Shown here: positions 1-64,000 of the stretch, piece after piece
Position numbering within the stretch: the first letter of the stretch is position 1
Layout: the number at the start of each line of letters is the position of its first letter
Origin: an uncultured Methanosarcinales archaeon
GTDB taxonomy: Archaea; Nanobdellota; Nanobdellia; Woesearchaeales; JASKKU01
Length of the DNA stretch: 64,000 nt
Assembly (NCBI GenBank): GCA_964445165.1
Contig: CAYUJZ010000001.1
Location: 1,591 to 65,590 of the forward strand
Reading direction: 5' to 3'
Made by a program: the position numbers and the translations under genes
The notes under the pieces: model-generated
Seen by the model: the letters and a program-made list of their open reading frames with translations, nothing else
Database searches by the model: none
What the model was told of the DNA's origin: nothing

Positions 1-899
1 GTAATTGAGATGGCTTTCAGGCCTTTTAGGGAGTTGTGCTTTGCTGTTATTGAGATTTCCCCGAAGTCTGAGCTGATGTCAAACGCGTCCTGGATTACTC
101 TCAGGATGGCTTCTGAAACCTCTTTTTTTTCCTCTGTGAAAATGATGTGATTCTTTAGCTCAGGGAGCCTTTTTCTGAATTCTTCTTTGTTTTTTAGGTT
201 GATTGTTGGCAAGGTGCTTGTGGATTCAGTGCTAAAAGCGAGTTTTGAGTCGAACTCGTTTTTGCAGTTAACGCAGTAGCTGCCCGCAGGAACGATTTTC
301 CTGCAGGCTGGGCATATAAGCACAGTGCCTGAATCTAAGACTGTGCCTGCAACCCTTGGCAGGAAGGCAAAGGATATAGCATCCCTCAGTATTCCGTCTC
401 CTATGCCTATTCTCAGGTCGCCGAGGATTAGCCTTGATATGTAGGCTGCCTCTTTCGGGCTTGAGTTCAGGAAGAGGTTCAGGACTGAGCTGGATTTCTG
501 GTCAACCGAGCCCTTGCCTTCTAAAGAAGGGATTTTGGCAAGGGCGGAGTGAACATCTTCTATGATGAGTTTCTTTTTGAATAATGACTGCTGGGTTTTT
601 CCTGTTATCAAAGACTCTGCAACCAGACCAAGGTCACCTTTTGACGCCCAGAGCTTCTCTACGACGCCTGGGCTTTTGCCTGAGGCTTTTGAGATGATTT
701 TAATCAATAGCCCTGATGAGATGCCCAGCTCCCTCGGGTCCCAGTGAGGGAAAACCCTGCCTTGGGCAAGGTAGGAGACTCTTTTCAGACATGCGTCATC
801 CAGGTCAGAGAGGAAGCTCCCCAGAATGTATGTCTTCTCCAGGCGCTTTGTTGTTGAGCGCAGCTTCTCGTAAAGCTCAACCAGCTCTTCAAATTCCAT
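1..899 (-). CDS. lig: ATP-dependent DNA ligase, N-terminal DNA-binding domain (gene starts at 899 and runs off the window at position 1); carries an inserted CPAC...CVNC zinc-ribbon
   Basis: I translated the minus strand by hand: MEFEELVELYEKLRSTTKRLEKTYILGSFL...YLAQGRVFPHWDPRELGISSGLLIKIISKASGKSPGVVEKLWASKGDLGLVAESL...SPKEAAYISRLILGDLRIGIGDGILRDAISFAF. This is the archaeal/eukaryotic ATP-ligase N-terminal domain signature. No ORF-track entry exists because the frame is open at the window edge. Confidence 0.6.
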   Translation of the reverse strand, partial: MEFEELVELYEKLRSTTKRLEKTYILGSFLSDLDDACLKRVSYLAQGRVFPHWDPRELGISSGLLIKIISKASGKSPGVVEKLWASKGDLGLVAESLITGKTQQSLFKKKLIIEDVHSALAKIPSLEGKGSVDQKSSSVLNLFLNSSPKEAAYISRLILGDLRIGIGDGILRDAISFAFLPRVAGTVLDSGTVLICPACRKIVPAGSYCVNCKNEFDSKLAFSTESTSTLPTINLKNKEEFRKRLPELKNHIIFTEEKKEVSEAILRVIQDAFDISSDFGEISITAKHNSLKGLKAISI

Positions 900-946
900 G
901 AGGAAAAAGCAAAGTGGTTTTTTGTTTATTAAACTTTCTTTTGGGG

Positions 947-2044
947 TTATGTGCATTTCAGGCTTGAAATGTCGCAGGTGTAGCCAGAGCCGCACCCTGC
1001 TGAAGCACCGTGGTAAACTGCAAGTCCTTTCAGGTAGAAGTGGCTGTTGCTGTTCATAGAGACAAGGTAAGTTGCGCCGTTTTTTACCACAACGTCGTTG
1101 CCGGACTCGGAAGGAACGCTTGCTTCTTCCTGGATTGTGCCTGTGATATAGCAGTTGCTTGTGCTGAATGCGAACCTGTCGGTTGCGCCTTGCCTGACTA
1201 TTAAGGAATTTGAAAGCGAGCCAGGGGGTGCTGTGTTCTGGTTCATGGTGTTGCATTTGAACAAGGCATTACCGTTTTTGTCAATCAAAAGAACACCAGT
1301 GCCTGAAGTGAGTGTAATATTCAGATAAGGCGCCTCAAAGACCACGCCGCACATACCGCCGATTCTTCTCCAGTATCCGCTATCACATTGGTAGCTGCCT
1401 CTAGTAGTGCCATGATTATAGCAAGTGTTGTCATACACACACTTGTTAGCCTGGTTGCAGCAGGCATTGGTATCGCCTCCTGTACAGGAACCTGTGTCTC
1501 CTTCACAGTTAATTATATATTCGTTTGAGTCGTCTCCGCAACAGGTGTTGATATCACCACCAAGAGCCCACCTCCCAGAACCAACTGCACATGTACAAAA
1601 GTCCTGATTTGCATCCCAATTTACTGTGTAAACTGTAACACCATCGTTCGATGGGGAACCAAAATCCGGATCGTCCGAGATAACGTGCGCTGTGTAAGCA
1701 CCCTCTACATTACAGCAAGCAGAGTCGTAGCTATAGTCATCACAGGTTGCAGTTACCTCTGTTAACGAAGATGCTCCTTCTGTTGGGCAACTCGAATGGC
1801 TTACTATAGTATCCTGGTCGCTTGCAACTACTACACTGTTCGGGTTTCTTATTTCGACCCGCATGTAATAGCCTTCTGCAAACTGGGCTAGTGAAAAGAA
1901 AGAGAATAAAATTATTAAAAATATTGAAGAGGACCTGCAAAACAGTGGTTTTCTGCCTTTTAGAGGCGCTACAGCAAAAAAAAAGCAGCACCTAACAAAA
2001 AAAATAATACTTATGCCCATCAGGAAAAGCCAAAACATGCTCAA
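947..2044 (-). CDS. Cys-rich secreted/membrane-anchored protein of unknown function (about 40 Cys, repeated CCGDD / CC-N motifs, N-terminal hydrophobic segments)
   Basis: 365 aa ORF. The N-terminus has two hydrophobic stretches followed by a Cys/Gly/Asp/Asn/Thr-rich ectodomain with an N-x-T sequon. I recognise no family. Confidence 0.45.
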   Translation of the reverse strand: MSMFWLFLMGISIIFFVRCCFFFAVAPLKGRKPLFCRSSSIFLIILFSFFSLAQFAEGYYMRVEIRNPNSVVVASDQDTIVSHSSCPTEGASSLTEVTATCDDYSYDSACCNVEGAYTAHVISDDPDFGSPSNDGVTVYTVNWDANQDFCTCAVGSGRWALGGDINTCCGDDSNEYIINCEGDTGSCTGGDTNACCNQANKCVYDNTCYNHGTTRGSYQCDSGYWRRIGGMCGVVFEAPYLNITLTSGTGVLLIDKNGNALFKCNTMNQNTAPPGSLSNSLIVRQGATDRFAFSTSNCYITGTIQEEASVPSESGNDVVVKNGATYLVSMNSNSHFYLKGLAVYHGASAGCGSGYTCDISSLKCT

Positions 2045-2165
2045 TTATCATTATGGTGCGCTGCATTTATAAATCTTGCTCTCCATGTTTTGTCGGTGCC
2101 AGAAAAAATCAATAAAAAGCATTCAGCAACAGAACAATATTTAAAAGGCAAGGAAAAACAACTAA

Positions 2166-2501
2166 ATGAAAAAACCGGGGAAGAATATGAAAAGCAGGTT
2201 GTCTGAGCTAATAAAAAGCCTTAGAATAACAAAGGAGAGCAGAGATATCCTATTAATGTTTATTATAATCCTTATAGTAATGGCTCTTCTTGAAACCATC
2301 AACCCAAGAGTAATTCAAACTGAATATGAGATAATTGACCCTGAATGCAGAATTGAGATTCTTGATAAGTTTCCGGTTGGAATGCAGGATATGCTGAAAA
2401 TACAAATCGACGGAGAGCAGAAGGTGTTTTTTGTTCCTGCTGACACTATCAGAAAAATGATTTATGTTGACTGTGAAGATGGCACTCTTGAACATTATTA
2501 A
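2166..2501 (+). CDS. small membrane protein, unknown function
   Basis: 111 aa ORF with a basic N-terminus, one hydrophobic helix (LLMFIIILIVMALL) and an acidic C-terminal domain. TATA-like tttaaaa lies about 27 nt upstream of the ATG. Confidence 0.35.
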   Translation: MKKPGKNMKSRLSELIKSLRITKESRDILLMFIIILIVMALLETINPRVIQTEYEIIDPECRIEILDKFPVGMQDMLKIQIDGEQKVFFVPADTIRKMIYVDCEDGTLEHY

Positions 2502-3642
2502 TGGACTTTGGTGGGCTTGCTTTATTTATCTTGGGCTTAAAACAAGCTTAAGCGACCTAAAGGACGGGAAAATCAAGAATAAGGATATAGCTTTAATGAT
2601 TGCTGCTTCGGTTGCTTTTTGTTTTGCCTGGAGCTTCTCTGCTTCTATTGAATTCGGAATCGGGTTTTTCAGCGTATTTGCAAGGTTTTTTTACCATCAG
2701 GCTATAAGCTTTATCCTTGGGATTTTGCTTGGCGTGGCCTTCTGGTTCCTTGGGCTTTGGCCCCCTGGTGACGCTAAGCTTTTCGCAGCTTACTGCTTTC
2801 TAATTCCGGTAGGAATGGTAAGGTATGGGCAGTTCCCTTTCTTCGTTAATTTTTTTATAAACATAACCGTGATCACGGCATTTGTAATCCTGCTTAAGAA
2901 AATAAAGAGATTCAGGTTCGAGAAATCAACATTTACATGGAAAGCCATGCTTATAACTCTTACTGGTGTCTTCTCCATAACCTGGATTATCGAAATAATT
3001 TCTAGGCTCTTCCAGATTGAGCTAGGCATGGTTGGATTCGTTTTCTTTATGTTTGCAATATTTGCCATTATGAATAAAGTGCTTAAAGTGTCTGCTTCGT
3101 ACTTTTTTATTGGAATCTCGCTCTTGAGGCTTCTTCTGGACTATCCTAACTATTTTGACTGGGGCACCCTTTTCAGTCTCTTTCAGCTCTGGTTTTTCCT
3201 TGTTGTCATCAGAATGGTTCTAGTTGACTTCAACTTCATAATAAACACCAAGAAAGTCAGAATAGAAGACCTAAAAGAGAATATGCTACTTGCTCAGGTT
3301 CCTGTGAAGGTAAAAGGTAAGGTCATAATGAAGCCCCGAAAACAGTTTGCTTTTTACCAGTATCTTATGACAAAATTCAATGTCGAGGATTCAGGAAAGC
3401 CTGTTTTTGATTATGACCCCACTTTCGGGCTCACTGCTGGCCAGATAAAACAGCTAAAGTCTTTAGCTGAAAGAAAAGGAATTCAGCACATCCTTGTCTT
3501 CAGAACCATCTTTTTTGCACCCATAATTTTCTTTGCCGCCATTGCGTCTATAATTGCAAGAGGAAGCATCTTTTATTTTTTCGGCTGGCATTTTGCCTTC
3601 CTTTTAGAGGCAATTGGAAATATCCTTAGGGTTATTTTTTAA
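2464..3642 (+). CDS. polytopic membrane protein, possible A24-family (prepilin/preflagellin) aspartyl peptidase with a C-terminal extension
   Basis: 392 aa with many TM helices. The motif LSDLKDGKIKN (first-Asp loop) and PPGDAKLFAAY resemble the D...K/R..IP and GGxD(V/A)KL catalytic motifs of FlaK/PibD-type peptidases. The start may be at an internal Met, since this ORF overlaps the previous one by 38 nt. Confidence 0.4.
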   Translation: MLTVKMALLNIINGLWWACFIYLGLKTSLSDLKDGKIKNKDIALMIAASVAFCFAWSFSASIEFGIGFFSVFARFFYHQAISFILGILLGVAFWFLGLWPPGDAKLFAAYCFLIPVGMVRYGQFPFFVNFFINITVITAFVILLKKIKRFRFEKSTFTWKAMLITLTGVFSITWIIEIISRLFQIELGMVGFVFFMFAIFAIMNKVLKVSASYFFIGISLLRLLLDYPNYFDWGTLFSLFQLWFFLVVIRMVLVDFNFIINTKKVRIEDLKENMLLAQVPVKVKGKVIMKPRKQFAFYQYLMTKFNVEDSGKPVFDYDPTFGLTAGQIKQLKSLAERKGIQHILVFRTIFFAPIIFFAAIASIIARGSIFYFFGWHFAFLLEAIGNILRVIF

Positions 3643-3734
3643 AGAGTAGGTTAAATAACAGGGATGTTAATGATCTTTTTTAGCGTCTTCAAACGAAAGG
3701 AATTTAAATCTGGAGAAAATCCATAAGAAAGAAA

Positions 3735-4331
3735 TTGGAAACTCAAAACAAGGCTTCTCTTAAGGCTGAAAAGAACGGACAAAAAACTATAATTGTTTGC
3801 AGAGAGCTATTCTCGCTGGCAACCGTGCTTGCATCTGCATATGAAATGCAGGAAGAAGCCTATTTTGACTTCAGGACAAAAAAGAATCAGATTGAGGTTT
3901 CCTTGGTTCATCTTAAGAAAAAAGAGGCAGAAAAAGAAGTTGTAGAGAAGAAATTTTTCAATAACCTTGTAAAGTTTTCATGGTATGAACTGAATCTGGC
4001 TAACAAGATAGCACTAAGGTGGCTTAACAACAAACAGTACTACTACTACTTTGACTATGCGCAAAGCCCAGAAGACTTTTTTGATGAGGAATATTTAAAC
4101 GGAAGCGAGAGAACACAACAAGAAGAGCCCAAAAAAGAAGATGTTTCAAATGAACAAGATACAGATATGGCTCCTTCGAGTCAAGATATAGAAACGCAAG
4201 AATCCAACAGGTATGACGATAATGCAGAGATTGATGACGTAGATGACTTCGATAAAATAATCATAGATGACCCTTCAGGCATTTCTGTTCCATGGGAGGT
4301 GAAGCATGGTGAAACAAGAAACAAAAAATGA
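3735..4331 (+). CDS. acidic hypothetical protein
   Basis: 198 aa ORF, D/E-rich, with no recognisable motif. Confidence 0.4.
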   Translation: METQNKASLKAEKNGQKTIIVCRELFSLATVLASAYEMQEEAYFDFRTKKNQIEVSLVHLKKKEAEKEVVEKKFFNNLVKFSWYELNLANKIALRWLNNKQYYYYFDYAQSPEDFFDEEYLNGSERTQQEEPKKEDVSNEQDTDMAPSSQDIETQESNRYDDNAEIDDVDDFDKIIIDDPSGISVPWEVKHGETRNKK

Positions 4332-4824
4332 GATTAAGCAAATTGAGAGGTTTGCAAACATAAAGATAATTGAAAAGCAGGGGAATGTTGTTTCCATAAT
4401 TGATATAGACGCCACGACCTTCCCCTTAAAGGTTATTCTTGCAGCGGTCTACACCAGCATTGAAAAAGCTGGGTTCATTGTTGATAAAAAAAATAAAAGC
4501 TATGTCATTGAAATCATGAAAACTAGTGCAAAGCCAAAAGAATTGCTTCAGCTTTCAAAGGAATTCCAGAACAGGCTGATAGACCATGCTTTTTACGAAT
4601 TGCAAACGATGAGGACTGCACCGCTTAATGACCTGCTTTTGCATGCAGTTGACTTTCCTTATGATTATGCAGAACAAAGCCTCAAAGAAGAGGAAACAGA
4701 GCAAGAACTAAAGCACATCCCTGACGAGGTTGACGAGAAAGAACTCGAAGAGGCATTTGGTGTGGAAGAGCTTGAAATTCCGTGGTCTGAAGAAGAGAAA
4801 AACGAAGGAGGTGAAAAAAGATGA
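4306..4824 (+). CDS. acidic hypothetical protein
   Basis: 172 aa ORF, overlaps the upstream ORF, E-rich C-terminus. Confidence 0.4.
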   Translation: MVKQETKNEIKQIERFANIKIIEKQGNVVSIIDIDATTFPLKVILAAVYTSIEKAGFIVDKKNKSYVIEIMKTSAKPKELLQLSKEFQNRLIDHAFYELQTMRTAPLNDLLLHAVDFPYDYAEQSLKEEETEQELKHIPDEVDEKELEEAFGVEELEIPWSEEEKNEGGEKR

Positions 4825-5126
4825 TAGAATACTCGCTTAAAAAAAACGCTGCTATCATTGAGTTTGAAGATTCTGTTTATCCCTATCCGATAATACTGGA
4901 AGCTGCCCACAACTTTCTGGAAGGCTGTTGGGTTACGCTTGAAAAGAAAGGCAAAAGGTACATTCTGGGAATTGAGTCAAAAGAAGACGATGAAGCTTCT
5001 GAAATAATCTCTGCTTTTTTCAATTTCATGAATGGGCTTATCTTCAGCAAAATTTCGGAAGAAGCCAACGATGATGAAAAAAACAAAGGCGAGGATGAGT
5101 GCAGACCGGAAAAGGAGGAATGTTAA
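4821..5126 (+). CDS. small hypothetical protein ending ...GEDECRPEKEEC, immediately upstream of the rSAM-SPASM gene
   Basis: 101 aa ORF. Its start overlaps the previous stop in an ATGA arrangement, and it is followed 27 nt later by the rSAM-SPASM ORF. Confidence 0.4.
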   Translation: MIEYSLKKNAAIIEFEDSVYPYPIILEAAHNFLEGCWVTLEKKGKRYILGIESKEDDEASEIISAFFNFMNGLIFSKISEEANDDEKNKGEDECRPEKEEC

Positions 5127-5153
5127 CCAAGCCAGATAAAAAGCGGTTGTTTT

Positions 5154-6581
5154 TTGAAGATGAAAAAAAAATATATCCTTGGAAGGGACTACAAAGAAAC
5201 TTTTTGCAGAGTTAAAGACTATGGGAAAAAGGGAAAGCTCATTATAAATGAGCTTGGCAAATGGCTTCTTCTGAGCAATGACGAATACAAAAGGTTTGTT
5301 TTCAAAGACTTTGACCAGGAGCTCTTCGAAAAGCTTGAGAAGAGCCTGCTCATAAAGACAAAAGCAAACTCAAAAGACATTCTTCATTTTTCAGGAAAAA
5401 TGTTTTGGGATATTACCAACGCGACAAGCCTCCATATCCTGGTGCCAACACTCAGGTGCAACCACACCTGTACCTACTGCTATGCTTTTAGAGAGCCTGA
5501 GGAAGCCAAAGGGTATGATATGAGTGAGGATACTGCAAAAAGAATTGTTGACTTCATTTTTCAGGCGCCTGCACCCAATATAGTTATTGAGTTTACGGGC
5601 GGAGAGCCCCTGCTTAAGCCAGACATTATCAGGTTCATTGTTGAATATGCAGAAGAAAAAAACAAAAAAGCACAGAAAAAACTAAGTTTTGCTCTCGTAA
5701 CAAATGGAACCTTGCTTGATGAGGGAATGTTTAAGTTTATCAAAGAACATAAAATAGGGCTTTGCTTTTCTCTGGATGGGCCAAAAGAAGTCCACGACAA
5801 GAATAGAAAATACACAAAATTCCCGGGAAAAAGCACATACGAAGATGTATACAGGCTGGTAAAAAAATACAAGATGAAAGAATACAAAGAGAGAACCTTT
5901 GCCCTTCCAGTCATAACAAAATCAGCTCTTCCCAAATATAAAAAGATAATTGACCTCTATGTCAGCTTGGGTTTCAAAAGCTTTAGATACAAGTACCTAA
6001 CCGACTTTGGCTTTGCCACATCAAACTGGAAGAATCTTTCTTACTCGCCGGAACAGTTTGTAAAAACTTGGAAGAATGTTGTTGAATATATCCTTGAGCT
6101 GAATAAAAAGGGCATCCAGATGAGAGAAGAAATTACAAGCATCTTCATTAGAAAGCTTATTTTGGGCGAAAATCCGGGCTTTGCAGAACTCGCTGTTCCT
6201 TGCGGGGCTGTTGACGGGCAGATTATTTATGATTACGATGGCGGGATTTACACCTGTGATGAGGCAAGAACGCTGGGAGACACCTTTAAGATTGGCAATG
6301 TTCACGATATTGACTACAAAGATATGAAGAACAACAAGATTAGAAAACTTATGAAAATCAATTCTGCCTTGTTTGGGTTTACTTGTGATGACTGCCCTTG
6401 GATTCCTTTTTGTGGCATATGTCCGCTTGAAAACTATAAAAAAGAGGGCACTATGGTAGTGAATATCCCTAAAAACAGCAGGTGCTACATTCACAAAAAC
6501 ATGATTGAATACCTTTTTGAGAAGGTTTTATTTGACAAGGAAGCTTCAGAGCTATTAAGAAAATGGCCAAAGATTAACTGA
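5154..6581 (+). CDS. radical SAM enzyme with a full C-terminal SPASM domain and a ~100 aa N-terminal extension (peptide-maturase-like architecture)
   Basis: CNHTCTYC is a CxxxCxxC motif and GGEPLL follows. The C-terminus reads C..GGIYTC(GX4C)...CDDCPWIPFCGICP...C, a 7-Cys SPASM pattern. Confidence 0.85.
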   Translation: MKMKKKYILGRDYKETFCRVKDYGKKGKLIINELGKWLLLSNDEYKRFVFKDFDQELFEKLEKSLLIKTKANSKDILHFSGKMFWDITNATSLHILVPTLRCNHTCTYCYAFREPEEAKGYDMSEDTAKRIVDFIFQAPAPNIVIEFTGGEPLLKPDIIRFIVEYAEEKNKKAQKKLSFALVTNGTLLDEGMFKFIKEHKIGLCFSLDGPKEVHDKNRKYTKFPGKSTYEDVYRLVKKYKMKEYKERTFALPVITKSALPKYKKIIDLYVSLGFKSFRYKYLTDFGFATSNWKNLSYSPEQFVKTWKNVVEYILELNKKGIQMREEITSIFIRKLILGENPGFAELAVPCGAVDGQIIYDYDGGIYTCDEARTLGDTFKIGNVHDIDYKDMKNNKIRKLMKINSALFGFTCDDCPWIPFCGICPLENYKKEGTMVVNIPKNSRCYIHKNMIEYLFEKVLFDKEASELLRKWPKIN

Positions 6582-6618
6582 ACCACTGAATTCAGCACAT
6601 TTTTTATCTTGCTCCAAA

Positions 6619-7581
6619 ATGACAGAAAGAGTAGATGTCAAAACAGGGTACTACTGCAATAATTGGTGCAGGTTCTGCGTTCAGGCTCAAAACAGGAAAT
6701 ATGGTAATAGAACTACTCAGGAGATTAAGGATTCTCTTGCTGAAGCAAAGAAAGGAGGGGTAACCGGAGTAGTTTTCACAGGCGGCGAGTTCACAATAAG
6801 AAAAGATGCCCTTACCTTGATTAAATATGCGAAATCCATTGGCTATAATGATGTGATGCTACAGTCAAATGGGAGAATGTTCTCCAACAAGGATTATGTT
6901 AAAAAACTTATCTCTGCAGGTGCAAACCAATTTTCTCCTGCAATTCATGGCTCTTGCGCCGAAATACACGACTACCTTACGCGTGCCCCCGGCGCATGGA
7001 ATCAGGCAGTTAGAGGAATCAGGCTCCTCAGAAGCCTGGACCAAAATGTAATCATTAACTGTGTTGTTGTGAAGGCAAACATGAGAGACCTGCCAAACAT
7101 TGCAAAGCTGCTTGTAAGCCTGGATGTGAACCAGTTTCAGTTTGCATTTGTTCATATAATGGGAAATGCTTTTGAGAATAAGGAATCAATTGTGCCTATC
7201 GCAAGCACCACTTCTCTTTATATGAAAAAAGGGCTCATAATAGGAATAAATGCCAAGAAAAGAGTTATGGTTGAGGCAATGCCTTATTGCCTTATGAAGG
7301 GCTACGAAAGGTATGTCACTGAGCTGTACATTCCAGAGACAATGGTGAGAGAAAAGGACTTTTGGATAAAAGACTTCGAGAAAGTCAGAAGAACAGAAGG
7401 AAAAACGCTTTTCTCTCAGTGCAAAGAATGCAGGTTCAGGCTAATTTGCGAGGGTCCCTGGAGAGAATACCCTGAACTAATGGGAAAGGACGAATTCAAG
7501 CCTGTTCCCGGGGAAGTAATAAAAAACAAAAAAGAAATACTTGATAACTATGAGGATTTTCCTGTTGTTCCAACAGTGTAA
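6619..7581 (+). CDS. short radical SAM enzyme, twitch-like C-terminus (family member 1)
   Basis: CNNWCRFC motif at residues 13-20, TGGEFT, HG...H..LTR...W.QAV.GIRLL, and C-terminal CKECRFRLIC. Confidence 0.8.
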   Translation: MTERVDVKTGYYCNNWCRFCVQAQNRKYGNRTTQEIKDSLAEAKKGGVTGVVFTGGEFTIRKDALTLIKYAKSIGYNDVMLQSNGRMFSNKDYVKKLISAGANQFSPAIHGSCAEIHDYLTRAPGAWNQAVRGIRLLRSLDQNVIINCVVVKANMRDLPNIAKLLVSLDVNQFQFAFVHIMGNAFENKESIVPIASTTSLYMKKGLIIGINAKKRVMVEAMPYCLMKGYERYVTELYIPETMVREKDFWIKDFEKVRRTEGKTLFSQCKECRFRLICEGPWREYPELMGKDEFKPVPGEVIKNKKEILDNYEDFPVVPTV

Positions 7582-7595
7582 CATCAATCTTTAAC

Positions 7596-8729
7596 TTGCT
7601 AGGGGAGGAAAAAATGATACAAAAAAACGAGAATAATTCCCGGAAAGATACATCTCTGGCTATCGACAAAATAGCTCACCTGAGAAATCCCTTTCAACTG
7701 CTTTCAAGAATCGCCTTTTTAATAATAATCGCCTTAATCCTGTACATTGGCTTGAATAGAAGAAGCTTTGTGCTGATAATCATTGGGGGCGTCCTTGTTG
7801 CAACCTTCGCTCTTTTTTTGCTTAATGGCCTCATGACGAAAGTATCCTTAAGTGAACAAAAGATTTGCATCAGGACATTAACAGACAAACTGGAAATAAA
7901 AAAGAAAAACACCAGGAGAATTACAAGACTAATTCCAAAAAAAAAAAATACAAACTATAGGGAATACATTATTGAATATGAAGACGAAGAAGAAAACGAA
8001 GTAATCAAGAAGAGAATATATGGAATTTATGATTATGCAACTTTTGAAGATGCCTTGCGGGAATGGGATATTCCTATAACCAATGTTTCGAAAAGAAAAT
8101 ACAACAAAAAAACAGCTTATTTTTTTGCTGGTGCCTTTGTAATACTCTCTATCATTTTTATGCTTGCGTATTTTGGCGGAAATAATAAAAACCTCGGAGA
8201 GCCTTCTATTCCCGGCGGATTCTTAACTGATTCAGAAGATGCATCAGAGCTAAATCTTCATAAGCTGAGCGTCAGGATGCAGTCTGTAATAGAAGACTTA
8301 AATCAGGGGCATCTTTTCGAAGGGATTGAAAAACCTATTCAAGCAAGAAGAGTATTTCTAAGTTCAGATAAGCTAATGCTTTTTTCAACAGAAGAGCCTT
8401 ATCCCAGACTTGCAATCCTTTACCTATTCTCTGATACTACTCTCAACTTTTCAATCAGGCTTTGCTTTGATGAATTATGCAAGTATTATTCTGAATTTAG
8501 AATGAAGGCTTCAGACTTTAGCCATCCTCCAGCTTTCATTACTTCCGCGGATTCGCCTCTTGTAGACATTGAGCTTAAAACTTCAATAAATGATTTGAGG
8601 GGAACTGCCTTTTTATCTTTTGGGCTGGATAAAATAGAAGGACTGTGGATTGAAAGGGTTGAATTGATCGAAAACGAAGCGAGAAGAGAAGAACACGCAG
8701 CCTTTGATGTTAAGGAGGTAATAAGATGA
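7596..8729 (+). CDS. membrane protein of unknown function (3 TM); its C-terminal domain is paralogous to the next ORF
   Basis: 377 aa. The LMLFSTEE...LNFSIRLCFDELC segment resembles LFLFSSSRKED...VKLCFSESCDE in the 8726 ORF. A 12-nt poly-A tract lies in the coding sequence at 7937-7948. Confidence 0.5.
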   Translation: MLGEEKMIQKNENNSRKDTSLAIDKIAHLRNPFQLLSRIAFLIIIALILYIGLNRRSFVLIIIGGVLVATFALFLLNGLMTKVSLSEQKICIRTLTDKLEIKKKNTRRITRLIPKKKNTNYREYIIEYEDEEENEVIKKRIYGIYDYATFEDALREWDIPITNVSKRKYNKKTAYFFAGAFVILSIIFMLAYFGGNNKNLGEPSIPGGFLTDSEDASELNLHKLSVRMQSVIEDLNQGHLFEGIEKPIQARRVFLSSDKLMLFSTEEPYPRLAILYLFSDTTLNFSIRLCFDELCKYYSEFRMKASDFSHPPAFITSADSPLVDIELKTSINDLRGTAFLSFGLDKIEGLWIERVELIENEARREEHAAFDVKEVIR

Positions 8730-9217
8730 GCGAAGGTAGCCTGGAGCAAAACATCCCTGATATGGAAGAGGTAAGAGAACTCATATTGAGCAGGGCAATA
8801 TTTAAAGAGGTAAAAGAGGTTAGGCCCCTGAGGAAAGTTTACTTTTCAAACGAAAGCCTATTTTTGTTCTCATCTTCAAGAAAAGAAGACAAATTAAGCA
8901 TGATTTACAGAATTGCAAAAAATGAAGAAGCAAGTGTTAAGCTATGCTTTAGCGAAAGCTGTGATGAGAATACTACATTTATAATGAGCAGAGATGGATT
9001 ATCTGACGGGAAAGTCAAGACAAGCATTTCCTACATGAGCCCTCTAAGAGACTTCGTACTTGTGACATCTTCAGATGACGAGTTGAGGGTTTTTCTATTA
9101 AGCTTTGACAAAAAAAGCGTGGATAACAAAATGCTTTTCAAGATAATAGTTGAAGAAATAAAAGAAGATGGTGAAAAAACTAAAAAAGAGTACACTGTTG
9201 GAAAAAAAATAAAATAA
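8726..9217 (+). CDS. soluble hypothetical protein, paralogous to the C-terminal domain of the preceding ORF
   Basis: 163 aa with an ATGA overlap to the upstream ORF. Confidence 0.5.
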   Translation: MSEGSLEQNIPDMEEVRELILSRAIFKEVKEVRPLRKVYFSNESLFLFSSSRKEDKLSMIYRIAKNEEASVKLCFSESCDENTTFIMSRDGLSDGKVKTSISYMSPLRDFVLVTSSDDELRVFLLSFDKKSVDNKMLFKIIVEEIKEDGEKTKKEYTVGKKIK

Positions 9218-9226
9218 TCTCCGAAA

Positions 9227-10897
9227 ATGACTGAAGAGCTAGTTAAAGTAAAGGGAATGGTTGTGCCTAAAAGCTTTAAGGATGAGATTTGTCCCAAGAT
9301 TACAGGAAAGCCTAATGCTGATTTTGTTGTATATAAGGGAGAGTATGCTCTTCTTTACCTGGATGACGACATAAGCTTCGATAGCCTGAAAGAAAAGCTG
9401 AGAAAAGTTGACTTTTCAAAGCTTAGAGAAAAGAAGACATTTATATTTCACAGAGGAGATAAAATATTCAGGACGGAGAAATACTTAACCTACCTGATGA
9501 TCTTCCTGGCAAAGGCAGGAATTGAATTTCAGGCTGTGGGAATTCCTTCGTGTTATTTGCAGGACAGGCTTTCAAGCTCATATGAAATAAAAGCCTTTAT
9601 GAAGGAGAATGAAACAGAGTTCGAAAATTACTTTTATTTTGAAGACTGCAAGGCCTGCAGGCTAAGATGTGCCTGTCCGGGCGCCCTTCAAAAGTACGCT
9701 GACCAGGTTTTTCCGGTTTTCTCTGATAAGAGAAAAGCCTTATCAAGCATAAGCCAGGAAATTAAGGCAAAACCAAAAGTAATCCTGAGCAAAATTGAAG
9801 ATTATGATGCCGCTCTTATTGAAAAACACATCGTTGAATCATTTGAAAAACTTGGCTTGCTGAGGCAAATAGGAAGTGAAACAAAAATTCTTATAAAGCC
9901 AAACTTAGCAGAGCCCTTCTCGCCTGAGAAGGCTGCAACGACTCATCCTGCAATTGTAGAAAGCATTATAATGCTTCTGATTAAGAAATGCAATCCAGAA
10001 AATATTTTTCTCGCGGATGTATCTGCCGGAACAAACTATAAAGAAAGCGAAAAAGCCTACAGCAATACAGGAATGCAGAAAATTGCCGATAATTACGGCA
10101 TCAAAATCATTCAATCGAAAGATATGCAATTCCTTTACAAGCAGTGTACCAACTCCTATTGGCTTGATGGCACAGATTACTTAACAATAATAAATGATGT
10201 CGATTTCATAATAAATGTTCCGAAATTCAAGACACATGGAATCTCGTTTTTTACTGGTGCGGTGAAAAACATTTTTGGGACAATCCATCCTGAAGAAAGA
10301 AAATTCATACACGCAAGGGAAGATAAGGAAGAATTTTGCAAGGGGCTTGTTGACTGCTTCTCCGGCATAGCGCATAAGGTTGCTGTTAACGTAATAGATG
10401 CGATTATTGGCATGGAAGGCGACGAAGGCCCAAGCTACGGAAATCCAAAAAAAATTGGAGCGTTGATAATTTCAAGAGATCCTGTTGCTGCTGATGCAAC
10501 TGCGTGCAGGCTAGTTGGATACAACCCCGAGGCAATGCCCACAATTAAGTTAGGCAAAGAAAAGCTTCTGGGAGAATTTGAAGAAAAAGAAATTGACATC
10601 AGCAAAGACGTCAGTAGCATGCAGGTTAAGGACTTCAAGAAGAACTCGCTTTTTGATTTTATTAACAAGCACAAGAAAGAGAAGGGCTTCGGAAAGACTT
10701 TTCTTTATAATGTAAAAATTACCGAAAAATGCGTTAAATGCGGCTCCTGCTTCCATTCCTGCCCTGTGAAAGCTATCGATATTGATGAAAACGGAAAATA
10801 TTACATCAACCAGCACAACTGCATAAGGTGCTACACCTGCCATGAATGCTGCCCAAACCACGCAATAGAACTAATCAAAATAAAAAACCCTGACTAA
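9227..10897 (+). CDS. DUF362-like domain protein with two C-terminal 4Fe-4S ferredoxin motifs and an N-terminal CKACRLRCACPG cluster
   Basis: C-terminal CVKCGSCFHSCP and CIRCYTCHECCP (2x CxxCxxCxxxCP). The central region (KILIKPNLAEP...THPAIVESII) looks DUF362-like. Confidence 0.55.
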   Translation: MTEELVKVKGMVVPKSFKDEICPKITGKPNADFVVYKGEYALLYLDDDISFDSLKEKLRKVDFSKLREKKTFIFHRGDKIFRTEKYLTYLMIFLAKAGIEFQAVGIPSCYLQDRLSSSYEIKAFMKENETEFENYFYFEDCKACRLRCACPGALQKYADQVFPVFSDKRKALSSISQEIKAKPKVILSKIEDYDAALIEKHIVESFEKLGLLRQIGSETKILIKPNLAEPFSPEKAATTHPAIVESIIMLLIKKCNPENIFLADVSAGTNYKESEKAYSNTGMQKIADNYGIKIIQSKDMQFLYKQCTNSYWLDGTDYLTIINDVDFIINVPKFKTHGISFFTGAVKNIFGTIHPEERKFIHAREDKEEFCKGLVDCFSGIAHKVAVNVIDAIIGMEGDEGPSYGNPKKIGALIISRDPVAADATACRLVGYNPEAMPTIKLGKEKLLGEFEEKEIDISKDVSSMQVKDFKKNSLFDFINKHKKEKGFGKTFLYNVKITEKCVKCGSCFHSCPVKAIDIDENGKYYINQHNCIRCYTCHECCPNHAIELIKIKNPD

Positions 10898-10941
10898 ATC
10901 AATGCTCTTTCAGAAAAATACAAGGTGAAACATATTTAAAA

Positions 10942-12663
10942 ATGAATAAGGAGATGCTTTTAGGGCTCGCTTCAGCAAATGTTCTTCTAATCAGGTTTTT
11001 CTTCACACTGCTTTTTCTTTCTTGCATTATCATTATTAAAAAAAAAAGAATTCCTTCAAAGGTTTTAATTATTGCACTTATTGCCTTCTCAATTGCCTTT
11101 GCTGATGCAATGCTTCTGCCAAAAAGAGACCTTATGTACAACGACGACTTCTACTACCAGTCTATGGCTTTATCTATAAAAGAACGCGGGAATTATTTTC
11201 TTTACCACAGGCAATTTGAAAGCGGCCCTTTTCCAAAGTCAATAGGGTACCCATTCATGCTTAGCCTCATTTACTCAACGGGAAACCTTAACCCAAAGCT
11301 CTCAAATTATGCCAATGCTTTCTTTTATGGGCTTTCTTTTGCACTTTTTGCTGTTCTTTTATGGAAAATAAATAAAACCAATGCGGAGGGAAAAAGAGAT
11401 GAAAAAGAAAAGGATAAACGCAAAAAGAAGGCACTTTTAGGCAAAAGCCTGCTTTTCACCATTTCCTTCATAGCAATGCTTTTGCTCATCTGGTCAAACA
11501 TACTCTTTAAAAAGCTTTCCACAACCGGAGAAACGCATGTTTTTTCCGTTTTTGCAATTGCTCTCTTCATTTATCTTTTTGTTAATTATGTTAAAAGAAG
11601 CTTTTCGGCATGGAGCTTTTTAGCTCTTATGGCTTCTGCCTTTCTGGCAATAGTTACAAGGCCCGAGAATGTAATGATAATATTCATTCTATACCTGGCT
11701 GCTTTTTCTCTTGCTCTGATTAACAGAAAAAAAGCTTTTTGGGTTTTTTTTTCGGCTATCCTGCTAAGCATTTTATGCATTCCTAATTTTCTGGTAATTA
11801 GGTCAGAATATATTGACATTCAATGGGGTGAGGGAAGTAATTTTGGATTGGAAAAAATACCCGAGAATGTTAGGTTTTTCTCAGATACTGTTTTTGGCAA
11901 TCAGTGGGAGTCCGGAATAGTTTTTCTGGCAGGATGCGCATACTCTTTGATTTTTTGCTTCTGGTTCCTTGCTTTTAAACTTTTGCCTTATTCAATTAAT
12001 AAGCTTAGGAAAAAATCATTTATGAAACAAGGCATTAATGCGTTTAATTTATTGTCGTTTTTCGTTATGTCGGTTCTTCTTGCTTTTACTCTTGTTATTT
12101 TTGTATCTCATGTTGACTCAAACAGGGCTCCAAGAATCTATCTCACACCAGTTATGCTTTCTTATGTTGTTTTTGGCTTGCTCGCTTTTTCGATTACAAG
12201 AAACTTTAGCAGCAAAAGGGGAAAAAAACACATCATTTACGGGGTTGCTTTTTTATCAATTGTATTGTTAGCACTTTCAAGCTTTTTCTCAGGTGTGAGG
12301 TGGGAAAAGGAGTTCAGGGAGTCAAGCAACCACAGGAAGGACCAACTTGACATGAGCGAACAGATTTACTTCTTTTTTCAGGGCATGAAAGGGGAGTATT
12401 ATGTAGTCACTCAATACCCTGAAGCTATGTTTTTTCTTGGTAAACGAGCCATAAGTGTTGATGCATTTATAGAGGGATACAACGAACTTAAAGGAAAAGA
12501 AATATATGTCTGGCTTAATAACCTATTTGACAATCCGGGATTTGCAAGAGACAAAACGCTGATGTTTTATAATCATATTAAAGAGGATGCTGAAATGATA
12601 ACGGTTCTCGAATATAAGGCCGGGCCTTATGAATCTAAGCTTGAGAAGCTGGAGTTTAATTGA
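10942..12663 (+). CDS. polytopic membrane protein, GT-C-fold (PMT/ArnT-like) glycosyltransferase candidate
   Basis: 573 aa, more than 12 predicted TM helices, acidic motif YNDDFYY in the first loop after TM1, no soluble domain. Confidence 0.45.
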   Translation: MNKEMLLGLASANVLLIRFFFTLLFLSCIIIIKKKRIPSKVLIIALIAFSIAFADAMLLPKRDLMYNDDFYYQSMALSIKERGNYFLYHRQFESGPFPKSIGYPFMLSLIYSTGNLNPKLSNYANAFFYGLSFALFAVLLWKINKTNAEGKRDEKEKDKRKKKALLGKSLLFTISFIAMLLLIWSNILFKKLSTTGETHVFSVFAIALFIYLFVNYVKRSFSAWSFLALMASAFLAIVTRPENVMIIFILYLAAFSLALINRKKAFWVFFSAILLSILCIPNFLVIRSEYIDIQWGEGSNFGLEKIPENVRFFSDTVFGNQWESGIVFLAGCAYSLIFCFWFLAFKLLPYSINKLRKKSFMKQGINAFNLLSFFVMSVLLAFTLVIFVSHVDSNRAPRIYLTPVMLSYVVFGLLAFSITRNFSSKRGKKHIIYGVAFLSIVLLALSSFFSGVRWEKEFRESSNHRKDQLDMSEQIYFFFQGMKGEYYVVTQYPEAMFFLGKRAISVDAFIEGYNELKGKEIYVWLNNLFDNPGFARDKTLMFYNHIKEDAEMITVLEYKAGPYESKLEKLEFN

Positions 12664-14162
12664 CAAAAATGGAGCTAATAGACACGATAATAAGGATGTC
12701 TTACAGAATCAATTTTGAAAGCTTCTATACTATATCGTCTTTCATTGTATTCCTGATAATTGCCTTGGTTGCACTTATTACATTCAAAGGAATAAGGCAA
12801 AGCCTAAAAGGCGGGATAAAAAAGGGAAAAATACGAAAATGGTCTAAAACTGCTATTGAAGTAATTATTGTTGGAGCAGTTGTGACAACATACTTTCTTA
12901 TAATTATGCAGGGAAAGGTGTTTTTTCCATATGATGAGACTGACATCAAGTATTATCACGGTTTCCAGAACATAATTGACCACTCAAGCTTTATGCTTTT
13001 TGGCACAACTGTCGGGCTGGGGTATTTTGCTGTCCCTATAATACTAATGCAAGCTTTCGGGATAAAAGACATGTTTCAGCTTTTCCCCCTGCTCAAGGCT
13101 CTCATGCTGTCCCTGATTTTGATTTTCTCTTATTTAATTTACTTCTTTTTCAGGAAAACGTCTCGGATTAAAGCCGGCTTTGCCTTAGCTGCCTTCCTTT
13201 CTTTTCCTGCGTTCGTAATGTCTGTCAGAGAGCTAAAAGCAATTTATTTTTTCGTTTTTCTCTCAACTTTGGCTTCTTACATGTTAATGTTGAAATGCAA
13301 GGATAAGAATTGCGGGGCAGAGTACCATTTGCTTTTTTTGCTTAATTATGCGCTTGGATCGCTTACAAGGCCAGAATTTCTTTTTTTTAACTTCCCTATT
13401 CTGATAGACTATGGGATAAGCCAATACAAAAATATAAAGGAGGAAGACTCCTGGCATGCAAAAGAGTGGCTGATTTTAGTTGTTTTTTGCCTGGTCTTAA
13501 TTGTCAGCATATTTCCTTTTTCAAGAACGATACAAAGAGTCACTGAACCTGATGAGGGCGGGAATTTTTTAAGGAATTTAAATTACCTTAAGGATTCTTT
13601 TCACAATCCAAACCTCTTTTTTGGGCCTGTTGCTCTATCATTAGTTTTTATTGTCTCGCTTCTTTTTTTCAAGCAAGCATTTTACTATGGCATAATTTAT
13701 CTGATGGTGCTAATGAGGCTCATGAATTCATTCTACTTTGATTCCCAGCTGTTTGGCTTTTATTTCTCAATTGCGTTAATAATACTCTTCCACAGGCTAA
13801 GGAAAAAAAAGGCTTTTTACTTGGCTGCGGCAATAACTATTATATTCAGTTTGAGCATTGTATTCAGCAATCTGGGCACAATCTTTATGGATGATGGCTC
13901 TGAAATCGTTGAATTTTTTTCTGACTATAAAGACAAAAACATGACCTTTTACACGAGATACCCTGGCGTATTTTTTTCGTACCTATTCAGAGGAACTAAT
14001 ATAACGGTTTTTGGAATGGATGAATGGAAGAATTTAAGCAATAATGAGATTCTTTTAGACCACAACTGCAACCCTATGAATATTGGAGGAACCCTGGTTG
14101 AGTTTGAAAAGGAAAGGTATCTAGGGTCTTTTATGCATTACTGCAAGCCAAAAAATAGCTGA
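12660..14162 (+). CDS. polytopic membrane protein, GT-C-like glycosyltransferase candidate
   Basis: 500 aa, many TM helices, PYDETD motif in the first loop, start overlaps the upstream stop. Confidence 0.45.
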   Translation: MTKMELIDTIIRMSYRINFESFYTISSFIVFLIIALVALITFKGIRQSLKGGIKKGKIRKWSKTAIEVIIVGAVVTTYFLIIMQGKVFFPYDETDIKYYHGFQNIIDHSSFMLFGTTVGLGYFAVPIILMQAFGIKDMFQLFPLLKALMLSLILIFSYLIYFFFRKTSRIKAGFALAAFLSFPAFVMSVRELKAIYFFVFLSTLASYMLMLKCKDKNCGAEYHLLFLLNYALGSLTRPEFLFFNFPILIDYGISQYKNIKEEDSWHAKEWLILVVFCLVLIVSIFPFSRTIQRVTEPDEGGNFLRNLNYLKDSFHNPNLFFGPVALSLVFIVSLLFFKQAFYYGIIYLMVLMRLMNSFYFDSQLFGFYFSIALIILFHRLRKKKAFYLAAAITIIFSLSIVFSNLGTIFMDDGSEIVEFFSDYKDKNMTFYTRYPGVFFSYLFRGTNITVFGMDEWKNLSNNEILLDHNCNPMNIGGTLVEFEKERYLGSFMHYCKPKNS

Positions 14163-14179
14163 AAAAAGAGGAAAAATAC

Positions 14180-15271
14180 ATGGAAAAAATCCCTATAGCA
14201 ATGCCGGACATTGACGAGAATGATATTAAGGCTGTTTCCAGTTGCCTTAGGTCTAGACAGATTGCTGCCGGAAAAATAACCGAAGAATTCGAGAAATTGT
14301 TTGCAAAAGAGATTGGCGTAAAGTGCTGCTTGGCTGTGAACAGCGGCACTACTGCCTTGAGAATAGCTCTCAGGTCGCTTAAACTGAGTAAAGGCTCAGA
14401 GGTGATTATTCCTGACATGTCTTTTGCCGCAACCGCCCATGCTGTATCCCTTGAGGGACTTATTCCTATTTTTTGTGACATCAAGCCTGATGGAAACATT
14501 GATGAAAGCTTAATTGAAAAAAGAATCACGCCCAAAACAAAAGCGGTTCTTGTTGTTCACCTGCACGGAATTTGCGCAAAGATTGATATGATATCAGAGA
14601 TTTGCAGGAAAAACGGGCTTTTTCTTGTTGAAGACTGCGCTCAGGCCTTTGGGTCAAATATTAATGAAAACATGGCTGGCTCTTTTGGAGATGTTTCTGC
14701 ATTCAGCTTATATGCTACAAAGAACATTGCAACAGGAGAGGGGGGAGTGGTTTGCTTTAATCATGCTGAAGATGAAGGCAAGGCTCTTAGATGGGTAAAC
14801 AACGGAAGAGAGAATGGAGAGGAGATTCTTTCCTTGGGAGACAATTTAAGGCTAAGCAATATTAATGCTTCACTTGGCATATCCCAGCTAAAGAAGCATA
14901 AAAAGATGCTAAATAAGAGGAAGGTAATTGCTGAGATATACAACAGTGAATTTTCTCGGTTAAACAGCATAATTCTGCCACCTTATTCTGGAAAATACGG
15001 GAATGCCTATCATCATTATAACCTTATCTTCAAGAGAGGAGTGGATTTTAATGAAGCGCTTGAATTTTTTGGCTCTGAAGGAATTTCGATTAAAAGGTAC
15101 TACCCTTATACCCTTTCGGAATGCGCTCCTTTTAGGAGAAAGCCTCTTAAAACTTCTGGCTTTATCTCAAAAAATTCATTTTGCATCCCAATCTTTTCCT
15201 CTATGAAAGAATCTGATGCAAAAAGAGTTGCTAAAGCTGTGAAAGATTTTGTGCGGAGGCGAGAAAAGTGA
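14180..15271 (+). CDS. DegT/DnrJ/EryC1/StrS-family PLP-dependent sugar aminotransferase
   Basis: AVNSGTTALRIAL and SLYATKNIATGEGG (PLP-Lys context) at family-typical spacing. Confidence 0.85.
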   Translation: MEKIPIAMPDIDENDIKAVSSCLRSRQIAAGKITEEFEKLFAKEIGVKCCLAVNSGTTALRIALRSLKLSKGSEVIIPDMSFAATAHAVSLEGLIPIFCDIKPDGNIDESLIEKRITPKTKAVLVVHLHGICAKIDMISEICRKNGLFLVEDCAQAFGSNINENMAGSFGDVSAFSLYATKNIATGEGGVVCFNHAEDEGKALRWVNNGRENGEEILSLGDNLRLSNINASLGISQLKKHKKMLNKRKVIAEIYNSEFSRLNSIILPPYSGKYGNAYHHYNLIFKRGVDFNEALEFFGSEGISIKRYYPYTLSECAPFRRKPLKTSGFISKNSFCIPIFSSMKESDAKRVAKAVKDFVRRREK

Positions 15272-16614
15272 ATATTCTCGTTCTGAACCTTCCGTTTGGC
15301 TCAAAGATTATAAGAAGGTACAGCTGCTCTTACTATGCGAGGGGATTTCTTTATCCGCCTGAAGAGTTGCTAAGAGTTGCAACAATTATAAAGGAATATT
15401 CTGAAAACCAGGTGTTTTTTTTAGACTCTATTGCTAAAAAAAGGAGTGTTTCAGATGTTTTGAGCTTTATTAAAAGTAGGAATATTCAACTGGTTATTAC
15501 TCTTCTGGGGATAGATTTTGTGCATAAAGACTATAAAACAATCAGAAGAATGAAAAAAGCAGTGCCCGGGCTTAAGATTGCCGGAATTGGGTATATGCCT
15601 TCTCGTTTCAAGGACAGTTTTCAGGAATTAGACTTTGTCCTTGACAACTTCTTTGAGCAAAGATTATTTGATGCGCTTAAAGAAAAAGACTTTCTCAAAG
15701 GGCTTAAGAAGAGCCAAAGCAAAAGATTAGAATTCAATCCAGATATCATTAGCTCAACTAACAGGAATTTTGTTAGGGCTTCTGATTATTCTGAGCTTTT
15801 CTGCAGGGGAAAAACCGCTTTTTTGTATTACGCCTTTGGCTGCTCATTCCACTGCAGTTACTGCATCCACTCATATGACTTAAAGCCTTCTGTAAAAAGA
15901 GACAAAGGAAAGGTGCTTTCAGAGATACTTGAGATTTACAAGGCGGGTTATAAGAATATAAGATTCCTCGATGATAACATTACGCAGGACGTTGGCTTTT
16001 TGGCGGATTTAAGAGATTTTGTAAGAAGGAAAAAAATAAAGCTAAATTTTTATGGTCTTTCTAGAATTGACTTGATTAACAGCAAAACGGTTGCCCTGCT
16101 TAAGGAAATTAATTTTAAAAGGCTTTACATTGGGCTGGAAACATTTAGCCCGGAAATGCAGAAGCTCTACAAAAAAAACATTGATGTGGATTTTGCCGGC
16201 TTAAGGAAAAAATTCTCTTTGTTGAGAAAGAACGGCATTGAAACTGGCGTATGGATTCTTTACAGCCCGATGCATGAAAACAAGAATGATATTGCGGATT
16301 ATGCAAAGAGTTTGCGAAAGTTGAAGGCTTCGCTAGTAAATATAAGCATAGTTACACCTTATATCGGAACAGAGCTTTTTGAAGATGAAAGAGAATCTAT
16401 AAGGTTTAGGCTTATGCCTTTCGTTTCTGAATTCACCCAGTCAAAAGGGGTGGTGAAGGTTGAACGGTGTTTTTGGATTTCTTACCTGGCAAGCCCCTGG
16501 AGTTTTTTAAGGTATTTTTGGCTTTCACTTAAACACCCTGTTGCTGCTGTAGAAATAGCCTTGGGGTTTATAAGCTTCGGCAGAAAAGATTCTGAAAGAA
16601 AAGATTTCATCTAG
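15268..16614 (+). CDS. class-B (B12-binding domain) radical SAM enzyme
   Basis: N-terminal Rossmann-like domain, then GCSFHCSYC (CxxxCxxC) at about residue 190; overlaps the aminotransferase stop. Confidence 0.8.
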   Translation: MNILVLNLPFGSKIIRRYSCSYYARGFLYPPEELLRVATIIKEYSENQVFFLDSIAKKRSVSDVLSFIKSRNIQLVITLLGIDFVHKDYKTIRRMKKAVPGLKIAGIGYMPSRFKDSFQELDFVLDNFFEQRLFDALKEKDFLKGLKKSQSKRLEFNPDIISSTNRNFVRASDYSELFCRGKTAFLYYAFGCSFHCSYCIHSYDLKPSVKRDKGKVLSEILEIYKAGYKNIRFLDDNITQDVGFLADLRDFVRRKKIKLNFYGLSRIDLINSKTVALLKEINFKRLYIGLETFSPEMQKLYKKNIDVDFAGLRKKFSLLRKNGIETGVWILYSPMHENKNDIADYAKSLRKLKASLVNISIVTPYIGTELFEDERESIRFRLMPFVSEFTQSKGVVKVERCFWISYLASPWSFLRYFWLSLKHPVAAVEIALGFISFGRKDSERKDFI

Positions 16615-16632
16615 CTTTTTTGCCCGCCAATC

Positions 16633-18408
16633 TTATTCTGGGAAAGGCACGGGGTTGTGGTTTTCTATAACATTCAAAACGAAAGCCTCGTTTCTGTAAA
16701 CTTCTGTTTTTTTGTCAAAAGCATCTATAATTTCCTCAAGATTTTCTCTCATTTCAGCAAAATGCCCGTATAACTCAGTTTCATTGCAGAAACTCAGGAA
16801 ATAAAAGCGCTCATAAGAATTTAACCTTTCCTTTAGGTATGATTGCTCTCCCAAATCATGAATCCTAAACAAAACGAAATCTCTCTCTGTCCTAAGAAAG
16901 ATTAGCTCTATATTTGTAATATGCATAAAAACTACTGGCAGATCTTCAGTCATCCTAAGCGCAACATCATCAAAAAAACCAATACTATCAAAATATCTTT
17001 GATTATGCTGGCTAAAACTAAATATTAAACTTAAGATAATGAACACTAAAACGACCATTAAAACTGAACTTGCCTTCCTGAGGCCTCTGTATTTGAATGC
17101 GGGAAAGGATAAAGCAATAGGAATAACAAGAAAATAAAAGAATACATGCAGAAACCTTCCATCAAAGTTAGAAGTTTCAAGGTAAGAGAGAATATTAAGT
17201 ATGCAAAATGAAAATAGTAAGAAAAAGGTTATTTCTCCTAGGGTTGTCTTCTCTTCCTTCCCTGATTTGCCAATTACCTGAAAAACAAGCCGAATCATGA
17301 ATAAAACAAAGAATGCGATAAGAGAATAAGTAACAAAAGGCTTAAAATAAAACAAATAATGCAATAATTCAGGTAACCAGTATGCAAAAAGCCTATCGAG
17401 ATAGCCTGAAAGGGAATAATGGCCTAATACCTGTGTTCGACTTAGGGAGTAAATAAGAATGGCAAGAAAAAAGATAACACCTGAGAGTGCATACAACCTT
17501 TTCTTTTTATGGCTAAAAAGCAAGAATGCCAAAGATGTGGATAAATATAAAGGGAAAAGCGCAAATGCACTAATAGAAACTTCTGTTTGGCCCATAACTC
17601 TTATTTCAGATGTGAGATAGAAAAAAAAGCCAAATAAAAGAAATACTGCCAGAGTTAAAAGAATAACTTTCCTAGTGGGCTTATTTTTCAGATTCAAGTC
17701 AATATTCCTTCGCGAGATGATGTATGCAATAATAACGGGGAGCAACAAGATAGTTTCTACCCGAGTAAGAACTAGAATAGATAGAATAAATGCAAGAAAG
17801 TGAAGGTTCTTCAGCTTAACATAATCAGTAATAAAGATTATAGAGAAAAATATCATTAGGTAAAGATTTTCAGAATAAAAATTAAAAACATAAAAAAGAA
17901 AAAGAGGCATCACAAAAAGAAGAAACGACGCAAATAGAGCTATGTAAGGGCCTTTTCTCCTTGAAACGAAAAGAAAAATAAAAAATGATGAAAGAAGATT
18001 CAGAAAAAAAACAAGGCCCCGCATTCCAAGGTCATAATGCTGCTGAGGAAATATTGTCCTGATAACGGATATAGCAATAGGATAAGTTAATTCATGCTCT
18101 CCTGAGAAGAGCCAGAAAGTGCAATACTCATCAAGTTCCGGAGTTCTAAAGAAGATCCTGTCAAGAATGCATTTTGCTTGGGACTCATAGGTTAATGACT
18201 CGGATGTCATTGACCTGTCGAAGAATGGTAACGAGAAGATAAAGGTCATCAAAGCTATCAGAATTAAAAGAAAGTACCGATTTTTTGAGATAAGTTTCAG
18301 AAATTCATTTTTGCTGTCTGCAAGTATTTTGAAAAAAGAAAAGATAGCGCCAGCAATGAATATAAAATAGCCCGCCAGTATTAAGTACAGTAAAGCCATT
18401 TTTTCCAC
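16633..18408 (-). CDS. polytopic membrane protein, GT-C-like glycosyltransferase candidate
   Basis: 591 aa, more than 12 TM helices, TPELDEY in an early loop. Confidence 0.45.
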   Translation of the reverse strand: MEKMALLYLILAGYFIFIAGAIFSFFKILADSKNEFLKLISKNRYFLLILIALMTFIFSLPFFDRSMTSESLTYESQAKCILDRIFFRTPELDEYCTFWLFSGEHELTYPIAISVIRTIFPQQHYDLGMRGLVFFLNLLSSFFIFLFVSRRKGPYIALFASFLLFVMPLFLFYVFNFYSENLYLMIFFSIIFITDYVKLKNLHFLAFILSILVLTRVETILLLPVIIAYIISRRNIDLNLKNKPTRKVILLTLAVFLLFGFFFYLTSEIRVMGQTEVSISAFALFPLYLSTSLAFLLFSHKKKRLYALSGVIFFLAILIYSLSRTQVLGHYSLSGYLDRLFAYWLPELLHYLFYFKPFVTYSLIAFFVLFMIRLVFQVIGKSGKEEKTTLGEITFFLLFSFCILNILSYLETSNFDGRFLHVFFYFLVIPIALSFPAFKYRGLRKASSVLMVVLVFIILSLIFSFSQHNQRYFDSIGFFDDVALRMTEDLPVVFMHITNIELIFLRTERDFVLFRIHDLGEQSYLKERLNSYERFYFLSFCNETELYGHFAEMRENLEEIIDAFDKKTEVYRNEAFVLNVIENHNPVPFPE

Positions 18409-18433
18409 TTAATAAAAAGATAACGCGCCTTTA

Positions 18434-19879
18434 TTAGTAATGAACAATATCAAATCCATAAACATGATAATAGGTTATAAGGTACTTAAAATCCATGCCT
18501 AATGCAAGCCCTCTTAATACATACCTAAAAAAGTTAATGAGATATTTAAGGTTTTGTTTTCTGAGAATTACTCCTATTCTTCTTGGGAGAGTCTGGCTGT
18601 ATGCCTTTGCCTGAAACATCTCAACATGCCGAGATGACAAGCCAGGGTAGTCTATCACTGCATCAAAGCTTATGTTGTTTGCTGTTTTAGATTTCCTTAG
18701 GTTAATCTTTCCGCCTTCCTTTATAACCAGTTCTTTGGATTCGTCAGTGAAAGGCTTGAAAACAAAAAACACGCTCCTGTCGCTTTTAATCTCTTTTGCC
18801 AGGCTTAATGTCTGGCGGAGTGTTGCCTTTGACTCTCCTGGGGCGCCAAGGATAAAGTATGCAGTTGTGCGGATTCCGTACTTTTTTGTGAGCCTGAACA
18901 CTTCTCTTACTTTTTGGGTTGAAAGCTGCTTGTTCATGATAAGGTTTCGGATTTTCTCGTTTCCTGACTCAACACCAAGCCTCAATATTTCGCACCCCGA
19001 ATCAGACAACAGCCTTATTTTCTCTTCATCAAGGTGATCAACTCTTGAGAACATTGAATATTTCTGCTTTTTTGTGTCTGCTGCTTTCTTATACTCTTTA
19101 CAAAACTCCTTCAGCCATTCTCTGTCCATTGTAGGGATCTGGTCAAAAAGCTGTATCAGCTTAAGGCCTTTATTCTGGTACTTATTCCACTGCCAGGCAA
19201 GCTCTTCTGCCAGCCTTTTTGGTGACATTGACCTGAAGTACCTGCCCGGGATTGCCTTCTTTATCCCGCAGGACTCGCAAAAAGTGCAATTGTATGTGCA
19301 GCCTCTTGTCCCAATCTGGTAAAGCATTCCGAGGAAATAGAAGTATTTGTCCAGGTCTTTCCATAGGCTCCAGTCCAAATAAGGCAGTGAATCAAGGTCT
19401 GAAAAGAAGTGACCAGGGTTTCTGGTTTCCTTGCCTTTTGCCTTAATCCAGACTCCGCTAATCCTGGCCAATTCATCGGGAGAGTTCAGGGAATCGAGGA
19501 TTTTGCAGATGGTGTCATCTGCATCACCTACTACAAGAACATCGCAGTAGCTGAGATTAAAGAGCTCCTCAGGATGCACTGATGCATGGTAGCCTCCGTA
19601 AAGGACTTTTGTTTTTGGCGAGATTCTTTTTACTTCTTTGCTTATTTCTTTTATAAACTGCAGGTAAAGCGAGTTAACTGAAAACCCTATTGCATCTGGC
19701 CTGTGCCTGGCAATATGCTCTCTCAAAAGCCTTCTCCATTGCTTTCTTCTGAAGGTAAAGTCAAGAATGGCTGCCTTGTGTGTGCCTTTTTTATTTACAA
19801 TTGTAGCAAGGGTAGTTATCGCTATATCTAGTGCGCTAAAATCACCGCCCAGAACCGGATTCACAAAAGTTATCTTCAT
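18434..19879 (-). CDS. class-B (B12-binding) radical SAM enzyme
   Basis: N-terminal B12-binding-like domain with YGGYHASVHPEE (GGxHxS/T), then GCTYNCTFC. Confidence 0.8.
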   Translation of the reverse strand: MKITFVNPVLGGDFSALDIAITTLATIVNKKGTHKAAILDFTFRRKQWRRLLREHIARHRPDAIGFSVNSLYLQFIKEISKEVKRISPKTKVLYGGYHASVHPEELFNLSYCDVLVVGDADDTICKILDSLNSPDELARISGVWIKAKGKETRNPGHFFSDLDSLPYLDWSLWKDLDKYFYFLGMLYQIGTRGCTYNCTFCESCGIKKAIPGRYFRSMSPKRLAEELAWQWNKYQNKGLKLIQLFDQIPTMDREWLKEFCKEYKKAADTKKQKYSMFSRVDHLDEEKIRLLSDSGCEILRLGVESGNEKIRNLIMNKQLSTQKVREVFRLTKKYGIRTTAYFILGAPGESKATLRQTLSLAKEIKSDRSVFFVFKPFTDESKELVIKEGGKINLRKSKTANNISFDAVIDYPGLSSRHVEMFQAKAYSQTLPRRIGVILRKQNLKYLINFFRYVLRGLALGMDFKYLITYYHVYGFDIVHY

Positions 19880-21243
19880 TCTAAAAGCCTTTTGAGCTTG
19901 TAAAAAAAGGTTTTTCTTTTTAAGGTTTGCCTTATGGATGTGGAAATCCTTTTTGGATGGAGATAGAAAGCCATAAAGGCATAGGTTTTTAGTAGCCTGA
20001 GAAGGGGTCGGGGAATGCCTGAAAGAGAGTCTTTTGAGCTTGTATAATAGCTTGAGAACGAACTATTCTTGCTTGCACTTCCTAAATATGTTCCTGGAAG
20101 CGCTGTGAGAACGCTGAAAGTTGCAAAATCCAGGCCTAAATTAGAGATTTTATTGATTTCTCTTACAGTTTCCCTTATTCCCTTGTTAGGAAAGCCAATC
20201 ATAAAAAAGCCAAGAGTTTTTATGCCAGCTTTGTTTAGGACCCGAATTGACTCTCTAACTTCTTTATGAGGAAGTACTTTTTTCAGCAGTTCGTTCCTAT
20301 TTTTTTCATCTAATGTTTCAATCCCCAGCCTTACTTCAACACATCCTGCCTTCTTCATAAGACTGGCTAATTCTGGTTTTACCAGGTCAGCCCTTGTATT
20401 GCATATCCAAGTGAATGAGATTCTTTGGGCTTTTTTAAGCTTAATAAGAGAATTGCAGAAATCAATTACATGTTCCTCATTCACAGTGAAGGAATCATCA
20501 TGAAGCATAAAGGAGTTTATATTGTGGTGTTTTTTCAGGAATTTCAGCTCTGAAAGTATAAAACTTATTTTTTTATGTTTTAATTTCTTTCCAAAAATGT
20601 TTTCCACTGTGGGCTGGCAGAATTTGCATTGGAAAGGGCATGAGCGTGAGGATGAGAAGCTCACTCCTCTTCGTTTTTTCAGGTAATCTAGGTACGGCCA
20701 GTGCCTAATGTAATCTTCAAGGTTTGGGATTATGCCCCAGTCTATCCTTGGGATTTCAAGGTTTGGAAAAAACTCTCTTTTTGTTTTGAGGATTTTCCTG
20801 TTTTTCCTAAAGCAAAGATTGGGAAGCTGCTCAAGCCTGCGATTCTGAAAAAGGGCTGAAATAGAGCCTGAATCTGCAAAGAGTTCAATTATGCTCTTTA
20901 ATGTTAACTCTCCCTCGCCCAAAACCGCAATGTCCGCGATGGTGAGGGATTTTTCTGGCTGTATTGTTGGGCCTGGGCCCCCTATTATTCTTAAAGCACT
21001 GATTTTTGAGAAAAAATGCCTGTTTTTGTTTAGATGGTATTCCATAGAAAAACTATTTGCAGAGAAAGCTACGATCTGGAACTTTTTAGAGAGAATCTCT
21101 TTGGAGAGTCTGTCAAAGTACCAAAAAGAAAAATCCTGCTCTTTCTTAAGGTAAGAGATTAGTTCAAGCAAGCCAGCGTTCACATGGCCTGTTTTTAAAC
21201 CCTGGTTCAGATCAACAAAGGCTATTCTAGGCTTTTGCCGCAT
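19876..21243 (-). CDS. class-B (B12-binding) radical SAM enzyme
   Basis: IIGGPGPT motif, then SCPFQCKFC; its stop overlaps the start of the upstream gene. Confidence 0.8.
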   Translation of the reverse strand: MRQKPRIAFVDLNQGLKTGHVNAGLLELISYLKKEQDFSFWYFDRLSKEILSKKFQIVAFSANSFSMEYHLNKNRHFFSKISALRIIGGPGPTIQPEKSLTIADIAVLGEGELTLKSIIELFADSGSISALFQNRRLEQLPNLCFRKNRKILKTKREFFPNLEIPRIDWGIIPNLEDYIRHWPYLDYLKKRRGVSFSSSRSCPFQCKFCQPTVENIFGKKLKHKKISFILSELKFLKKHHNINSFMLHDDSFTVNEEHVIDFCNSLIKLKKAQRISFTWICNTRADLVKPELASLMKKAGCVEVRLGIETLDEKNRNELLKKVLPHKEVRESIRVLNKAGIKTLGFFMIGFPNKGIRETVREINKISNLGLDFATFSVLTALPGTYLGSASKNSSFSSYYTSSKDSLSGIPRPLLRLLKTYAFMAFYLHPKRISTSIRQTLKRKTFFYKLKRLLE

Positions 21244-21534
21244 AAAACAGCAAGTATAAAGGGGTTTTTATTTATTTTGATTTTTCTGAGCTAAAAAAGA
21301 CATTCGGAATTAACCAAAGCAAATGCCTGAAACACAGCTAACATTATTAATCTAACAAAGGCTTGAGCTCGCCATCGCCATAAACTTCTTTATATGTGAT
21401 TGCTATTCCGGGACAGGAATCCTTGTAAATGCAGGGCTTGCATTTCTCGGTTTTTATGTGCATTTTGTCATCTTCTCCTGAGCCATTGATAAAGTAGGGG
21501 TTGTATTTCATCAGCCCAGGGAATATGCAGAAGG
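20829..21534. repeat. copy 1 of a ~706 bp segmental duplication (5' end of the B12-rSAM gene + intergenic spacer + 3' end of the short rSAM gene)
   Basis: Near-identical to 22433-23138 at a constant offset of 1604 bp. The antisense ORFs 20891-21154 and 22495-22758 encode identical peptides. Confidence 0.9.
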
Positions 21535-22228
21535 GAAAAGAGCCCGCACCTTCGGTGAGACCAAAAGGAACATCCTTCTTTGCAAAGAGCCTGAAAGCAC
21601 TTTCGATAAAGCCTGCATGAGAACTCAGCCTAAAAGAAACATGCTTGAATTTGCTGGCAGGTGAGTTTATCCTAGCCAAGGCAAAACAAAACTGGTTGAC
21701 GGAAAGTCCTGGAAAATTTTTTCTTACAAAAAAGGGAATCTTGTAAAAGTGAGCAAGGTTCTGCTTCATTATCACAATTAACATGGTTATAGGAACTTTA
21801 TGCTTCTCAAGGTTTTTCAGCGCGAGAAGCGCCTGCTGGTAGCAGTCTTTTTGGGCTATCATATTGTATGCTTCTTTCTGGTGAGAATTAAATGTAAGGA
21901 AAACGGACTGCAGGCCTAGCCCAACGAGTTTTCTGCAGTATTCCTCATCACTGAATTTAAGGCTGTTTGTCTCAACTGAAAACCTAATGCCTTTATCATG
22001 AGCAAACTCGCAAACTTTGATAAATTCTGGAAGCTGAGTTGGCTCGCCTCCGCCTAAAAAGAATAATTCTCTCAAACCGGGATTCTCTTCAATACCCTTT
22101 TTAATCTCCAGAATAATCTCTTCATAGGTTTTCACATGGCCATTAAACTCCTTTAGGTACTGGTTTCTCTCGCAGTAAATGCAATCTATCTCGCACGCCT
22201 GCTCAAAGTTTATGGATAATCTGCCCAT
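21347..22228 (-). CDS. short radical SAM enzyme, twitch-like C-terminus (family member 2)
   Basis: CEIDCIYC, GGGEPT, C-terminal CKPCIYKDSCPG. Confidence 0.8.
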   Translation of the reverse strand: MGRLSINFEQACEIDCIYCERNQYLKEFNGHVKTYEEIILEIKKGIEENPGLRELFFLGGGEPTQLPEFIKVCEFAHDKGIRFSVETNSLKFSDEEYCRKLVGLGLQSVFLTFNSHQKEAYNMIAQKDCYQQALLALKNLEKHKVPITMLIVIMKQNLAHFYKIPFFVRKNFPGLSVNQFCFALARINSPASKFKHVSFRLSSHAGFIESAFRLFAKKDVPFGLTEGAGSFPFCIFPGLMKYNPYFINGSGEDDKMHIKTEKCKPCIYKDSCPGIAITYKEVYGDGELKPLLD

Positions 22229-22340
22229 GAAATCACTATTGTTAGTCTTGCTTTATTATTTATAAAGCCTTTGGATTAAAAACAGTTTATTAATGGAAAG
22301 ATATAAAACATAAACCTTACTTCACAGAAAGATGCCAAAC

Positions 22341-22847
22341 CTATTGCTCACAAACTACTGCAATCGGTCGTGCCCTTACTGCTTTGCGAAGCAGAAGGTT
22401 GACCTTGAGAAGACAGAGGGGCTTGAGGGCGAGCTCAAGCCTTCGATTTTGAAAAAGGGCTGAAATAGAGCCTGAATCTGCAAAGAGTTCAATTATGCTC
22501 TTTAATGTTAACTCTCCCTCGCCCAAAACCGCAATGTCCGCGATGGTGAGGGATTTTTCTGGCTGTATTGTTGGGCCTGGGCCCCCTATTATTCTTAAAG
22601 CACTGATTTTTGAGAAAAAATGCCTGTTTTTGTTTAGATGGTATTCCATAGAAAAACTATTTGCAGAGAAAGCTACGATCTGGAACTTTTTAGAGAGAAT
22701 CTCTTTGGAGAGTCTGTCAAAGTACCAAAAAGAAAAATCCTGCTCTTTCTTAAGGTAAGAGATTAGTTCAAGCAAGCCAGCGTTCACATGGCCTGTTTTT
22801 AAACCCTGGTTCAGATCAACAAAGGCTATTCTAGGCTTTTGCCGCAT
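22341..22847 (-). pseudogene. truncated duplicate of the N-terminal 138 aa of the B12-rSAM gene at 19876-21243
   Basis: The N-terminal 138 aa (codons inside duplication copy 2) are identical to the 19876-21243 product, then it diverges into 30 unrelated residues and stops. Confidence 0.75.
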
Positions 22848-23138
22848 AAAACAGCAAGTATAAAGGGGTTTTTATTTATTTTGATTTTTCTGAGCTAAAA
22901 AAGACATTCGGAATTAACCAAAGCAAATGCCTGAAACACAGCTAACATTATTAATCTAACAAAGGCTTGAGCTCGCCATCGCCATAAACTTCTTTATATG
23001 TGATTGCTATTCCGGGACAGGAATCCTTGTAAATGCAGGGCTTGCATTTCTCGGTTTTTATGTGCATTTTGTCATCTTCTCCTGAGCCATTGATAAAGTA
23101 AGGGTTGTATTTCATCAGCCTAGGGAATATGCAGAAAA
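22433..23138. repeat. copy 2 of the ~706 bp segmental duplication; also carries a 3' fragment (about 60 codons) of the short rSAM gene
   Basis: A handful of mismatches relative to 20829-21534, e.g. gtagggg/gtaaggg. Confidence 0.9.
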
Positions 23139-23289
23139 GGCTATGCCCGCGAGAATTATCCCGTTGTTAACTAGGCTAAAAGAACTGACACTGCCTCTTT
23201 AATCATCCAGAAAAAAAGCAATCCTCTTTTTAACTTTAGGGAGCATTTCAATCATTAAGTTGTTGAGGATTCTTAAACATTTCCCTTTT

Positions 23290-24855
23290 CTAAATGCCTA
23301 TTATCTTAAATCGGGTGTTAAAAAAGCCTCTTTTTTGGGCTTTTTCAAGCACTTTCTGGTTCTCTTTATACCCTTCCTGGAACAAAGCCAGCTCAACCAC
23401 AAAAGGGTCCAAACAGCCAAACATCTGTCTTGCCGAGGGGTCATAAACAAAACTTAGCCTGAACTTTGGCGAAACAAACGAAAGCAGGTCCAGAAAAAGC
23501 TCATCCAGGTCAATCCCTGGCTTATTGGCAAACTCATCAAAAACCTCCTTAAAGGGGTTAGCCTTAACAAGATGGTCTAAGGTATAAAGAAATCTGGGTG
23601 AGCCCTGAATAATTGAAAGGTTTATTGCCACAAAGGAGCTTTTTAAGCCAGAATTAAAGAACATGTCCTTAACAGCCCTATTAAATGGCCTGTAAAAGTG
23701 CTCTTTCTTATTCGAAAAATCAAAAACAAGCTTAGGATAATCGCGCGTAATGCATGCCCGGGTATCCTTTGAGAATTCGCTCTCATCCGCAAGAAAGAAT
23801 ATCTTTTTATTGTTAAAAAACCTCTTATTTCCCCCGAATTGATTAACCAGCTTAAGCACAGAGGAATAGGTATCTTTGGGGTTAACATTAACAAGAAAGC
23901 CGTCATCCACAAAATTGCTCTTTTCTTTGATTCTCACTGAAGCAGCAAGAGGGTCGCTAAATACCGGGTTTAGCTCTTTTACATCATAAACATTCAGGTA
24001 GCTTTGCTTTACCCCGGGGCATAATGAGGTAAAGAAGCAATTTTCACAAATCTCGGGGTTTTTGACATACTCAAACTCACCGTAAGACTGCTCTCTATCA
24101 AGAAACTTCGTCTCATAATACTCTACTCCAGACGCCCTGAGAGCCTCAGAAGAGTAATACTCGAAATCTTTAAGGTAGCAAAGAGGCACCCTTTCTATCC
24201 TAAGGGTTGTCTCATGTCTCTCAGCTTCCTTTGCGGCATTATACAAGTAAGGCTCTGCAAGGGAATACCTGGGAACAACATTCTTTCTTATGGACTTCAT
24301 AATTTCCGGGTCATTTGAAGCAGGATCAACAAAATTCATTGTCCAGGTGTTTATTTTTGAGTGCTTTGAAGCATCTTTTATAATTTGTGGCAGAACCATA
24401 TAATTCTTTTCAATAATGGTTGTGTTCATGTTAACCTCAAAGCCGTGCTTGTGTGCAAAAGCCATGTTTTGGAATACTGTGGGAAGCTCAATCTCATCAG
24501 CACCGTTTATCTCCATCTCGGCTTCAGCATCGTAATGATGTATAGAAAAGACAAACTTATCAACATACCCTTTAAGCTTAAGAATAAGCTCTTCAGTAAG
24601 CTTTGTGCCATTAGTTATCATTCTTACCTGGGCTTTTGGGGCCTTTGCTCTGAGCATCTGAGCAAGCTCAACAATTTCAGGGTGCATAGCTGGCTCCCCA
24701 CCAGTAAGCACGAACATGTCTGCACCCTTTGAAATAAACTCATCAACCTTCTTCTCAAAAAGCTCTTTTGAGATATAATCTTCTGTCTTTTCTACTGAGC
24801 AGAAAATGCACTTGTGATTACAGTCAAGGGTAACAACAATATAGCCATCCATCAC
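23290..24855 (-). CDS. radical SAM enzyme of the short-family type with a ~200 aa C-terminal extension (family member 3)
   Basis: CNHKCIFC at residues 12-19, TGGEPA, CENCFFTSLCPG near residue 300. Confidence 0.8.
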   Translation of the reverse strand: MMDGYIVVTLDCNHKCIFCSVEKTEDYISKELFEKKVDEFISKGADMFVLTGGEPAMHPEIVELAQMLRAKAPKAQVRMITNGTKLTEELILKLKGYVDKFVFSIHHYDAEAEMEINGADEIELPTVFQNMAFAHKHGFEVNMNTTIIEKNYMVLPQIIKDASKHSKINTWTMNFVDPASNDPEIMKSIRKNVVPRYSLAEPYLYNAAKEAERHETTLRIERVPLCYLKDFEYYSSEALRASGVEYYETKFLDREQSYGEFEYVKNPEICENCFFTSLCPGVKQSYLNVYDVKELNPVFSDPLAASVRIKEKSNFVDDGFLVNVNPKDTYSSVLKLVNQFGGNKRFFNNKKIFFLADESEFSKDTRACITRDYPKLVFDFSNKKEHFYRPFNRAVKDMFFNSGLKSSFVAINLSIIQGSPRFLYTLDHLVKANPFKEVFDEFANKPGIDLDELFLDLLSFVSPKFRLSFVYDPSARQMFGCLDPFVVELALFQEGYKENQKVLEKAQKRGFFNTRFKIIGI

Positions 24856-25715
24856 TCCTCGCCTCCTTCCTTAAGTGGGCTGAGTGCATGGCCCGGCTCA
24901 ATCCTGAACTCCTTAAAATATCTTTCATAAAAACCCGCACATTTTTCATTAAAACAGCACGTGCTGCAGGATTCTGCTTTTATCCTGGGCACAATGCCAA
25001 CAGGATTTTTAACTAACGCCTTGCCAAGCTGGCCTTCAGCCAGAAAGCAGAAGGGAATGTTTCTTAACTCCAGAGCCATTCCTGTCTTGCTGGCACTCTC
25101 AATTATTTCCGTTAAAGCATCCTGCAGTATTAAATGATGCGGCATAAGCATAAAAAAGTTATCTTTTCCCAAGCCTGCAGGCTCAAAAAGCATGATTTTC
25201 CATTTAGATGCCTTAAGCCTCTTAAGCAAAAAAGGCATGCTTTTCAGGTTGGAATCATTGCATTTCGTCAGCACAGTGCTCACTTTGGTATCAAAGCCGG
25301 CAGAGGCAAGGTCTAAAAGCCCCTTCACAGACTGAATCCATGAATCCTCTGTACGAGTAAGGAAGTCGTGGATGTCCCTTCTCGAGGCATGCAGGGAAAC
25401 ATTGAACACAAGCTTTTTCTGAAAAGGCTTAAACTCCTTCAAGAAGGCAGGCACTGCAAGCATCCTACCGTTTGTATTAACCTCTATCATTTCAAAGAGA
25501 GAAAAAGCCTTCTTCACCAAAATCGGCAAGCCTTTGTACAGAGTTGGCTCCCTTGCAGAAATAACTAGCCTTTGCCCCTTTGCCAGGCCCTCAGCATCCA
25601 AGGCCTCCTGAATTTGCTTTATCTCGATTGACGGGTTTTTGCAAAACCAGCAATTATTGTTGCAGGCCTCAGAAACCTGCAATTTCAAGCATTCGGAGTG
25701 CATGGCTAAAGGCAA
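24852..25715 (-). CDS. short radical SAM enzyme, twitch-like C-terminus (family member 4)
   Basis: CNNNCWFC, LHASRRDIHDFLTR, C-terminal CSTCCFNEKC; overlaps the upstream gene. Confidence 0.8.
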   Translation of the reverse strand: MPLAMHSECLKLQVSEACNNNCWFCKNPSIEIKQIQEALDAEGLAKGQRLVISAREPTLYKGLPILVKKAFSLFEMIEVNTNGRMLAVPAFLKEFKPFQKKLVFNVSLHASRRDIHDFLTRTEDSWIQSVKGLLDLASAGFDTKVSTVLTKCNDSNLKSMPFLLKRLKASKWKIMLFEPAGLGKDNFFMLMPHHLILQDALTEIIESASKTGMALELRNIPFCFLAEGQLGKALVKNPVGIVPRIKAESCSTCCFNEKCAGFYERYFKEFRIEPGHALSPLKEGGEE

Positions 25716-25782
25716 AAAACAGGATTTATAAGCTTTTTGTTAGGTTTACCGGGGTTTCTCAAAGAAGGCTGCTTCTTTCCGA

Positions 25783-27372
25783 TTAGCCAGGAATTCTAAG
25801 GATTATGAACTCCGGGCTTTCATTATAAACAAGCTCAAAGGAGATGTTAAGGCTAGCCAGCTCATCTCTAACATCAAAATCCGCCCTCTCTGCAAACACA
25901 ATCAGGGTTTCCCCAGCTTCAGGCCTGTAATCTTCAAAAGAAATAGTATGGTCAAACCGTTTTATACATCTTTCATCAGAATAGAAAGCCATTAGATTAT
26001 CAGAAAGCATATCGGAAAACGGGATATTATAAAGAGTGAATCTTGCTGAACCAATATCAGCCACGCTCTCTAGGTAAGAGCAGTTTGCAGCCTTGCTAAT
26101 AAAATCCAGGCCATGGCTTTTTTGCGTACTTACATGCCCATAAATCGAAGGGTATGCATAAAAGCCGAAAAACAAGCTTGCTCCTGCCAAAAATACCAAA
26201 AGTGAAATGAATGCCATCTTTATCAAGGATTTTCTTTTGATAAGCTCAATCGAGCCTGATTCAAAAAAGCATGCGAGCAGAACAAAAAAGAAGAACAAAA
26301 GATAGGAAAAAAAATATTTCTGATTTACAAAAGTGGATGTTTCAAAAGATGAAAACAGAATAAGGAAAAAGAAGGGAAGCAGTGCCCACCATTTCTTAAA
26401 ATAAAACACATAAAAAGCTGTGAAGACAGAAAAACCAAGAAAGATAAAAAAAGACGGAAAATACGACAGCAAGCTCTCACTGACATTCATAAAGAAATAA
26501 TAAAGAGAGAAGCCGCGATTCACATTAAAGAACAGAACGTGATAGACAAATGGGGCAGCCAAAATAAAGAAAGCAGACAGGGCAACTGCAGAAAAAGCCT
26601 TATTCTTTTTAAGAAATTTATACGAGAAAACAAAAGGAATAAGAAAAAAAATCGCTCCGTGTTCAAACTTGATATATGCCATAGCAAGAAGAATTAGAAG
26701 AAAAAGCGAGACAAGAAAATAGCGTTTAGGCTTAGGCATAAAAAGCTTTCTATTTCCTTCGAGGCTGCAAAAAACAGGCACCAGCGCCACGATCAGGAAA
26801 AGAGAGAAAAATTCCGCAACTGAATATAGCGAACCATACAATGTTATTGGATTAAAGAAAATAAAGCACAATAATGCAAAAGAAGCAAGCCTGCTCAATT
26901 TTGTAGTCTTTAAGAGAAAGTAAAGCAAAATCCCGGCAGAAACAAAAACCAGGGGATTTAACAGGCTGATTTTTCTGGCGAAGCCAGAAAAAAGAGAAAA
27001 AAGGTACAGCACAAAAGAGTAACCCATAGGGTGAGATGGGTGAACAAAAGGGAGCAGAATCATTTTTTCAGAGAAGGGAATCTCAGGGTCCCGCATTATA
27101 TCAACATGATTCAGATATGTCCAAACTTGGGCGTCATGCCCAAAAAACGGCTCGTGCCTGAAAGAGAAAGCAGAATACAAAAAAACAAAGGCAATAATGA
27201 AAGCTACCAAGAAAAATGCGTCTTTCCAGCCAAGCTTAATTCCACTAAGGTGCTTTAAAAAAAAATAAAGCAAAAAACAGAAAAGCAAAGAGAATATAAT
27301 TATTACAAAAGGATACTCGAGCCTGCCCAATGCTGATAAGCCCGGTTCAAGAAAAGACAGGAACATAGGCAC
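25783..27372 (-). CDS. polytopic membrane protein, GT-C-like glycosyltransferase candidate
   Basis: 529 aa, more than 12 TM helices, FFGHDAQ in the first loop. Confidence 0.45.
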   Translation of the reverse strand: MPMFLSFLEPGLSALGRLEYPFVIIIFSLLFCFLLYFFLKHLSGIKLGWKDAFFLVAFIIAFVFLYSAFSFRHEPFFGHDAQVWTYLNHVDIMRDPEIPFSEKMILLPFVHPSHPMGYSFVLYLFSLFSGFARKISLLNPLVFVSAGILLYFLLKTTKLSRLASFALLCFIFFNPITLYGSLYSVAEFFSLFLIVALVPVFCSLEGNRKLFMPKPKRYFLVSLFLLILLAMAYIKFEHGAIFFLIPFVFSYKFLKKNKAFSAVALSAFFILAAPFVYHVLFFNVNRGFSLYYFFMNVSESLLSYFPSFFIFLGFSVFTAFYVFYFKKWWALLPFFFLILFSSFETSTFVNQKYFFSYLLFFFFVLLACFFESGSIELIKRKSLIKMAFISLLVFLAGASLFFGFYAYPSIYGHVSTQKSHGLDFISKAANCSYLESVADIGSARFTLYNIPFSDMLSDNLMAFYSDERCIKRFDHTISFEDYRPEAGETLIVFAERADFDVRDELASLNISFELVYNESPEFIILRIPG

Positions 27373-27413
27373 AAGTAAACCGGTTTTATTATAAATTTTT
27401 CTTTTTAATAAAA

Positions 27414-28409
27414 TTACTTAGATACGCCAGGATTTACCTTTGAGAAAGCTATGTTTTTCTTAACCCTGTTATAAAGGTCTTCTGAAAGTGGGTTAAAGTG
27501 ATAATCTTTATTATTCAGCAAATGCTCTCTCAGAATACCACCGCAAATACCATCTTTTTTCAGAAAGCACTTTTCACATTGCCAAAGATATTCCTGATTC
27601 CTGTAGTCTTTTACAATATCCTTTATTCTTTTGTTAATCTCATCATCTGAAAGGTTGTAAAGGTAGAAAACATTAAAAAATCTTATCGAATTAAACCCAA
27701 GAAGATCTTCTTCAGAGAAAATGCACAGGGGAACATATTCGATTCTTATATCTTCAGCATCTAACCTGCTAATCTTAAGGACGGCCCTTCTGATATCAGA
27801 AAAAGAAACCAAAAAATCCTGAAACCTTATGTTCTTATTATCGTTATGAAGATAAGGCATTGTGAGCCGCCAGGGATATATCCCAAACTCTTTCCTGCAG
27901 AAAACAAACATATCATAAAAGTTCTCGATGTTCTGCTTAAGAAAAACAGAAGTCAGCCTAATTTCAATGCCCGAATCCAGCTCAAGAAGATTCTTAATTC
28001 CCTTGACAACCTGATTAAAGGCGCCCGGATTTCCAACTGCAGCATCGTGGTATTTTGCTTCTGAGCCATAAATAGGTATAAAAACCCTCGAGATGCCGGT
28101 CTTAGCAAACCTGCTGGCAAAACTCTTGTCAGCAAGCCTGTTTCCCGGGTCAAGAAGACTTATATCATCAAAACTTTTAGATAACCAGGAAAGAAATTCT
28201 ATGATTTTAGAGTATTTCAAAGGCTCAGAGCCAGAAACATCAATCCTTTTAAATCCGTTTTTTCTGAAGTAAAGCGCATCTTTGAGAAGCTTCTTCTCTT
28301 CTTCAAGGCCTAGGTCGTCGTTATGTAAACTCTTGTCCGGCTTACAAAACACGCAGTTATTAGAGCAACGCGGATTGATGAGAATGCTCCCAAACTTGTC
28401 TTCTTTCAT
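27414..28409 (-). CDS. short radical SAM enzyme, twitch-like C-terminus (family member 5)
   Basis: CSNNCVFC, SGSEPL, C-terminal CEKCFLKKDGIC. Confidence 0.8.
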   Translation of the reverse strand: MKEDKFGSILINPRCSNNCVFCKPDKSLHNDDLGLEEEKKLLKDALYFRKNGFKRIDVSGSEPLKYSKIIEFLSWLSKSFDDISLLDPGNRLADKSFASRFAKTGISRVFIPIYGSEAKYHDAAVGNPGAFNQVVKGIKNLLELDSGIEIRLTSVFLKQNIENFYDMFVFCRKEFGIYPWRLTMPYLHNDNKNIRFQDFLVSFSDIRRAVLKISRLDAEDIRIEYVPLCIFSEEDLLGFNSIRFFNVFYLYNLSDDEINKRIKDIVKDYRNQEYLWQCEKCFLKKDGICGGILREHLLNNKDYHFNPLSEDLYNRVKKNIAFSKVNPGVSK

Positions 28410-28497
28410 AAAAAAAGAAAAAAGTCTTTTCGTTTAAAAATATTTGCCTTGCCCTTAAATAGGCAATATTTTTAAATCCGGCAACCTCACTATTTAT

Positions 28498-29439
28498 ATG
28501 CAAAAAGAGTACTGCATCCTGAAAATAAACAACAAGTGCAACTACATATGCAACTTTTGTGCCGACTCTCTCAAGATTAAGGCTGAGGAGGAAATAGAAT
28601 TAAATGAAATTCTTTCCATAATTAAAAAAGAAAAAGATGAGGGTGCAATCAAGCTTCTTATAACAGGAGGGGAGCCAACCATATCCCCGCACCTTTTACC
28701 TGCTATTAAGAAAGGAAAAGAGCTTGGCTTTGAGAGCATTAGCCTAACAACAAATGGAAGAAAGCTTTCAGAAGATGATTTTTTCGCAGATGTTAACAGC
28801 TATATTGATGTTTACCTTATATCATTTTTCTCGGCTGACCCTTACACTTTTGACACTATCGCCGGAGTAAAAGGAGCTTTCTCAGATGTGAGTAAGGCTC
28901 TTCTTAAGATTTCAAGAGAGAAAAAAAAGAAACTTTGCATTAATTGTGTCATCTCAAGAATGAATTATAGAGAACTCAACAACATTGTTGTATATCTTGC
29001 ATCACTTGAAGCCTCTTTAATACAGTTCAGCTTTGCTAATATTGTTGGGTTTTTTAGAGATAATTTCGATAATCTTTTTGTTGATTACAATGAAATCTTG
29101 CCCTATGCTGTGAAAGCAATCCGGCTCTCTGAATACCTTAATTATAAAGGGCTTAGTTTTGAGAATTTTCCAATATGCCTTTTTTCAGGACACCTGCCTC
29201 TAAAAAAGGTTATGCCTAGGATATCTGACTTACACCATCCTGCAGGAAACAAAAAATACTATTCAAGCGGCAAGATGCATACACAAAAATGCAGGGAATG
29301 CTTCTTTCTAAACAGGTGCGAGGGCATTTACGAAGAGTACTATAGAAGAAGAGGAGACGGTGTGCTGACATCAATAAAAAAAGAAGATTTTGAAGACGAA
29401 AAAAAAGCAAATAAAAAAGAAAAAGTTAAAAATCATTAA
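28498..29439 (+). CDS. short radical SAM enzyme, twitch-like C-terminus (family member 6)
   Basis: CNYICNFC, TGGEPT, C-terminal CRECFFLNRC. Confidence 0.8.
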   Translation: MQKEYCILKINNKCNYICNFCADSLKIKAEEEIELNEILSIIKKEKDEGAIKLLITGGEPTISPHLLPAIKKGKELGFESISLTTNGRKLSEDDFFADVNSYIDVYLISFFSADPYTFDTIAGVKGAFSDVSKALLKISREKKKKLCINCVISRMNYRELNNIVVYLASLEASLIQFSFANIVGFFRDNFDNLFVDYNEILPYAVKAIRLSEYLNYKGLSFENFPICLFSGHLPLKKVMPRISDLHHPAGNKKYYSSGKMHTQKCRECFFLNRCEGIYEEYYRRRGDGVLTSIKKEDFEDEKKANKKEKVKNH

Positions 29440-29459
29440 AAAAACATGAGCGTGTTTTT
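29440..29459. terminator. hairpin AAAAACA-tgagcg-TGTTTTT flanked by T/A runs in the 22-nt gap between the convergent rSAM and rpL15 genes
   Basis: Perfect 7-bp inverted repeat with oligo-T on both strands, placed between two convergent stop codons. Confidence 0.35.
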
Positions 29460-29461
29460 GC

Positions 29462-29986
29462 TTATTTTGCTGCTCCTGCTTCTGGAGAATTATCAGGTGG
29501 CGCTTCTGCGGGCTTCCCTGGCTTGCTTTCCTGCCCTGGCTTTTTCTTAGGCTTTGCCTGAGCCAGCTCCACATCCCCGCCTGCTGCCTTGACCTTGGCT
29601 ATTGCCTTTTCTGTTGCAAATGCGACTTTAACCTTAAATGCCGCAGCAACCATGCCTTTTCCAAGGAGCTTCTGGTAGCCTTTCTCAGCTAAGTCAACAG
29701 GAATGCTCTGGCCTTTCTTAGGTTCAATGCCTGAAGAAAGCGCGAGAGCCTCAAGCTGGAAGACATTTATCGCTTTGTACTTGTTCTGCTTTGGGGGCCT
29801 GAACTTCCTGCTTGAGAAGTATTTTTTGTCCTTCCAGATGCTTGGCTTTTTCTGGTCTGCCTTCTTGCCTGTGCCTGCCATGCCTCTGCCGCCCCTGTGA
29901 CCGGCTCTCCTGCCGTACCTGTGGCCTGAGCCGCTCCACCTATTGCCTCTCTGCCTTCCTGCTTTTTTTCTCTTGTTGACAACCAT
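29462..29986 (-). CDS. rpl15: ribosomal protein L15 (uL15) with a K/A/P-rich C-terminal tail
   Basis: N-terminal RKKAGRQRGNRWSGSGHRYGRRAGHRGGRGMAGTGKK is typical of uL15; it sits last in the cluster. Confidence 0.85.
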   Translation of the reverse strand: MVVNKRKKAGRQRGNRWSGSGHRYGRRAGHRGGRGMAGTGKKADQKKPSIWKDKKYFSSRKFRPPKQNKYKAINVFQLEALALSSGIEPKKGQSIPVDLAEKGYQKLLGKGMVAAAFKVKVAFATEKAIAKVKAAGGDVELAQAKPKKKPGQESKPGKPAEAPPDNSPEAGAAK

Positions 29987-30361
29987 CTAAACCATCCTCT
30001 TGACCAGCTCGTTCATCTTGTCTTTCCTGTAGCCAAGGGCTCCGCCCCTGCTGAACGGCTTCTTGACTCCTTTTCTCTCAAATCCCTTTACCGGCGGGGA
30101 AAGGAAAAACACGCTGCTCTTGCTTCCTGAGCCGGCATTCCTGTCTTTTCTCTTTTCTGAGAGAAGCTTAAAGGTCTCTTCGCTGATCTCGCCAAAAGTC
30201 GCGTAATCCTTAACCCTTTCGAGCATTCCCATCACAGAAGGAGTCTTCTCAAAAACGGAGCATGCCATCTTCTTCCTAAGGTTTAGCTTATCCAAGGTAT
30301 CCTTTATCCTGATATCTGCCCCTATCCTTGACCTGATTAAAACAACTGCTATTCTTTCCAT
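29987..30361 (-). CDS. rpl30: ribosomal protein L30 (uL30/L7Ae-unrelated L7e type)
   Basis: MERIAVVLIRSRIGADIRIKDTL... The ORF-track start at 30445 is probably too far upstream, and I prefer the internal Met at 30361. Confidence 0.8.
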   Translation of the reverse strand: MERIAVVLIRSRIGADIRIKDTLDKLNLRKKMACSVFEKTPSVMGMLERVKDYATFGEISEETFKLLSEKRKDRNAGSGSKSSVFFLSPPVKGFERKGVKKPFSRGGALGYRKDKMNELVKRMV

Positions 30362-30362
30362 T

Positions 30363-31571
30363 TTACTCAGCCTTCGCTGCTTCTTCTGCCTGCCCTGCTT
30401 CTTCAAGCTCGGGCTGCTCGGGCTTTTCTTTTGGCACCGAGCCATCTATTATGCCGAGCGAACTGACATAAGCATAATCATTAACCTTGATTGCAGAGAG
30501 CTGGTAAAGCGCTTTCTCAACTGCCTTAACAAGGTTAAACTTGTTCCTGGCAAGGCCAGATGCATTAACCCAGATGTCTTTTATCCCGGCCTTATCGAGT
30601 ATTTTCTTCACCTCTTTCTCTGCAACAATTCCATTGCCTTTTGGCGCTGGCAGAAGCGTTACCTCTACAGAGCTGCTCTTTCCGTACACCTTAAACGGAA
30701 TCGAGTGGGGCTCCTTGCAGCCGCATTCCCATGAGCCGCAGCCCCTCTTAATTTTAATAACATTAACCTTGGCCTGCTTTGTTGCCTTTTCCCTTGCAGG
30801 CACTGTATCTTTTGACTTGCCGAATCCTATGCCGACATGGCCGTCGCTGTCACCTACAACCGCAACCGTGGCAAACCTCGGCTTGTTTCCTTCAGCAGTC
30901 TTTTTCTGTGTCTGCTTGAAAACCCTTCTCTTTCCGCCACCGAACTTTCCCTTTGCCTGCCCTGTAAGCAGAAGCTCAGAATCCAGCTCCGGCAGCAGGA
31001 TTTCCACTATCTCAGGTTCAAGGATTCTCAGGCCTTTTGAAAGGATATCATCAAGATTGGTTATCTCCTTGCTCTTTACCTTTTTCCCAAGGGTTGTCCT
31101 GGGTGTCCAGTCATCAAAAGAAGCAAGCCTGTCCCGTGGCTTGGCTTTTTCCGGCTTTGTCACTGTTTCTTCGTCTTCCTTAAATTCATCGAGGACTTCT
31201 TTTGGGAGCGGGCTTGCGTTTTCATCAGCATTGTCATCTGTCTCATCATCAGTTTTTTCTGCTGTCTCTTCCTCAGGCTCAGCTTTGTTTCCCTTTTTTT
31301 TCTTTTCTTCTTTTGCTTCTTCAGGCTTGGGCTCTGCCTCAGGCTTCTGTTCCGGCTTTTTCTCAGGCTCCGAGCCTTTTTCCTGCTTCTGCGCTTTGGG
31401 CTTGGCTGCCTTGTTTTCTTTTTCCACTTTCTTTGCCTTCTCCGCTTTCTCTTGCTTTTGAGCCTCTGCAGCTTTCTGCTGGGATTTCGGCTCTTCAGCA
31501 GCAACCGGTTCCTGCCCTGCTGCTGCCTCTGGCTGCTCCTTCTTGGCCTCTGCAGGCTTTTTTGCTAACAT
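30363..31571 (-). CDS. rps5: ribosomal protein S5 (uS5) with a ~190 aa K/E/A/P-rich N-terminal low-complexity extension and an acidic C-terminal tail
   Basis: The conserved core runs LASFDDWTPRT...GKFGGGKRRVF...VAVVGDSDGHVGIGFGKSKD...LLPAPKGNGIVA. Archaeal S5 is normally about 210-240 aa, and this one is 402 aa. Confidence 0.85.
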   Translation of the reverse strand: MLAKKPAEAKKEQPEAAAGQEPVAAEEPKSQQKAAEAQKQEKAEKAKKVEKENKAAKPKAQKQEKGSEPEKKPEQKPEAEPKPEEAKEEKKKKGNKAEPEEETAEKTDDETDDNADENASPLPKEVLDEFKEDEETVTKPEKAKPRDRLASFDDWTPRTTLGKKVKSKEITNLDDILSKGLRILEPEIVEILLPELDSELLLTGQAKGKFGGGKRRVFKQTQKKTAEGNKPRFATVAVVGDSDGHVGIGFGKSKDTVPAREKATKQAKVNVIKIKRGCGSWECGCKEPHSIPFKVYGKSSSVEVTLLPAPKGNGIVAEKEVKKILDKAGIKDIWVNASGLARNKFNLVKAVEKALYQLSAIKVNDYAYVSSLGIIDGSVPKEKPEQPELEEAGQAEEAAKAE

Positions 31572-32200
31572 TAAAGATCACCTTTTAAGATTGAGTTTTT
31601 GGCTTTTTCAAAGCCTTTTGTGATGTCTAAAGGGGAAATCTTCTTTGAAAGATATCCTGAGAACTGCTTTTTGTACTGCTCCGGGCTTTCCTTCTCGAGC
31701 TTCTGTGCATAGCTTTCTATGTGCTTTCCTGAAAGCCTGTCCTCAGGAGGGTAAACGCCTTCTCCGTGCGAAACTGAAAGCTCTGCATCAACCAGGCCTT
31801 TCAGAAACGCTGACTCAACAGAGCCCTTGAAGAATGGCCTAATGCCAAAGTCTAAAATGAACCCGTCCTTAAACTGGTTGAAGTCTTTTGCCTGCTTTAG
31901 CTTCTTTCCAAAAAACAAGCCGAAGAGATAGGCTGCTGGAATGCTGTTCTTCGAGTAATCCCAGCCAAGCTTAGGCAGGACTTTTGAGCTCATGCCATAA
32001 AGAACCTTATCTCCCTTTGCATCAAACCTTACTACCTGTGCACTAAGGCTCTTGCTTCCTCTCTTAAAAACAATCCTAGCTTTTCCTGACTTAAGGAGGT
32101 TTAGCCTCTTCCTGTAGTCAGTCTTGCCTTCCCTTTTCCTTCTAAACGGTAAAACTATTGCCATTTTAACCTTTCTTATCTGCTTTCTCTTTTTTTTCAA
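31571..32200 (-). CDS. rpl18: ribosomal protein L18 (uL18/L5e)
   Basis: RKREGKTDYRKRLNLLKSGKARIVFKRGSKSLSAQVV. Confidence 0.85.
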   Translation of the reverse strand: MKKKRKQIRKVKMAIVLPFRRKREGKTDYRKRLNLLKSGKARIVFKRGSKSLSAQVVRFDAKGDKVLYGMSSKVLPKLGWDYSKNSIPAAYLFGLFFGKKLKQAKDFNQFKDGFILDFGIRPFFKGSVESAFLKGLVDAELSVSHGEGVYPPEDRLSGKHIESYAQKLEKESPEQYKKQFSGYLSKKISPLDITKGFEKAKNSILKGDL

Positions 32201-32639
32201 AAAGCTCCTTCTCGGACATGAAGTACTTCAAGTGCCTCAGGCTCCTGAAAAACCCGCTTTTTGCCCTTCTGTACAGCTCTCGATAATTGCTATCTGAAAC
32301 AAGCTTTTTCAGCTTAACTTCTTTAAGGAACTGCCTTTGCTTCCTTATTTTTGACATCCAAGTTTCCTTCTTTGACTGCCTGGCGCCTGCTGTGCCTTTT
32401 CTAGAGCCATGGCCTTTCCTGTGGCCTTTTTTCTTTTTTTCCTGGAGCTCTTTTGACCTTGAATTTGAGATTCCCCTGGCCGGTAGCTTGATAATCGCTC
32501 CCTTATGAATAAGTATCTTGATGTCTTCTCTTGTGATTGCCTCTTTAATCTCATCCAGGGAAGCCTCATCCAGCGAAACCCTGCTCGGAGAGCACTTCAT
32601 AATGTCTGCCGCAATCCGTTTTTTGATTTTGAGATTCAT
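32166..32639 (-). CDS. rpl19e: ribosomal protein L19e (eL19)
   Basis: MNLKIKKRIAADIMKCSPSRV...KGHRKGHGSRKGTAGAR. Confidence 0.85.
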   Translation of the reverse strand: MNLKIKKRIAADIMKCSPSRVSLDEASLDEIKEAITREDIKILIHKGAIIKLPARGISNSRSKELQEKKKKGHRKGHGSRKGTAGARQSKKETWMSKIRKQRQFLKEVKLKKLVSDSNYRELYRRAKSGFFRSLRHLKYFMSEKELFEKKEKADKKG

Positions 32640-32659
32640 TTAAATCACATTACCTGCTT

Positions 32660-33316
32660 TTAGCTTCTTTTCGTAAGTATCTTTTCATACTCCCTTCTTT
32701 TCTGCTTTTCCTTCTCTTCCGGAGAGAGCTCTTTTTCCTTCTGCTTCCCTGCTTCTTTATCTTCTTTGCCGGCTTCTTTCTTTTCTTCTGGCTTCGCTGC
32801 CTTTGCCTCTTTTTCCTTCTTCTCTTTCTCCTTATCTTCTTTCTCTTTTTCTTCAACTATCTTTTCCATTGACTTCTTCTTTTTCTTTGCCTTTTCTTCC
32901 TTGGCTTTCTTCTTCCCGTAAATCTTTGACTTTGCTTCCTCAAGTGTTGCATTTACAACCAGAAGCCTGAGCTTCCTGGCTTCCTCAAGGATAGAAAGCC
33001 TTTTTCTGAGCCCAACTGTTGAGCCTATGAAAATACAATGCTTCTCCGGATTTAGCTTTGAAAGCTGTGCTGGGGACATAATAACAACAGGCAAAAGCCC
33101 TGATGGGTGATAGCCCTTAACCTCGCCTGGGCTGGAATAGCCAACCTGTGCCATCTTTGCATACCCCCTGAACTTCCTCCGGATTTTTGACTGGTGGCCT
33201 TTCGGCTTTCTCCACTTGCCCTGGTTTCTTACTCTCCGTTTTGAGCCCGGGAACTTGTAATCAGGCTTTTTCCCCTTTATTTTTTTCCTTAGCTCAAGGC
33301 TTTCTTTGATTCCCAT
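32660..33316 (-). CDS. rpl32e: ribosomal protein L32e (eL32) with a ~80 aa K/E-rich C-terminal extension
   Basis: KFPGSKRRVRNQGKWRKPKGHQSKIRRKFRGY...YSSPGEVKGYHPSGL. Confidence 0.85.
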   Translation of the reverse strand: MGIKESLELRKKIKGKKPDYKFPGSKRRVRNQGKWRKPKGHQSKIRRKFRGYAKMAQVGYSSPGEVKGYHPSGLLPVVIMSPAQLSKLNPEKHCIFIGSTVGLRKRLSILEEARKLRLLVVNATLEEAKSKIYGKKKAKEEKAKKKKKSMEKIVEEKEKEDKEKEKKEKEAKAAKPEEKKEAGKEDKEAGKQKEKELSPEEKEKQKRREYEKILTKRS

Positions 33317-33326
33317 GATTATCTCC

Positions 33327-33875
33327 TTATGATAGCTGCTTTCCGTTTTTTTCGATTATGTATATCCCGTCCTGGAAGACTCTCCTGTCCCTGTTCGAGA
33401 TTCTTGTGAGCTGCTCCAGCCTCGTGGCGCAGTTCCCCACTTTTTCAATGTCTATGCCTTTTACATCGATGATATCCCCGTTAAGCTTGACCTCAACATC
33501 CGAAGGCAGGGCAAGCTTTCTTGGGATGTTCTCTCCAAAAAGGTTTTTTACTGAAATCTCTCCTTTCTGAACAGACACCGAAACTGGAAAGTGGCTGTGG
33601 CATACCTTAAGCCTGTAAACAAAGCCTTCTGACACGCCTTTGAAAAGGTTTCTAATGTGCGCTGCATAGGTCAGCATCATCCTTTTTTCCCTTTTTGTAG
33701 CATTCTTCGCTGAGAGCAAAACTTTCTTTCCGTCTGACTCAATCTTAACCTTAGGATAGCTAAAGGCTTTCCTGGCTTCCCCAAGAGGGCCTTTTACTAA
33801 TATTGACTTGCCCTCTACTGACAGCTGGATGCCTTCAGGTATTTCTACTTCCTGTGCCAGGTTTTCTATTTTCAT
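33327..33875 (-). CDS. rpl6: ribosomal protein L6 (uL6)
   Basis: VEGKSILVKGPLGE...LTYAAHIRNLFKGVSEGFVYRLKVCHSHFP. Confidence 0.85.
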   Translation of the reverse strand: MKIENLAQEVEIPEGIQLSVEGKSILVKGPLGEARKAFSYPKVKIESDGKKVLLSAKNATKREKRMMLTYAAHIRNLFKGVSEGFVYRLKVCHSHFPVSVSVQKGEISVKNLFGENIPRKLALPSDVEVKLNGDIIDVKGIDIEKVGNCATRLEQLTRISNRDRRVFQDGIYIIEKNGKQLS

Positions 33876-33894
33876 TTTGGTTTGTTTAAAGCAG

Positions 33895-34290
33895 TCAGTA
33901 GCAGTAAGCTATCAGCCTTCCTCCGGTGTTCTTTTCCAGTGCCTCCTTGTGTGTCATAATGCCCTGGGGTGTTGAAACAACAATGATTCCAAAGCCATGC
34001 GCAGGAAGGTATCTTTTCTCAACATTCGTGTAGTCTGTGCTTCTGACAGATATTCTTGGCCTGATGGATGCGCACTTGTTAATGTGCCCGAGCAGGCTCA
34101 CTCTTATATGCCTGCCTTTAGAGGTCTGCTCGATGCCAAAGCCTCCAATGTACTTGTTATCCTGGAGGAGCTCAAGTACCTTAAGCAGCATGTTTGAAAC
34201 ATACTGAATCTCACACTCTTTCTTGTTTTCTTTCTCGTATGTGTACAATTTTGATAATGCGTTTGAAACTAAGTCTGTCATCATTAACAC
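33895..34290 (-). CDS. rps8: ribosomal protein S8 (uS8)
   Basis: TDLVSNALSKLYTYEKENKKECEI...GFGIIVVSTPQGIMTHKEA. Confidence 0.85.
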   Translation of the reverse strand: MLMMTDLVSNALSKLYTYEKENKKECEIQYVSNMLLKVLELLQDNKYIGGFGIEQTSKGRHIRVSLLGHINKCASIRPRISVRSTDYTNVEKRYLPAHGFGIIVVSTPQGIMTHKEALEKNTGGRLIAYCY

Positions 34291-34292
34291 CT

Positions 34293-34535
34293 TTATGAGT
34301 ATTTTTTGAACCCCAGCTCTGTGGCTATATCCCTAAAGCACTGCCTGCACAGGTGAAGCCCGTATTTCTGTATGTGTGCGCCATGCCTTCCGCAGTTCGC
34401 GCACTTGTATTTTGTCTTTCCGCAGCTCCTATCCTGCTTCTTGCCGTGCTTAAGAAACTTGTTAAGCTTTGCCGGCTTTGGCTTAAGCTGCTCTGCCCCT
34501 TTTCTATAGTCTGTTGCGGTCATTCTGTCAGGCAC
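34293..34535 (-). CDS. rps14: ribosomal protein S14 (uS14, Zn-binding type) with an N-terminal extension
   Basis: C-terminal [25 protein letters not shown]. Confidence 0.8.
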
Positions 34536-34536
34536 C

Positions 34537-35136
34537 TCACGATATTATGCTCGCTCCAAGCTCTTTCTTTGCGAATTCCATTGCATCCTGCTTTGAGATT
34601 GCAACCTTACTCCTGATTGGCTTCTTCAGAAGCTTTCTTCTTCTCAGCCTGAACCCGTCTCTCCTAAGGGTTACTGCTGCCTCAAACCCGAAGATTCCTA
34701 GCTTTGGGTCATATTTCAGTTCAGGAACATCAATGTACTCAGGTATGCCAAAGGAGAAGTTTCCTGCATCATCAAAGCACGACTCTTTCAAAGACAGGTT
34801 AACTGCTGCCAAGAGCCTCTTGAGAACCTCCTTTGCCTTTGGTCCTCTTAAAGTTACCTTAACTCCCAACGGGAGGCCCGGCCTTATGTCCCAGGTCGGA
34901 ATCCTTTTTGTTGTAAAGGTTTTTACTGGCTTCATTCCTGTTAGCCTTTCAAGCAGCACCAGGCCTGCATCAAGCCTGGCTGCATCCCTTCCTGCGCCAA
35001 TATTAAGCGTTACCTTCTCTATCTTCACAGCCCTGTGCGGGTTCTGGGATTTTGGCTTAGCTTTGCCCTTAGCCTTTGGCTCTTTGGCTTCCGGCTTCTT
35101 GCCTTTTGCTTCCTTCTGGACTGCTTCAGCTGCCAT
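34537..35136 (-). CDS. rpl5: ribosomal protein L5 (uL5) with a K-rich N-terminal extension
   Basis: [25 protein letters not shown]...[28 protein letters not shown]. Confidence 0.85.
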
Positions 35137-35836
35137 TTGAATCCCTCCGTATTGTTAATGCTGGCTCTTTTTTTCCAACTACAAGCAAGCTTTTAACCTC
35201 GACTTCTTTTGAATAGTCACCTATTTTAACAACAGCTTTCTTGCCTGATACTGAATCCACTATGCCAAGCTCAGCTATGTGGCTTCCTGAAGCAAAAAAC
35301 ACAACACTGCCCTTGTCAAGCTTAAAGGTTTCCAATATTTTGTTTTCCTTGAAGTCCAGCACAGCACTGTCTCCTGTTGAAATTTCCAGCTTTCCATCAT
35401 GAAGAAGGTTTGTGCCGTCACTAAAGTTAAGATGCACTTTCCCTGCCTTAAGTGTGGATTTAGATATAAGCTTGACAATCTTTTTGGTGCTTTCCTTTTC
35501 AGTTATAGGAATGCTGCCTAAGTAGCCTCCTTTGGTAAGAACTACCCTGAAATGCTGCTTTGCTTCAGGGATGGATATAACATCAAAGAGAGAAACAGGA
35601 ACCTTGTGGCTTTTTGGGGCTTTCTGGTTAACAAGCACCTTGTTATTGCGTATAAGGTAGCTTACCTCGCTTGTTGTAGAGCAGATGCCAAGCTTTTCCT
35701 TAAGCCAGGTCGAAAGCGGCATGCCAAGCCTTAGGCTGCCCCTACCCGGAAGCGGCCTTGCAATAAACACTGACGACTTCCTTGTGATTTTCCATGTCCT
35801 GGGCGCTGCCACCCTTTTAAGATGATACTTTACCAT
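35126..35836 (-). CDS. rps4e: ribosomal protein S4e (eS4)
   Basis: MVKYHLKRVAAPRTWKITRKSSVFIARPLPG. Confidence 0.85.
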   Translation of the reverse strand: MVKYHLKRVAAPRTWKITRKSSVFIARPLPGRGSLRLGMPLSTWLKEKLGICSTTSEVSYLIRNNKVLVNQKAPKSHKVPVSLFDVISIPEAKQHFRVVLTKGGYLGSIPITEKESTKKIVKLISKSTLKAGKVHLNFSDGTNLLHDGKLEISTGDSAVLDFKENKILETFKLDKGSVVFFASGSHIAELGIVDSVSGKKAVVKIGDYSKEVEVKSLLVVGKKEPALTIRRDSNGS

Positions 35837-36305
35837 TTGAACCTACCTTTTCTTTTTCTTCCTTGCCCTTTTTTTCCTTGAGCTCTTCTGCTTTAGGCTT
35901 TTCTGCCTTTTTCTTTGCCTTTGCCGGCTTTTCCGGCTTAATGTTCTTTAGCCTTCTCGGGTCTTTGAGATTCAGCTCCACAACCTGAAGGCTTGAAGCC
36001 CTGAACGGGATTGCAGCCTTGCTTCCGTCCTTCTTTTTTGTTTCGAAGCCTTCAATATAAACCACAGAAGCTTTTGTGTCCACGCGGGAAATCTTTCCTT
36101 GCTTGCCCTTGCCTGTGCCGCGCATAACCTTTACTTTGTCTCCTGTTGACGCCCTTACGCTCCTTGTTTTGTACTTGTCTCTTAGCTCTTTTGATAGATG
36201 CGAATTTAAAAAGCCCTGCTTAATATGAAGCGGAGCATTGAAGAGGTACTTCCTCTGCTTCCTTGGCTTTGTGCTTGACACCCATTTTTTTGAAAAAACC
36301 TTCAT
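35817..36305 (-). CDS. rpl24: ribosomal protein L24 (uL24) with a K/E-rich C-terminal tail
   Basis: MKVFSKKWVSSTKPRKQRKYLFNAPLHIKQ...GDKVKVMRGTGKGKQGKISRVD. The ORF-track start at 36365 is probably wrong, and I prefer the internal ATG at 36305. Confidence 0.8.
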   Translation of the reverse strand: MKVFSKKWVSSTKPRKQRKYLFNAPLHIKQGFLNSHLSKELRDKYKTRSVRASTGDKVKVMRGTGKGKQGKISRVDTKASVVYIEGFETKKKDGSKAAIPFRASSLQVVELNLKDPRRLKNIKPEKPAKAKKKAEKPKAEELKEKKGKEEKEKVGSNGKVSS

Positions 36306-36316
36306 CACAATCACTC

Positions 36317-36718
36317 TCAGTAAATTATCGACGCCAGCCTTGCTATTGCAGGCCACCTGTCGCATGCCTCTTTTGCAACCGGGCCTTTGATAACCGTGCC
36401 TTTGAGGTTTCCAAGCTCATCCTTGATTACAACAGCTGAATTGTCTTCAAACTTAACCCTTAGCCCGGATGGCCTTCTGTACTCTTTTTTCTGCCTTATT
36501 AAAACAGCCTCAATCACCTTTTTTCTCATTTCGGGATTGCCTTTGATTACGCTGGCAAGTATTATATCGCCTACTCCTGCTGCCTGAAGCCTTCCTTTTG
36601 TTGTGCCGATTTTCTTTACCGAGATTATCTTGATAATCTTGGCTCCCGAATTGTCAGCTACATTAAGGAATGCGCCCAATGGCAGCCCTCTTGTTACGCT
36701 TGATGATATGCCTTTCAT
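36317..36718 (-). CDS. rpl14: ribosomal protein L14 (uL14)
   Basis: LPLGAFLNVADNSGAKIIKIISVKK. Confidence 0.85.
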   Translation of the reverse strand: MKGISSSVTRGLPLGAFLNVADNSGAKIIKIISVKKIGTTKGRLQAAGVGDIILASVIKGNPEMRKKVIEAVLIRQKKEYRRPSGLRVKFEDNSAVVIKDELGNLKGTVIKGPVAKEACDRWPAIARLASIIY

Positions 36719-37056
36719 GACAAGTCCTCTTTTTTCTTTACAATCTCAAGCACCACAAAGCTTTTGGTTTTGCTTAATGGCCTTGTCTCTCCTATTTTGA
36801 CAAAATCCCCAACTTTAGCACTTATGCAGAGGGGATTGTGAGCCTTGTATGTTGTGAACCTTTTTGAGTACCTGTTATATTTTGGAAAATAGTAAAGCCT
36901 CTCCTTTTTCACAGTAACGGTCTTTGTCATCTTGTCTGAAGTAACAAGGCCTTCAAAAGCCCTTCCTCTTGTCTTAAGGTGCCCATGCACAGGGCATAGT
37001 GGGTCTTTGCACTCACTTTGTGCTTCCTTTGGCTTTTCTGTGGTTTTTTTTGCCAT
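36715..37056 (-). CDS. rps17: ribosomal protein S17 (uS17)
   Basis: CKDPLCPVHGHLKTRGRAFEGLVTSDKMTKTVTV. Confidence 0.8.
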   Translation of the reverse strand: MAKKTTEKPKEAQSECKDPLCPVHGHLKTRGRAFEGLVTSDKMTKTVTVKKERLYYFPKYNRYSKRFTTYKAHNPLCISAKVGDFVKIGETRPLSKTKSFVVLEIVKKKEDLS

Positions 37057-37309
37057 TTTTTATGCGACCTTTTTTGTTTGTTCTTGAATACAACTTACCT
37101 TGAAGGGCATTCCCATTGATTATAAAAAGGTTTCCCTTTTTTTCTACCCTGAAAATCCTGTTTTTCTTCAGGATAACCTTGAATTTTTTTCCTTCCCGCA
37201 GCACCAAGGAATTCTTAAGGTCAAGCACTGGTTTTCCGCTTATCCCTTTTTCAAGCGGGTTCGGTGATTCCAGCACCTCGATTCTGCAGCCTATCAGGAA
37301 CATTTTCAA
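37013..37309 (-). CDS. rnp1: RNase P protein component 1 (Rpp29/Pop4 homologue)
   Basis: LIGCRIEVLESPNPLEKGISGKPVLDLKNSLVL; sits at the conserved archaeal position between L29/SUI1 and S17. Confidence 0.7.
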   Translation of the reverse strand: MKMFLIGCRIEVLESPNPLEKGISGKPVLDLKNSLVLREGKKFKVILKKNRIFRVEKKGNLFIINGNALQGKLYSRTNKKGRIKNGKKNHRKAKGSTK

Positions 37310-37338
37310 CCTCGCAATCTTTTCGGCAAGCCTTAGGC

Positions 37339-37647
37339 TTACCTTACCTTGATTGAGCTTGGCGGGAAGCCCTGCTCCATTAAGATGTCGTAAGCCTTTT
37401 TTACATGGTGGCCCTGAAGCTCAATTTCGTTTTTGCTAAAGGTTCCGCCACAAGCAAGCTTGTTTTTAAGCACCTTCGCCAGCTCCTTGACATCTATGTT
37501 GTCTGCCTCAATCCCTTTGATTACTGTGCAGATCTTTCCGAACCTCCTCTTTTCTGTGGAGATCCGAATCTCGAGGTTTTCCTTTGCTATTGTTCCGCAA
37601 ACGCAGAGCTCTTTTGGGAGCCCGCATGTCGTGCATATCTCACTCAT
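37339..37647 (-). CDS. translation initiation factor SUI1 (aIF1/eIF1 family)
   Basis: CTTCGLPKELCVCG...GKICTVIKGIE...LACGGTFSKNEIELQGHH. Confidence 0.8.
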   Translation of the reverse strand: MSEICTTCGLPKELCVCGTIAKENLEIRISTEKRRFGKICTVIKGIEADNIDVKELAKVLKNKLACGGTFSKNEIELQGHHVKKAYDILMEQGFPPSSIKVR

Positions 37648-37853
37648 TTGCTTTTTTGTTCAACTTTCGCATTAAGCAGGCTTTTTATCCTTGCTATATC
37701 TCTTTTTGAGTTCCTTATTTCTGATGCAACCTTCGAGTTTGTTGATGAGGCTCTCTGGTTATTAAGCTTAACCAGCTCCTGCCTGAGGCTGTTTAGTGCT
37801 TTCTTAAGCTCATCCACACTCATGTCATCAAACTTTCTTGAGCGCTTGCTCAT
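37644..37853 (-). CDS. rpl29: ribosomal protein L29 (uL29)
   Basis: MSVDELKKALNSLRQELVKLNNQRASS. Confidence 0.8.
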   Translation of the reverse strand: MSKRSRKFDDMSVDELKKALNSLRQELVKLNNQRASSTNSKVASEIRNSKRDIARIKSLLNAKVEQKSK

Positions 37854-38467
37854 TTCGCTTCACCTTCTGCTTTCTGCTTAATGGAAACATCATCTGGGAG
37901 AGTTACTCCTGGCGGCAATATTTTAACAACAACCCCTACAGAGCCTGCCTTAAGGCTTGCAACGCTGATGTTTTTTCGCACCAGTGTCTGTGCCGGGTTG
38001 CCGCACTTCTTCAGGTATCCTTTTGAAACTCTCCAGGTTCTTGCCCTTGCACCAGGGATCTTGCCTGACAGGACTACTTCAACCCCGCGGGCGCCGGCTC
38101 TCATAATCTTATCAATGGTTTTATGCATTGCTGACTTGAACCCGTTTGGGCCGAACCTTTGCAGGGAAACAACAATTCCTTCTGCCATAATCTTTGCATC
38201 AAGGAACGGGTTTTCTACTTCCAGCACTTCGATTTCGGGGTTTTCCAGCCCGAACTTTTCCTTAAGCTCATCTGAAAGGGAGATTATGTTTCTTCCCTTT
38301 CTTCCAACAACGAGGCCGGGCATTGAAGATGAGATTATTACTTTTTCTCCAAGCGGAGTCCTCTTAACTTCTACTAATGATATCCCAGCATTAGGGAATT
38401 TTTTGAATATGTATGCTCTTATGCTGAACAGGTTTACATTATTTTTGATAAAGGTACGCTCAATCAT
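37850..38467 (-). CDS. rps3: ribosomal protein S3 (uS3)
   Basis: KH domain GLVVGRKGRNIISLSDELKEKFG; GARGVEVVLSGKIPGARAR. Confidence 0.85.
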   Translation of the reverse strand: MIERTFIKNNVNLFSIRAYIFKKFPNAGISLVEVKRTPLGEKVIISSSMPGLVVGRKGRNIISLSDELKEKFGLENPEIEVLEVENPFLDAKIMAEGIVVSLQRFGPNGFKSAMHKTIDKIMRAGARGVEVVLSGKIPGARARTWRVSKGYLKKCGNPAQTLVRKNISVASLKAGSVGVVVKILPPGVTLPDDVSIKQKAEGEAK

Positions 38468-39210
38468 TTTTGATCGCCTCTCCTGGCTTTATTATCATAA
38501 TCTTGCTTTGATTCTTTTTGCTCTTTTTCAGAAGGCTCTTCTGGCTTACCCGCGGGTTTCTGCCCAGGCTGCTTCTTCTGTTCTTTTTTTTGTTCTGGCT
38601 CGAGCTTCTTTTCTTCTTTTTTCTCTGGCTTAGCTCTTGGCTTTGGCTTTTCCTGCTGCTTCTCTTCAACTTTGGTTTCTTTCTTTGCTGGCTTTGGCTC
38701 GGGCTTTTCTGCTGGTTTCTCCTGCTTCTTTGCTGCCTGCGGCCTTGGCTGCTTCTTTTCTTTTCTGCTTTTTGCACTGCCTTCCTTTTCTATCAGGATA
38801 ACCTGCAAGTGCGTGCTTTTCGCTGTCCTGCCTCTTTTTCTTCCGTATTTTGGCCTTGCGGTGCCCTTGTCTGCGCAGATCAGCTTGATTGCAAGGTCTT
38901 CCTTGCTTAGGCCTTTCAGGGATGCGTTTGCCTCAGCGTTCTTAAGCAGCTTAATGAAATAGCCTGCTGTTTTCTGGGGGTATCTTCCGGAAGCCATGTT
39001 TCTCTTATGCGCAACAGCATGGCCATACCTTTTGAAAGGCACTGCTATCTCTTTCTTAACCACGCCCTCAAGGAGAGCATATGCTCTTGTGAGCGGCTTA
39101 TTTTTGATAAACCGTGCTACCTCAACGCTCTGCTTAAGCGAGACCGGGATATTATCCATCCTTGCTCTTGCAAAGCTTTCCCCTTCCTTAACTTTTATTT
39201 TGTAATTCAT
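38464..39210 (-). CDS. rpl22: ribosomal protein L22 (uL22) with a ~100 aa K/E/P-rich C-terminal extension
   Basis: The conserved core covers about residues 1-150 (AVPFKRYGHAVAHKR...ADKGTARPKYGRKRGRTAKSTHL). The remainder is a KEKPEPK repeat-like tail. Confidence 0.85.
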   Translation of the reverse strand: MNYKIKVKEGESFARARMDNIPVSLKQSVEVARFIKNKPLTRAYALLEGVVKKEIAVPFKRYGHAVAHKRNMASGRYPQKTAGYFIKLLKNAEANASLKGLSKEDLAIKLICADKGTARPKYGRKRGRTAKSTHLQVILIEKEGSAKSRKEKKQPRPQAAKKQEKPAEKPEPKPAKKETKVEEKQQEKPKPRAKPEKKEEKKLEPEQKKEQKKQPGQKPAGKPEEPSEKEQKESKQDYDNKARRGDQK

Positions 39211-39227
39211 TTAAGTGCACCGTCCAA

Positions 39228-39611
39228 TCACTTGACTGAAGCGTGGGCTGTGGATTTTGTTGCCCCTATTCCTGGTGAATTGTGCTTCACCGGCTTTCTT
39301 GTTGGAACGAACTCCCCGAGCCTGTGGCCAAGCATCTCTGATGTTACCTGGATTGAAACAAACTCTTTTCCGTTGTAAATTGCGATTTTCTTGCCTACAA
39401 AAACAGGCAGCACAATCATATCCCTGCAATGGGTTTTTATGAAGTCCTTTTTCTTTGCCTTTTCTATAAGCTTTTTTTCCGGCTCAGTAAATCCCCTGTT
39501 AATTTTTCTCCTTTCCCTTGATGACAAGAGCTGGGAAAACTCCTTGATGCTCATTGAATTTATTTCGCTAAGCTCCTTTCCCCTGAATTGAATTTCTTTT
39601 GCCATGTTCAA
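39228..39611 (-). CDS. rps19: ribosomal protein S19 (uS19)
   Basis: GKKIAIYNGKEFVSIQVTSEMLGHRLGEFVPTRK. Confidence 0.85.
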   Translation of the reverse strand: MNMAKEIQFRGKELSEINSMSIKEFSQLLSSRERRKINRGFTEPEKKLIEKAKKKDFIKTHCRDMIVLPVFVGKKIAIYNGKEFVSIQVTSEMLGHRLGEFVPTRKPVKHNSPGIGATKSTAHASVK

Positions 39612-39615
39612 TCAC

Positions 39616-40329
39616 TCACTTTTTGCCTGTTCTCTTTGCAGCAATATAGCCGGCTTTTCTTCCTGGCGGCGCATGCCTGGAGACTGGCTTGGCTCTTGAC
39701 TTCCTCAGTGACCTCTTGTTCCCGAATGGATGGTCTACTGCATTCATTGCATTGCCTGAAACCTTTGGCCAGTTCTTATGCTTGTACTTTGCGAAAAAGC
39801 CTTTTGTTCCTGCCTTAAGGAATGGCTTGTCCACCCTTCCTGAGCCTGCAACAACGCCAATGGTTGCCCTGCAGCTAAGGCTGAAGGATTTCTCCTTTTT
39901 CGATGGAAGGAGCACGACTGCATGGGTTGGGTGCTTTGCCACAAGCTTTGCGCTTGAGCCGCCTGACCTGACGAACTTTCCGCCGTCTCCCGGCCTTCCT
40001 TCAAGATTAAAAAGGCTTGTCCCTTCCGGAACCTGCTTTAGCATAAGGACATTGCCCGGCTTAAGCTGGGCCGGGTCATAATATGAAACATTATCTCCTT
40101 CTGAAATGCCCTGAGCTGCAACATGTGCAAACTTCCTGCCGTTGTGGGCTATCTTAACTAAAGGTGCAGAGTGGGACCGGTCATCAAAGATTTCCTTTAT
40201 CCTGGCTGAAAAAGGCGCTGTCCCGTGCTCAAGGGGAATGTATTTTGCCTCTTCTTTTGCCCAGAATTTAGGGTACTTGTAGAGCGACGACCCTGAACCC
40301 CTCCTCTGAGCAATTATCCTTTTTCCCAT
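39616..40329 (-). CDS. rpl2: ribosomal protein L2 (uL2)
   Basis: GKRIIAQRRGSGSS...PGDGGKFVRSGGSSAKLV. Confidence 0.9.
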   Translation of the reverse strand: MGKRIIAQRRGSGSSLYKYPKFWAKEEAKYIPLEHGTAPFSARIKEIFDDRSHSAPLVKIAHNGRKFAHVAAQGISEGDNVSYYDPAQLKPGNVLMLKQVPEGTSLFNLEGRPGDGGKFVRSGGSSAKLVAKHPTHAVVLLPSKKEKSFSLSCRATIGVVAGSGRVDKPFLKAGTKGFFAKYKHKNWPKVSGNAMNAVDHPFGNKRSLRKSRAKPVSRHAPPGRKAGYIAAKRTGKK

Positions 40330-40345
40330 TTTGCCTCACCTGTGG

Positions 40346-40603
40346 TTATACCAGCCCCAGCTTTGTTGCTATGTCAAACGCCGGGGTCTCTTTTGAGATT
40401 GAAACAACAGCCCTCTTCTTGCCTTTTGGCGTTATCATTATTTTCACACCTTCAACCTTAACCTTAAAGGCACTCTCAACCTCTGCCCTGACATCTGTCC
40501 TTGAGGCATTGAAATCTACCTCAAAGGCTATCTTGTTCTCTGTCTCAAGCAGCTTGATGTACTTTTCCGAGTTTATTGGTTTTATGAGCACCATTTTTAT
40601 CAC
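40346..40603 (-). CDS. rpl23: ribosomal protein L23 (uL23)
   Basis: VLIKPINSEKYIKLLETENKIAFEVD...KVEGVKIMITPKGKKRA. Confidence 0.85.
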   Translation of the reverse strand: MIKMVLIKPINSEKYIKLLETENKIAFEVDFNASRTDVRAEVESAFKVKVEGVKIMITPKGKKRAVVSISKETPAFDIATKLGLV

Positions 40604-41409
40604 TTAAAAAGGCCTTTCTCTTCTATGGCCCTTACTGCTGATTCTGTAAAAAGCGTGAGCCTGCCAGGCACTCCGCCTGGTGCAAGCAGCTCTACGTTTA
40701 GCTTGTCAGCCGGGACAACATCCACGCCCGGGATGTTCCTGGCGCTTTTGCTAAGGCCTGCCTCTTTATTTGAAACAACCACGAGCAGGCTCTTTTTCCT
40801 GAGGTATCTTCTTCCCCGGGATTTTCCCTTGCCTGCCCTTTGGGTCTTTGCCTTAGCCCTTTTAATGTCAGCTGAAAAGCCGAGCTTCCCAAGGGCTTCT
40901 ATTGCTTTTTTTGTCTTATCTATTGACTCAAATTTCTCTGAAATTATAAAAGGGTAATTATCCGGGACTAAATGGCCCCGTGCCTCACTTAGGCTTTTAT
41001 CTAATACAGCTGAAAGCGCTGAGCGGAGTGCCTTTTTTCTCTCTTTTGTATTAAGGTGCTTTGCCCACTGTTTCTCTGATTTTGGGGGATGTGCCCTTCT
41101 TCCGCCGACTGTGCCAGGAACCTGGGCGCCAACCCAGTACATTCTTGTCCCTCTTCTTACAAGGATTTTTCTGGGGATTCTGGAGATGCCGAAGCCATAA
41201 GAGCCCCTGTAGTGCCTTCTCCTTCTTGAAAGGTCAGGTGCATATCTCTTGCCTGCCAGAGGGGTTGCCCCATATCTCTGCCTGCTGTTTGCCCTGATGG
41301 ACTCGAATGCCCTTTTAATCAGGTCAGCCCTGAATGGCTCCTGAAACTGTAAAGGCATCTCTATTTTGCCTGCTTCCTTGCAATCCAGGTCAAAAACGCT
41401 TATTTTCAT
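40600..41409 (-). CDS. rpl4: ribosomal protein L4 (uL4/L1e)
   Basis: 269 aa, in the position and with the composition typical of archaeal L4. Confidence 0.8.
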   Translation of the reverse strand: MKISVFDLDCKEAGKIEMPLQFQEPFRADLIKRAFESIRANSRQRYGATPLAGKRYAPDLSRRRRHYRGSYGFGISRIPRKILVRRGTRMYWVGAQVPGTVGGRRAHPPKSEKQWAKHLNTKERKKALRSALSAVLDKSLSEARGHLVPDNYPFIISEKFESIDKTKKAIEALGKLGFSADIKRAKAKTQRAGKGKSRGRRYLRKKSLLVVVSNKEAGLSKSARNIPGVDVVPADKLNVELLAPGGVPGRLTLFTESAVRAIEEKGLFK

Positions 41410-41422
41410 CTTCTAAACCTTC

Positions 41423-42406
41423 CTATTGGTTTGAGCCAAGGTCAATATGCCTAAGCTCATAAGACTCTGGCTTCTTTTGCCGCAATGGCTGGGTAAGCAC
41501 AACCGGCCTTCTCTGGCTCCCAAACACTGAGCCTTTTATCAGGATGTATGGATTCCTGACCAAGCCATAATGCAGGTAGCCTCCCTTAACATTAACTTTG
41601 GCAGGGTCATCTTCAATAGCAACAATAAGCTTGTTGTGCTCTGTCCTCTGGTGAAAGCCCATCTGGCCTGCTAAAGGAACCCTATAGGAAAAATGGCCTT
41701 TAGTGCCCCATGAGCCTAGAGAGCCTGGGCCTCTTTTTGTCTTCTCTGCCTTGTGGCTTCTCAGGTCAACCCCGAACCTCTTTACCGGGCCCTGGTAGCC
41801 TTTTCCTTTAGTTACACCGCGAACATCAACAAACTTTCCCTGTGAAACAAAATCCTTAGCAGAGATTGGCTTGCCTATTACAGACTTAAGGTAGTCAATC
41901 TTTTCCTGAACAGACTTTCCTCCAACTGCAACCTCAAGAAGCTCCGGGGTTTTCTTGTTAGATGAGATAAGGTTAGGCTGTGTGTAAATAACCGCCCTGG
42001 CATCAATAACGCCCTCAAGAAGCTCTGGGGTTAGCTTGTCAAGCGAGCCTTTCTTTGAGTCAATAAAGGGCATAAGCCTTTTAAGGCTCTTGCCTGAATC
42101 GACAAAGATTTCCCAGAAAAGCTGCTTTCCATAGTATGTGTTTTTGTATAGCCTGACTGATAAAACCTTTACTGGTGGGCACTCTAATACTGTTACCGGA
42201 ATAGAGATTGCCTGGCCTTTTGTAAGCGAGTTTGCACGGTTGTCTTTTACCTGTACTGAGGTCATGCCAACCTTGTAAGCGATGAAGCCCAGAAGCTTTG
42301 GCTCGGCAACTGCCGGGAAGCTTCTTGTCCTTGCAATTAGCCTGGAAGCCCTCTTCCTGGGCCAGTACTGCATCGTGCCCCTTTTAGGGTGTCTCTTATT
42401 TGGCAT
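41423..42406 (-). CDS. rpl3: ribosomal protein L3 (uL3)
   Basis: MPNKRHPKRGTMQYWPRKRASR..., first gene of the cluster. Confidence 0.9.
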   Translation of the reverse strand: MPNKRHPKRGTMQYWPRKRASRLIARTRSFPAVAEPKLLGFIAYKVGMTSVQVKDNRANSLTKGQAISIPVTVLECPPVKVLSVRLYKNTYYGKQLFWEIFVDSGKSLKRLMPFIDSKKGSLDKLTPELLEGVIDARAVIYTQPNLISSNKKTPELLEVAVGGKSVQEKIDYLKSVIGKPISAKDFVSQGKFVDVRGVTKGKGYQGPVKRFGVDLRSHKAEKTKRGPGSLGSWGTKGHFSYRVPLAGQMGFHQRTEHNKLIVAIEDDPAKVNVKGGYLHYGLVRNPYILIKGSVFGSQRRPVVLTQPLRQKKPESYELRHIDLGSNQ

Positions 42407-42637
42407 TTCAATCGACCTCAGAGAATCCTGTACTAGAAATCCGCGTCTATAGCGGAACCCTGCAGGATTCCTTGTCAGACGGTTAATGAATATGTGCGTA
42501 GCATATCCTTTGTCCGAAGTGCAAACCAGTGGATAGGTGGTTCATTTATAAAGCTTTTTGTTTGGCTAAACGAAAAAGGCAGGCAAACATTCAGCTGAAA
42601 CAAAATTTATAAACCGCACAGAAAAGCCTAGCCCCGC

Positions 42638-42710
42638 GGGGCTGTGGGGTAGCTTGGTAGCCTCCTACCTTGGGGTGGTAGTGACCCGGATTCAAATTCC
42701 GGCAGCCCCA
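42638..42710 (+). tRNA. tRNA-Pro (anticodon GGG), no encoded CCA
   Basis: I hand-folded the cloverleaf. Acceptor GGGGCTG/CAGCCCC, anticodon stem CTACC/GGTAG with loop TTGGGGT (U33, G37), T-arm CCGGA-TTCAAAT-TCCGG, discriminator A. Confidence 0.75.
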
Positions 42711-42820
42711 TTTTTTTTAAGTTTGCAAAATAAACAAGTTTATATTCTTAATCTGAAATAATAATTCAACAAGAGGAGGTAATTGCTATGAACTCTCAGG
42801 TTGTGGAAAAGCTGGCTGCG

Positions 42821-43039
42821 CTAAATACTGCAGCCTTTGGGCTGGTTGCAGCCAGGCATGGAATGATGCGATAAGGTCTTTATTTGCAGGGCCTTGCGGA
42901 GCTGAAGGAGCCGGGCCGTTGTGCGTGCTTTCTGGCGGAGACCCGTGGGTATACCAGTGCTTGTAACAATCTTGGCAGTAATTGCAACAATCTGGATTGC
43001 CAAGGTTGCTAAGAAGCAGAAGTAAGTGGTTTTTGCCAT
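42821..43039 (-). CDS. doubtful small ORF (72 aa, hydrophobic N-terminus) in a GC-elevated spacer
   Basis: ORF track only; overlaps a second antisense ORF and an SD-preceded 28-codon plus-strand ORF at 42788-42874. Confidence 0.15.
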   Translation of the reverse strand: MAKTTYFCFLATLAIQIVAITAKIVTSTGIPTGLRQKARTTARLLQLRKALQIKTLSHHSMPGCNQPKGCSI

Positions 43040-43276
43040 TTAATTCTTTCATTTTTTAACAGACAATCATAGATTATTTTCAAATACAGAATATTATTAC
43101 TATATTATTGATAATATTGTTATACTGTTGTTTTTTTCTTAGTTGCCCGATGATTTCTTCCCTTGCTAAACTGGAAAAGGAATCCGAAAAAAAAAGGGAA
43201 CCCCTGAAAAAACAGCAAAAAGCGCTCTCGGAAACCATAAATTTTTTAAAACCCAGCCAAACTCAGGGTTCCTACA

Positions 43277-43510
43277 ATGGCATACGAAAAAGAACTAGAC
43301 AAAGAGCTGTTTAAAACTGAAAGGGAATTTTTCAACTCGAAGATTGTTGTTTCTGTAATGAGCTACAATGAGGGAACACCAAAGATTCAGATATCTAGGC
43401 TCAACAAAAATGATGACCAATGGACTTTCTCTAAGCTTGGCAGGCTTACAAGCGAAGAGTCCGCTGCCCTGGTTGAAATGATAAAGGAAGCAAGGGACCA
43501 CCTTGCTTAA
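43277..43510 (+). CDS. small protein, possibly PC4/YdbC-like ssDNA-binding fold
   Basis: 77 aa with the pattern ...IVVSVMSYNEGTPKIQISRLNKNDDQWTFSKLGRLTSEESAALVEMIKEA. The resemblance is weak. Confidence 0.3.
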   Translation: MAYEKELDKELFKTEREFFNSKIVVSVMSYNEGTPKIQISRLNKNDDQWTFSKLGRLTSEESAALVEMIKEARDHLA

Positions 43511-43577
43511 TTTTTGTTTTTTCGGTTTCTCTTGATTCTAAAGCCTTAGGATTTTTGTGTAATTAGATAAAGTAGAA

Positions 43578-43652
43578 GCCCCTCCGATGGGATTCGAACC
43601 CACAACCTTCTCCTTAGGAGGGAGACGCCCTATCCAGGTTGGGCTACGGAGG
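43578..43652 (-). tRNA. tRNA-Arg (anticodon CCT), no encoded CCA
   Basis: Folded by hand on the minus strand: acceptor CCCTCCG/CGGAGGG, D-stem GCCC/GGGC, anticodon stem TCTCC/GGAGA with loop CTCCTAA, T-arm GTGGG-TTCGAAT-CCCAT. Confidence 0.75.
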
Positions 43653-43679
43653 GATAAGCGAAGCAGGTTCTGGCCTGTT

Positions 43680-44858
43680 TTAAATGTTTTGCGGAAATTC
43701 GATTACTTTTACATCCTTTAATGTTGCTTCCACAATCCTGTTTAGGCTAATCTGCTCAGCAAGCTGGCCTATGCTTTCCGGCTTAGACTTTGTTGCCGGG
43801 GATTTTGCAAAGATTGAGCAGCAGTCTTTGTATTTTTCTATGCTTAGCTCGTAAGTCCGGATTTTTTTTGCAAGCTCTATTATCTCATGCTTGTCGTAGC
43901 CTACAAGAGGCCTGAGAATTAAAGTGTTTATTCCATGTGACTGGCTTTTTAGGTTATCGAGAGTCTGGCTTGAAACCTGGCCCAGAGAGTCTCCTGTAAC
44001 CAAGCCCGGATAGCCTTTGTTCTCGGCAAGCCTGGATGCTGTCTCAAGCAGAAACCTCTTGAAAAGCAAAACCTCAAGCCTTCCATGCTCCTTTTCAAGC
44101 CCAAGGGAAGCTTTGTAGAAATGCTTGTATGGAGCCATGTAAAGCCTGCAGTGCGGCTGGAATTTTGAAAGCCTTTCTGCCATCCTTATTATCTTTGACT
44201 CTTTTGCCTGGGAATATGCGCTTGCATAAAAATGAATAAAGTCGAGCCTGCAGCCTCTTTTCATAATAAGAAATGCTGCAACTGGCGAATCAATTCCACC
44301 TGAAAGCAGGCTTAGCACTCTGCCTTCTATGCCTACAGGAAGGCCGCCAGGGCCCTGGTGCCTTTCAGAGAAATACAGGAATCCTTTGTTGTTAACTATT
44401 ACCTCTGCTGTAAATTCAGGCGACTTAAGGCTAACTGGCTTGGAAAACCTGGATGAGACAAGGCTGCCAAGCTCATAATTCAGCTCAACAGAAGTTTTTG
44501 GGTAGCTCTTGTCAGACCTTATCGTATTTATTTTGAAAGAGCCTGCTGAAAGAAACTTATGATTCTGGCTTAGGCTCTCAATAAGCGCTTGGGCAAGCTC
44601 TTCATAGCTGCCTGCTTTCCGTGCCTGGGCAAACCATGCCACCCCAAAGGTTGATGAAAGGATATCAGCTACCTTTTCAATTTCTTTTTCAGCTAAGCCC
44701 TGCTTAAACTCCAACAGTACTCTCATGTTTGAAACTGCTGCCTTAAATGTAAGCGTAGAAGGAATCATTGCAGAAATATTCCTAATCAGCTGCTTCTCAA
44801 ACAGTGGGCGATTTTTTCCCTTAAGCCCTATCTCCGAGTAGCTTATAATGAATAGCAT
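43680..44858 (-). CDS. thiI: tRNA 4-thiouridine sulfurtransferase ThiI (THUMP + PP-loop ATPase)
   Basis: LLSGGIDSPVAAFLIMKRG is the PP-loop SGGxDS motif, with an N-terminal THUMP-like region. Confidence 0.85.
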   Translation of the reverse strand: MLFIISYSEIGLKGKNRPLFEKQLIRNISAMIPSTLTFKAAVSNMRVLLEFKQGLAEKEIEKVADILSSTFGVAWFAQARKAGSYEELAQALIESLSQNHKFLSAGSFKINTIRSDKSYPKTSVELNYELGSLVSSRFSKPVSLKSPEFTAEVIVNNKGFLYFSERHQGPGGLPVGIEGRVLSLLSGGIDSPVAAFLIMKRGCRLDFIHFYASAYSQAKESKIIRMAERLSKFQPHCRLYMAPYKHFYKASLGLEKEHGRLEVLLFKRFLLETASRLAENKGYPGLVTGDSLGQVSSQTLDNLKSQSHGINTLILRPLVGYDKHEIIELAKKIRTYELSIEKYKDCCSIFAKSPATKSKPESIGQLAEQISLNRIVEATLKDVKVIEFPQNI

Positions 44859-44922
44859 AATAAGGCATAGTGAGTTAGCTGTGCTTTTAATATTTTCTGT
44901 ACAGGAAAAGGAAGAACAAGCC

Positions 44923-47900
44923 TCAGTATTTTACTGAAAGCCTTGTTTCTGTGTCCTTGGATATGAGGAAGCAGGAGAAAGGGTACGCCCTGTTCTTCAT
45001 GTCCTGCCCCAGAATAATTATTCTCAGGTTCCTTGCCTTAGGCAGCTCAAACCCGTAAATTGTACCGCAATAGGTCTGCCTTGGGCTAAGCTCAGTTATT
45101 GTCCTGTTTATTCTTATTGCCGAGTATGACCTGCCTGAGACAAACTTCTCCGGCAGGTCAAGCCTTGTGGCTATTGAAGAGAGATTGCCAAAAAGAAGAG
45201 GAGCAAGGCTGTCTTCCAATACAACTGCATAAAGGGTATTGGGGTGGCTGGAGTATATTATATCCAGGCACAGCTCAGCCTCGTGCGCATAAGCCCTGGG
45301 AATGGATGTCAGGTTAAAGCTCAAGACTGGATAAAAGCCCAGGCCGTCTGCTCCTGAATTGGATTTCGCACAAAAGAATGACGCATTGCTGCCAAGGTCC
45401 TGGGAGCAGGTTGGGCAAAAGCTCACAAGCTCTGCTGATATGTTAGTAAAAACTACTGTCTCTGTAGGTGTTGCATTCTTGGTTATGTTCATAAAGCTGA
45501 AGCGGATAACGGAATCTTCATCAGGAACAGAAAGCTCTAATTCCATCTCAGCACACTGGCCGGTCTCTGCAATATAGCCTTCTTCATTTTCTTCAAAGAA
45601 TATATTAAAGCTCACAGCATCTTTGCTTTCTGGCTCTGGCTCATCCTGAACAGATGCAGAATCAGTTTGAAAGCCGTCCTGCTGCTCCGGCTCTGGCTCA
45701 GAGCCTGTTAAGTTGTCTGCCTGGTTATGCTGGATGGTTGAGTTTGCTTCCAGTTCAGATAGATCCGGCTCAGATGAATCTTCACCGGCTTCAGCCAAAT
45801 CTGCTGGTTGAGGCTCAGCAGAGTTAGTTAAGTTTCCGGCTCTCTCTGTTTCGTTTATAAAGATGCTTTCAGGGTCTGTCTTGCTTTCGGCGGGCTCAAC
45901 TGATACATTGTTTGCAACTGGCTCACGAAGCCCTCTGCACACAATTGCCTTAACCTCAAATTCAGATTTGTTGTGGGAAGATATAAGGAGCGTATCGTTA
46001 AACTCTGTTTCAAAACTCACATTCCATGAGCCATTAATCCAGGAGCCTGATGAGAGGGAGAAGGTATCGTATATTGAGTAGATTGAAAATGATGACACCT
46101 GATAAGGCAGAATCTCATTGAATGTAATTCTGGCTATGCTGTTTGAGGCTGTGGGCTTGGTAAAGCTTATTTCATTGGTTGGGGAAACTATCTGGTATTG
46201 GTGAGCAGGCTTTTCTTCCATCTCAATAATAAAGTCGTAATAGGTAATGTTATCAAGGTTTTTTAACCTGAACTCTTTATAATGTGTGAGGCCGGTAACT
46301 ATTGAGTAATTTGACTGTGTCCTTATTCCTCTGGTGTAATATGTTATAACTATTTCCTTTGTGGCAAAGGGGTCATAGAAATCAGTTACATGAATTATTA
46401 AAGAGTCAGGGGCTTCTGTGACTGAAAACCCTTTCTGCTGGATTTGCCCTGACTCTTTTTCAGAGCCCTGGCTAAGGTTAATTGCTGATTTGTTATGCAT
46501 TGCCTCTATCTTTGGCTGGTTTTCTAGGGAGGAATTTTCTGGTTTTTGTTGTGCTGGACTTCCTGGCTCAGTGTAATCCCGAGAATCGCTTTCGGTCTCT
46601 TCGGAATCGGGTGAATGCAACTCATGCAAAACTGCAGGCGAAATCAAAGAAAGCTTTTGCCTGTTGGAAGATACAGAGATGTTCTCTGCATGCGTGGGTA
46701 TGGACACTGAGATTGTCTTGTATTTCCAGTCTCTCTCCTGGTTGGTTACCCTGATGGCTTTTCTCCATTCTGCTGGCTGGTCAAGCTCAAGCTTGTACAG
46801 GTCTGCCAGCTTTTCATCAAAAATCTTCTCCGATATGTTGTCAGCGATGTCTTCATCTGTTATATTCATATCATCTGTTATATTAACGGAAATGTTAAGC
46901 TCCTCCGGAGAATAGGTATAATTCACATAAAATTCCAGCGAGGTAATGTTTATTGAGTCGAATGCCATTACCTTTACTCTTCTCTCTCCTTCAAAGGGTA
47001 TGCTTGCATAAAGATTAAGCTCTGACTGCTCAACAAAAGAGACTACCGGGAAGTCTGATACAGCAAGGAAAACCAATGTGTCGTTGTCTGGATCACGGAA
47101 GGTTGTATTTAAGTCGATTGAAAATGTTTCATTTTGCTTAAGCGAAAGAAATGAGATGTTTCCTATAATCTCTGGCGGGCTGTTTGGCTCTTCTGCAGTT
47201 TCTTCAACTTCTGTTTCATTTAAAAGTTGCCTAAGGGCAGCGTCTTCGACAAGGGTTATATTGAAGGCAACACTCTCTGTTTGGTTAAGGTTTGAGCAGA
47301 ATATCCTAAACCGCGAGGTGGCATTAATGTTTTTTATTGGCTCAATTATCGTTAATGAGGAGTTCTCATAAACTGAGAGAAGCGAGAAATTGTAGGCGTA
47401 TGTAAAAATAAGGGATGAATTGCTCCAGAAGTATACGCTTCGGTTTATTTCTATTTGGTCGCCAAAAGCAATCTCTATATCCGGGATTGGCTTTGAAAAA
47501 ACAGGGACAGACAGATTGTCAAGAGAGTGGTTTTCATCCAGAGGCTGATGCTCGTCGCCTATGCTTATGTTAAGTGTGGCATTATGCCGAGCAAAGACAT
47601 AGAAGATGTTTGAGTGATAGGTGTTATTATCATAATGCGCAAGCAGCTTCAGGCTGAAGTTTCCTTCTTTTTCAGGCCTATATGAAAGAAACCTGTCAGA
47701 TACAGAAGCGGTCAGGTTGTCGTAATTTATCAGCATGAATGTTGTGTTTGTGCGGTTGAATGCCGAGCTTAAGCTTAGGTATGCTGTTGTATTTGTGCGG
47801 GCTGTCTGGTTTCTCACAAAAAAGGCCAGGTTAATCTCTTCAGGAGTTTCTTCTGTAATGTTTAGCTCCGGCTTTTCAGTCTCATTAATGAACGTCTCAT

Positions 47901-48792
47901 TGTAATCTGGCTGTGTTTTGTTTATTTCCGGCTCTGTTATGTTAAGCTCTGGAGGCTCTGATTCTGTCTCGTTGATAGTTATATTCTGGATTGGCTCTGT
48001 TATGTTTATAGAAATATTGTCAGTTATGCCTTCTGAAATGTTGCCTGTTATGTTGGGAATAATTGGAGGGGTTAAGTTTAATTCTGTATCGTTAATTGAG
48101 ATGTTATCGATTTCCGGCTCGCTGATATTGCCTGTTAAATTGTCTGTGATGTTTATTAAGGAGATGTTTTCAACTATGCTGGATTCGTTTTCTGTAAGGT
48201 TTACTGTGAGGTTGTCTTCCACCGGCAGGGATATTTGCTCTTCTTCCTGATCGCGGCTTCGCCCTGGGCGGATGGTTATGCCTTCGGGCTCTTCTGTTTC
48301 CGGCTCTTCCAGCTCTTGCTCTGGCTGAGGGTGCTCTTCTGGCTCTGCAACAACTGGCTCGGCTGGCTCTGATTCTGCAACTGTTTGGTTCTGCTGGGCT
48401 AAAGAGTCTGTGAAGAGCAGGCCTGTTAAAGCGTCTGTGCCGAGATCTGAATCTGCAAGAAAAGGTATTAAAAAAGCAAACATAAGCAAAGCTGCTGCCA
48501 CTGAAACCATCTTCCGCTTCTTTTCCTGCTGGCGCAGCTCGGACTGAAGCGTGGACTTCTCAAGGGCATATTTTCTCATAAAAGAGTTGTAGTGCGCTAT
48601 TGTCTCTACCCTGTCCCTGCCTCCCAACTGCTTTCTTAGCTCTTTTTCATACTCTTCGTGTGAAATCTGCCCTTTGGCATACTTTGAAAGAAGGGAATTT
48701 GCCAGGGAATTTGCTTTGGCTTTCTCATCTTCGCACTTCTTAATCTTGCTTTTTAGCTCCTTAAGCCTTGCTCTCTTTTCTGAAATGCCCAT
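44923..48792 (-). CDS. giant (1289 aa) type-II-oriented surface protein: cytoplasmic K/E coiled N-terminus, one TM helix, acidic linker, then a large ectodomain saturated with N-x-S/T sequons
   Basis: TM segment MVSVAAALLMFAFLIPFLA at about residues 95-113. The stretch NLTVNLTENESS..NISLINITDNLTGNISEPEIDNISINDTELNLT..NITGNISEGITDNISINITEPIQNITINETE shows the sequon density; more than 100 sequons overall. Confidence 0.6.
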   Translation of the reverse strand: MGISEKRARLKELKSKIKKCEDEKAKANSLANSLLSKYAKGQISHEEYEKELRKQLGGRDRVETIAHYNSFMRKYALEKSTLQSELRQQEKKRKMVSVAAALLMFAFLIPFLADSDLGTDALTGLLFTDSLAQQNQTVAESEPAEPVVAEPEEHPQPEQELEEPETEEPEGITIRPGRSRDQEEEQISLPVEDNLTVNLTENESSIVENISLINITDNLTGNISEPEIDNISINDTELNLTPPIIPNITGNISEGITDNISINITEPIQNITINETESEPPELNITEPEINKTQPDYNETFINETEKPELNITEETPEEINLAFFVRNQTARTNTTAYLSLSSAFNRTNTTFMLINYDNLTASVSDRFLSYRPEKEGNFSLKLLAHYDNNTYHSNIFYVFARHNATLNISIGDEHQPLDENHSLDNLSVPVFSKPIPDIEIAFGDQIEINRSVYFWSNSSLIFTYAYNFSLLSVYENSSLTIIEPIKNINATSRFRIFCSNLNQTESVAFNITLVEDAALRQLLNETEVEETAEEPNSPPEIIGNISFLSLKQNETFSIDLNTTFRDPDNDTLVFLAVSDFPVVSFVEQSELNLYASIPFEGERRVKVMAFDSINITSLEFYVNYTYSPEELNISVNITDDMNITDEDIADNISEKIFDEKLADLYKLELDQPAEWRKAIRVTNQERDWKYKTISVSIPTHAENISVSSNRQKLSLISPAVLHELHSPDSEETESDSRDYTEPGSPAQQKPENSSLENQPKIEAMHNKSAINLSQGSEKESGQIQQKGFSVTEAPDSLIIHVTDFYDPFATKEIVITYYTRGIRTQSNYSIVTGLTHYKEFRLKNLDNITYYDFIIEMEEKPAHQYQIVSPTNEISFTKPTASNSIARITFNEILPYQVSSFSIYSIYDTFSLSSGSWINGSWNVSFETEFNDTLLISSHNKSEFEVKAIVCRGLREPVANNVSVEPAESKTDPESIFINETERAGNLTNSAEPQPADLAEAGEDSSEPDLSELEANSTIQHNQADNLTGSEPEPEQQDGFQTDSASVQDEPEPESKDAVSFNIFFEENEEGYIAETGQCAEMELELSVPDEDSVIRFSFMNITKNATPTETVVFTNISAELVSFCPTCSQDLGSNASFFCAKSNSGADGLGFYPVLSFNLTSIPRAYAHEAELCLDIIYSSHPNTLYAVVLEDSLAPLLFGNLSSIATRLDLPEKFVSGRSYSAIRINRTITELSPRQTYCGTIYGFELPKARNLRIIILGQDMKNRAYPFSCFLISKDTETRLSVKY

Positions 48793-48905
48793 TTCCTGCT
48801 TTTTTCTCGGGCTTTGTTTTTATAAACCTTTCTCAAAAGCTGGGTTCCTGAATGCCTGATTCTGAGAAAACCTGAAACTAGCACAATCTTTTTATACTAA
48901 CAGGA

Positions 48906-50285
48906 ATGACATGGCTAAATATGGTATTGGAAAAGCTAGGGGAATCGCTGAAGGGCACTCTCAGCAAGATTAAGAATGCTATTTTTGTTGACGAAAAGCT
49001 TATAAATGAGATTGTGAAGGAGATTCAGAGGTCTCTTATCCAGTCTGATGTAAATATTGCGCTTGTGCAGGAGATTTCCCAGAGCATTAAGAAGAAGTTC
49101 AGGGAGGAAAAGGCTATTCCGGGCCTGTCTGAGAAAGAGAGAATTATCAAGATTCTTTATGAGGAGCTTGCGGGGCTGATGGGGGGCGAGGCTGCTGGCG
49201 AGCCTAAGATTGAAAAAAGGCCTTTTAAGATAATGCTCGTAGGGCTGTTTGGCTCGGGAAAGACTACCCAGGCTGCTAAGCTTGGGAATTACTATGCCAA
49301 GAGGGGATATAAGGTTGCGCTTGTCTCTACGGATACATGGAGGCCTGCTGCTTTTGAGCAGCTTGAGCAGCTTGGCAAAAAAATCAACCTTCCTGCTTTT
49401 GGAAACAAAAAGGAAAAAAACCCGCTTAAGATTTATGAAAGCTTTGAAAAGCAGCTTAAGGAGTTCGACATTGTTATTATCGACACTGCCGGCAGGGATG
49501 CACTGAGCAAGGAGCTTATTGATGAGCTCGAAAAACTGTACAAGAAAATTTTGCCTGATGAAGTTCTTCTTGTACTGAGCGCAGACATTGGGCAGAGTGC
49601 AGAAAAGCAGGCCAGGGCTTTTCATGAAACAACTCATGTTACCGGAGTTATTATAACCAAGCTTGACGGAACTGCAAAAGGGGGAGGGGCGCTAAGCGCG
49701 TGCTCTGTTACCAATGCGAAGGTTAAGTTTATTGGCACAGGAGAGAAAATCAATGACTTTGAGAAATTCAACCCTAAGGGGTTTGTCGGCAGGATGCTCG
49801 GGCTGGGAGATATTGATGCGCTACTCGAAAAGGCTAAAGAGAGCATTGATGAGGAAAGGGCAAAAGACCTGGGGAGCAAGTTCCTGAAGGGGGAATACAA
49901 CCTTCTTGATCTGTACGAGCAGATTGAGGCAATGAAAAAGATGGGGCCGCTGAATAAGATAATCCAGATGATTCCGGGGCTGGGTGGGGCTAACCTCCCA
50001 AAGGAGATGCTTGACCTTCAGGACCAGAAGCTTGATGAGTGGAAGATTATCTTTAACTCGATGACAAAAGGAGAGCTTGAAAGCCCTGGAGAGCTGAATA
50101 TTTCAAGGATTAGGAGAATTGCTGAAGGCTCTGGCAAAAAGGAAGAGGATGTAAGGGAAATTGTCAAGTACTACAAGAAATCCAAGAAGATTATGAAGCT
50201 TTTCAAGGGAAAGAGCGAGAAGGGCCTTGAGAAGATGATGGGCAACATGGGAAATATGAAAGGGATGAAGAACATGAAATTCTGA
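48906..50285 (+). CDS. srp54: signal recognition particle protein SRP54
   Basis: GLFGSGKTT, DTWRPAAFEQL, DTAGR, TKLDGTAKGGGALS, Met-rich C-terminal M domain. Confidence 0.95.
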   Translation: MTWLNMVLEKLGESLKGTLSKIKNAIFVDEKLINEIVKEIQRSLIQSDVNIALVQEISQSIKKKFREEKAIPGLSEKERIIKILYEELAGLMGGEAAGEPKIEKRPFKIMLVGLFGSGKTTQAAKLGNYYAKRGYKVALVSTDTWRPAAFEQLEQLGKKINLPAFGNKKEKNPLKIYESFEKQLKEFDIVIIDTAGRDALSKELIDELEKLYKKILPDEVLLVLSADIGQSAEKQARAFHETTHVTGVIITKLDGTAKGGGALSACSVTNAKVKFIGTGEKINDFEKFNPKGFVGRMLGLGDIDALLEKAKESIDEERAKDLGSKFLKGEYNLLDLYEQIEAMKKMGPLNKIIQMIPGLGGANLPKEMLDLQDQKLDEWKIIFNSMTKGELESPGELNISRIRRIAEGSGKKEEDVREIVKYYKKSKKIMKLFKGKSEKGLEKMMGNMGNMKGMKNMKF

Positions 50286-50298
50286 GATTTGCCTGCCT

Positions 50299-51783
50299 TT
50301 ACTGAATCACATAGAATTCTTTTAAGAGCTTCCTGCATATTGCCTTTGCGTGACGAAGCTTTTGCTCGCTGTTTGAGTAAACTGTAAAAAGCAGCTGCCC
50401 TTTCTGGACATTTTCCTCTTCCAGCCTGTCAAGGTAGATGCCGGCCTCTGCGTCTTTTGGCGCGCCTGCTGCTCTTGCTATTGAGACAGCAATGTCGTTT
50501 TTTATTGTCTTTACCCTGCCTGACCTGTATGCCTTAACTTTGTAAGAGAGCTTGCCAAGGGGAATTGTGCCTGGCTCAATATGCTTTTTTCCCTGGGCTT
50601 TGATGATTTCCACCATCTTGTCGTATGCAAGCCCAGAGTCAAGTATCTTCCTGGCTATTGCAAGCCCATTTCTTTTTCCGGCCATCTCTATCATCTTGCC
50701 AGCCATCTGCAGGGATTTTTTCCTTAAGTCTAAAGGCTGCCTCGGGTCATTTTTCAGCACATAAAGAACATCCCTTGCTTCCAGTGCTGGGCCAATCCCT
50801 TTCCCGACTGGCTTTGAGCCTTTGCTGTACATTAAATGGATTTCTAAGCCAATCTTTTTTCCAACATACTGAAAAATGCCCCCTAGCTTTTCAGCCCTGG
50901 GCTTGGTCTTTACTTTGGCTCCTGGCCCATAGGGAATGTCTATCAGTACATGCGTGCTTGAGACTGACTTTTTCTTTCCGAGTACGCTTGCTACGAGCTG
51001 CCCATATGCATCTATTCCCAGCGGGTGCTCTACCCTGATGATGATGTCATCTGCTGGGGCCAGGGAAAGTGCGCCTCCCCAGACAATGCAGGCTCCTGTC
51101 TTTGCAACAACCTTCTTGACTTTTTCAAGCGGAATCGCAACATTGCATAAGACTTCCATTGTATCTGCTGTGCCTGCTGGGCTGGTTATGCTTCTTGACG
51201 ATGTTTTTGGAACGGTATAGCCTGCTGCTGCCACAATCGGTACTACAAGCATTGTAGTCCTGTTTCCAGCAACCCCGCCAATGCAGTGCTTGTCAAGCAC
51301 AAATTTCTTGTTTAGCTTAAGGATATCGCCAGTGCTTATCATTGCCTTTGTAAGAGATGCTGTTTCTTCATTAGAAAGCCCGTGCACATAGCAGGCAGAA
51401 ACGAAATATGTGGTCTCGATTTCGCTTAGCGCGTTTCTTGCAATGTCCCTGATGATTGGAATAAATTCTTTCTCTGAAAGCTCCTTTCCATCAAGCTTTT
51501 TCCTGATGCATGCAAGAGAATGGGATTTTTCAATAAACGCAGCATCAAGAAGCCCTGAATTGCCAAGCCTCTGGCAGAGCTCCAGGTTCAAGCCCAGGCT
51601 GCCCGGCGGAACCAGCGAATCGTCTTTTGTTGTGTCAACAATGGCAATTGCCTTTTTAGAGCCTTTCTTAAGCTCGAGCCTGTCCCCCCTATGAAGATTA
51701 TTTTCTGCAGCATCAGAAAGGCTTACAACTGCAACAAGAGGACCGCCTGAAGAAATCTGTATTCTCTTAATCCTGAATCTCAT
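50299..51783 (-). CDS. AMP phosphorylase / thymidine phosphorylase family protein
   Basis: KHCIGGVAGNRTTMLVVPIVAAAG and SITSPAGTADTME. The ~500 aa size with an N-terminal extension fits archaeal AMP phosphorylase. Confidence 0.75.
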   Translation of the reverse strand: MRFRIKRIQISSGGPLVAVVSLSDAAENNLHRGDRLELKKGSKKAIAIVDTTKDDSLVPPGSLGLNLELCQRLGNSGLLDAAFIEKSHSLACIRKKLDGKELSEKEFIPIIRDIARNALSEIETTYFVSACYVHGLSNEETASLTKAMISTGDILKLNKKFVLDKHCIGGVAGNRTTMLVVPIVAAAGYTVPKTSSRSITSPAGTADTMEVLCNVAIPLEKVKKVVAKTGACIVWGGALSLAPADDIIIRVEHPLGIDAYGQLVASVLGKKKSVSSTHVLIDIPYGPGAKVKTKPRAEKLGGIFQYVGKKIGLEIHLMYSKGSKPVGKGIGPALEARDVLYVLKNDPRQPLDLRKKSLQMAGKMIEMAGKRNGLAIARKILDSGLAYDKMVEIIKAQGKKHIEPGTIPLGKLSYKVKAYRSGRVKTIKNDIAVSIARAAGAPKDAEAGIYLDRLEEENVQKGQLLFTVYSNSEQKLRHAKAICRKLLKEFYVIQ

Positions 51784-51792
51784 CTTCTGCCC

Positions 51793-52812
51793 CTACGCTA
51801 CTTTTCTTATAAACTTTATTGTGTTTATTGTCAACCCAAGTATAATTGGCCCTACAAAGATTCCTACAAACCCGAAAGTAAACAAGCCCCCAATTACTCC
51901 GACAAAGATAAGCATCGGGTGAATCCTGGTTTTTGAGCTCACAAAATAAGCCCTTACAAAGTGGTCTATATTAGCAACGACAAGTGCCCCCCACACCAGG
52001 ATGAAAACGCCATAAAAAATCATGCTGTTCGTCTCTGTGAGCACCCCATTTGCTATTTTCATTGCAGAGAGGGGAAGCCAAATTAAGCCTGTCCCAAACA
52101 CCGGGACCAGAGAGCAGATTGCCATAAGGGTGCCCCAGATAAGGGGAGAAGCGCTGGGAATGCCAAATATAAGCGAGCCAATCAGTATACCTATCCCTCC
52201 TGAAAAGCCCTGAACCAACCCAACAAGTATCTGGCCATAAACTATCCCGTAGGTTGTCTTAACTGTTTCCTTGACAAGAAAATTTGCGTGGGTTTCCTTA
52301 ATTATTTTTAATTCAAGTATTTTCTTGGTTGCAGCCACTCCATCTGAAAGAAGGAAAAAGGTTACGCCGAGGATTACAACATACCTCAAAAGGATTCCAG
52401 GAAGTGCTAGAAAAAACTGGCTTGCTTTTGCAAATACAACTGTTTTAAGGTTTTCCAGCTCGTAAAATATTGATTCCGAAAAAGGGAGCTGCTGAATAAA
52501 TGAAACTATGGGGTTTACTTCAGCATCACTGAATGAATTGAAGAAATAAATAAGCTCAGTTGTCATTGCCCTTGTAGTAAGGTATATTGGAAAAAGGGTG
52601 AGTGCAATTATTATTGAAATGATAATCAAGGAAGATATCCACTTTATCCTTATTCTCTTATTGATAAAGCTATAAAGGGGATAAAAAATGATTGTAAGAA
52701 CTATAGCAAGCAGCAGCTCCCTGTGGAGGGGCCATAACACAAAAAGAGAAAGAACCAGCAAGGCTGCCAGAAGAGCGAACTCGCTTATCTTTTCGTATTT
52801 TGATTTCCTCAT
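51793..52812 (-). CDS. AI-2E family (UPF0118/PerM-like) transporter
   Basis: 8 TM helices; motif region GFSGGIGILIGSLIFGIPS...PVFGTGLIWLP...NIDHFVRAY...RIHPMLIFVGVIGG. Confidence 0.6.
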   Translation of the reverse strand: MRKSKYEKISEFALLAALLVLSLFVLWPLHRELLLAIVLTIIFYPLYSFINKRIRIKWISSLIIISIIIALTLFPIYLTTRAMTTELIYFFNSFSDAEVNPIVSFIQQLPFSESIFYELENLKTVVFAKASQFFLALPGILLRYVVILGVTFFLLSDGVAATKKILELKIIKETHANFLVKETVKTTYGIVYGQILVGLVQGFSGGIGILIGSLIFGIPSASPLIWGTLMAICSLVPVFGTGLIWLPLSAMKIANGVLTETNSMIFYGVFILVWGALVVANIDHFVRAYFVSSKTRIHPMLIFVGVIGGLFTFGFVGIFVGPIILGLTINTIKFIRKVA

Positions 52813-52920
52813 AAATGGCTAATAACAGCCAGACTTTATAAAACTTTTCAGGATGAAGAGAGCATTTGCACCCGACAAGAATCACAAAAATATTTAAATG
52901 TAAGGTTCATTAGGCTTAAC

Positions 52921-54273
52921 ATGCATGCAAAAAGATGCACAAAAGGCAGGGAGTATGCAGCTTTTGCAAGCTTCGGCTTTCTGGCTTTGCTTCTTGCGGC
53001 TTCTTATGGGTATGCACAGGTGAATCAGAGCATAAGGGTTAATGGATGCAGGGAAATAAACCAGTCCGGGACATACCAAATAAGCAATGACATCGCGGCT
53101 ACTGCAAAGGAAAAGGCCTGCATAACTGTAAAAGCAAGCAACGTGCTAATTGATGGAAATAACAAAAGGCTTTATGGATATAACGAGTTTGGCTCAAAAA
53201 CCATTTTTGTCTGGGGAAATTCAACAAGCAAAATAAGAAATGTAACCATCAGGAATGCTAAATTCATAGAAGACTATGCAGGAGTATATGCCATTGACTC
53301 GGAAGATGTAAGGCTGGTATCCCTTTCTTTTGACAAAAGCATTATTGGAGTGCATATTGTTAACTCTTCAGGTGTTTCTGTATCAAAAAGCAGATTCAGC
53401 ACTGAGCAGAATGCAATTGTTGGCGAAGGCAGCAAAGACATATCAATTTTTGGGTCTCAGGTAAGCTCTTACAGGGGAAACGGAATCAGGCTCAAAGGGT
53501 GCTCCGGGCTAATATTATCCGATAATTTTCTTAGAGATATTCCTGGTGTTTCCCTTGAGTTTCAGGATAGCAGGGATATTGCTGTTAAGAGGTGCGCCTT
53601 TGAGGCAAATTTAAGGGGTATTCAGGCAACCGGGTGCGAAAACATAACTATTTCTGAAAGCAGGCTCTTAAGCAACCTTGAGCATGGGCTTTCCCTTCAC
53701 TCCTCGCAGGATATTGGTGTTTCTGGAAACAGCTTTCTGGGAAACTCCGTGGGCATATTCACCCAGCAGGCATCAGGAATCACACTCTCAGACAATGCTT
53801 ACCTGGAGAATAACTTTGCTGTAATGATAAGAAACTCCAGCAGCGTGCTTGCCGGGGATATGGATATAAACAATAACACAAATGCTTATGTTGTTCACGA
53901 AACAGAGGGGTTTGAAGGATTTCTTTCCAGTTTTAACAGCAGCTTTAGGGATTTCTTCTTCAGCAGCAGCAACGGAAACATCTCTGGCACTCTGGAACAA
54001 TTTAAGAGTGCTTCTATAATTGCAGAAAGGTCAGACATAAGATTTATTGTAGAAAGCAATGGAAACATTACTATGGAAACAACCCTGGAATTTACTTTTG
54101 AGGAAGAAGAGGAAGTTCCTCTTAATGTTTCCATAAAAGAACAGCGTAGAAGAGACTTGGCAGGGTTTTTTACAGCAAGAAACCTGCTTATTTTAGGGGT
54201 TTCAGTAATCCTGATTTACCTTCTTTCATCAGAAGCAAAAAGAAAAAAAAGAAGGAATAAAAAGAATAAATAA
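52921..54273 (+). CDS. secreted right-handed parallel beta-helix (NosD/pectate-lyase-like) repeat protein with a C-terminal TM anchor and basic tail
   Basis: Signal peptide; repeated ~22-aa units (IRNVTIRNAKF.., VSVSKSRF.., IRLKGCSGLILSDNF..); C-terminal LLILGVSVILIYLL then RKKRRNKKNK. Confidence 0.6.
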   Translation: MHAKRCTKGREYAAFASFGFLALLLAASYGYAQVNQSIRVNGCREINQSGTYQISNDIAATAKEKACITVKASNVLIDGNNKRLYGYNEFGSKTIFVWGNSTSKIRNVTIRNAKFIEDYAGVYAIDSEDVRLVSLSFDKSIIGVHIVNSSGVSVSKSRFSTEQNAIVGEGSKDISIFGSQVSSYRGNGIRLKGCSGLILSDNFLRDIPGVSLEFQDSRDIAVKRCAFEANLRGIQATGCENITISESRLLSNLEHGLSLHSSQDIGVSGNSFLGNSVGIFTQQASGITLSDNAYLENNFAVMIRNSSSVLAGDMDINNNTNAYVVHETEGFEGFLSSFNSSFRDFFFSSSNGNISGTLEQFKSASIIAERSDIRFIVESNGNITMETTLEFTFEEEEEVPLNVSIKEQRRRDLAGFFTARNLLILGVSVILIYLLSSEAKRKKRRNKKNK

Positions 54274-54284
54274 TGCTTTCTCCT

Positions 54285-54686
54285 TCAGCTGGCTTTTTTG
54301 TTTTTCTCCTGCTTCTTATCCTGGGAAGGTGCTTTTTGCTTTTGCTTCTCGGGATTTGCCAGTGCCACATTTTCCACAAGCCTCGAAATCTTTGACTCCA
54401 GCTGCTCTGTTTTCAGTGCCTGCCTGATTAGCAGGTAAAACAATACAATTACCGATAGGTATAGAAGAAAGTCTGAGCCCCTCTGGATTCCAAAAAGCGA
54501 GGCTGCTGCAAAGGAAAGCTGGGGAAACAACCCAACAATTATCATAACAAGCCCGCCTGCAGAGAAAAGAAGGTAGCTTTCCTTTTTTAGCTTGTTCCAG
54601 GACAGGTTCAGCCTGGAAAAAACAATAATGAATACTCCCAATACAATCAGCAGAATGCTAAAAGGTGTCATTTTTTTATCCTCCAA
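54285..54686 (-). CDS. small 2-TM membrane protein, DUF2304-like
   Basis: 133 aa with two TM helices, FPQL motif and a C-terminal coiled segment; overlaps the GT2 gene by 11 nt. Confidence 0.45.
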   Translation of the reverse strand: MEDKKMTPFSILLIVLGVFIIVFSRLNLSWNKLKKESYLLFSAGGLVMIIVGLFPQLSFAAASLFGIQRGSDFLLYLSVIVLFYLLIRQALKTEQLESKISRLVENVALANPEKQKQKAPSQDKKQEKNKKAS

Positions 54687-55368
54687 ATATTTTTTTGTTT
54701 ATCATTCTGATAACAATCTTCAGGGCGTTTGATGTTTTTTGGCCTTTGCTCAAACTTTCCTCTGAGTAGGTAATGGTTACCGGAACCTCAACAAACCTGA
54801 TTCCTTTTTTATGGATTTCGTCAAGTATCTCTGATGCGTGCGCCATGTCATTTATCTTTATCTCTATCTTTGAGGCTGCTTTTCTTGACAGCGCCCTGAA
54901 GCCGTTGTGGGTGTCAGTAACCTTTATTCTGGATATTAACCTTGTGAAAACAACACCTGCCTTGAGGAAAAGCTTTCTTGAGCGCGGTATATTCACAGCA
55001 GCGCCTTTGCTGATAAACCTTGACCCAAGCGCTGCATCTGCCTTGCCTTCAATTATTGGCTTAATCAGCCTGGAGATTTCACCTGCCTGATGCTGGCCAT
55101 CCCCGTCAAAAGTAACAATGATGCCTGCCCCTGCTTTCAGGGCGTAACGAATTCCTGTCCTGAGGGCTGCACCTTGGCCTAAGTTTACCGGATGGGTTAG
55201 CACAGTCGCCCCTGAAGCGAGCGCAGCTTCTTTTGTCCTGTCTCTGGAGCCATCGTTAACTACAACAATATTCTGATAGCCATGGCTTTTCAGGTCCGAA
55301 ATGGCTTTACTGATTCTCTTATCCTCGTTGTATGCTGCAACAACCACAAAGATTTCTGGGGATTTCAT
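54676..55368 (-). CDS. family 2 glycosyltransferase (dolichyl-phosphate sugar synthase-like)
   Basis: VVVAAYNEDKRI, VVVNDGSRDRT, TFDGDGQH (DxD region). Confidence 0.85.
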   Translation of the reverse strand: MKSPEIFVVVAAYNEDKRISKAISDLKSHGYQNIVVVNDGSRDRTKEAALASGATVLTHPVNLGQGAALRTGIRYALKAGAGIIVTFDGDGQHQAGEISRLIKPIIEGKADAALGSRFISKGAAVNIPRSRKLFLKAGVVFTRLISRIKVTDTHNGFRALSRKAASKIEIKINDMAHASEILDEIHKKGIRFVEVPVTITYSEESLSKGQKTSNALKIVIRMINKKIFGG

Positions 55369-55526
55369 TGGGCTTCTGTCAGAATCTTTTCCTTATCGTT
55401 TCCAAGCTTCTTCTGGCAGGATGAGCACACCGCAACCTGCTTTCCTTTTTTATCTTTGATGTATGTTCCAAGGATTTTGTTCAGGAAGATTGTCTTTATC
55501 TTTTCTCCACATATTTTGCATTTCAT
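55365..55526 (-). CDS. small (53 aa) Zn-ribbon protein (CxxC...CxxC), translationally coupled on both sides
   Basis: My hand translation gives MKCKICGEKIKTIFLNKILGTYIKDKKGKQVAVCSSCQKKLGNDKEKILTEAQ. Its ATG overlaps the Kae1 stop (ATGA), and its TGA overlaps the GT2 ATG. It is below the ORF-track size cutoff. Confidence 0.4.
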   Translation of the reverse strand: MKCKICGEKIKTIFLNKILGTYIKDKKGKQVAVCSSCQKKLGNDKEKILTEAQ

Positions 55527-56494
55527 GGTTGCACCTCGTCTGTCCTCCAGTAGGGTAGAATAAATGTTTTATCAATCTTTTCAAAGTTTCGCTTTTTTGC
55601 CTCAACCAGGCCAAGCCAGGCTATCATTGCCCCATTGTCTGTGTTGAACTGGTTCTCTAAGGTAAAGCACTTTGCACTTCTCTCTGAGCACATGGTTCTG
55701 GCCATTTCCTGAAGGCGCTTGTTGCACGCAACCCCACCGCCTAAGAGAAGTTCTTTTTTTCCTGTGTGAGCCATTGCCCTTTCGCTTGCCTCGAGCAGCA
55801 TAGCAAAGGATGTTTCCTGAAGCGAGAAGCATAGGTCTTTAACAGAGTGCTCTTTTAGCATTTTTTTAATAGCTGTAAGAATACCGCCAAAGGAGAAATC
55901 CATTCCCTTTACTACATAAGGCAGCTCGATATACTTTCCTGAGGCTTTTTTAGCAAGCTTCTCTACAGGTGGCCCGCCCGGAAACCCAAGCCCTGCCTCT
56001 CTTGCAAAAGCATCTATAAAATTGCCCATGCCAATGTCAAGCGTTTCCCCAAAGATTCGGTATTTTCCCTTCTCAAAGGCTACTATTTGGGTGTTTGCGC
56101 CTGAAACATAAAGAAAAACCGGGTCTGTGCAATCTGAAAGAAGCTTCCCTATCTCAAGATGGGCTATGCAATGGTTAACCCCGACTATTGGCTTTTTCAG
56201 AAGAAGTGCAAGTGAGCGTGCAAGCGCAGAGCCTATCCTTAGCGAATGCCCTATACCCGGGCCTTTTGAGTATGCAATCAAGTCAACCTGGCTAAGGCTT
56301 ATGCCTGCATCATCAAGCGCTCCTATAAGCACCTCTTCAAAGTTGTCCAGGTGGTGCTCTGAAACCTTTGCTGGAATCATGCCGCCTTTTTTTGTTGCAT
56401 AAACGCTTTTCCTGTTTGCAAGAATCCTTCCTTTGCTGCCTGCAATCCCTATCCCGAAGGTATGGGCTGTGCTTTCTATACCTAAAGATATCAT
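55523..56494 (-). CDS. kae1: Kae1/TsaD tRNA N6-threonylcarbamoyladenosine synthase
   Basis: MISLGIESTAHTFGIGIA, HCIAHLE, ASGGH-like ASKKH fold motifs. Confidence 0.9.
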   Translation of the reverse strand: MISLGIESTAHTFGIGIAGSKGRILANRKSVYATKKGGMIPAKVSEHHLDNFEEVLIGALDDAGISLSQVDLIAYSKGPGIGHSLRIGSALARSLALLLKKPIVGVNHCIAHLEIGKLLSDCTDPVFLYVSGANTQIVAFEKGKYRIFGETLDIGMGNFIDAFAREAGLGFPGGPPVEKLAKKASGKYIELPYVVKGMDFSFGGILTAIKKMLKEHSVKDLCFSLQETSFAMLLEASERAMAHTGKKELLLGGGVACNKRLQEMARTMCSERSAKCFTLENQFNTDNGAMIAWLGLVEAKKRNFEKIDKTFILPYWRTDEVQP

Positions 56495-56537
56495 TTTTTA
56501 TCAGGCGGCTGAAAAGAGAGGCTACTGAAAAAGCCAA

Positions 56538-58532
<1,995 letters not shown>

Positions 58533-58594
58533 TTAAAAACCGGGTTTTCATTTAAAAAGGAAAAAATGTCCAGAAAATGCTTTATTTTCTGCCA

Positions 58595-59905
58595 TTATAT
58601 TAGGAAATATTCTACCGACGACTCCTTTCCGTGTTCAGTTTCAATAAAAGCGGTAACAAATGGTTGCTTAAGGCCAGGAGTGCCTTGAGGGAAGTGGCAA
58701 TTGCTCTCATCTATATTATCTGCTACATTTAAATTATGCCCGTCAGGGTCTGTTGCTGCAACAATCCCTGTCTCATAAAAAAGGGTTCTCAGGCTTTCCC
58801 TTAAAAGGTCTAGATCACAAGCAGGCTGAGAATAATTTTCATATATGTATGTTGCAGCCTGCTCAAATTGCGAGTTTGAAGAACTCAAGTACAATGATAT
58901 GTTTACTATATTTACAACATTTCCTGAAGGATCTTGAAGCTTAGGCATTGCATGAACAATAGGCTCCCTGTTTCTCCTTGCAACCTGGAATACGAACTCT
59001 TCTCCTGCCACATAATGCCTGGAGTCTTTTACGAAGATGATGTCATCGCCAGGGTTTGAGCTTGGCATGGGATTCCTGATTAAGCCAACTATCATTTCAT
59101 CCCTAGAGCCTCCTGGCTCAAAAGTGGCAATTGAAGAATCATTGTAAATGTGCTCTTCAAGGAAATCCAGCATCTCGTAAAGCCTTAGCGGAACAAAAGA
59201 CTCAAACCCTGTCAGTGTCCTTGTTTCTCCAGTGCCAACTCTTCTCAGGGTAACCTCATAATCCAGCCTTGCCAGCATTCCGGATTCTGAAAGAAAAACC
59301 TCAACTCTGGGCTCGGAAGACTCCAGGATTTCAAAATCTTCGCTTACTAAGCCAACATTCTCGGATGGCAGGCAGAACTCAACGCCACTTTCACCGTTCA
59401 GGAAAGCCTTAATGTTTCTGGCCATTATCGTTGCCCTTAACCCTCTTAAAGGTGGGAGATACCTGATTTGCGTTGAAAAAGAGTAATCCTTATCGCAATT
59501 AGCTTGTTCATAAAGATGTGGTATTGTATCAGTACCATAAGGATTCTCGCAATCAAAAGGGAACATATCTGAAAAATAAACCGTTTCATCTGTTATAAAA
59601 GGCACATAATACTGCGAGCCTGGTGATTCCTGAAGAAAGTGATGCTGGGATAGCTGTGTAATGCCGCCCTGGGCTGAGAAGATTATCCCACCCTGTCTTG
59701 CTGACATAGAGATTGCCTGCTCAAAGCTGCTTTCAAGGCAGTTAAGAACCTCTGCCCTGACTGGCTCAAAAGACCCTACGCTTCCTATTGTTTCCGTATC
59801 ATCTGCCTGAATAACAAGAAGTATCACAACAAAAACAACCATCAAAATTAGGACTGCCAGAATAAGTATTACAGAGAGCTGGGCTTTCTTTGGCTTAACC
59901 TGCAT
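58595..59905 (-). CDS. N-terminally membrane-anchored extracellular protein of unknown function
   Basis: 436 aa with a single N-terminal TM helix and no recognised motifs. Confidence 0.45.
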   Translation of the reverse strand: MQVKPKKAQLSVILILAVLILMVVFVVILLVIQADDTETIGSVGSFEPVRAEVLNCLESSFEQAISMSARQGGIIFSAQGGITQLSQHHFLQESPGSQYYVPFITDETVYFSDMFPFDCENPYGTDTIPHLYEQANCDKDYSFSTQIRYLPPLRGLRATIMARNIKAFLNGESGVEFCLPSENVGLVSEDFEILESSEPRVEVFLSESGMLARLDYEVTLRRVGTGETRTLTGFESFVPLRLYEMLDFLEEHIYNDSSIATFEPGGSRDEMIVGLIRNPMPSSNPGDDIIFVKDSRHYVAGEEFVFQVARRNREPIVHAMPKLQDPSGNVVNIVNISLYLSSSNSQFEQAATYIYENYSQPACDLDLLRESLRTLFYETGIVAATDPDGHNLNVADNIDESNCHFPQGTPGLKQPFVTAFIETEHGKESSVEYFLI

Positions 59906-59953
59906 AGCAAGCCTTTTTTACTCATCATTTAAAAAATTTTTTAAATTTGGGCA

Positions 59954-60652
59954 GTGAATACACTTAAAATGGAGCTTTTTGGAAGATTTGTTATAAAGGG
60001 AACCTGCCTCATTATAAAAAACTCAGCGACAGCTGTTGTGTCTGACCTGCACCTCGGCTTTTCGGATTATCTTAATGAAAGGGGCATTCTTTCTTACTTT
60101 GATGAAAGCAAAGGCCTGAAATGGCTGCTTAGTGCCTGCGAGGAAAACGGGATAAAAAGGCTTATCCTTAACGGGGATATTCTGCATGACTTTTCAAAGC
60201 TAAGGCAAAGGGTGGAAAAAAGGCTTGACTGGCTTATTAGTAGCCTTGATGAAAAAGGCATTAAATGTGACTTGGTTGAGGGAAACCACGACAACCTACT
60301 TAGGTTTTTTCTTGACAAAAGGGGAATTAAGGCAAAAAAGAAAATTCTCGCAGGAGATGTTTTTATCACTCACGGAGATAAGCTATTCAGGGTTCCTGAA
60401 AAGGCAAAGTACATTGTAATAGGGCACGAGCACCCTGCGGTTGAGGTTGAAGAGAAAAGATTTAAGGCTTACCTGGTCTCGGAGTATGAAAAAAGGCACT
60501 TAATTGTAATGCCGTCGTTCTTTGGCTTCAGGGAGGGAAGCGAAAATAAAGGAAATCCGGAGAAGCCCTGGAGCCCGTTTATTAAAGGCAGGATTAAGAA
60601 AAGAATAATTGTTGAAAAGGCGGGCTCAGAACATATTGCAGTGCCTTTTTAG
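59954..60652 (+). CDS. calcineurin-like metallophosphoesterase
   Basis: VSDLHLG, LNGDILHD, VEGNHDN, ITHGDK, GHEHP. Confidence 0.7.
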   Translation: MNTLKMELFGRFVIKGTCLIIKNSATAVVSDLHLGFSDYLNERGILSYFDESKGLKWLLSACEENGIKRLILNGDILHDFSKLRQRVEKRLDWLISSLDEKGIKCDLVEGNHDNLLRFFLDKRGIKAKKKILAGDVFITHGDKLFRVPEKAKYIVIGHEHPAVEVEEKRFKAYLVSEYEKRHLIVMPSFFGFREGSENKGNPEKPWSPFIKGRIKKRIIVEKAGSEHIAVPF

Positions 60653-60680
60653 AGGGAAGATGCTTAATGGATTCAAAAGC

Positions 60681-60690
60681 TTTTTATATT
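60681..60690 (+). promoter_or_regulatory. candidate TATA box (tttttatatt) for albA; AGGAGG Shine-Dalgarno at 60718-60723, 8 nt before the ATG
   Basis: The AT-rich box lies about 42-52 nt upstream of the start, and the GGAGG spacing is canonical. Confidence 0.3.
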
Positions 60691-60731
60691 AACCAGACAA
60701 CCACATATAAAAACTCTAGGAGGTTACAAGA

Positions 60732-61016
60732 ATGGCAGCAGATAACGCAATATATATCGGGAACAAGCCCTTTATGAACTATGTGACGGCAGTTGTAATG
60801 CAGTTTACAACTCAGGGAGCTGAAGAAGTGACAATAAAAGCAAGAGGAAAATTCATATCCAGGGGTGTAGACATTGCAGAGATTTCTGCAAAGAGGTTCT
60901 TGGTAGACCAGGTTTATGTGAAGGATATCAAGATAGACTCTGAAGAGTTCAAAAACAAGGAAGACAGGCAGGTAAGGGTTTCTACAATAGAAATAACCCT
61001 GGCAAAGAAAGAATAA
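60732..61016 (+). CDS. albA: Alba DNA/RNA-binding protein
   Basis: 94 aa, IYIGNKPFMNYVTAVVMQF...VTIKARGKFISRGVDIAEI. Confidence 0.85.
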   Translation: MAADNAIYIGNKPFMNYVTAVVMQFTTQGAEEVTIKARGKFISRGVDIAEISAKRFLVDQVYVKDIKIDSEEFKNKEDRQVRVSTIEITLAKKE

Positions 61017-61079
61017 GCCTGCTGGCTTTTTTTCTGGTTTTTTATAATATTTATTTTTTTATTTTCTAACGCGCAAGCC

Positions 61080-62003
61080 ATGCAAAAAAGGAAAAGATTA
61101 ATTAAAAGAGCGAAAAACCAACAACGCATGGCAGTGGTTTACAGGCATATTACGGGCAATTATTATATTGGGAATGAGAACGAAGAGGATGTTTCTGAGA
61201 TAACGCCTGATTCCCTGAACATGGAGCTTTTTGAGAGGCTTTCCAGAAAAGCAATTAAAAGCAGGGAAGAACTCGTAAGGAAGTCTATTGAGATTGCAAA
61301 GGAAAAGATTTCAAAGAAAGACTATTCTGAAGACCTGATAATTCAGGCTGCCGGGCTTGTTGATGAAACAGATAAAACGGTAAACCTGTTATCAAGAAGA
61401 TTAAGGAGGCTTGCCCTGACTGTTTACCCTGAACTATGCTTAAGGGTTGATGATAATAAAAAGATTGTTGAGATTCTCTCTTCAAAAGAAAAAGCAGGCA
61501 TACTTGCATTCTTGGGGATTCAGAAAAGCATGGGCTTTGAATGCAAAAAAGAAGACGCGGAATTTATAAAAGAGATGGCGGGTAGGACAAAAGGCCTGTT
61601 TTCAACAAGGGAGCAGGCTTCGGAGTTTATTGAGCAAAAGGAAAAGAAGATTATGCCTAATTTTTCTGCTGTTGCTGGCCCGAGCATTGCTGCAAAGCTG
61701 CTTTCTCATGCCGGGAGCTTAAGGAGCCTTGCTATGATGCCGGCGTCCACTATTCAGCTTCTTGGTGCAGAAAAAGCCCTGTTTCGGCACATTACAAGAG
61801 GGTCAAGATGCCCAAAATACGGGATTCTGTTTCAGCACCCGGAAGTTCAGGCTGCGCCAAAGAAAGCCAGGGGAAAGGTTGCAAGAATAATTGCCGACAA
61901 GCTTTCAATAGCAGCAAAGATCGACTTCTTCAGCAGGGAAGACAAAAGCCCGGAGCTGCTTGAAGAAATGGAGAGAAGGATAAAGGATGCAAAAAGAAAA
62001 TAG
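61080..62003 (+). CDS. nop5: Nop5 (Nop56/58) C/D box snoRNP protein, short form
   Basis: Nop domain AGPSIAAKLLSHAGSLRSLAMMPASTIQLLGAEKALFRH...KYGILFQHP. Confidence 0.8.
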   Translation: MQKRKRLIKRAKNQQRMAVVYRHITGNYYIGNENEEDVSEITPDSLNMELFERLSRKAIKSREELVRKSIEIAKEKISKKDYSEDLIIQAAGLVDETDKTVNLLSRRLRRLALTVYPELCLRVDDNKKIVEILSSKEKAGILAFLGIQKSMGFECKKEDAEFIKEMAGRTKGLFSTREQASEFIEQKEKKIMPNFSAVAGPSIAAKLLSHAGSLRSLAMMPASTIQLLGAEKALFRHITRGSRCPKYGILFQHPEVQAAPKKARGKVARIIADKLSIAAKIDFFSREDKSPELLEEMERRIKDAKRK

Positions 62004-62658
62004 CCAGAGGGTGAGAATTATCAGGCTGAAAGGCAAAAAAGCCATTGTTACTGAGAGCCTTGCCCCGGGAAGGAGTGTTTATGGGGAAAGCCTAACCAAC
62101 ATAGATGGAAAAGAGTACAGGGAATGGGTGCCTTTCAGGTCAAAGATTGCTGCCGGGATAATGAAGGGGCTTAATATGCCTGAGCTTAAAGCTAATGCGG
62201 TCGTCCTTTACCTTGGCGCTGCATCAGGAACCACAGTCAGCCATATTTCAGACATTGTTAAAGAAGGCCTAGTGTTTGCTGTTGAGATGAGCCCGTTTGT
62301 AGTGTACTCGCTGATCGGCCTTGCTGAGGCCAGGGGAAACATTGTGCCAATCCTTGAAGATGCAAACAAGCCTGGGCAATACTTTAACACTGTTGTTGCG
62401 TGCGATTTTGTTTTTCAGGATATTGCACAGAAGAACCAGGTGGAAATTTTCCTTAAGAACTGCAGGCTGTTTCTTAAAGGCTCAGGCTCTGCAATGATTT
62501 CAATAAAAGCAAGAAGCATAGACATATCAAGAAAGCCAAGGGCCATCTTTGATGATGTCAAAAGAGAATTAAGCCAGAATTTTAATGATGTTAAGCTTTT
62601 AACCCTGGAGCCTTTCCAGAAAGACCACTGCCTATTTCTTTGCCTGGGAAGAAAGTGA
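61987..62658 (+). CDS. flpA: fibrillarin rRNA/tRNA 2'-O-methyltransferase
   Basis: VLYLGAASGTTVSHISDIV, AVEMSP, EDANKP; overlaps the nop5 stop. Confidence 0.9.
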   Translation: MQKENSQRVRIIRLKGKKAIVTESLAPGRSVYGESLTNIDGKEYREWVPFRSKIAAGIMKGLNMPELKANAVVLYLGAASGTTVSHISDIVKEGLVFAVEMSPFVVYSLIGLAEARGNIVPILEDANKPGQYFNTVVACDFVFQDIAQKNQVEIFLKNCRLFLKGSGSAMISIKARSIDISRKPRAIFDDVKRELSQNFNDVKLLTLEPFQKDHCLFLCLGRK

Positions 62659-63054
62659 GAAGTTCTTGAAAGTCTCACCGAGGTCAATGTAATACTTGCC
62701 CTCGCTGATTTTGTATACCAGGGGCTGCTTGTTGAATATGCTCACCAGGTCCAGGAGGTAGGTTCCCTGCTTGTCAATCCTTACTGACTCTAGGTCAAGC
62801 ACAATAGGCTTCTCCCTGTCAACTTCCTCTCCAATCATTTCCCTTACGTCCTGCTCAATTCTTGTAATCTCGTCGTCGCTAAGTTTCCTCTGGATTTTCT
62901 TAAGGTGCTCAAGCCTTTCTTTCCTTATGAAGAAAAAAAGCCTGGACTGGCACTTGCTGCAGCCTTCGATGATTTCTTTTGCATTGTCATCGTACAGCTC
63001 TCCGCAGTGAACACATTGGTGCGGCATTTTACTTTTTTCTCCTCTTGGACACAT
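62632..63054 (-). CDS. Zn-ribbon protein (DUF2072-like) of the GTPase-associated trio
   Basis: N-terminal CVHCG...CSKCQ; conserved neighbourhood with the next two genes. Confidence 0.45.
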   Translation of the reverse strand: MCPRGEKSKMPHQCVHCGELYDDNAKEIIEGCSKCQSRLFFFIRKERLEHLKKIQRKLSDDEITRIEQDVREMIGEEVDREKPIVLDLESVRIDKQGTYLLDLVSIFNKQPLVYKISEGKYYIDLGETFKNFSLSSQAKK

Positions 63055-63421
63055 TCAGGTCAAGCAGCAGCTGCATCTTCTCTGGGTCTCTCTTGATTTC
63101 CTTGATGAGGTTTGCAGGCCCAACAAGGGTAATGCCCTGCCTGTCGGAAAGCAGCATATTGATGAACTTCTCTTTCAGGTATCTCATAAAGTTGCCTGAG
63201 TTCTTAATTTCAGGAGAGAAAATTGCAGGCTCAATCCCATGAAACTTCTCATTTACCATGGACATTGTAAGCTTTATTAGCTCTGTCTCCTCATCTTTTT
63301 TAAGCTTTCCCTGAATCAGGACTATCTTGTCAGACTTGACAGCCTTAAGAATCTTTTTTATTTTCTGCTCTGTATTAAGGCCGGAAATCTGCGAGAACGG
63401 AATAAACTCAATGGTAATCAT
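63029..63421 (-). CDS. DUF2073-like hypothetical protein
   Basis: 130 aa; overlaps both neighbours. Confidence 0.4.
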   Translation of the reverse strand: MITIEFIPFSQISGLNTEQKIKKILKAVKSDKIVLIQGKLKKDEETELIKLTMSMVNEKFHGIEPAIFSPEIKNSGNFMRYLKEKFINMLLSDRQGITLVGPANLIKEIKRDPEKMQLLLDLNVSKRRKK

Positions 63422-63987
63422 GGTTTCACCAAGTTAAAGAGCTCTTTGTAAAAGTCCTCTATTGAGGTTCCGTACTTAGCTGAAATCCCTACTACATTAT
63501 ACTGTGGAAAGGTCTTTTCTATTTTCTTTAGGTCTGCACGCTTAAGGTCGATCTTGTTTCCAACAACCAGGACAGGGATTTTTTTTGCCTGAAGGTTTCC
63601 CAGAATCGTTATGTTTACTTGGTTTAAGGGATCTTTCGTTGCATCCAGGACAACAACAACAGCGTCCACCGAGTCTAGCCACTTTATTGAGTCTATAACA
63701 CCTTTTGTGGCTTCTTTAGCCCTGGTTTTTGCCTCTTCCTCATCAAGGCCTGCCTTGACAAAGTCCTCGTAGTCTATCCTGGTGGCTATTCCCGGAGTAT
63801 CCACTAGGTTAAATGTGAGCTGCTTATTGCCTGACTTTATAAGAATCTGCTCCTTAATTTTGATTTCCCTGGTCTCGTGAGGAATGTTCGAAACTGTGCC
63901 CATCTCCTCGCCAAGCCAGTCCTTGCATATCTTATTCGCAAGGGTAGTCTTGCCTCCGTTGGGCGGGCCGTAAAGGCCAAGCTTCAT
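63418..63987 (-). CDS. small Ras/Arf-like GTP-binding protein
   Basis: GPPNGGKTT (P-loop), DTPG, GNKID (NKxD). Confidence 0.8.
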   Translation of the reverse strand: MKLGLYGPPNGGKTTLANKICKDWLGEEMGTVSNIPHETREIKIKEQILIKSGNKQLTFNLVDTPGIATRIDYEDFVKAGLDEEEAKTRAKEATKGVIDSIKWLDSVDAVVVVLDATKDPLNQVNITILGNLQAKKIPVLVVGNKIDLKRADLKKIEKTFPQYNVVGISAKYGTSIEDFYKELFNLVKP

Positions 63988-64000
63988 CTGCTTCTTCTTC

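Follow-up and report, generated by a model that had tools for sequence, protein, structure and literature searches.

Four very divergent candidate GT-C glycosyltransferases in a radical-SAM gene island of a DPANN-type archaeon

In the three-component extracytoplasmic glycosylation systems, which include GtrA/GtrB/GtrC, CsbB/GtcA/YfhO, PgfS/PgfM and the GT136 systems, a GT2 enzyme synthesizes a polyprenyl-phosphate-linked sugar, and a GT-C transferase then acts on the outside (PMC11127046, PMC8035078). In archaeal N-glycosylation, AglS of Haloferax volcanii is a Dol-P-mannose mannosyltransferase at the outer face, with AglD as the Dol-P-Man synthase and AglR as the flippase (PMC3871713). Four membrane proteins, M1 to M4, encoded in a 64,000-nucleotide stretch of archaeal DNA (the whole of which is called the window; Table 1), can be compared with these systems and with the PMT_2/ArnT-type enzymes (GT83/GT39-like), such as ArnT of C. 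metallidurans (PDB 5f15) and of E. coli. Judged from their sequences, it is reasonably probable that M1–M4 are very divergent, paralogue-like GT-C glycosyltransferases, nearest to PMT_2/ArnT/PMT-type enzymes, with a presumed role in sugar transfer.

The four proteins resemble the PMT_2/ArnT type in their ~12–13 TM helices, in an acidic-aromatic motif that opens the first outside loop (PDETRY in E. coli ArnT), in a C-terminal outside domain, and in the link of M3 to a true PMT_2 protein, P0009. The gene context is also similar, with a DegT aminotransferase corresponding to ArnB in the window and a GT2 corresponding to ArnC in a relative's locus. Conversely, M1–M4 carry an extra TM ahead of TM1, none passes the PMT_2 threshold, and comparison of their profiles with E. 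coli ArnT was not significant (E 0.14), a low-power comparison given that even P0009 reached only 0.094. Furthermore, the window lacks equivalents of ArnC, ArnA, ArnD, ArnE and ArnF, and M1–M4 are archaeal, so that lipid A is excluded as their acceptor. AglS, likewise an archaeal membrane enzyme adding one dolichyl-phosphate-borne sugar to a surface glycan, provides a functional model by description rather than by sequence; however, it is a single enzyme, whereas four paralogue-like ones occur here, with neither an AglD-like GT2 nor an AglR-like flippase in the window.

The three-component systems find their parallel in the syntenic locus of an SpSt-1178 relative (L001), where an ArnC/PgfS-like GT2 with C-terminal TMs shares the locus with M1, M2 and DegT. 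Yet the window itself has no such GT2, a flippase was identified in neither locus, and the location within a radical-SAM island is without parallel in the described systems. Finally, the C-terminal domains of M1–M4 are far shorter than those of AglB/STT3/PglB (GT66; 95–125 aa versus >250 aa), and no STT3 Pfam domain was matched. AglB/STT3 identity was rejected because the WWDxG motif is absent; as originally predicted, there is no WWDYG domain, and WWD[YWFN]G is missing from all six frames of the window.

The four ORFs of 500–590 aa named in the original prediction are all present at the positions it gave, and all are real genes kept in independent assemblies, although gene callers on independent contigs chose a later ATG at 12669 for M2 (497 aa) and starts at 18399 for M3 (588 aa) and 27366 for M4 (527 aa). 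M4 has HxsC-like radical-SAM genes as neighbours on either side, and the gene order around it is identical in three independent contigs. In public records M1–M4 are labelled just "hypothetical protein", and curated HMM libraries miss them. The organism that carries them is a Woesearchaeota-like, DPANN-type archaeon.

Table 1. Features of the locus, with coordinates in the window.
Feature	Coordinates	Strand	Description and basis
DUF362 + 2x[4Fe-4S] ferredoxin-domain protein	9227..10897	+	Pfam DUF362 2.8e-47 + Fer4; directly upstream of M1
M1	10942..12663	+	573 aa; candidate GT-C; ~12 TM helices + C-terminal alpha/beta domain
M2	12660..14162	+	ORF, 500 aa; candidate GT-C
DegT/DnrJ/EryC1-family PLP sugar aminotransferase (ArnB/PseC-like)	14180..15271	+	Pfam DegT_DnrJ_EryC1 E 1.2e-87
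Radical-SAM protein, 448 aa	15268..16614	+	Pfam Radical_SAM 1e-14; best NCBIfam HpnJ, far under threshold
M3	16633..18408	-	591 aa; best-supported GT-C candidate
B12-binding radical-SAM enzyme, 481 aa	18434..19879	-	Pfam B12-binding 1e-15, Radical_SAM 3e-21; directly upstream of M3
Other island radical-SAM genes around M4	19876..29439		Pfam Radical_SAM for each
B12-rSAM	19876-21243		within island 19876..29439
Further radical-SAM genes, HxsC-like	21347-22228, 23290-24855, 24852-25715, 27414-28409		around M4
Truncated duplicate	22341-22847		repeat within island
M4	25783..27372	-	ORF, 529 aa; candidate GT-C
Radical-SAM gene, HxsC-like	28498-29439		around M4

M1–M4 are near-orphans with 0–4 detectable relatives each. 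Homologue searches, word-indexed for M1, M2 and M4 and exhaustive with phmmer for M3, yielded 1–5 proteins each, so that deep alignments are unattainable. Nothing besides M4 itself was found for M4, while M3 gave five hits among 1.84 billion representatives, including P0009 at an E-value of 3.8e-4; this is a genuine PMT_2 protein (E 6.3e-13) that also matches STT3 at 1e-4. Two relatives of M2 keep its motif, one at 40% identity (L001:5232-6731) and one at 28% (L012:1778-3283, tblastn 1e-29), and in the latter locus M2-like and M3-like genes are adjacent. A genome-collection scan with the rSAM448 anchor and a metagenome scan with the M3 family each gave one locus, and two viral scans gave no match.

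Pairwise BLAST revealed no similarity among M1–M4, none of which matched Pfam or NCBIfam above threshold. When Pfam, NCBIfam and PADLOC scans of M1–M4 and their relatives were extended down to an E-value of 10, two sub-threshold GT-C matches emerged and nothing more. M3 has PMT_2 (PF13231) as its sole Pfam match (E 0.0017; 19.0 bits against a gathering threshold of 26.1 bits), and the L001 relative of M2 matches Glyco_transf_22 (E 0.0014; 18.3 bits against 23.8 bits). The HMM searches proposed as a check on the original prediction thus favour GT-C, weakly, for M3 and this relative, but return no PMT_2 match even at E 10 for M1, M2 and M4, and no Pfam match of any kind for M1. The PMT and MIR domains, scanned for as a test of GT39, were not matched in M1–M4, and the PDB, queried by sequence and by profile with M3, the M3, M1 and M2 families, M4 and P0009, yielded no relevant match. 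Transporter or Wzy/O-antigen ligase identity was rejected, there being no Wzy_C or transporter Pfam match and the fold-search results speaking against it.

Hydrophobicity analysis places ~12 helices in each protein, and M1–M4 share one pattern of hydrophobicity and loop charge. An extra N-terminal TM is followed by a short, K/R-rich cytoplasmic loop, the helix equivalent to GT-C TM1, and then the first outside loop (EL1), which spans ~65 aa in M1, M3 and M4 and ~27 aa in M2. EL1 opens with the acidic-aromatic motif [DE][DE]xxY...A..I and has a Y-P element 30–40 residues on; thereafter come ~10 more TM helices, with conserved P...(S)E and T-R/K-x-E motifs, and an alpha/beta C-terminal domain on the outside. 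The helices of the M1 model agree, giving 12 TMs and six K/R-rich inside loops, which put EL1 and the C-terminal domain outside. All four proteins therefore have the 8–13 or more TM helices and the long first extracytoplasmic loop expected of GT-C enzymes, and with EL1 and a soluble C-terminal domain they are not "almost entirely transmembrane", as had been supposed.

The acidic strings on which the original prediction relied (YNDDFYY at residue 66, PYDETD at 90, PELDEY at 90 and FGHDAQ at 77 in M1 to M4, respectively) are all present, but in all four proteins the acidic motif follows the second hydrophobic segment rather than the first. In M1, the motif is D68-D69..Y72, with D68/D69 kept in relatives; in M2, it is Y-D/E-E-T-D..K-Y (D92, E93, D95), with E93/D95 kept. 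For M3, the choice of PELDEY has to be replaced: it varies among the four aligned family members, whose invariant acid is E70 in S-E-S-x-T-Y-E-x-Q-A (SESLTYESQA in M3), accompanied by invariant Y74, Q77, A78, H105, E106, Y109, P168, E180, T215, R216 and E218. M4, a single sequence with no relative for comparison, has D79..Y85, H114..Y118, E184 and K232/E234; the acid of EL1 is conserved in the M1, M2 and M3 families and present as D79 in M4. The EL1 acids and T-R-x-E are invariant within those three families even at 25–48% identity, as would be expected of a catalytic or donor-phosphate site.

A lone D/E in a loop could arise by chance. Four motifs in colinear order, combined with profile matches of ~1e-4 where no shuffled control scored better than 0.02, go beyond that expectation. 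In hhalign comparisons, the M3 family matched P0009 at an E-value of 1.5e-4 over 170 columns, M4 matched the M3 family plus P0009 at 1.7e-4 (193 colinear columns, M3 37-236 aligned with M4 45-258), and the M2 family matched the profile of M3, P0009 and M4 at 1.3e-4, also colinearly. All 14 block-shuffles of M4 scored at least 0.072 and those of M2 at least 0.034, and the reversed, block-shuffled and unrelated membrane protein controls for M4 and M2 ranged over 0.03–0.45; block-shuffles are not valid controls for sequences that a profile already contains, and such cases were discarded. The M3-family HMM by itself did not score M1, M2 or M4 above reversed controls.

These controls bear directly on the possibility that no GT-C protein is present at all, and that M1–M4 are transporters, Wzy/WaaL-type polymerases or ligases, or other membrane proteins whose GT-C signals are compositional noise between Phe-rich TM proteins. 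Their composition is indeed extreme, with 50–55% AILMFVWC and 11–17% Phe, every family match is sub-threshold, and the models of M1 and M3 both have low pLDDT. Yet neither the reversed, the block-shuffled nor the unrelated-TM controls ever came near the real scores, the match of M3 to P0009 is significant against the full 1.84 billion sequences, and the Pfam matches of a Wzy polymerase or transporter are missing, which together make such noise very unlikely. GT-C enzymes, rather than transporters or Wzy proteins, are therefore the best-supported reading, on moderate evidence that differs in strength from protein to protein: M3 links to PMT_2, and profile comparison connects M4 and M2 with M3, although none reaches any curated GT-C family threshold.

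The AF2 model of M1 (pLDDT 53.9, pTM 0.56) was built from an alignment that took in P0009 and the M3 family, and in Foldseek its best 18 matches were all GT-C, with TM-scores of 0.32–0.41. This outcome was partly built in, the alignment of this low-confidence model having contained PMT_2-like rows. The M3 model (pLDDT 46.7) is unusable, and although its only alignments of more than 200 residues were to AglB, Pmt4 and PglB, they come from a poor model; Pmt2 and Pmt4 were matched at fold level only. The structural comparison suggested originally thus gives GT-C matches for M1 in a low-confidence model, with no usable counterpart for M3. In general, assigning a fold to orphan membrane proteins remains uncertain when alignments are shallow.

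It could accordingly be asked whether the set is mixed, with M3 and probably M4 and M2 being GT-C proteins and M1 an unrelated polytopic protein whose model is an alignment artefact. As a single sequence, M1 matched the merged profile at 0.006, non-colinearly and against a best shuffle of 0.023; it is also invisible to the M3-family HMM and to Pfam, and the composition of its model alignment invites the same suspicion. However, the M1 family gave an E-value of 6.3e-5 with the merged profile, whereas its reversed version gave 0.012 and shuffles 0.06–0.44, and M1 carries the four motifs in the common order and spacing. In addition, pTM climbed to 0.56 when M1 served as query, above the value for M3 with its own family, and M1 and M2 form a conserved adjacent pair, with C-terminal domains that align with each other. 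A mixed set is thus unlikely, and M1 is retained among the GT-C candidates.

The DegT aminotransferase that the original prediction placed in the locus is solidly identified. Its NCBIfam matches (PseC, LegC, WecE, DesI and ArnB) all fall under the equivalog cut-offs, and it is 28% identical to E. coli ArnB (E 6e-40). The gene for the 448-aa radical-SAM protein and the DegT gene share 4 bases at the DegT stop, and the pair is kept in the SpSt-1178 relative; a 62% identical ortholog adjoins DegT in L001 and L005. The DUF362/ferredoxin gene upstream of M1 occupies the same position in L001–L003, and in three metagenomic loci (L006, L015, L016) orthologs of the B12-radical-SAM enzyme upstream of M3 (48–56% identity) immediately precede M3-like genes.

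The dominant context of the locus, which the original prediction passed over, is radical-SAM chemistry. The eleven radical-SAM genes that accompany M1–M4 include a genuine HxsB, six HxsC-like paralogues and three B12-type enzymes; the best NCBIfam matches of those around M4 are to HxsC and HxsC4, under cut-off, and HxsD-like proteins are also present, whereas no HxsA-type ORF with His-Xaa-Ser repeats turned up when looked for. No GT2 lipid-sugar synthase was found in the window by tblastn with the relative's GT2s or by Pfam scans of flanking genes, which equally showed no flippase of the GtrA, MATE or Wzx type, and the window holds no nucleotide-sugar genes. Neither the GT2 nor the flippase co-encoded in three-component glycosylation is thus found here, the GT2 occurring in L001 only.

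This context raises the question of whether M1–M4 adopt the GT-C fold without being transferases, serving instead as scaffolds or lipid-substrate-binding subunits (compare PIG-U/GAB1 of the GPI transamidase) that tether the island's soluble radical-SAM enzymes to the membrane or present lipid-linked or exported substrates to them. The surrounding radical-SAM genes and the missing GT2 and flippase would suit such a role, as would the kept adjacency of the B12-radical-SAM and M3-like genes, in which the enzyme is 55% identical and its fast-diverging membrane partner 27%. Against it stand the invariant EL1 acids and T-R-x-E of the M1, M2 and M3 families, and the ArnC/PgfS-type lipid-sugar synthase that adjoins M1, M2 and DegT in the relative's locus. 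A purely non-catalytic role is consequently judged quite unlikely, and sugar transfer by M1–M4 is preferred.

If M1–M4 are transferases, their EL1 carboxylates would act on a dolichyl- or polyprenyl-phosphate-linked sugar at the outer membrane face, and pass it to an acceptor such as a glycolipid, an elongating glycan, or a protein of the cell surface or S-layer. In parallel with the route from ArnB to ArnC to ArnT, a modified amino sugar might be supplied by DegT together with the radical-SAM protein translationally coupled to it. Loading of the lipid carrier would fall to an ArnC/PgfS-like GT2, encoded at the same locus in the SpSt-1178 relative and presumably elsewhere in the genome studied here. 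Tailoring of the lipid-linked sugar, or of the acceptor, that M3 handles is probably the task of the B12-radical-SAM enzyme encoded upstream of M3-like genes. The four proteins may work one after another, as originally proposed, side by side on separate acceptors, or assembled into complexes.

A more far-reaching proposal, and a doubtful one, is that M1–M4 and the eleven radical-SAM enzymes form a single undescribed archaeal envelope-modification pathway. The radical-SAM enzymes would tailor an exported protein, or amino sugars on a lipid carrier, for example by C-methylation, HpnJ-like ring contraction or DesII-like deamination, and GT-C-fold partners would install or present the products at the surface. 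The conserved B12-radical-SAM/M3 pair suggests that each such partner may have its own radical-SAM enzyme. In a DPANN symbiont, the pathway could serve host attachment or virus exclusion, surface glycans being the likely interface of such symbionts with hosts and viruses.

M1–M4 would represent new, very divergent GT-C variants with a putative function and, if the assignment is correct, four new GT-C sequence families. That a B12-radical-SAM enzyme stays paired with a GT-C-like membrane protein suggests undescribed chemistry on lipid-linked sugars or exported substrates. The island takes up ~27 kb of a small DPANN-type genome.

The four large membrane-protein genes M1–M4 recur as near-identical copies, with their neighbours unchanged, on independent contigs from ENA, JGI, Logan and NCBI, which marks them as genuine genes of a single organism. 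On those contigs, the ATG starts favoured by gene callers lie three codons further inward for M2 and M3 and two for M4. The DegT aminotransferase that the original prediction had placed beside them is unambiguous. Coordinates are collected in the table.

Genes of the M1–M4 locus and of the surrounding radical-SAM island
Feature	Coordinates	Strand	Length	Remarks
HxsD-like	3735-4331			
HxsD-like	4306-4824			
HxsB radical-SAM maturase, bona fide	5154-6581			NCBIfam 426 bits, cut-off 370
Small HxsC-like radical-SAM paralogues (six)	6619, 21347, 23290, 24852, 27414, 28498			within 3735-7581 and 21347-29439
M1	10942-12663	+	573 aa	ORF
M2	12660-14162	+	500 aa	ORF
DegT	14180-15271	+		Pfam E 1.2e-87; 28% identity to E. 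coli ArnB
Radical-SAM gene	15268-16614	+	448 aa	
M3	16633-18408	-	591 aa	ORF
B12-binding radical-SAM gene	18434-19879	-		
M4	25783-27372	-	529 aa	ORF

Relatives of these proteins are scarce. In a word-indexed search of 5.8 billion clusters, M1 matched itself and one protein at 48% identity, while M2 and M4 each matched nothing beyond themselves; for M3, phmmer run exhaustively against 1.84 billion representatives returned five proteins. Context look-ups added an M2 relative at 28% identity (contig L012) and further M3-like genes, and scanning collections of genomes, metagenomes and viruses yielded no further relatives. All public names for M1–M4 are "hypothetical protein", and the sole named relative comes from a Candidatus Woesearchaeota MAG.

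None of the four proteins scores high enough for membership in any curated family tested (PMT_2, PMT, STT3, GT22 and Wzy_C). Sub-threshold matches were obtained for M3 with Pfam PMT_2 (E 0.0017, 19 bits, cut-off 26.1), and Glyco_transf_22 was matched by the M2 relative in L001, the locus of Woesearchaeota SpSt-1178 (E 0.0014). Furthermore, M3 has P0009 as its fifth library match (E 3.8e-4 library-wide); this protein truly belongs to PMT_2 (E 6.3e-13) and matches STT3 as well (1e-4). Profile-profile comparison linked the M3 family to P0009 (1.5e-4, 170 columns), these two to M4 (1.7e-4 over 193 colinear columns, M3 37-236 to M4 45-258), the enlarged profile to the M2 family (1.3e-4), and the merged profile including M2 to the M1 family (6.3e-5). 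Controls scored 0.012-0.45; they comprised reversed sequences, shuffles in 25-residue blocks, and five window proteins, membrane or other, with no relation to these families. The single M1 sequence scored 0.006 in a non-colinear alignment, the best shuffle reaching 0.023, and M1 is the weak link of the assignment. As an independent test, E. coli ArnT gave E 0.14 against the profile, a comparison of little power since P0009 itself reached only 0.094 against ArnT; the best, non-significant alignment sets the acidic motif of the profile on PDETRY of ArnT.

Foldseek with an AlphaFold model of M1 (ten-row superfamily alignment; pLDDT 53.9, pTM 0.56) returned GT-C structures as its top 18 matches, with probabilities of 0.97-1.0 and TM-scores of only 0.32-0.41; because P0009 and the M3 family were in the alignment, the homology hypothesis is partly built into this outcome. 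Neither fold-search list contained Wzy/WaaL or SEDS structures, and transporters and pumps were few, low in rank and poor in score.

The acidic motifs originally quoted lie where they had been placed, and WWDxG is absent throughout the window. M1–M4 are not, as first described, almost entirely transmembrane: besides roughly 12 hydrophobic helices, each has a long first hydrophilic loop and a C-terminal soluble part of 95-125 aa, which is alpha/beta in both AlphaFold models. Nor does the motif follow TM1: in all four proteins it comes after the second helix, because an extra N-terminal hydrophobic helix and a short K/R-rich loop precede it. In the M1 model, the helices show a positive-inside pattern with six basic loops on one side, which would place the motif loop and C-terminal domain outside.

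PELDEY, proposed as the M3 motif, is not conserved in a four-sequence family alignment, where the invariant positions include E70, Y74, Q77 and A78 (SESLTYESQA), H105-E106-L107-x-Y109, P168, E180 and T215-R216-x-E218. D68/D69 of M1 are kept in the relative at 48% identity, and E93/D95 of M2 in those at 40% and 28%. When all families are aligned, four motifs keep one order and similar distances: acidic-aromatic, Y-P, P...(S)E and T-R/K-x-E.

M3 is very probably a GT-C protein; M2 and M4 are each likely to be, M1 slightly less so, and we lean, more cautiously still, towards all four being GT-C proteins together. In their proposed working they most resemble PMT_2/ArnT-type enzymes and are likened to archaeal AglS (PMC3871713), but differ in the extra N-terminal helix, their extreme mutual divergence and their embedding among radical-SAM genes. 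We class them as new families within the known GT-C type. GT-C enzymes are to be expected on archaeal surfaces, but it is unusual, and open to testing, that a single DPANN island holds four orphan families as well as a conserved radical-SAM/GT-C-like gene pair.

This pair, the B12-radical-SAM gene and M3 (16633-19879), is conserved in metagenome contigs L006, L015 and L016, where an ortholog of the former, at 48-56% identity, immediately precedes an M3-like gene (only about 27%) and a second M3-like gene comes next, the membrane partner being duplicated in tandem. In L012, an M3-like gene adjoins the M2-like gene.

The block of DUF362/ferredoxin, M1, M2, DegT and 448-aa radical-SAM genes is syntenic in L001, which has two GT2 genes that the window lacks: one of 254 aa between M2 and DegT (L001:6733-7497), and one of 333 aa with C-terminal TM helices (L001:9943-10944), which follows the radical-SAM gene where the window has M3. 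The latter aligns full-length with PgfS (1e-35) and ArnC (5e-20), shares 24% identity with E. coli ArnC across 288 residues, and is an ArnC/PgfS-like polyprenyl-phosphate sugar synthase. Such enzymes charge polyprenyl phosphate with the sugar that GT-C enzymes then use. The mechanism proposed rests mainly on the parallel with ArnB, ArnC and ArnT; the window contains no GT2, flippase or nucleotide-sugar genes. HpnJ, implicated in cyclitol-ether formation from hopanoid-linked glucosamine, is among the best NCBIfam matches of the radical-SAM proteins, all far below threshold, and would by analogy serve as an earlier case of radical-SAM enzymes acting on lipid-linked amino sugars. The product of the DUF362/ferredoxin gene (9227-10897), which always immediately precedes M1 in the two organisms, joins a DUF362 domain to a 2x[4Fe-4S] ferredoxin domain, has an N-terminal region rich in cysteine, and may donate electrons to the radical-SAM enzymes.

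The surrounding island (~2.4-29.4 kb) also holds three B12-class radical-SAM genes, and each of its six HxsC-like paralogues ends in CxxCxxxxxC. No His-Xaa-Ser repeat (HxsA) ORF occurs in any window frame. The bacterial HXS system is an antiphage defence whose exported effector is matured by HxsB and HxsC (PMC13128918), and the Hxs and Hxs-like genes of the island resemble an enlarged archaeal form of it that lacks HxsA; that M1–M4 function within this module is unlikely. The G+C content is low (about 0.38 at 2001-30000 vs 0.44 at 30001-64000), which is compatible with horizontal acquisition or gene composition bias relative to the downstream housekeeping region, where an archaeal ribosomal-protein operon begins directly after the island (Pfam labels). 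Further downstream, a 1289-aa ORF (44923-48792, -) has no Pfam match at E <= 0.001.

Two adjacent ORFs without family assignment (7596-8729, with TM segments, and 8726-9217), both conserved in L001, appear by eye to share a similar domain in translation (for example RPL/ARKVYF/FLSxExLxLFSxxx...RLCF/KLCFxExC), and the radical-SAM enzymes may act on their products as exported or membrane substrates. A 572-bp direct repeat (20829-21400 and 22433-23004, 99.65% identity) duplicates the 5' part of the B12-radical-SAM gene at 19876-21243 and its upstream region, leaving a truncated 168-aa ORF (22341-22847); two independent contigs, L004 and L008, terminate within this repeat.

Follow-up and report, generated by a model that had tools for sequence, protein, structure and literature searches.

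A 706-bp piece of a radical SAM (rSAM) gene cluster is present twice in the window, as we call the whole 64-kb stretch of DNA analysed here, and the duplication is an ordinary, population-wide rearrangement scar. The host of the cluster is a Woesearchaeota-like (DPANN) archaeon. In the reading that we consider likely, this is a real partial duplication carried by every sampled strain, in which the second copy (copy B) replaced most of a third rSAM gene (Z); the event would be old, and the identity of the core of the two copies would reflect repeat collapse.

Structure of the repeat

The repeat was direct and ungapped, with an offset of 1604 bp between copy A and copy B (Table 1). Self-BLASTN aligned the copies over 704 bp at 99.43% identity, and no second repeat was found by this search in the 64-kb window. 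A preliminary description of this DNA had reported a near-identical repeat of ~706 bp at the same offset with few mismatches; six were counted (copy-A coordinates 20839, 20845, 21497, 21517 and 21533/21534), each at most 38 bp from a repeat end. The 651-bp core (20846-21496) was 100% identical between the copies. Over the full 706 bp they differed by 0.85%, over the 704 bp aligned by BLAST by 0.57%, and within the core by 0%. If mismatches were uniformly spread, the chance of all six falling in the outer 55 of the 706 bp would be ~2e-7.

The full period was not present twice (2 x 1604 bp): 706 bp were repeated, and the sequences beyond 23138 and before 20829 were unrelated at this offset, ruling out a simple head-to-tail tandem duplication. 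Past the repeat ends the only residual homology was a GCGGGC hexamer common to both copies, ~10 nt beyond the rSAM-side boundary; it showed a one-base offset between the copies and is compatible with chance. All the ORFs in and around the repeat were rSAM genes or fragments, and no inverted repeats were found in 19000-25000. An origin from a mobile element (IS/transposon) was rejected, given the lack of inverted repeats and of a transposase.

Table 1. Features of the duplicated region (positions in the window)
Feature	Position	Strand	Remarks
Intact 455-aa B12-binding rSAM gene	19876..21243	-	first 138 codons in copy A
Repeat copy A (R)	20829..21534	-	part of two intact genes
Intact 293-aa rSAM gene	21347..22228	-	last 62 codons and stop in copy A
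Unique segment X, 898 bp	21535..22432	.	R + X = 1604-bp period
Stump of gene Z, third rSAM gene	22332..22432	+	from ATG, 33 full codons; MPNLLLTNYCNRSCPYCFAKQKVDLEKTEGLEG
168-aa chimeric ORF	22341..22847	-	B12-rSAM residues 1-138 and a 30-aa foreign tail
Repeat copy B (R'), secondary	22433..23138	-	orphan rSAM 3' end, duplicated spacer/promoter, B12-rSAM codons 1-138
Orphan 3' fragment of the 293-aa rSAM gene	22951..23138	-	ORF 22951-23115, 54 aa
U1, 151-bp unique spacer	23139..23289	.	between the 521-aa rSAM gene and copy B
A/B-specific core sites (copy-A coordinates)	21377, 21350, 21337, 21325, 21302, 21264/63, 21251, 21229, 21194, 21184, 21171, 21121		
Order on the minus strand		-	521-aa gene, U1, R(B), X, R(A), remainder of the B12-rSAM gene

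Gene content of the two copies

Besides its coding parts, copy A comprises a 103-bp spacer that contains a TTTATA box as well as an oligo-T run. This agrees with the composition described earlier (138 B12-rSAM codons, spacer and the last ~60 rSAM codons) once the latter are counted as 62 codons plus the stop. The 455-aa protein matched Pfam Radical_SAM over the cutoff (1.3e-16, 61.7 bits) and Pfam B12-binding below it (1.2e-4, 22.3 bits against a cutoff of 32.1), and its best NCBIfam matches were all B12-rSAM families, each far under its cutoff. An orthologue with conserved synteny (P0002, 455 aa, 73% identical, 100% coverage) was found in a Woesearchaeota MAG. The 293-aa protein matched Pfam Radical_SAM at 8.7e-22, and its best NCBIfam matches were HxsC4 and HxsC, far under the cutoffs; with 59.5 bits against a TIGR03977 cutoff of 267.9 it did not qualify as a member of the HxsC equivalog, being related to the HxsC family yet outside it, loosely HxsC/HxsC4-like. 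Its full-length homologues were in L010 (294 aa, 45% identical, residues 1-289) and L011 (40% identity). An NCBI contig 76,268 bp long is listed as carrying both products, of 455 and 293 aa. Since both its genes are full length against their homologues, with which they are colinear from end to end, copy A is the original copy.

The preliminary description had also stated that copy B yields a 168-aa chimera and an orphan rSAM 3' end, and the ORFs are as it described. The 30-residue tail of the chimera corresponds to the Z stump read in antisense. This ORF has no radical SAM domain, its only matches being sub-threshold ones to Pfam B12-binding and Radical_SAM_N2; it was undisrupted in P0121, P0122 and P0124, three protein variants encoded on other contigs, and its B-specific changes were 3 synonymous vs 2 non-synonymous. 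As for the orphan 3' fragment, the upstream part of the gene is absent, in-frame stop codons lie upstream, and the 521-aa gene ends just 151 bp away (23139-23289). Its 54-aa product is named 'aminopeptidase-like protein' in one source, a name without support here.

The third fragment, the Z stump, carries a CX3CX2C cluster motif and matched Pfam Radical_SAM positions 3-24 (E=0.0013, 19.4 bits), below the cutoff for so short a piece. Gene Z breaks off within codon 34, precisely at the junction with copy B, its frame continuing to a stop at 22463; this truncation was overlooked in the preliminary description. No homologue sharing enough words with the 43-aa Z-stump ORF was found in a 5.8-billion-protein database. 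The stump forms one end of segment X, which also holds codons 1-231 of the 293-aa gene (minus strand) and a 103-bp divergent intergenic region. Taken together, the three gene fragments are probably non-functional.

An ancestral layout with an intact Z (a gene starting MPNLLLTNYCNRSCPYCFAKQKV) was not found in JGI metagenome contigs, GTDB genomes or the 5.8-billion-protein database. Neither the duplication nor a Z gene was present in L010 and L011, distant relatives recovered by the 293-aa scan of JGI metagenome contigs and GTDB. In L002-L006, the closest relative at species level (73% aa identity), a 208-aa gene on the opposite strand, with no precomputed Pfam match, lies where the window has the 293-aa rSAM gene, which makes this relative uninformative on the pre-duplication state. 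The spacer U1, whose sequence is identical in L008 and L009, may contain what is left of the 3' end of Z.

The origin that we infer starts with illegitimate recombination or a replication template switch, which would have copied the 706-bp piece between codon 232 of the 293-aa gene and codon 138 of the B12-rSAM gene, spacer included. This copy would have landed 898 bp upstream, replacing the divergent rSAM gene Z beyond its first 33 full codons. Equally possible is a two-step route, with a 1604-bp tandem duplication followed by a deletion that took away the remainder of Z along with most of the first rSAM copy. The outcome would be two intact genes and three dead pieces, namely the Z stump, the orphan rSAM 3' end and the 168-aa B12-binding-only ORF behind a duplicated promoter.

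Junctions and copy number in other assemblies

Other assemblies of near-identical strains contained all four junction types, spread over nine shorter contigs. The U1|R junction (23138/23139) was found in L008 and L009 (JGI 3300033163 and 3300037528), R|X (22432/22433) in L001, L007, L012, L013, L014 and L015, X|R in L001, L007, L012, L014 and L015, and R|B12-rest in L001 and L014. The compared samples have consecutive accession numbers and may stem from one or two studies, being independent as assemblies, perhaps not as sites. Both copies were on a single contig only in the window and in one ~17-kb (16,996-bp) JGI contig, the latter judged from its product listing; it is the longest contig listed for variants of the 54-aa, 168-aa and 293-aa products. 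The comparison with related genomes called for in the preliminary description recovered the junctions in near-identical strains, and a false duplication is unlikely as these junctions are present elsewhere and the A and B haplotypes track the flanks. The possibility of an assembly artefact, also raised there, is unlikely to hold for the existence of the copies, given the recurring junctions, and probably holds for their identity, given that flank-anchored A and B copies differ.

Two contigs from assemblies of different pipelines had the structure X-R-X. In one of them (L012, period+127 in length) the two ends overlapped exactly over 127 bp, which makes it a closed graph cycle of one period, and the other (L007) was exactly the period minus 140 long (k-1 for k141). 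L007 was considered as a full tandem duplication intermediate, a candidate dropped because both contigs are, in view of these lengths, better read as graph-loop traversals.

Such contigs bear on whether the window holds the correct number of copies. A single R (U1-R-B12 rest), with the second copy and X mis-threaded from a 1.6-kb circle or tandem or from another strain, would account for the closed one-period cycle of L012 and for the X-R-X of L007 at the period minus 140, and contigs alone cannot separate U1-R-X-R-T from U1-R-T plus a circle. We consider such a mis-assembly extremely unlikely, since every junction type recurs in other assemblies. Segment X holds the promoter and codons 1-231 of the rSAM gene that ends in R(A), a gene destroyed without X; a 1.6-kb circle would have no replication function; the 76-kb contig of the window threads both copies, and the products of the ~17-kb JGI contig suggest the same layout; the A- and B-type haplotypes track the flanks, as for two integrated copies; and cycle contigs are the expected output of a loop in the assembly graph. 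Direct repeats of 706 bp are good recombination substrates, and the X-R-X contigs of two assemblies from different pipelines (L007 and L012) could also mark a copy-number-variable array, in which unequal recombination gives strains with at least three R (U1-R-X-R-X-R-T) or with one. This is improbable in our judgement, as the X-R-X lengths depend on k (period+127 and period-140), a usual sign of graph-loop traversal and not of real sequence. We likewise give little credence to the combined proposal that the 168-aa B12-binding-only ORF is an expressed, new stand-alone cobalamin-binding protein and that the repeats are active, exchanging sequence and looping out or expanding the 1.6-kb R-X unit. 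The facts cited for expression are the intact state of 3/3 variants, the ORF's own promoter copy and the synonymous and non-synonymous counts given above; those cited for activity are the cycle contigs L007 and L012 and a ~17-fold excess of variation within R.

Divergence and age of the copies

In the flank-anchored contigs, copies A and B differed by 2.25-2.79% over the longer overlaps; within a single sample, L014 and L008 differed at 15/338 bp. Differences from the window were concentrated inside R (28/2506 positions, vs 3/4539 outside; Fisher p=3e-10), the unique flanks being ~0.07% different. One haplotype was common to the A-anchored L001, L014 and L015, over the span that each covers, and to L012, the loop contig that enters R from X; another was common to the B-anchored L008, L009 and L013. 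The two haplotypes differed at 13 core sites (Table 1) and at four sites at the rSAM-side repeat edge, and the four edge differences were present in every other contig. Alleles specific to A or B sorted cleanly in 7/8 anchored contigs. In L007 an A-type allele (21350 G) lay 86-121 bp from B-type alleles (21264-21229), a mixture that hints at real exchange between the copies. Positions 20845 and 20839 varied both among B copies and among A copies.

The high identity of the copies had been taken as the sign of a recent duplication or recombination event, if not of an assembly artefact. A recent duplication is not supported by this comparison: because the junctions are common to all the sampled strains and A and B differ by 2.3-2.8% against ~0.07% in the flanks, the duplication predates the strain diversity. 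The event therefore does not seem to be recent, with the copies ~2.5% diverged across the wider population as judged from the contigs compared. A very recent duplication, with copies truly 99.2-99.4% identical that had no time to diverge, would fit the 651-bp perfect core and the agreement of the window haplotype with the outgroup at most polarisable sites, like an unmutated founder. It is nevertheless very unlikely. The same junctions and the four edge differences occur in every other contig, as expected of one event older than the sampled strains, in which A and B differ by the percentages just given while the flanks hardly do; moreover, a clock with zero core changes in the window copies vs 5 and 8 elsewhere has a probability of ~e^-13, and the placement of the six mismatches at the edges alone is not that of uniform mutation (p ~2e-7).

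Origin of the perfect core

As the duplication is old elsewhere and the core of the window is 0% divergent, the core was probably made identical by collapse or else by conversion. Repeat collapse in assembly is the most likely cause: graph-based metagenome assembly would merge the two similar copies to give a single consensus edge, which is then traversed twice. The anchored contigs differed at 13 core sites where the window is identical, which is what a collapsed repeat predicts. In the ~17-kb JGI contig the B-copy products carried the A haplotype (LLE, C41, K17), and the contig kept the B-specific N101, ~113 bp from the junction. HiFi source reads would argue against collapse and make the core identity of the window real.

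The window core was a fine mosaic of A- and B-type haplotypes with at least four switches, one within 12 bp (21337/21325). A switch that close excludes a pure k-mer path choice between those two haplotypes and points to a third real haplotype in the source sample or to a pile-up polishing step. At most of the sites polarisable with L002, the outgroup, the window agreed with it, and the core of the window could be an unmutated, founder-like sequence.

Real gene conversion in the strain of the window, homogenising the copies of an old duplication with just the outermost 10-38 bp escaping, is a less likely alternative to collapse, and on balance an unlikely one. Differences confined to the edges are what conversion tracts dependent on flanking homology classically leave behind, L007 joins A-type and B-type alleles within 86-121 bp, and 20845 and 20839 vary within the B copies and within the A copies. 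However, a single tract would leave a pure A or B core, and the mosaic shared by both copies, with its four or more switches, needs several alternating events; the other long contig also has A=B in the core, with a different haplotype; and in short anchored contigs of the same JGI project series, whose Ga03348xx sample names are consecutive, A and B are different. Identity in the long contigs and difference in the short anchored ones fit an effect of assembly.

Significance and comparison with known systems

The duplication is a small, ordinary example of gene-cluster reshuffling in a reduced archaeal genome, in which a single event would have inactivated one rSAM paralogue and given rise to two gene fragments. 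It also carries a caution, since near-identity of repeats within a metagenome-assembled contig is not evidence of recency: flank-anchored contigs of sister assemblies showed ~2.5% divergence, vs 0.85% (706 bp) and 0% (core) in the window. The 168-aa and 54-aa ORFs are to be annotated as pseudogene fragments, not as genes.

The 455-aa protein resembles class B (B12-binding) rSAM enzymes, with a putative N-terminal B12-binding-like domain and a radical SAM core; in copy B the duplication parts the B12 domain from the catalytic core. The 293-aa protein resembles SPASM/HxsC-like rSAM enzymes in its N-terminal CX3CX2C radical SAM core and Cys-rich C-terminus. Both differ from the named rSAM families in that neither reached an NCBIfam equivalog cutoff.

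The rearrangement itself is like partial tandem or segmental duplications that arise by illegitimate recombination or template switching (microhomology-mediated duplication-deletion of the FoSTeS/MMBIR type) in its direct copies, short spacing and intragenic breakpoints without mobile-element features, as well as in its truncated and chimeric ORFs, the loss on the insertion side (Z) and the point differences near the junctions. It is unlike a simple head-to-tail duplication in that only 706 of 1604 bp are repeated, and the ancestral Z sequence is lost. Concerted evolution by gene conversion shares with our case the homogenised interior, the diverged edges and one possible recombinant haplotype (L007), but conversion would have had to strike several times, in alternation, to give both copies the same multi-switch mosaic.

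Another close parallel for the core is repeat collapse in short-read metagenome assemblies. In metaSPAdes, bulges are aggressively collapsed into a consensus backbone and repeats are then resolved by paths (PMC5411777), and as in collapse of this type the long contig has an identical core, with differences surviving just near the unique flanks. Short flank-anchored contigs with copy-specific variants, and cycle contigs with k-sized overlaps, are likewise features of collapsed repeats. The window departs from plain collapse in that its core haplotype is not simply either of the two common haplotypes.

Duplicated segment and its junctions in other assemblies

Self-BLASTN of the whole window returned the direct repeat (R) where the preliminary description had placed it, with 704 bp at 99.43% identity, as the single repeat in the 64 kb; the alignment of the copies is ungapped and its offset is 1604 bp. 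The genes concerned are all on the minus strand, and the layout in that direction is U1-R-X-R-T, where U1 and X are unique segments and T is the remainder of the B12-type radical SAM (rSAM) gene. The 455-aa protein matched a 455-aa homologue (P0002, 73% identical, 100% of the query), and residues 1-289 of the 293-aa protein matched a 294-aa homologue in contig L010 (45% identical); since both of its genes are full length against these homologues, copy A is the original.

Features of the duplicated region and contigs from other assemblies that contain its junctions
Feature	Position	Strand	Remarks
521-aa rSAM gene	24855 to 23290	minus	first in minus-strand reading order
U1, unique spacer, 151 bp	23289-23139		second in minus-strand order
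Copy B	23138-22433		third in minus-strand order
X, unique segment, 898 bp	22432-21535		fourth in minus-strand order
Copy A	21534-20829		fifth in minus-strand order; then remainder of 455-aa gene
293-aa radical SAM protein gene	21347-22228	minus	Pfam Radical_SAM 8.7e-22; intact, shares copy A
455-aa protein gene	19876-21243	minus	radical SAM core and sub-threshold B12-binding domain; intact, shares copy A
Orphan rSAM tail, 54 aa	22951-23115	minus	ORF call; duplicated 3' end of 293-aa rSAM gene
U1/R junction	23138/23139		L008 (JGI 3300033163), L009 (JGI 3300037528)
R/X junction	22432/22433		L001, L007, L013, L015 (ENA MEGAHIT ERZ27252282, -292, -280, -303, respectively); L012, L014 (JGI 3300033167, 3300033163)
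X/R junction			L001, L007, L012, L014, L015
R/B12-rest junction			L001, L014

Nine shorter contigs from other assemblies covered the region, with overall identities to the window of 98.8%-99.7%; their sample accession numbers are consecutive, and the samples may stem from one or two studies. In the cluster listing, a 16,996-bp JGI contig was the longest for the variants of the 54-aa, 168-aa and 293-aa products, and the window's own products were located on an NCBI contig of 76,268 bp. Because repeat collapse cannot invent novel adjacencies, a mis-assembly of a single copy is very unlikely; the assembly artefact initially contemplated does not account for the existence of the copies, whose junctions recur elsewhere, and applies, if at all, to their identity. 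From the contigs alone, U1-R-X-R-T is formally indistinguishable from U1-R-T accompanied by an independent R-X circle; in the latter arrangement the chromosomal 293-aa gene would be without its first 231 codons.

The path X-R-X, absent from the window, was found in two contigs from different pipelines. L012 (1732 bp) is a closed cycle of one 1605-bp period with an exact 127-bp terminal overlap (k=127), and the length of L007 (1464 bp) is exactly one period minus 140 bp (k-1 for k141). Both are most likely traversals of an assembly-graph loop, which gives such contigs, and were set aside as evidence for circles or extra copies. Copy-number variation of the R-X unit is a minor possibility: unequal recombination between the 706-bp direct repeats would yield exactly X-R-X products, and contigs like these would also be expected if the unit were expanded in tandem or excised as a 1.6-kb circle.

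Gene fragments in copy B

Copy B contains, as previously described, an orphan rSAM 3' fragment (the last 62 codons and stop, with nothing upstream) and a chimeric 168-aa ORF (22341-22847) composed of the first 138 B12-rSAM codons followed by 30 foreign codons. It also holds a second copy of the 103-bp spacer, in which an oligo-T run and, 17-22 nt upstream of the ATG, a TTTATA box suggest a likely archaeal terminator and leaderless promoter. In JGI data the 54-aa tail appears as a called gene; one source names it "aminopeptidase-like protein", a name unsupported for a duplicated gene end. The 168-aa ORF was intact in all three recovered protein variants, and its B-specific changes (three synonymous, two non-synonymous; p about 0.1) are not numerous enough for a claim of selection.

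Another gene, Z, is the source of the 30 foreign codons, which are read from its antisense strand. A plus-strand ATG at 22332 starts MPNLLLTNYCNRSCPYCFAKQKVDLEKTEGLEG, which has a CX3CX2C motif and aligns with Pfam Radical_SAM profile positions 3-24 (E=0.0013, 19.4 bits). The frame is broken in codon 34, exactly at the copy-B junction, and a stop follows eight codons inside the repeat, indicating that copy B occupies the former body of a divergently transcribed rSAM gene. The earlier reading of truncated gene copies was therefore correct as to structure and incomplete in overlooking Z. Searches found neither a homologue of the Z stump nor relatives carrying an intact Z. We regard the stump, the orphan tail and the 168-aa ORF all as pseudogene fragments.

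Divergence between the copies

Within the window the copies differ only at 20839, 20845, 21497, 21517 and 21533/21534 (copy-A coordinates), no more than 16 bp from one repeat end and 38 bp from the other, while the central 651 bp (20846-21496) are identical. That all six fall within the outer 55 of 706 bp (p ~2e-7 under uniform mutation) indicates that a process beyond simple decay shaped the pattern. Those at 20839 and 20845, at the low-coordinate, B12-side end, are both synonymous in the B12-rSAM frame and polymorphic among strains (A/A or G/C in B copies, G/C or G/A in A copies), representing population variants rather than junction marks.

The other contigs differed from the window at 28 of 2506 bp inside R versus 3 of 4539 bp outside (Fisher p=3e-10); L014 and L015 added one further outside difference, giving a flank difference of ~0.07%. 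Variable sites in R sorted by copy. The A haplotype (21377 T, 21350 G, 21337 T, +G at 21302, 21121 T) was common to L001, L014 and L015, which enter R from X, over the span that each covers, and was likewise present in the loop contig L012. The B haplotype (21325 T, deletion at 21264, 21263 T, 21251 T, 21229 C, 21194 G, 21184 C, 21171 C) was common to the U1-anchored L008 and L009 and to L013, anchored through its exit into X. The four rSAM-side edge differences (21534, 21533, 21517, 21497) matched the flank type in all contigs. Between anchored A and B copies, divergence was 2.25-2.79% over the longer overlaps, and L014 and L008, from the same sample, differed at 15 of 338 bp. Two A copies from different pipelines showed 0 differences in 707. 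The copy-sorted alleles and an A/B divergence far above that of the flanks indicate that the duplication is much older than the diversity of the sampled strains, so that the recent event first proposed is not supported. The closest other lineage, that of P0002 (L002-L006, annotated Candidatus Woesearchaeota), keeps the 455-481-590 gene order and has neither the upstream 293-aa gene nor the repeat, indicating an event specific to the window's species-level lineage.

Identity of the central segment in the window

At the five A-specific sites both window copies have the B-type allele, and at the eight B-specific sites both have the A-type allele. The perfect core is most economically explained by an assembly effect, in which a metagenome graph assembler would fuse similar paths to give a single consensus edge and later traverse that edge twice; only variants near a unique flank would survive, and the window pattern fits. 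metaSPAdes is described as collapsing bulges aggressively, using a "consensus backbone" and resolving repeats from paths (PMC5411777). The 16,996-bp JGI contig behaves like the window, its B-copy products having A-type residues (LLE end, C41, K17) and retaining the B-specific N101 ~113 bp from the junction; short anchored contigs from that JGI project series, whose sample names run consecutively (Ga03348xx), are of B type.

Pure collapse is countered by four or more switches of type along the window core, one of them within 12 bp; this requires either pile-up polishing or that the source sample holds a third real haplotype. In L007, an A-type allele (21350 G) is joined to B-type alleles 86-121 bp away, hinting at real exchange between the copies, and the window equals the outgroup at most polarisable sites, which also counts against pure collapse. 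Taken together, these observations keep real gene conversion a live, if rather improbable, explanation of the identical core, and the assembly effect is preferred.

The radical SAM cluster

Window 15268-29439 is a dense cluster of eight intact rSAM genes, three B12-type (448, 481 and 455 aa) and five short HxsC-like or SPASM-like (293, 521, 287, 331 and 313 aa), none of which reached an NCBIfam equivalog cutoff. In the 521-aa protein, the radical SAM domain is confined to the first ~150 residues, and the remaining ~330 had no match in Pfam or NCBIfam. Large polytopic membrane proteins of 591 aa (weak PMT_2 match) and 529 aa (no match) are interleaved; upstream are a DegT-family aminotransferase (14180-15271), two further large membrane proteins (573 and 500 aa) and a DUF362+4Fe-4S protein (9227-10897). 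The cluster looks like a putative surface glycan or lipid modification island.

Island gene content is fluid. In L002, a 73%-identical Woesearchaeota relative, genes for a DAO-type oxidoreductase and a GT2 glycosyltransferase (5556-7672) lie between those for the 590-aa membrane protein and the 448-aa rSAM protein; they are missing from the window, whose corresponding neighbours are directly adjacent (16614-16633). The position upstream of the 455-aa gene, occupied by the 293-aa rSAM gene in the window, holds a gene for a 208-aa Lys-rich membrane-anchored protein in the relative. The ORFs at 29462-34290, judged by eye from translations, resemble an archaeal ribosomal-protein operon (L15, L30, S5, L18, L19e, L32e, L6, S8); in the putative S5 ORF (30363-31571, 402 aa), the N-terminus is extended by ~170 aa of Lys/Glu/Ala-rich low-complexity sequence, and GC is 44-47% there versus 34-42% in the rSAM island.

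Origin and consequences of the arrangement

A single head-to-tail duplication was ruled out as the source of U1-R-X-R-T, just 706 of the 1604 bp being repeated. Two routes fit the layout, from which we infer the mechanism. One would be a single complex template switch that jumps forward out of the 3' side of Z, lands at codon 232 of the 293-aa gene, copies as far as B12 codon 138 and then jumps back into Z codon 34. The other would be a 1604-bp tandem duplication followed by a deletion of ~1.7 kb (assuming a typical Z of ~300 aa), which took out the remainder of Z together with codons 1-231 of the upstream rSAM copy. Mobile-element features were not present. The cluster has lost the rSAM paralogue Z and gained the orphan rSAM tail, as well as a B12-binding-domain-only ORF downstream of the duplicated putative promoter. 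Recombination between A and B would delete X, inactivating the 293-aa gene, and the arrangement is thus a built-in instability. As a type of feature, it is an ordinary rearrangement scar of a known kind.

Follow-up and report, generated by a model that had tools for sequence, protein, structure and literature searches.

An old, clade-wide rearrangement probably removed secY from the end of the ribosomal protein cluster and left L15 beside a radical-SAM gene cluster in Woesearchaeota

The spc gene cluster of euryarchaea and crenarchaea ends in the order L30-L15-secY-adk, as in the operons of Methanococcus and Sulfolobus. In a 64,000-nucleotide stretch of archaeal DNA (hereafter the window) the L30-L15 adjacency is shared with that arrangement, and uL15 is the terminal gene of a complete archaeal S10-spc cluster, converging on a gene for a radical-SAM (rSAM) protein. 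A sequence-only reading of this DNA proposed that secY either lies elsewhere or was separated from L15 by an island of rSAM genes acquired in this lineage. In this work we ask where secY and adk are located, and whether the island was inserted at the junction or was already resident. Woesearchaeota/Nanoarchaeota are the source of the named L15 homologues and of 80 GTDB loci, and by this homology the window organism is placed among the Woesearchaeota (DPANN).

The L15 gene (29462-29986, - strand; 174 aa; Pfam PF00828, 46.3 bits), whose product has a low-complexity C-terminal tail of roughly 30 aa, lies directly after L30 (29987-30361, - strand). The rest of the cluster, from L3 to L30, was assigned by Pfam and the called genes to positions 29987-42406 of the same strand, in the order L3-L4-L23-L2-S19-L22-S3-L29-SUI1-RNaseP p29-S17-L14, followed by L24-S4e-L5-S14-S8-L6-L32e-L19e-L18-S5-L30-L15. 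Its uS5 protein (30363-31571) is extended at the N-terminus by about 150-200 aa rich in K/E/A/P. The sequence-only reading was exact in the coordinates of the cluster end and of the convergent rSAM gene, whose stop codons are 22 nt apart. It had described the spacer between them (29440-29461, AAAAACATGAGCGTGTTTTTGC) as a 22-nt hairpin. The length is correct; the hairpin amounts to a weak, A/U-rich 7-bp stem (AAAAACA/TGTTTTT; dG -6.0 kcal/mol on the + strand and -3.3 on the - strand), which was not flagged by the terminator scan and is absent from the corresponding spacer, 30 nt long and T-rich, of a relative with 78% identity in L15 (L011). No G+C-rich stem followed by a T run, as in an intrinsic terminator, was seen in the 22 nt, and the T5 run present on either strand suggests an archaeal oligo-T terminator that acts in both directions. 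No misassembly is involved at the L15-rSAM junction: 8 independent assemblies of the window species (ENA, JGI and Logan) read across it in the same way, and 10 contigs have an identical L15 protein there.

Relatives were compared within +/-10 kb of L15. Among 77 informative related species, L15 is followed directly by SecY in 71 (Pfam SecY 205-214 bits in the four tested), and in these 71 loci an EMC3/TMCO1-like gene comes after SecY; 41 loci have L34e-L14e on the same strand as well, 1.75-4.7 kb beyond L15. The complete genome of the DPANN archaeon GW2011_AR10 likewise reads S5-L30-L15-secY-HP(EMC3/DUF106)-L34e-L14e (PMC10833476). From L3 to L15 the window has the same order as GW2011_AR10, with SUI1 and RNase P p29 inside both clusters, but it lacks secY and the EMC3-like gene after L15, its L15 meets a convergent rSAM gene after 22 nt, and its L34e-L14e pair is 31 kb off and inverted with respect to L15, with L34e and a KOW protein at window-equivalent -1.5 to -1.0 kb. 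An adk linked to secY was found in none of the 71 Woesearchaeal loci examined. The expectation of L30-L15-SecY-adk thus does not hold for DPANN, whose block reads L15-secY-EMC3-like-L34e-L14e; adk does not normally follow secY in this phylum, and its absence after L15 is therefore not anomalous. The adk gene itself was found in same-species sequence at window-equivalent 67.6-68.2 kb, encoding a classical ADK with lid domain (PF00406, 141 bits). Unlike in the euryarchaeal spc end, it is far from L15 (~38 kb), on the other side of the ribosomal cluster, between a Zn-ribbon gene and truD.

The L15-secY break was found in the window species (8 assemblies), in the 78% relative (3 assemblies) and in the L013/L014/L016 lineage (3 assemblies), and is therefore, with more than 10 independent assemblies across the clade, real and old. 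NJ trees of 16 ribosomal proteins united the window species, an 83%-identical relative (SpSt-1178-like) and three relatives at about 57% (the L013/L016/L019 lineage); the group {window, L011, L013, L016, L019} was monophyletic in 100/100 bootstraps. Its sister group {L085, L035, L050}, also recovered in 100/100, keeps L15-secY throughout. The junction is lineage-specific, as had been suspected: it is common to only this one well-supported Woesearchaeal clade. L15 is also the last gene, with no SecY after it, in L023 and L046 (where an ABC transporter comes next), L048 and L079, but these are independent breaks, in other clades and with other neighbours. The linkage is broken in about 7% of loci, whether counted from the L15 side or from the SecY side (5/72).

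Nor is secY found in the vicinity. No ORF of the window has a Pfam match to SecY or ADK. Same-species contigs extend the window to -8.1 kb and +9.4 kb (81.5 kb in total), and a six-frame translation of window and extensions, searched with SecY and EMC3/DUF106 HMMs each built from 60-65 relatives, gave nothing at E<=10; secY is absent from the 37.5 kb downstream of L15. The suggestion that secY lies elsewhere than after L15 is borne out to this extent, and the window species' own secY was not found among the metagenome SecY matches listed. A candidate for the relocated locus, L110 (GC 0.416), comes from the metagenome of the 78% relative. Its SecY (Pfam 212 bits) is, among the matches listed, at most 57% identical to about 145 others. 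It lies in a 7-kb secY-EMC3-RadA-SpoU-ZPR1-primase segment bracketed by inverted copies of a repeat, and both ends of L110 match, at 98% and 94% identity, the copy with which a contig from the window species terminates. The three near-identical copies (94-98%) are all at contig ends, two of them inverted around the secY segment and the third beside S19e, some 8 kb to the left of the window. The shared metagenome, the GC content, the orphan SecY and the shared repeat are circumstantial evidence that L110 belongs to the 78% relative.

The inverted copies around the secY segment resemble the outcome of an IS-mediated inversion or translocation (composite-transposon-like). In contrast to such a case, the ends of the element are not seen here, and no transposase domain was identified, because only 44 aa of its ORF X are visible; as ORF X has no family match, we infer rather than observe the IS-like nature of the repeat. 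Rfam searches of the window and of L104/L110 returned no match to the 122-nt repeat and nothing else but a tRNA, and ARAGORN found nothing at the repeat.

The rSAM gene that converges on L15 (28498-29439, + strand; 313 aa; Pfam PF04055, 54.9 bits) encodes an HxsC-like protein with an N-terminal CX3CX2C motif (residues 14-21) and a CxxCx5C motif close to its C-terminus; it scores 90.8 bits against NCBIfam HxsC, below the cutoff of 268. A 66% identical orthologue occupies the same position in the 78% relative, and a homologue (137 bits) lies within an Hxs cluster of a distant Woesearchaeote, L108. A word-indexed search gave only 6 matches at E<=1e-10. The second rSAM gene from L15 is at 27414-28409 (- strand; 331 aa). 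Its product shows 42-43% full-length identity (E about 1e-92) to proteins of the sister clade, L085 14973-15956 and L050 19138-20118, the latter being its best non-self representative among 1.84 billion proteins. In the sister clade this orthologue lies 4.5-8.6 kb downstream of L15-secY(-EMC3), in the opposite orientation relative to L15, so that at least two events are needed to relate the two arrangements.

Beyond it lies a polytopic membrane protein (25783-27372, - strand) with about 11 TM segments and a C-terminal soluble domain. The island encodes four proteins of this architecture, the others being recognised by TM counts at 10942-12663 (+), 12660-14162 (+) and 16633-18408 (-), and they have 9-12 TM segments and a soluble tail of 100-120 aa. 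The 25783-27372 protein has no Pfam or NCBIfam match and is possibly GT-C-like, to judge from an analogous protein of L016 with a weak PMT_2 (GT-C) match (E 7.7e-4). A single-sequence AlphaFold2 model of it was unusable (pLDDT 47), PDB sequence searches with two of the polytopic proteins gave no matches, and BLASTP showed no similarity between the 529-aa protein of the window and the L013 copy of the 521-aa polytopic protein encoded after L15, on the same strand and with no precomputed Pfam match, in L013/L016. Pfam and NCBIfam further identified a run of rSAM genes on the - strand (18434-25715), comprising two B12-binding rSAMs (18434-19879 and 19876-21243), HxsC-like or generic rSAMs (21347-22228, 23290-24855 and 24852-25715) and a truncated duplicate (22341-22847); a 704-nt repeat with 99.4% identity is found within it (20829-21532 and 22433-23136). 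The same databases identified, on the + strand, a DUF362-ferredoxin (9227-10897), a DegT-type aminotransferase (14180-15271) and a B12-type rSAM (15268-16614). DUF362 and the first polytopic protein recur in the same order in L105 (47% and 30% identity).

The core of the island lies towards its far end and is on the + strand. Three HxsD-like genes (3735-4331, 4306-4824 and 4821-5126; precomputed Pfam PF27806 HxsD) remain below cutoffs (TIGR03976 33 bits, cutoff 50; NF038315 31.5 bits, cutoff 41; E 1e-7 to 1e-8). They precede an HxsB radical-SAM/SPASM maturase (5154-6581; TIGR03978 426.1 bits, above the cutoff of 370) and an adjoining HxsC-like rSAM (6619-7581; HxsC4 135 bits, cutoff 500; HxsC 92 bits, cutoff 268), which matches the HxsC-like gene of L108 with 422 bits. 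In the place of the bacterial HxsA there follow two related proteins, a membrane protein of 377 aa (7596-8729) and one of 163 aa (8726-9217) that is paralogous to the C-terminal domain of the first (E 1.4e-9). The far end carries a Cys-rich secreted protein (947-2020, - strand), a 111-aa TM protein (2166-2501, + strand) and an A24-like polytopic peptidase (2464-3642, + strand; Arc_PepC, E 1.2e-4). Homologues of these far-end genes (947-3642) are found in the same relative order in L013/L016, L105 and L106/L107, and a Peptidase_A24 gene is present in the L108 cluster as well. The distance from L15 to the A24-like peptidase is about 26 kb in the window, with 22 genes in between; in L013/L016 it is about 3 kb, with 2 genes.

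The bacterial HXS antiphage system consists of HxsD-HxsB-HxsC-HxsA and is found to 99.7% in Pseudomonadota (PMC13128918). We compared the island with it and with the NCBIfam variants HxsA3, HxsA4, HxsC4 and HxsD_rel. The window resembles the bacterial system in its HxsB, which is above the equivalog cutoff, and in its D-B-C order, with HxsD-like genes before HxsB and an HxsC-like rSAM after it; the related L108 cluster in addition carries two HxS/T-repeat proteins. It differs in that the host is archaeal, that three HxsD-like genes are present and the HxsC-like proteins fall below cutoffs, that no HxS-repeat protein is encoded in the 81 kb of the window species, and that the core is accompanied by genes for an A24-like peptidase, DUF362, B12-rSAMs, a DegT aminotransferase and four polytopic proteins. 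No ORF with at least 4 H-x-S/T per 40 aa was found in the window, its extensions, L105 or L106, and the two HxsA-like proteins of L108, used as phmmer queries, detected no homologue there. PADLOC reported only generic rSAM-core matches to pVip.

We consider it probable that secY-EMC3 was relocated long ago, across the whole clade, and left L15 beside a resident rSAM cluster, and that no recent foreign insertion took place. The alternative put forward by the sequence-only reading, a horizontally acquired, lineage-specific island that inserted between L15 and secY and displaced the latter, seems unlikely to us. Its composition may speak for this, with GC3 at 0.405 versus 0.464 in the right flank and 0.499 in the ribosomal genes, and a codon-usage (RSCU) correlation of 0.88 versus 0.96; the L15-adjacent rSAM has few detectable homologues, the island differs eight-fold in size between subclades, and the 704-nt repeat indicates a recent duplication. 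Since island content differs so strongly between subclades, part of it may indeed have been gained. However, secY is not found beyond the island in the 37.5 kb downstream of L15, and the core genes are widespread in DPANN and follow the species phylogeny: the HxsB homologues at 86, 65, 55 and 46% identity are all from DPANN and track ribosomal-protein identity (83, 57 and <=46%). L105 has the same cluster, with HxsB 65% identical to that of the window, and the same left flank; it and L106/L107 keep the order A24-like peptidase-HxsDx3-HxsB-HxsC-like(-DUF362-polytopic), and in the 78% relative the island is present at both edges. In L108, in the middle of a 411-kb contig, the A24-like peptidase, HxsD/HxsB/HxsC-like, DUF362 and B12-rSAM core recurs more than 10 kb away from any ribosomal gene; in the other 74 L15 loci, no HxsB homologue lies within 10 kb of L15. 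The borders also argue against insertion: no integrase or transposase Pfam match was found in 947-29439 and no flanking (direct) repeat at the island edges, and the tRNAs are confined to 42.6 and 43.6 kb. A further argument is the sister-clade orthologue of the 27414-28409 rSAM, which lies downstream of L15-secY. The same rSAM genes at another locus in relatives, which would speak for a rearrangement, were in substance found, with L15-secY and the Hxs cluster seen in different genomes. Graded identity to nearest homologues from Woesearchaeota/DPANN thus indicates that the island is not a foreign acquisition.

Two further explanations can be given very little weight. A fusion of the ribosomal contig to an unrelated rSAM contig by assembly or binning might be suspected, as the contigs of this population are often interrupted within the island, among other places at the 704-nt repeat, and contig L012 of the relative diverges abruptly inside S5; this is highly improbable in view of the identical junction in the eight assemblies of the window species, its recovery in three assemblies of the 78% relative, and the comparable secY-less junction in three of the L013/L016 lineage. 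Equally improbable is a secY still at the locus but too divergent to recognise, for instance among the roughly 500-aa polytopic proteins, of which the window has four and L013/L016 one directly after L15. The SecY HMM and the architecture of these proteins rule them out: there is no match at E<=10, and 9-12 TM segments with a soluble tail are unlike SecY. The L016 protein weakly matches PMT_2 instead, and the metagenome of the relative contains a normal SecY on a contig tied to the clade.

Under the preferred explanation of an old relocation, which is ordinary genome rearrangement, the secY-EMC3/DUF106 pair would have moved off the end of the S10-spc cluster in the common ancestor of this family-level clade, possibly by recombination at copies of the IS-like repeat. 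L15, made terminal by this departure, would have come to abut rSAM genes already nearby and the lineage's own Hxs-type rSAM/membrane-protein cluster, which would since have expanded and been reshuffled in place. The ribosomal transcription unit would now end in the T-rich spacer of 22 nt that also lies downstream of the convergent rSAM gene. Simple models with a single inversion (L15|secY...L14e inverted) failed to reproduce the observed order.

A broader interpretation, which we offer as speculative and rather doubtful, has two parts. The cluster may represent an archaeal derivative of the His-Xaa-Ser system that lacks HxsA and matures and exports a non-HxS envelope protein, with three HxsD-like chaperones, HxsB, several HxsC-like rSAM paralogues, an A24-type signal peptidase, the DUF362 Fe-S protein, the DegT aminotransferase and the four GT-C-like membrane proteins; the 377-aa/163-aa pair after HxsC may be its substrate. 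By analogy, it could serve in modification of the DPANN cell surface or as an antiviral barrier. In the same interpretation an outward-facing TATA box borne by the IS-like repeat may be the promoter of the relocated secY.

The lost L15-secY linkage provides a clean synapomorphy for a deep, family-level clade of Woesearchaeota, and about 7% of Woesearchaeal lineages have broken a linkage that is supposed to be nearly universal, a point of concern for pipelines whose binning checks or phylogenomics combine the syntenic ribosomal block with secY. As a by-product, our analysis draws attention to a widespread and unstudied Hxs-type rSAM cluster in DPANN archaea. In this clade SecY expression is uncoupled from the ribosomal operon, and the repeat-bracketed secY segment offers a concrete example of how linkages between essential genes are broken in tiny DPANN genomes.

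Homologues of L15 and the 80 species-representative L15 loci were from Woesearchaeota/Nanoarchaeota (DPANN). In 71 of these loci L15 is followed, at a spacing of -53 to +271 nt, by an ORF of 460-475 aa, which was SecY in all four cases tested (Pfam 205-214 bits), and in relatives the gene after SecY encodes an EMC3/TMCO1-like (DUF106) protein of about 250 aa. L34e and an L14e-like KOW protein are encoded on the same strand 1.75-4.7 kb past L15 in 41 loci, and the complete DPANN genome GW2011_AR10 shows the same order, ...S5-L30-L15-secY-HP-L34e-L14e (PMC10833476). The adk gene lies outside this block; an ADK homologue was found within 10 kb only in loci L023 and L046. The reference order assumed in the sequence-only reading, L30-L15-SecY-adk, is thus right for secY but wrong for adk in the phylum Woesearchaeota, given the 71 L15-secY loci, GW2011_AR10 and the unlinked adk.

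In the window, the complete archaeal S10-spc cluster occupies the minus strand upstream of L15, from L3 (at 42406) to L30, with SUI1 and RNase P p29 inside it, and ends at uL15 (29462-29986, minus strand, 174 aa; PF00828). Between its stop codon and that of a convergent gene for an HxsC-like radical-SAM (rSAM) protein (28498-29439, plus strand, 313 aa; Pfam PF04055, 54.9 bits) lie 22 nt, AAAAACATGAGCGTGTTTTTGC; these coordinates and the absence of SecY agree with the first description of the junction. The rSAM protein carries CX3CX2C at residues 14-21 and a CxxCx5C motif close to its C-terminus. An assembly artefact was ruled out, since eight contigs from independent ENA/JGI/Logan assemblies, 99.9% identical to the window, contain the identical L15 with the same rSAM gene converging on it. 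The hairpin proposed for the 22-nt spacer does exist as a 7-bp A/U stem (dG -6.0 kcal/mol on the plus strand, -3.3 on the minus strand), but it is weak, was not called by a terminator scan and is not kept in the closest relative (L15 78% identical), whose spacer of 30 nt is T-rich and hairpin-free. The T5 runs present on both strands would be a likelier archaeal termination signal.

Several features of the neighbouring genes were also recorded. The uL15 protein has a low-complexity C-terminal tail of about 30 aa (29462-29560), and uS5 (30363-31571), at 402 aa the longest among some 80 relatives (range 237 to 352 aa), carries an N-terminal, K/E/A/P-rich extension (about 150-200 aa). In the 78% relative, positions 1-8790 of contig L012, from another sample, are 99.97% identical to contig L011 over S5 (3' part)-L30-L15-rSAM; inside the S5 extension the match stops, and the sequence further upstream is entirely different, with a tRNA synthetase and hypothetical genes in place of L18. 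Either the strains differ by a rearrangement or the contig is chimeric. A minus-strand ORF of 1289 aa (44923-48792), flanked by thiI and the SRP54 gene, has no Pfam match.

SecY is missing, despite enough downstream sequence, from the window species, from the three contigs of the 78% relative (L011, L012 and L015) and from three more distant loci (L013, L014 and L016), whose L15 is 51-56% identical to that of the window. In a neighbour-joining tree of 16 concatenated ribosomal proteins (2607 columns, 100 bootstraps), the window, L011, L013, L016 and a further distant member, L019, were grouped in 100/100 replicates, with a sister clade (L085, L035 and L050; 100/100) in which L15-secY-EMC3 is kept throughout. 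Concatenated identity to the window was 83% for L011, 56-58% for L013, L016 and L019, and at most 46% for all others. This places the break on the stem lineage of a deep clade. In three unrelated cases other Woesearchaeota have lost secY after L15 independently: L023 with L046, L048, and L079. In L023 and L046 (10.5-14.2 kb) L15 is followed by genes for the ATPase and permease of an ABC transporter, and at L15 of L048 a secreted protein and transposase-like ORFs are encoded. Among the loci with enough downstream sequence, the break is confined outside the window's clade to these three cases, which bears out the suggestion of a lineage-specific junction. From the SecY side, 5 of the 72 informative metagenomic Woesearchaeal SecY loci among the matches listed had no L15 upstream, and roughly 7% of Woesearchaeal lineages have lost the linkage.

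The secY gene does lie elsewhere, one of the two possibilities raised initially. HMMs built from 65 SecY and 60 EMC3/DUF106 proteins of relatives gave no match in a six-frame translation of the window at E<=10, and none of its ORFs of at least 90 aa had a Pfam match to SecY or adenylate kinase. Same-species contigs, 99.8-99.98% identical in the overlap, extended the view to window-equivalent positions -8069 to +73421, and both SecY and EMC3 were absent throughout these 81.5 kb. The search for adk succeeded: a classical ADK with lid domain (Pfam 141 bits) is encoded at 5198-5827 of contig L097, window-equivalent 67595-68224, between a Zn-ribbon gene and truD and near L44e-S27e-eIF2alpha, with no linkage to either secY or L15. 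The genes for L34e and the L14e-like protein were located at -1.5 to -1.0 kb, beside DNA ligase and on the strand opposite to L15.

Scanning metagenomes with a SecY alignment yielded, among the matches listed, Ga0129302_1006748 (L110; 7.1 kb, GC 0.416), from the metagenome that is the source of the 78% relative. It encodes SecY (Pfam 212 bits), an EMC3-like protein, RadA, SpoU, ZPR1 and a fused primase, without L15 upstream of secY, and none of about 145 other Woesearchaeal SecYs among the matches listed is more than 57% identical to its SecY. The first 122 nt of L110 (1-122) match the terminal part of the left contig of the window species (L104 19881-20003, window-equivalent about -7.9 kb) at 98% identity, and there the repeat abuts S19e; the last 144 nt of L110 (6954-7096) are a second, inverted copy with 94% identity. 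All three copies lie at contig ends, and inverted copies thus bracket the 7-kb secY-EMC3-RadA-SpoU-ZPR1-primase segment. Every copy comprises the start of a divergent ORF (MKEKTKLINKVKRLIKRAGIPRWLHRFGPKKYEFWHH...) and an 11-bp GC-rich hairpin, with CTTTATAAA 13 variable bases further on. The repeat carries an outward TATA-like box and matches nothing in Pfam or Rfam. It appears to be a multi-copy IS-like element flanking the secY segment, and L110 probably belongs to the 78% relative.

The genes left of L15 were assigned using Pfam, NCBIfam and TM counts. Beyond the junction, the minus strand encodes an rSAM protein (27414-28409), a polytopic membrane protein (25783-27372), an HxsC-like rSAM (24852-25715), an rSAM (23290-24855), a 168-aa truncated duplicate of a B12-rSAM N-terminus (22341-22847), an rSAM (21347-22228), two B12-binding rSAMs (19876-21243 and 18434-19879) and a polytopic membrane protein (16633-18408). 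Plus-strand genes follow for a B12-type rSAM (15268-16614), a DegT aminotransferase (14180-15271), two polytopic membrane proteins (12660-14162 and 10942-12663), a DUF362-ferredoxin (9227-10897), a 163-aa protein (8726-9217), a 377-aa membrane protein (7596-8729), an HxsC-like rSAM (6619-7581), HxsB (5154-6581; TIGR03978, 426 bits, cutoff 370), three HxsD-like proteins (3735-5126) and an A24-like peptidase (2464-3642), and a minus-strand gene for a Cys-rich secreted protein (947-2020) comes last. The 163-aa protein and the C-terminal domain (residues 217-342) of the 377-aa protein are paralogues (29% identity, E 1.4e-9). The four polytopic proteins (500-590 aa) each have 9-12 predicted TM segments and a soluble C-terminus of 100-120 aa, with no family matches and no detectable similarity between them; their analogue after L15 in L016 gave a weak PMT_2 (GT-C) match. 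A direct repeat of 704 nt (20829-21532 and 22433-23136; 99.4% identity, spacing 1604 nt) covers the 5' end of B12-rSAM 19876-21243 and the 3' end of rSAM 21347-22228, and its duplication left behind the truncated ORF 22341-22847. Both copies contain breakpoints of independent assemblies.

The other initial proposal was that this island had been inserted at the junction as a lineage-specific acquisition. GC3 is moderately lower in the island (0.405) than in the right flank (0.464) or the ribosomal genes (0.499). Neither integrase, transposase, tRNA nor flanking repeat was found at the island edges. The pattern of HxsB argues against acquisition: among 1464 homologues (E<=1e-20), all named matches in the best 120 are from DPANN (Woese-, Pace-, Aenigm-, Iain- or Nanoarchaeota), and identities of 86, 65, 55 and 46% run parallel to ribosomal-protein divergence. 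So do related clusters. In the 78% relative the L15 edge (L011/L012/L015) reads L15-rSAM-rSAM (proteins 66 and 69% identical to those of the window), and loci from its samples (L106/L107) show the far edge, A24-like peptidase-HxsDx3-HxsB-HxsC-like. Locus L105 (GCA_964615385.1) has the order Cys-rich, A24-like peptidase, HxsDx3, HxsB, HxsC-like, 361 aa, 164 aa, DUF362, polytopic, the 361-aa and 164-aa pair likewise standing behind HxsC-like. In a distant Woesearchaeote (L108, 144-166 kb of a 411-kb contig), a cluster with no ribosomal gene within 10 kb comprises a B12-rSAM, a Peptidase_A24 gene, HxsD, an HxsD-related protein, HxsB, an HxsC-like rSAM, a 23290-type rSAM fused to DUF362 and a 28498-type rSAM (137 bits). 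In the other 74 L15 loci, no HxsB homologue occurs within 10 kb of L15.

A third line of evidence is the rSAM protein of 27414-28409, which has 42-43% full-length identity to a sister-clade protein encoded 4.5 kb (L085) or 8.6 kb (L050) downstream of L15, past secY-EMC3. Among 1.84 billion proteins only 24 representatives reach E<=1e-30, and that of L050 is the best non-self one. An rSAM gene was thus already downstream of L15 before the break, and what changed was the departure of secY-EMC3. Judging from these sequence comparisons, the rSAM/Hxs-type cluster is resident and not a lineage-specific acquisition. It was remodelled in place after the break, as L15 and the A24-like gene are separated by 22 genes (~26 kb) in the window and, in L013/L016, by only two genes (~3 kb), one for a PMT_2-like polytopic protein and the other for a B12-rSAM. 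A 2.3-kb contig (L096, SRR23823815_22017; GC 0.31) from the same sample as L014 encodes a 28498-type rSAM (46% identity) and, immediately after it, a B12-rSAM that shares 48% identity with that of 19876-21243; these may be genes of the island that lie at a different locus in the L013 lineage.

The cluster resembles the bacterial HXS antiphage system, which has the order D-B-C-A and is 99.7% confined to Pseudomonadota (PMC13128918), in its HxsDx3-HxsB-HxsC-like arrangement, here in an archaeal (DPANN) host. It differs in lacking HxsA and in HxsC and HxsD scores under the cutoffs; no HxS-repeat gene was found near the module (3735-9217). L108, in contrast, has the same module plus two HxS/T-repeat proteins (5375-6219), with 11-13 H-x-S/T repeats per 40 aa and HxsA3/HxsA4 scores just under cutoff. 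Since NCBIfam holds the variant families HxsA3, HxsA4, HxsC4 and HxsD_rel, and NCBI names DPANN HxsB proteins, the family is already catalogued, though unstudied in archaea.

What the comparisons show is that the L15-secY linkage was lost throughout the clade, that the rSAM/Hxs-type cluster is resident, and that rSAM 27414-28409 has an orthologue in the sister clade. Because, compared with relatives, both this rSAM gene and L34e-L14e have the opposite orientation, at least two rearrangements would have taken place, plausibly through recombination between repeat copies. The ribosomal transcript would then end at the T-rich spacer, and the promoter of secY may lie at the edge of the repeat. As a whole the change is an old and unremarkable rearrangement whose phylogenetic signal is tidy, and the gene order is a new form of the end of the well-known S10-spc cluster, similar breaks having arisen independently elsewhere in Woesearchaeota.
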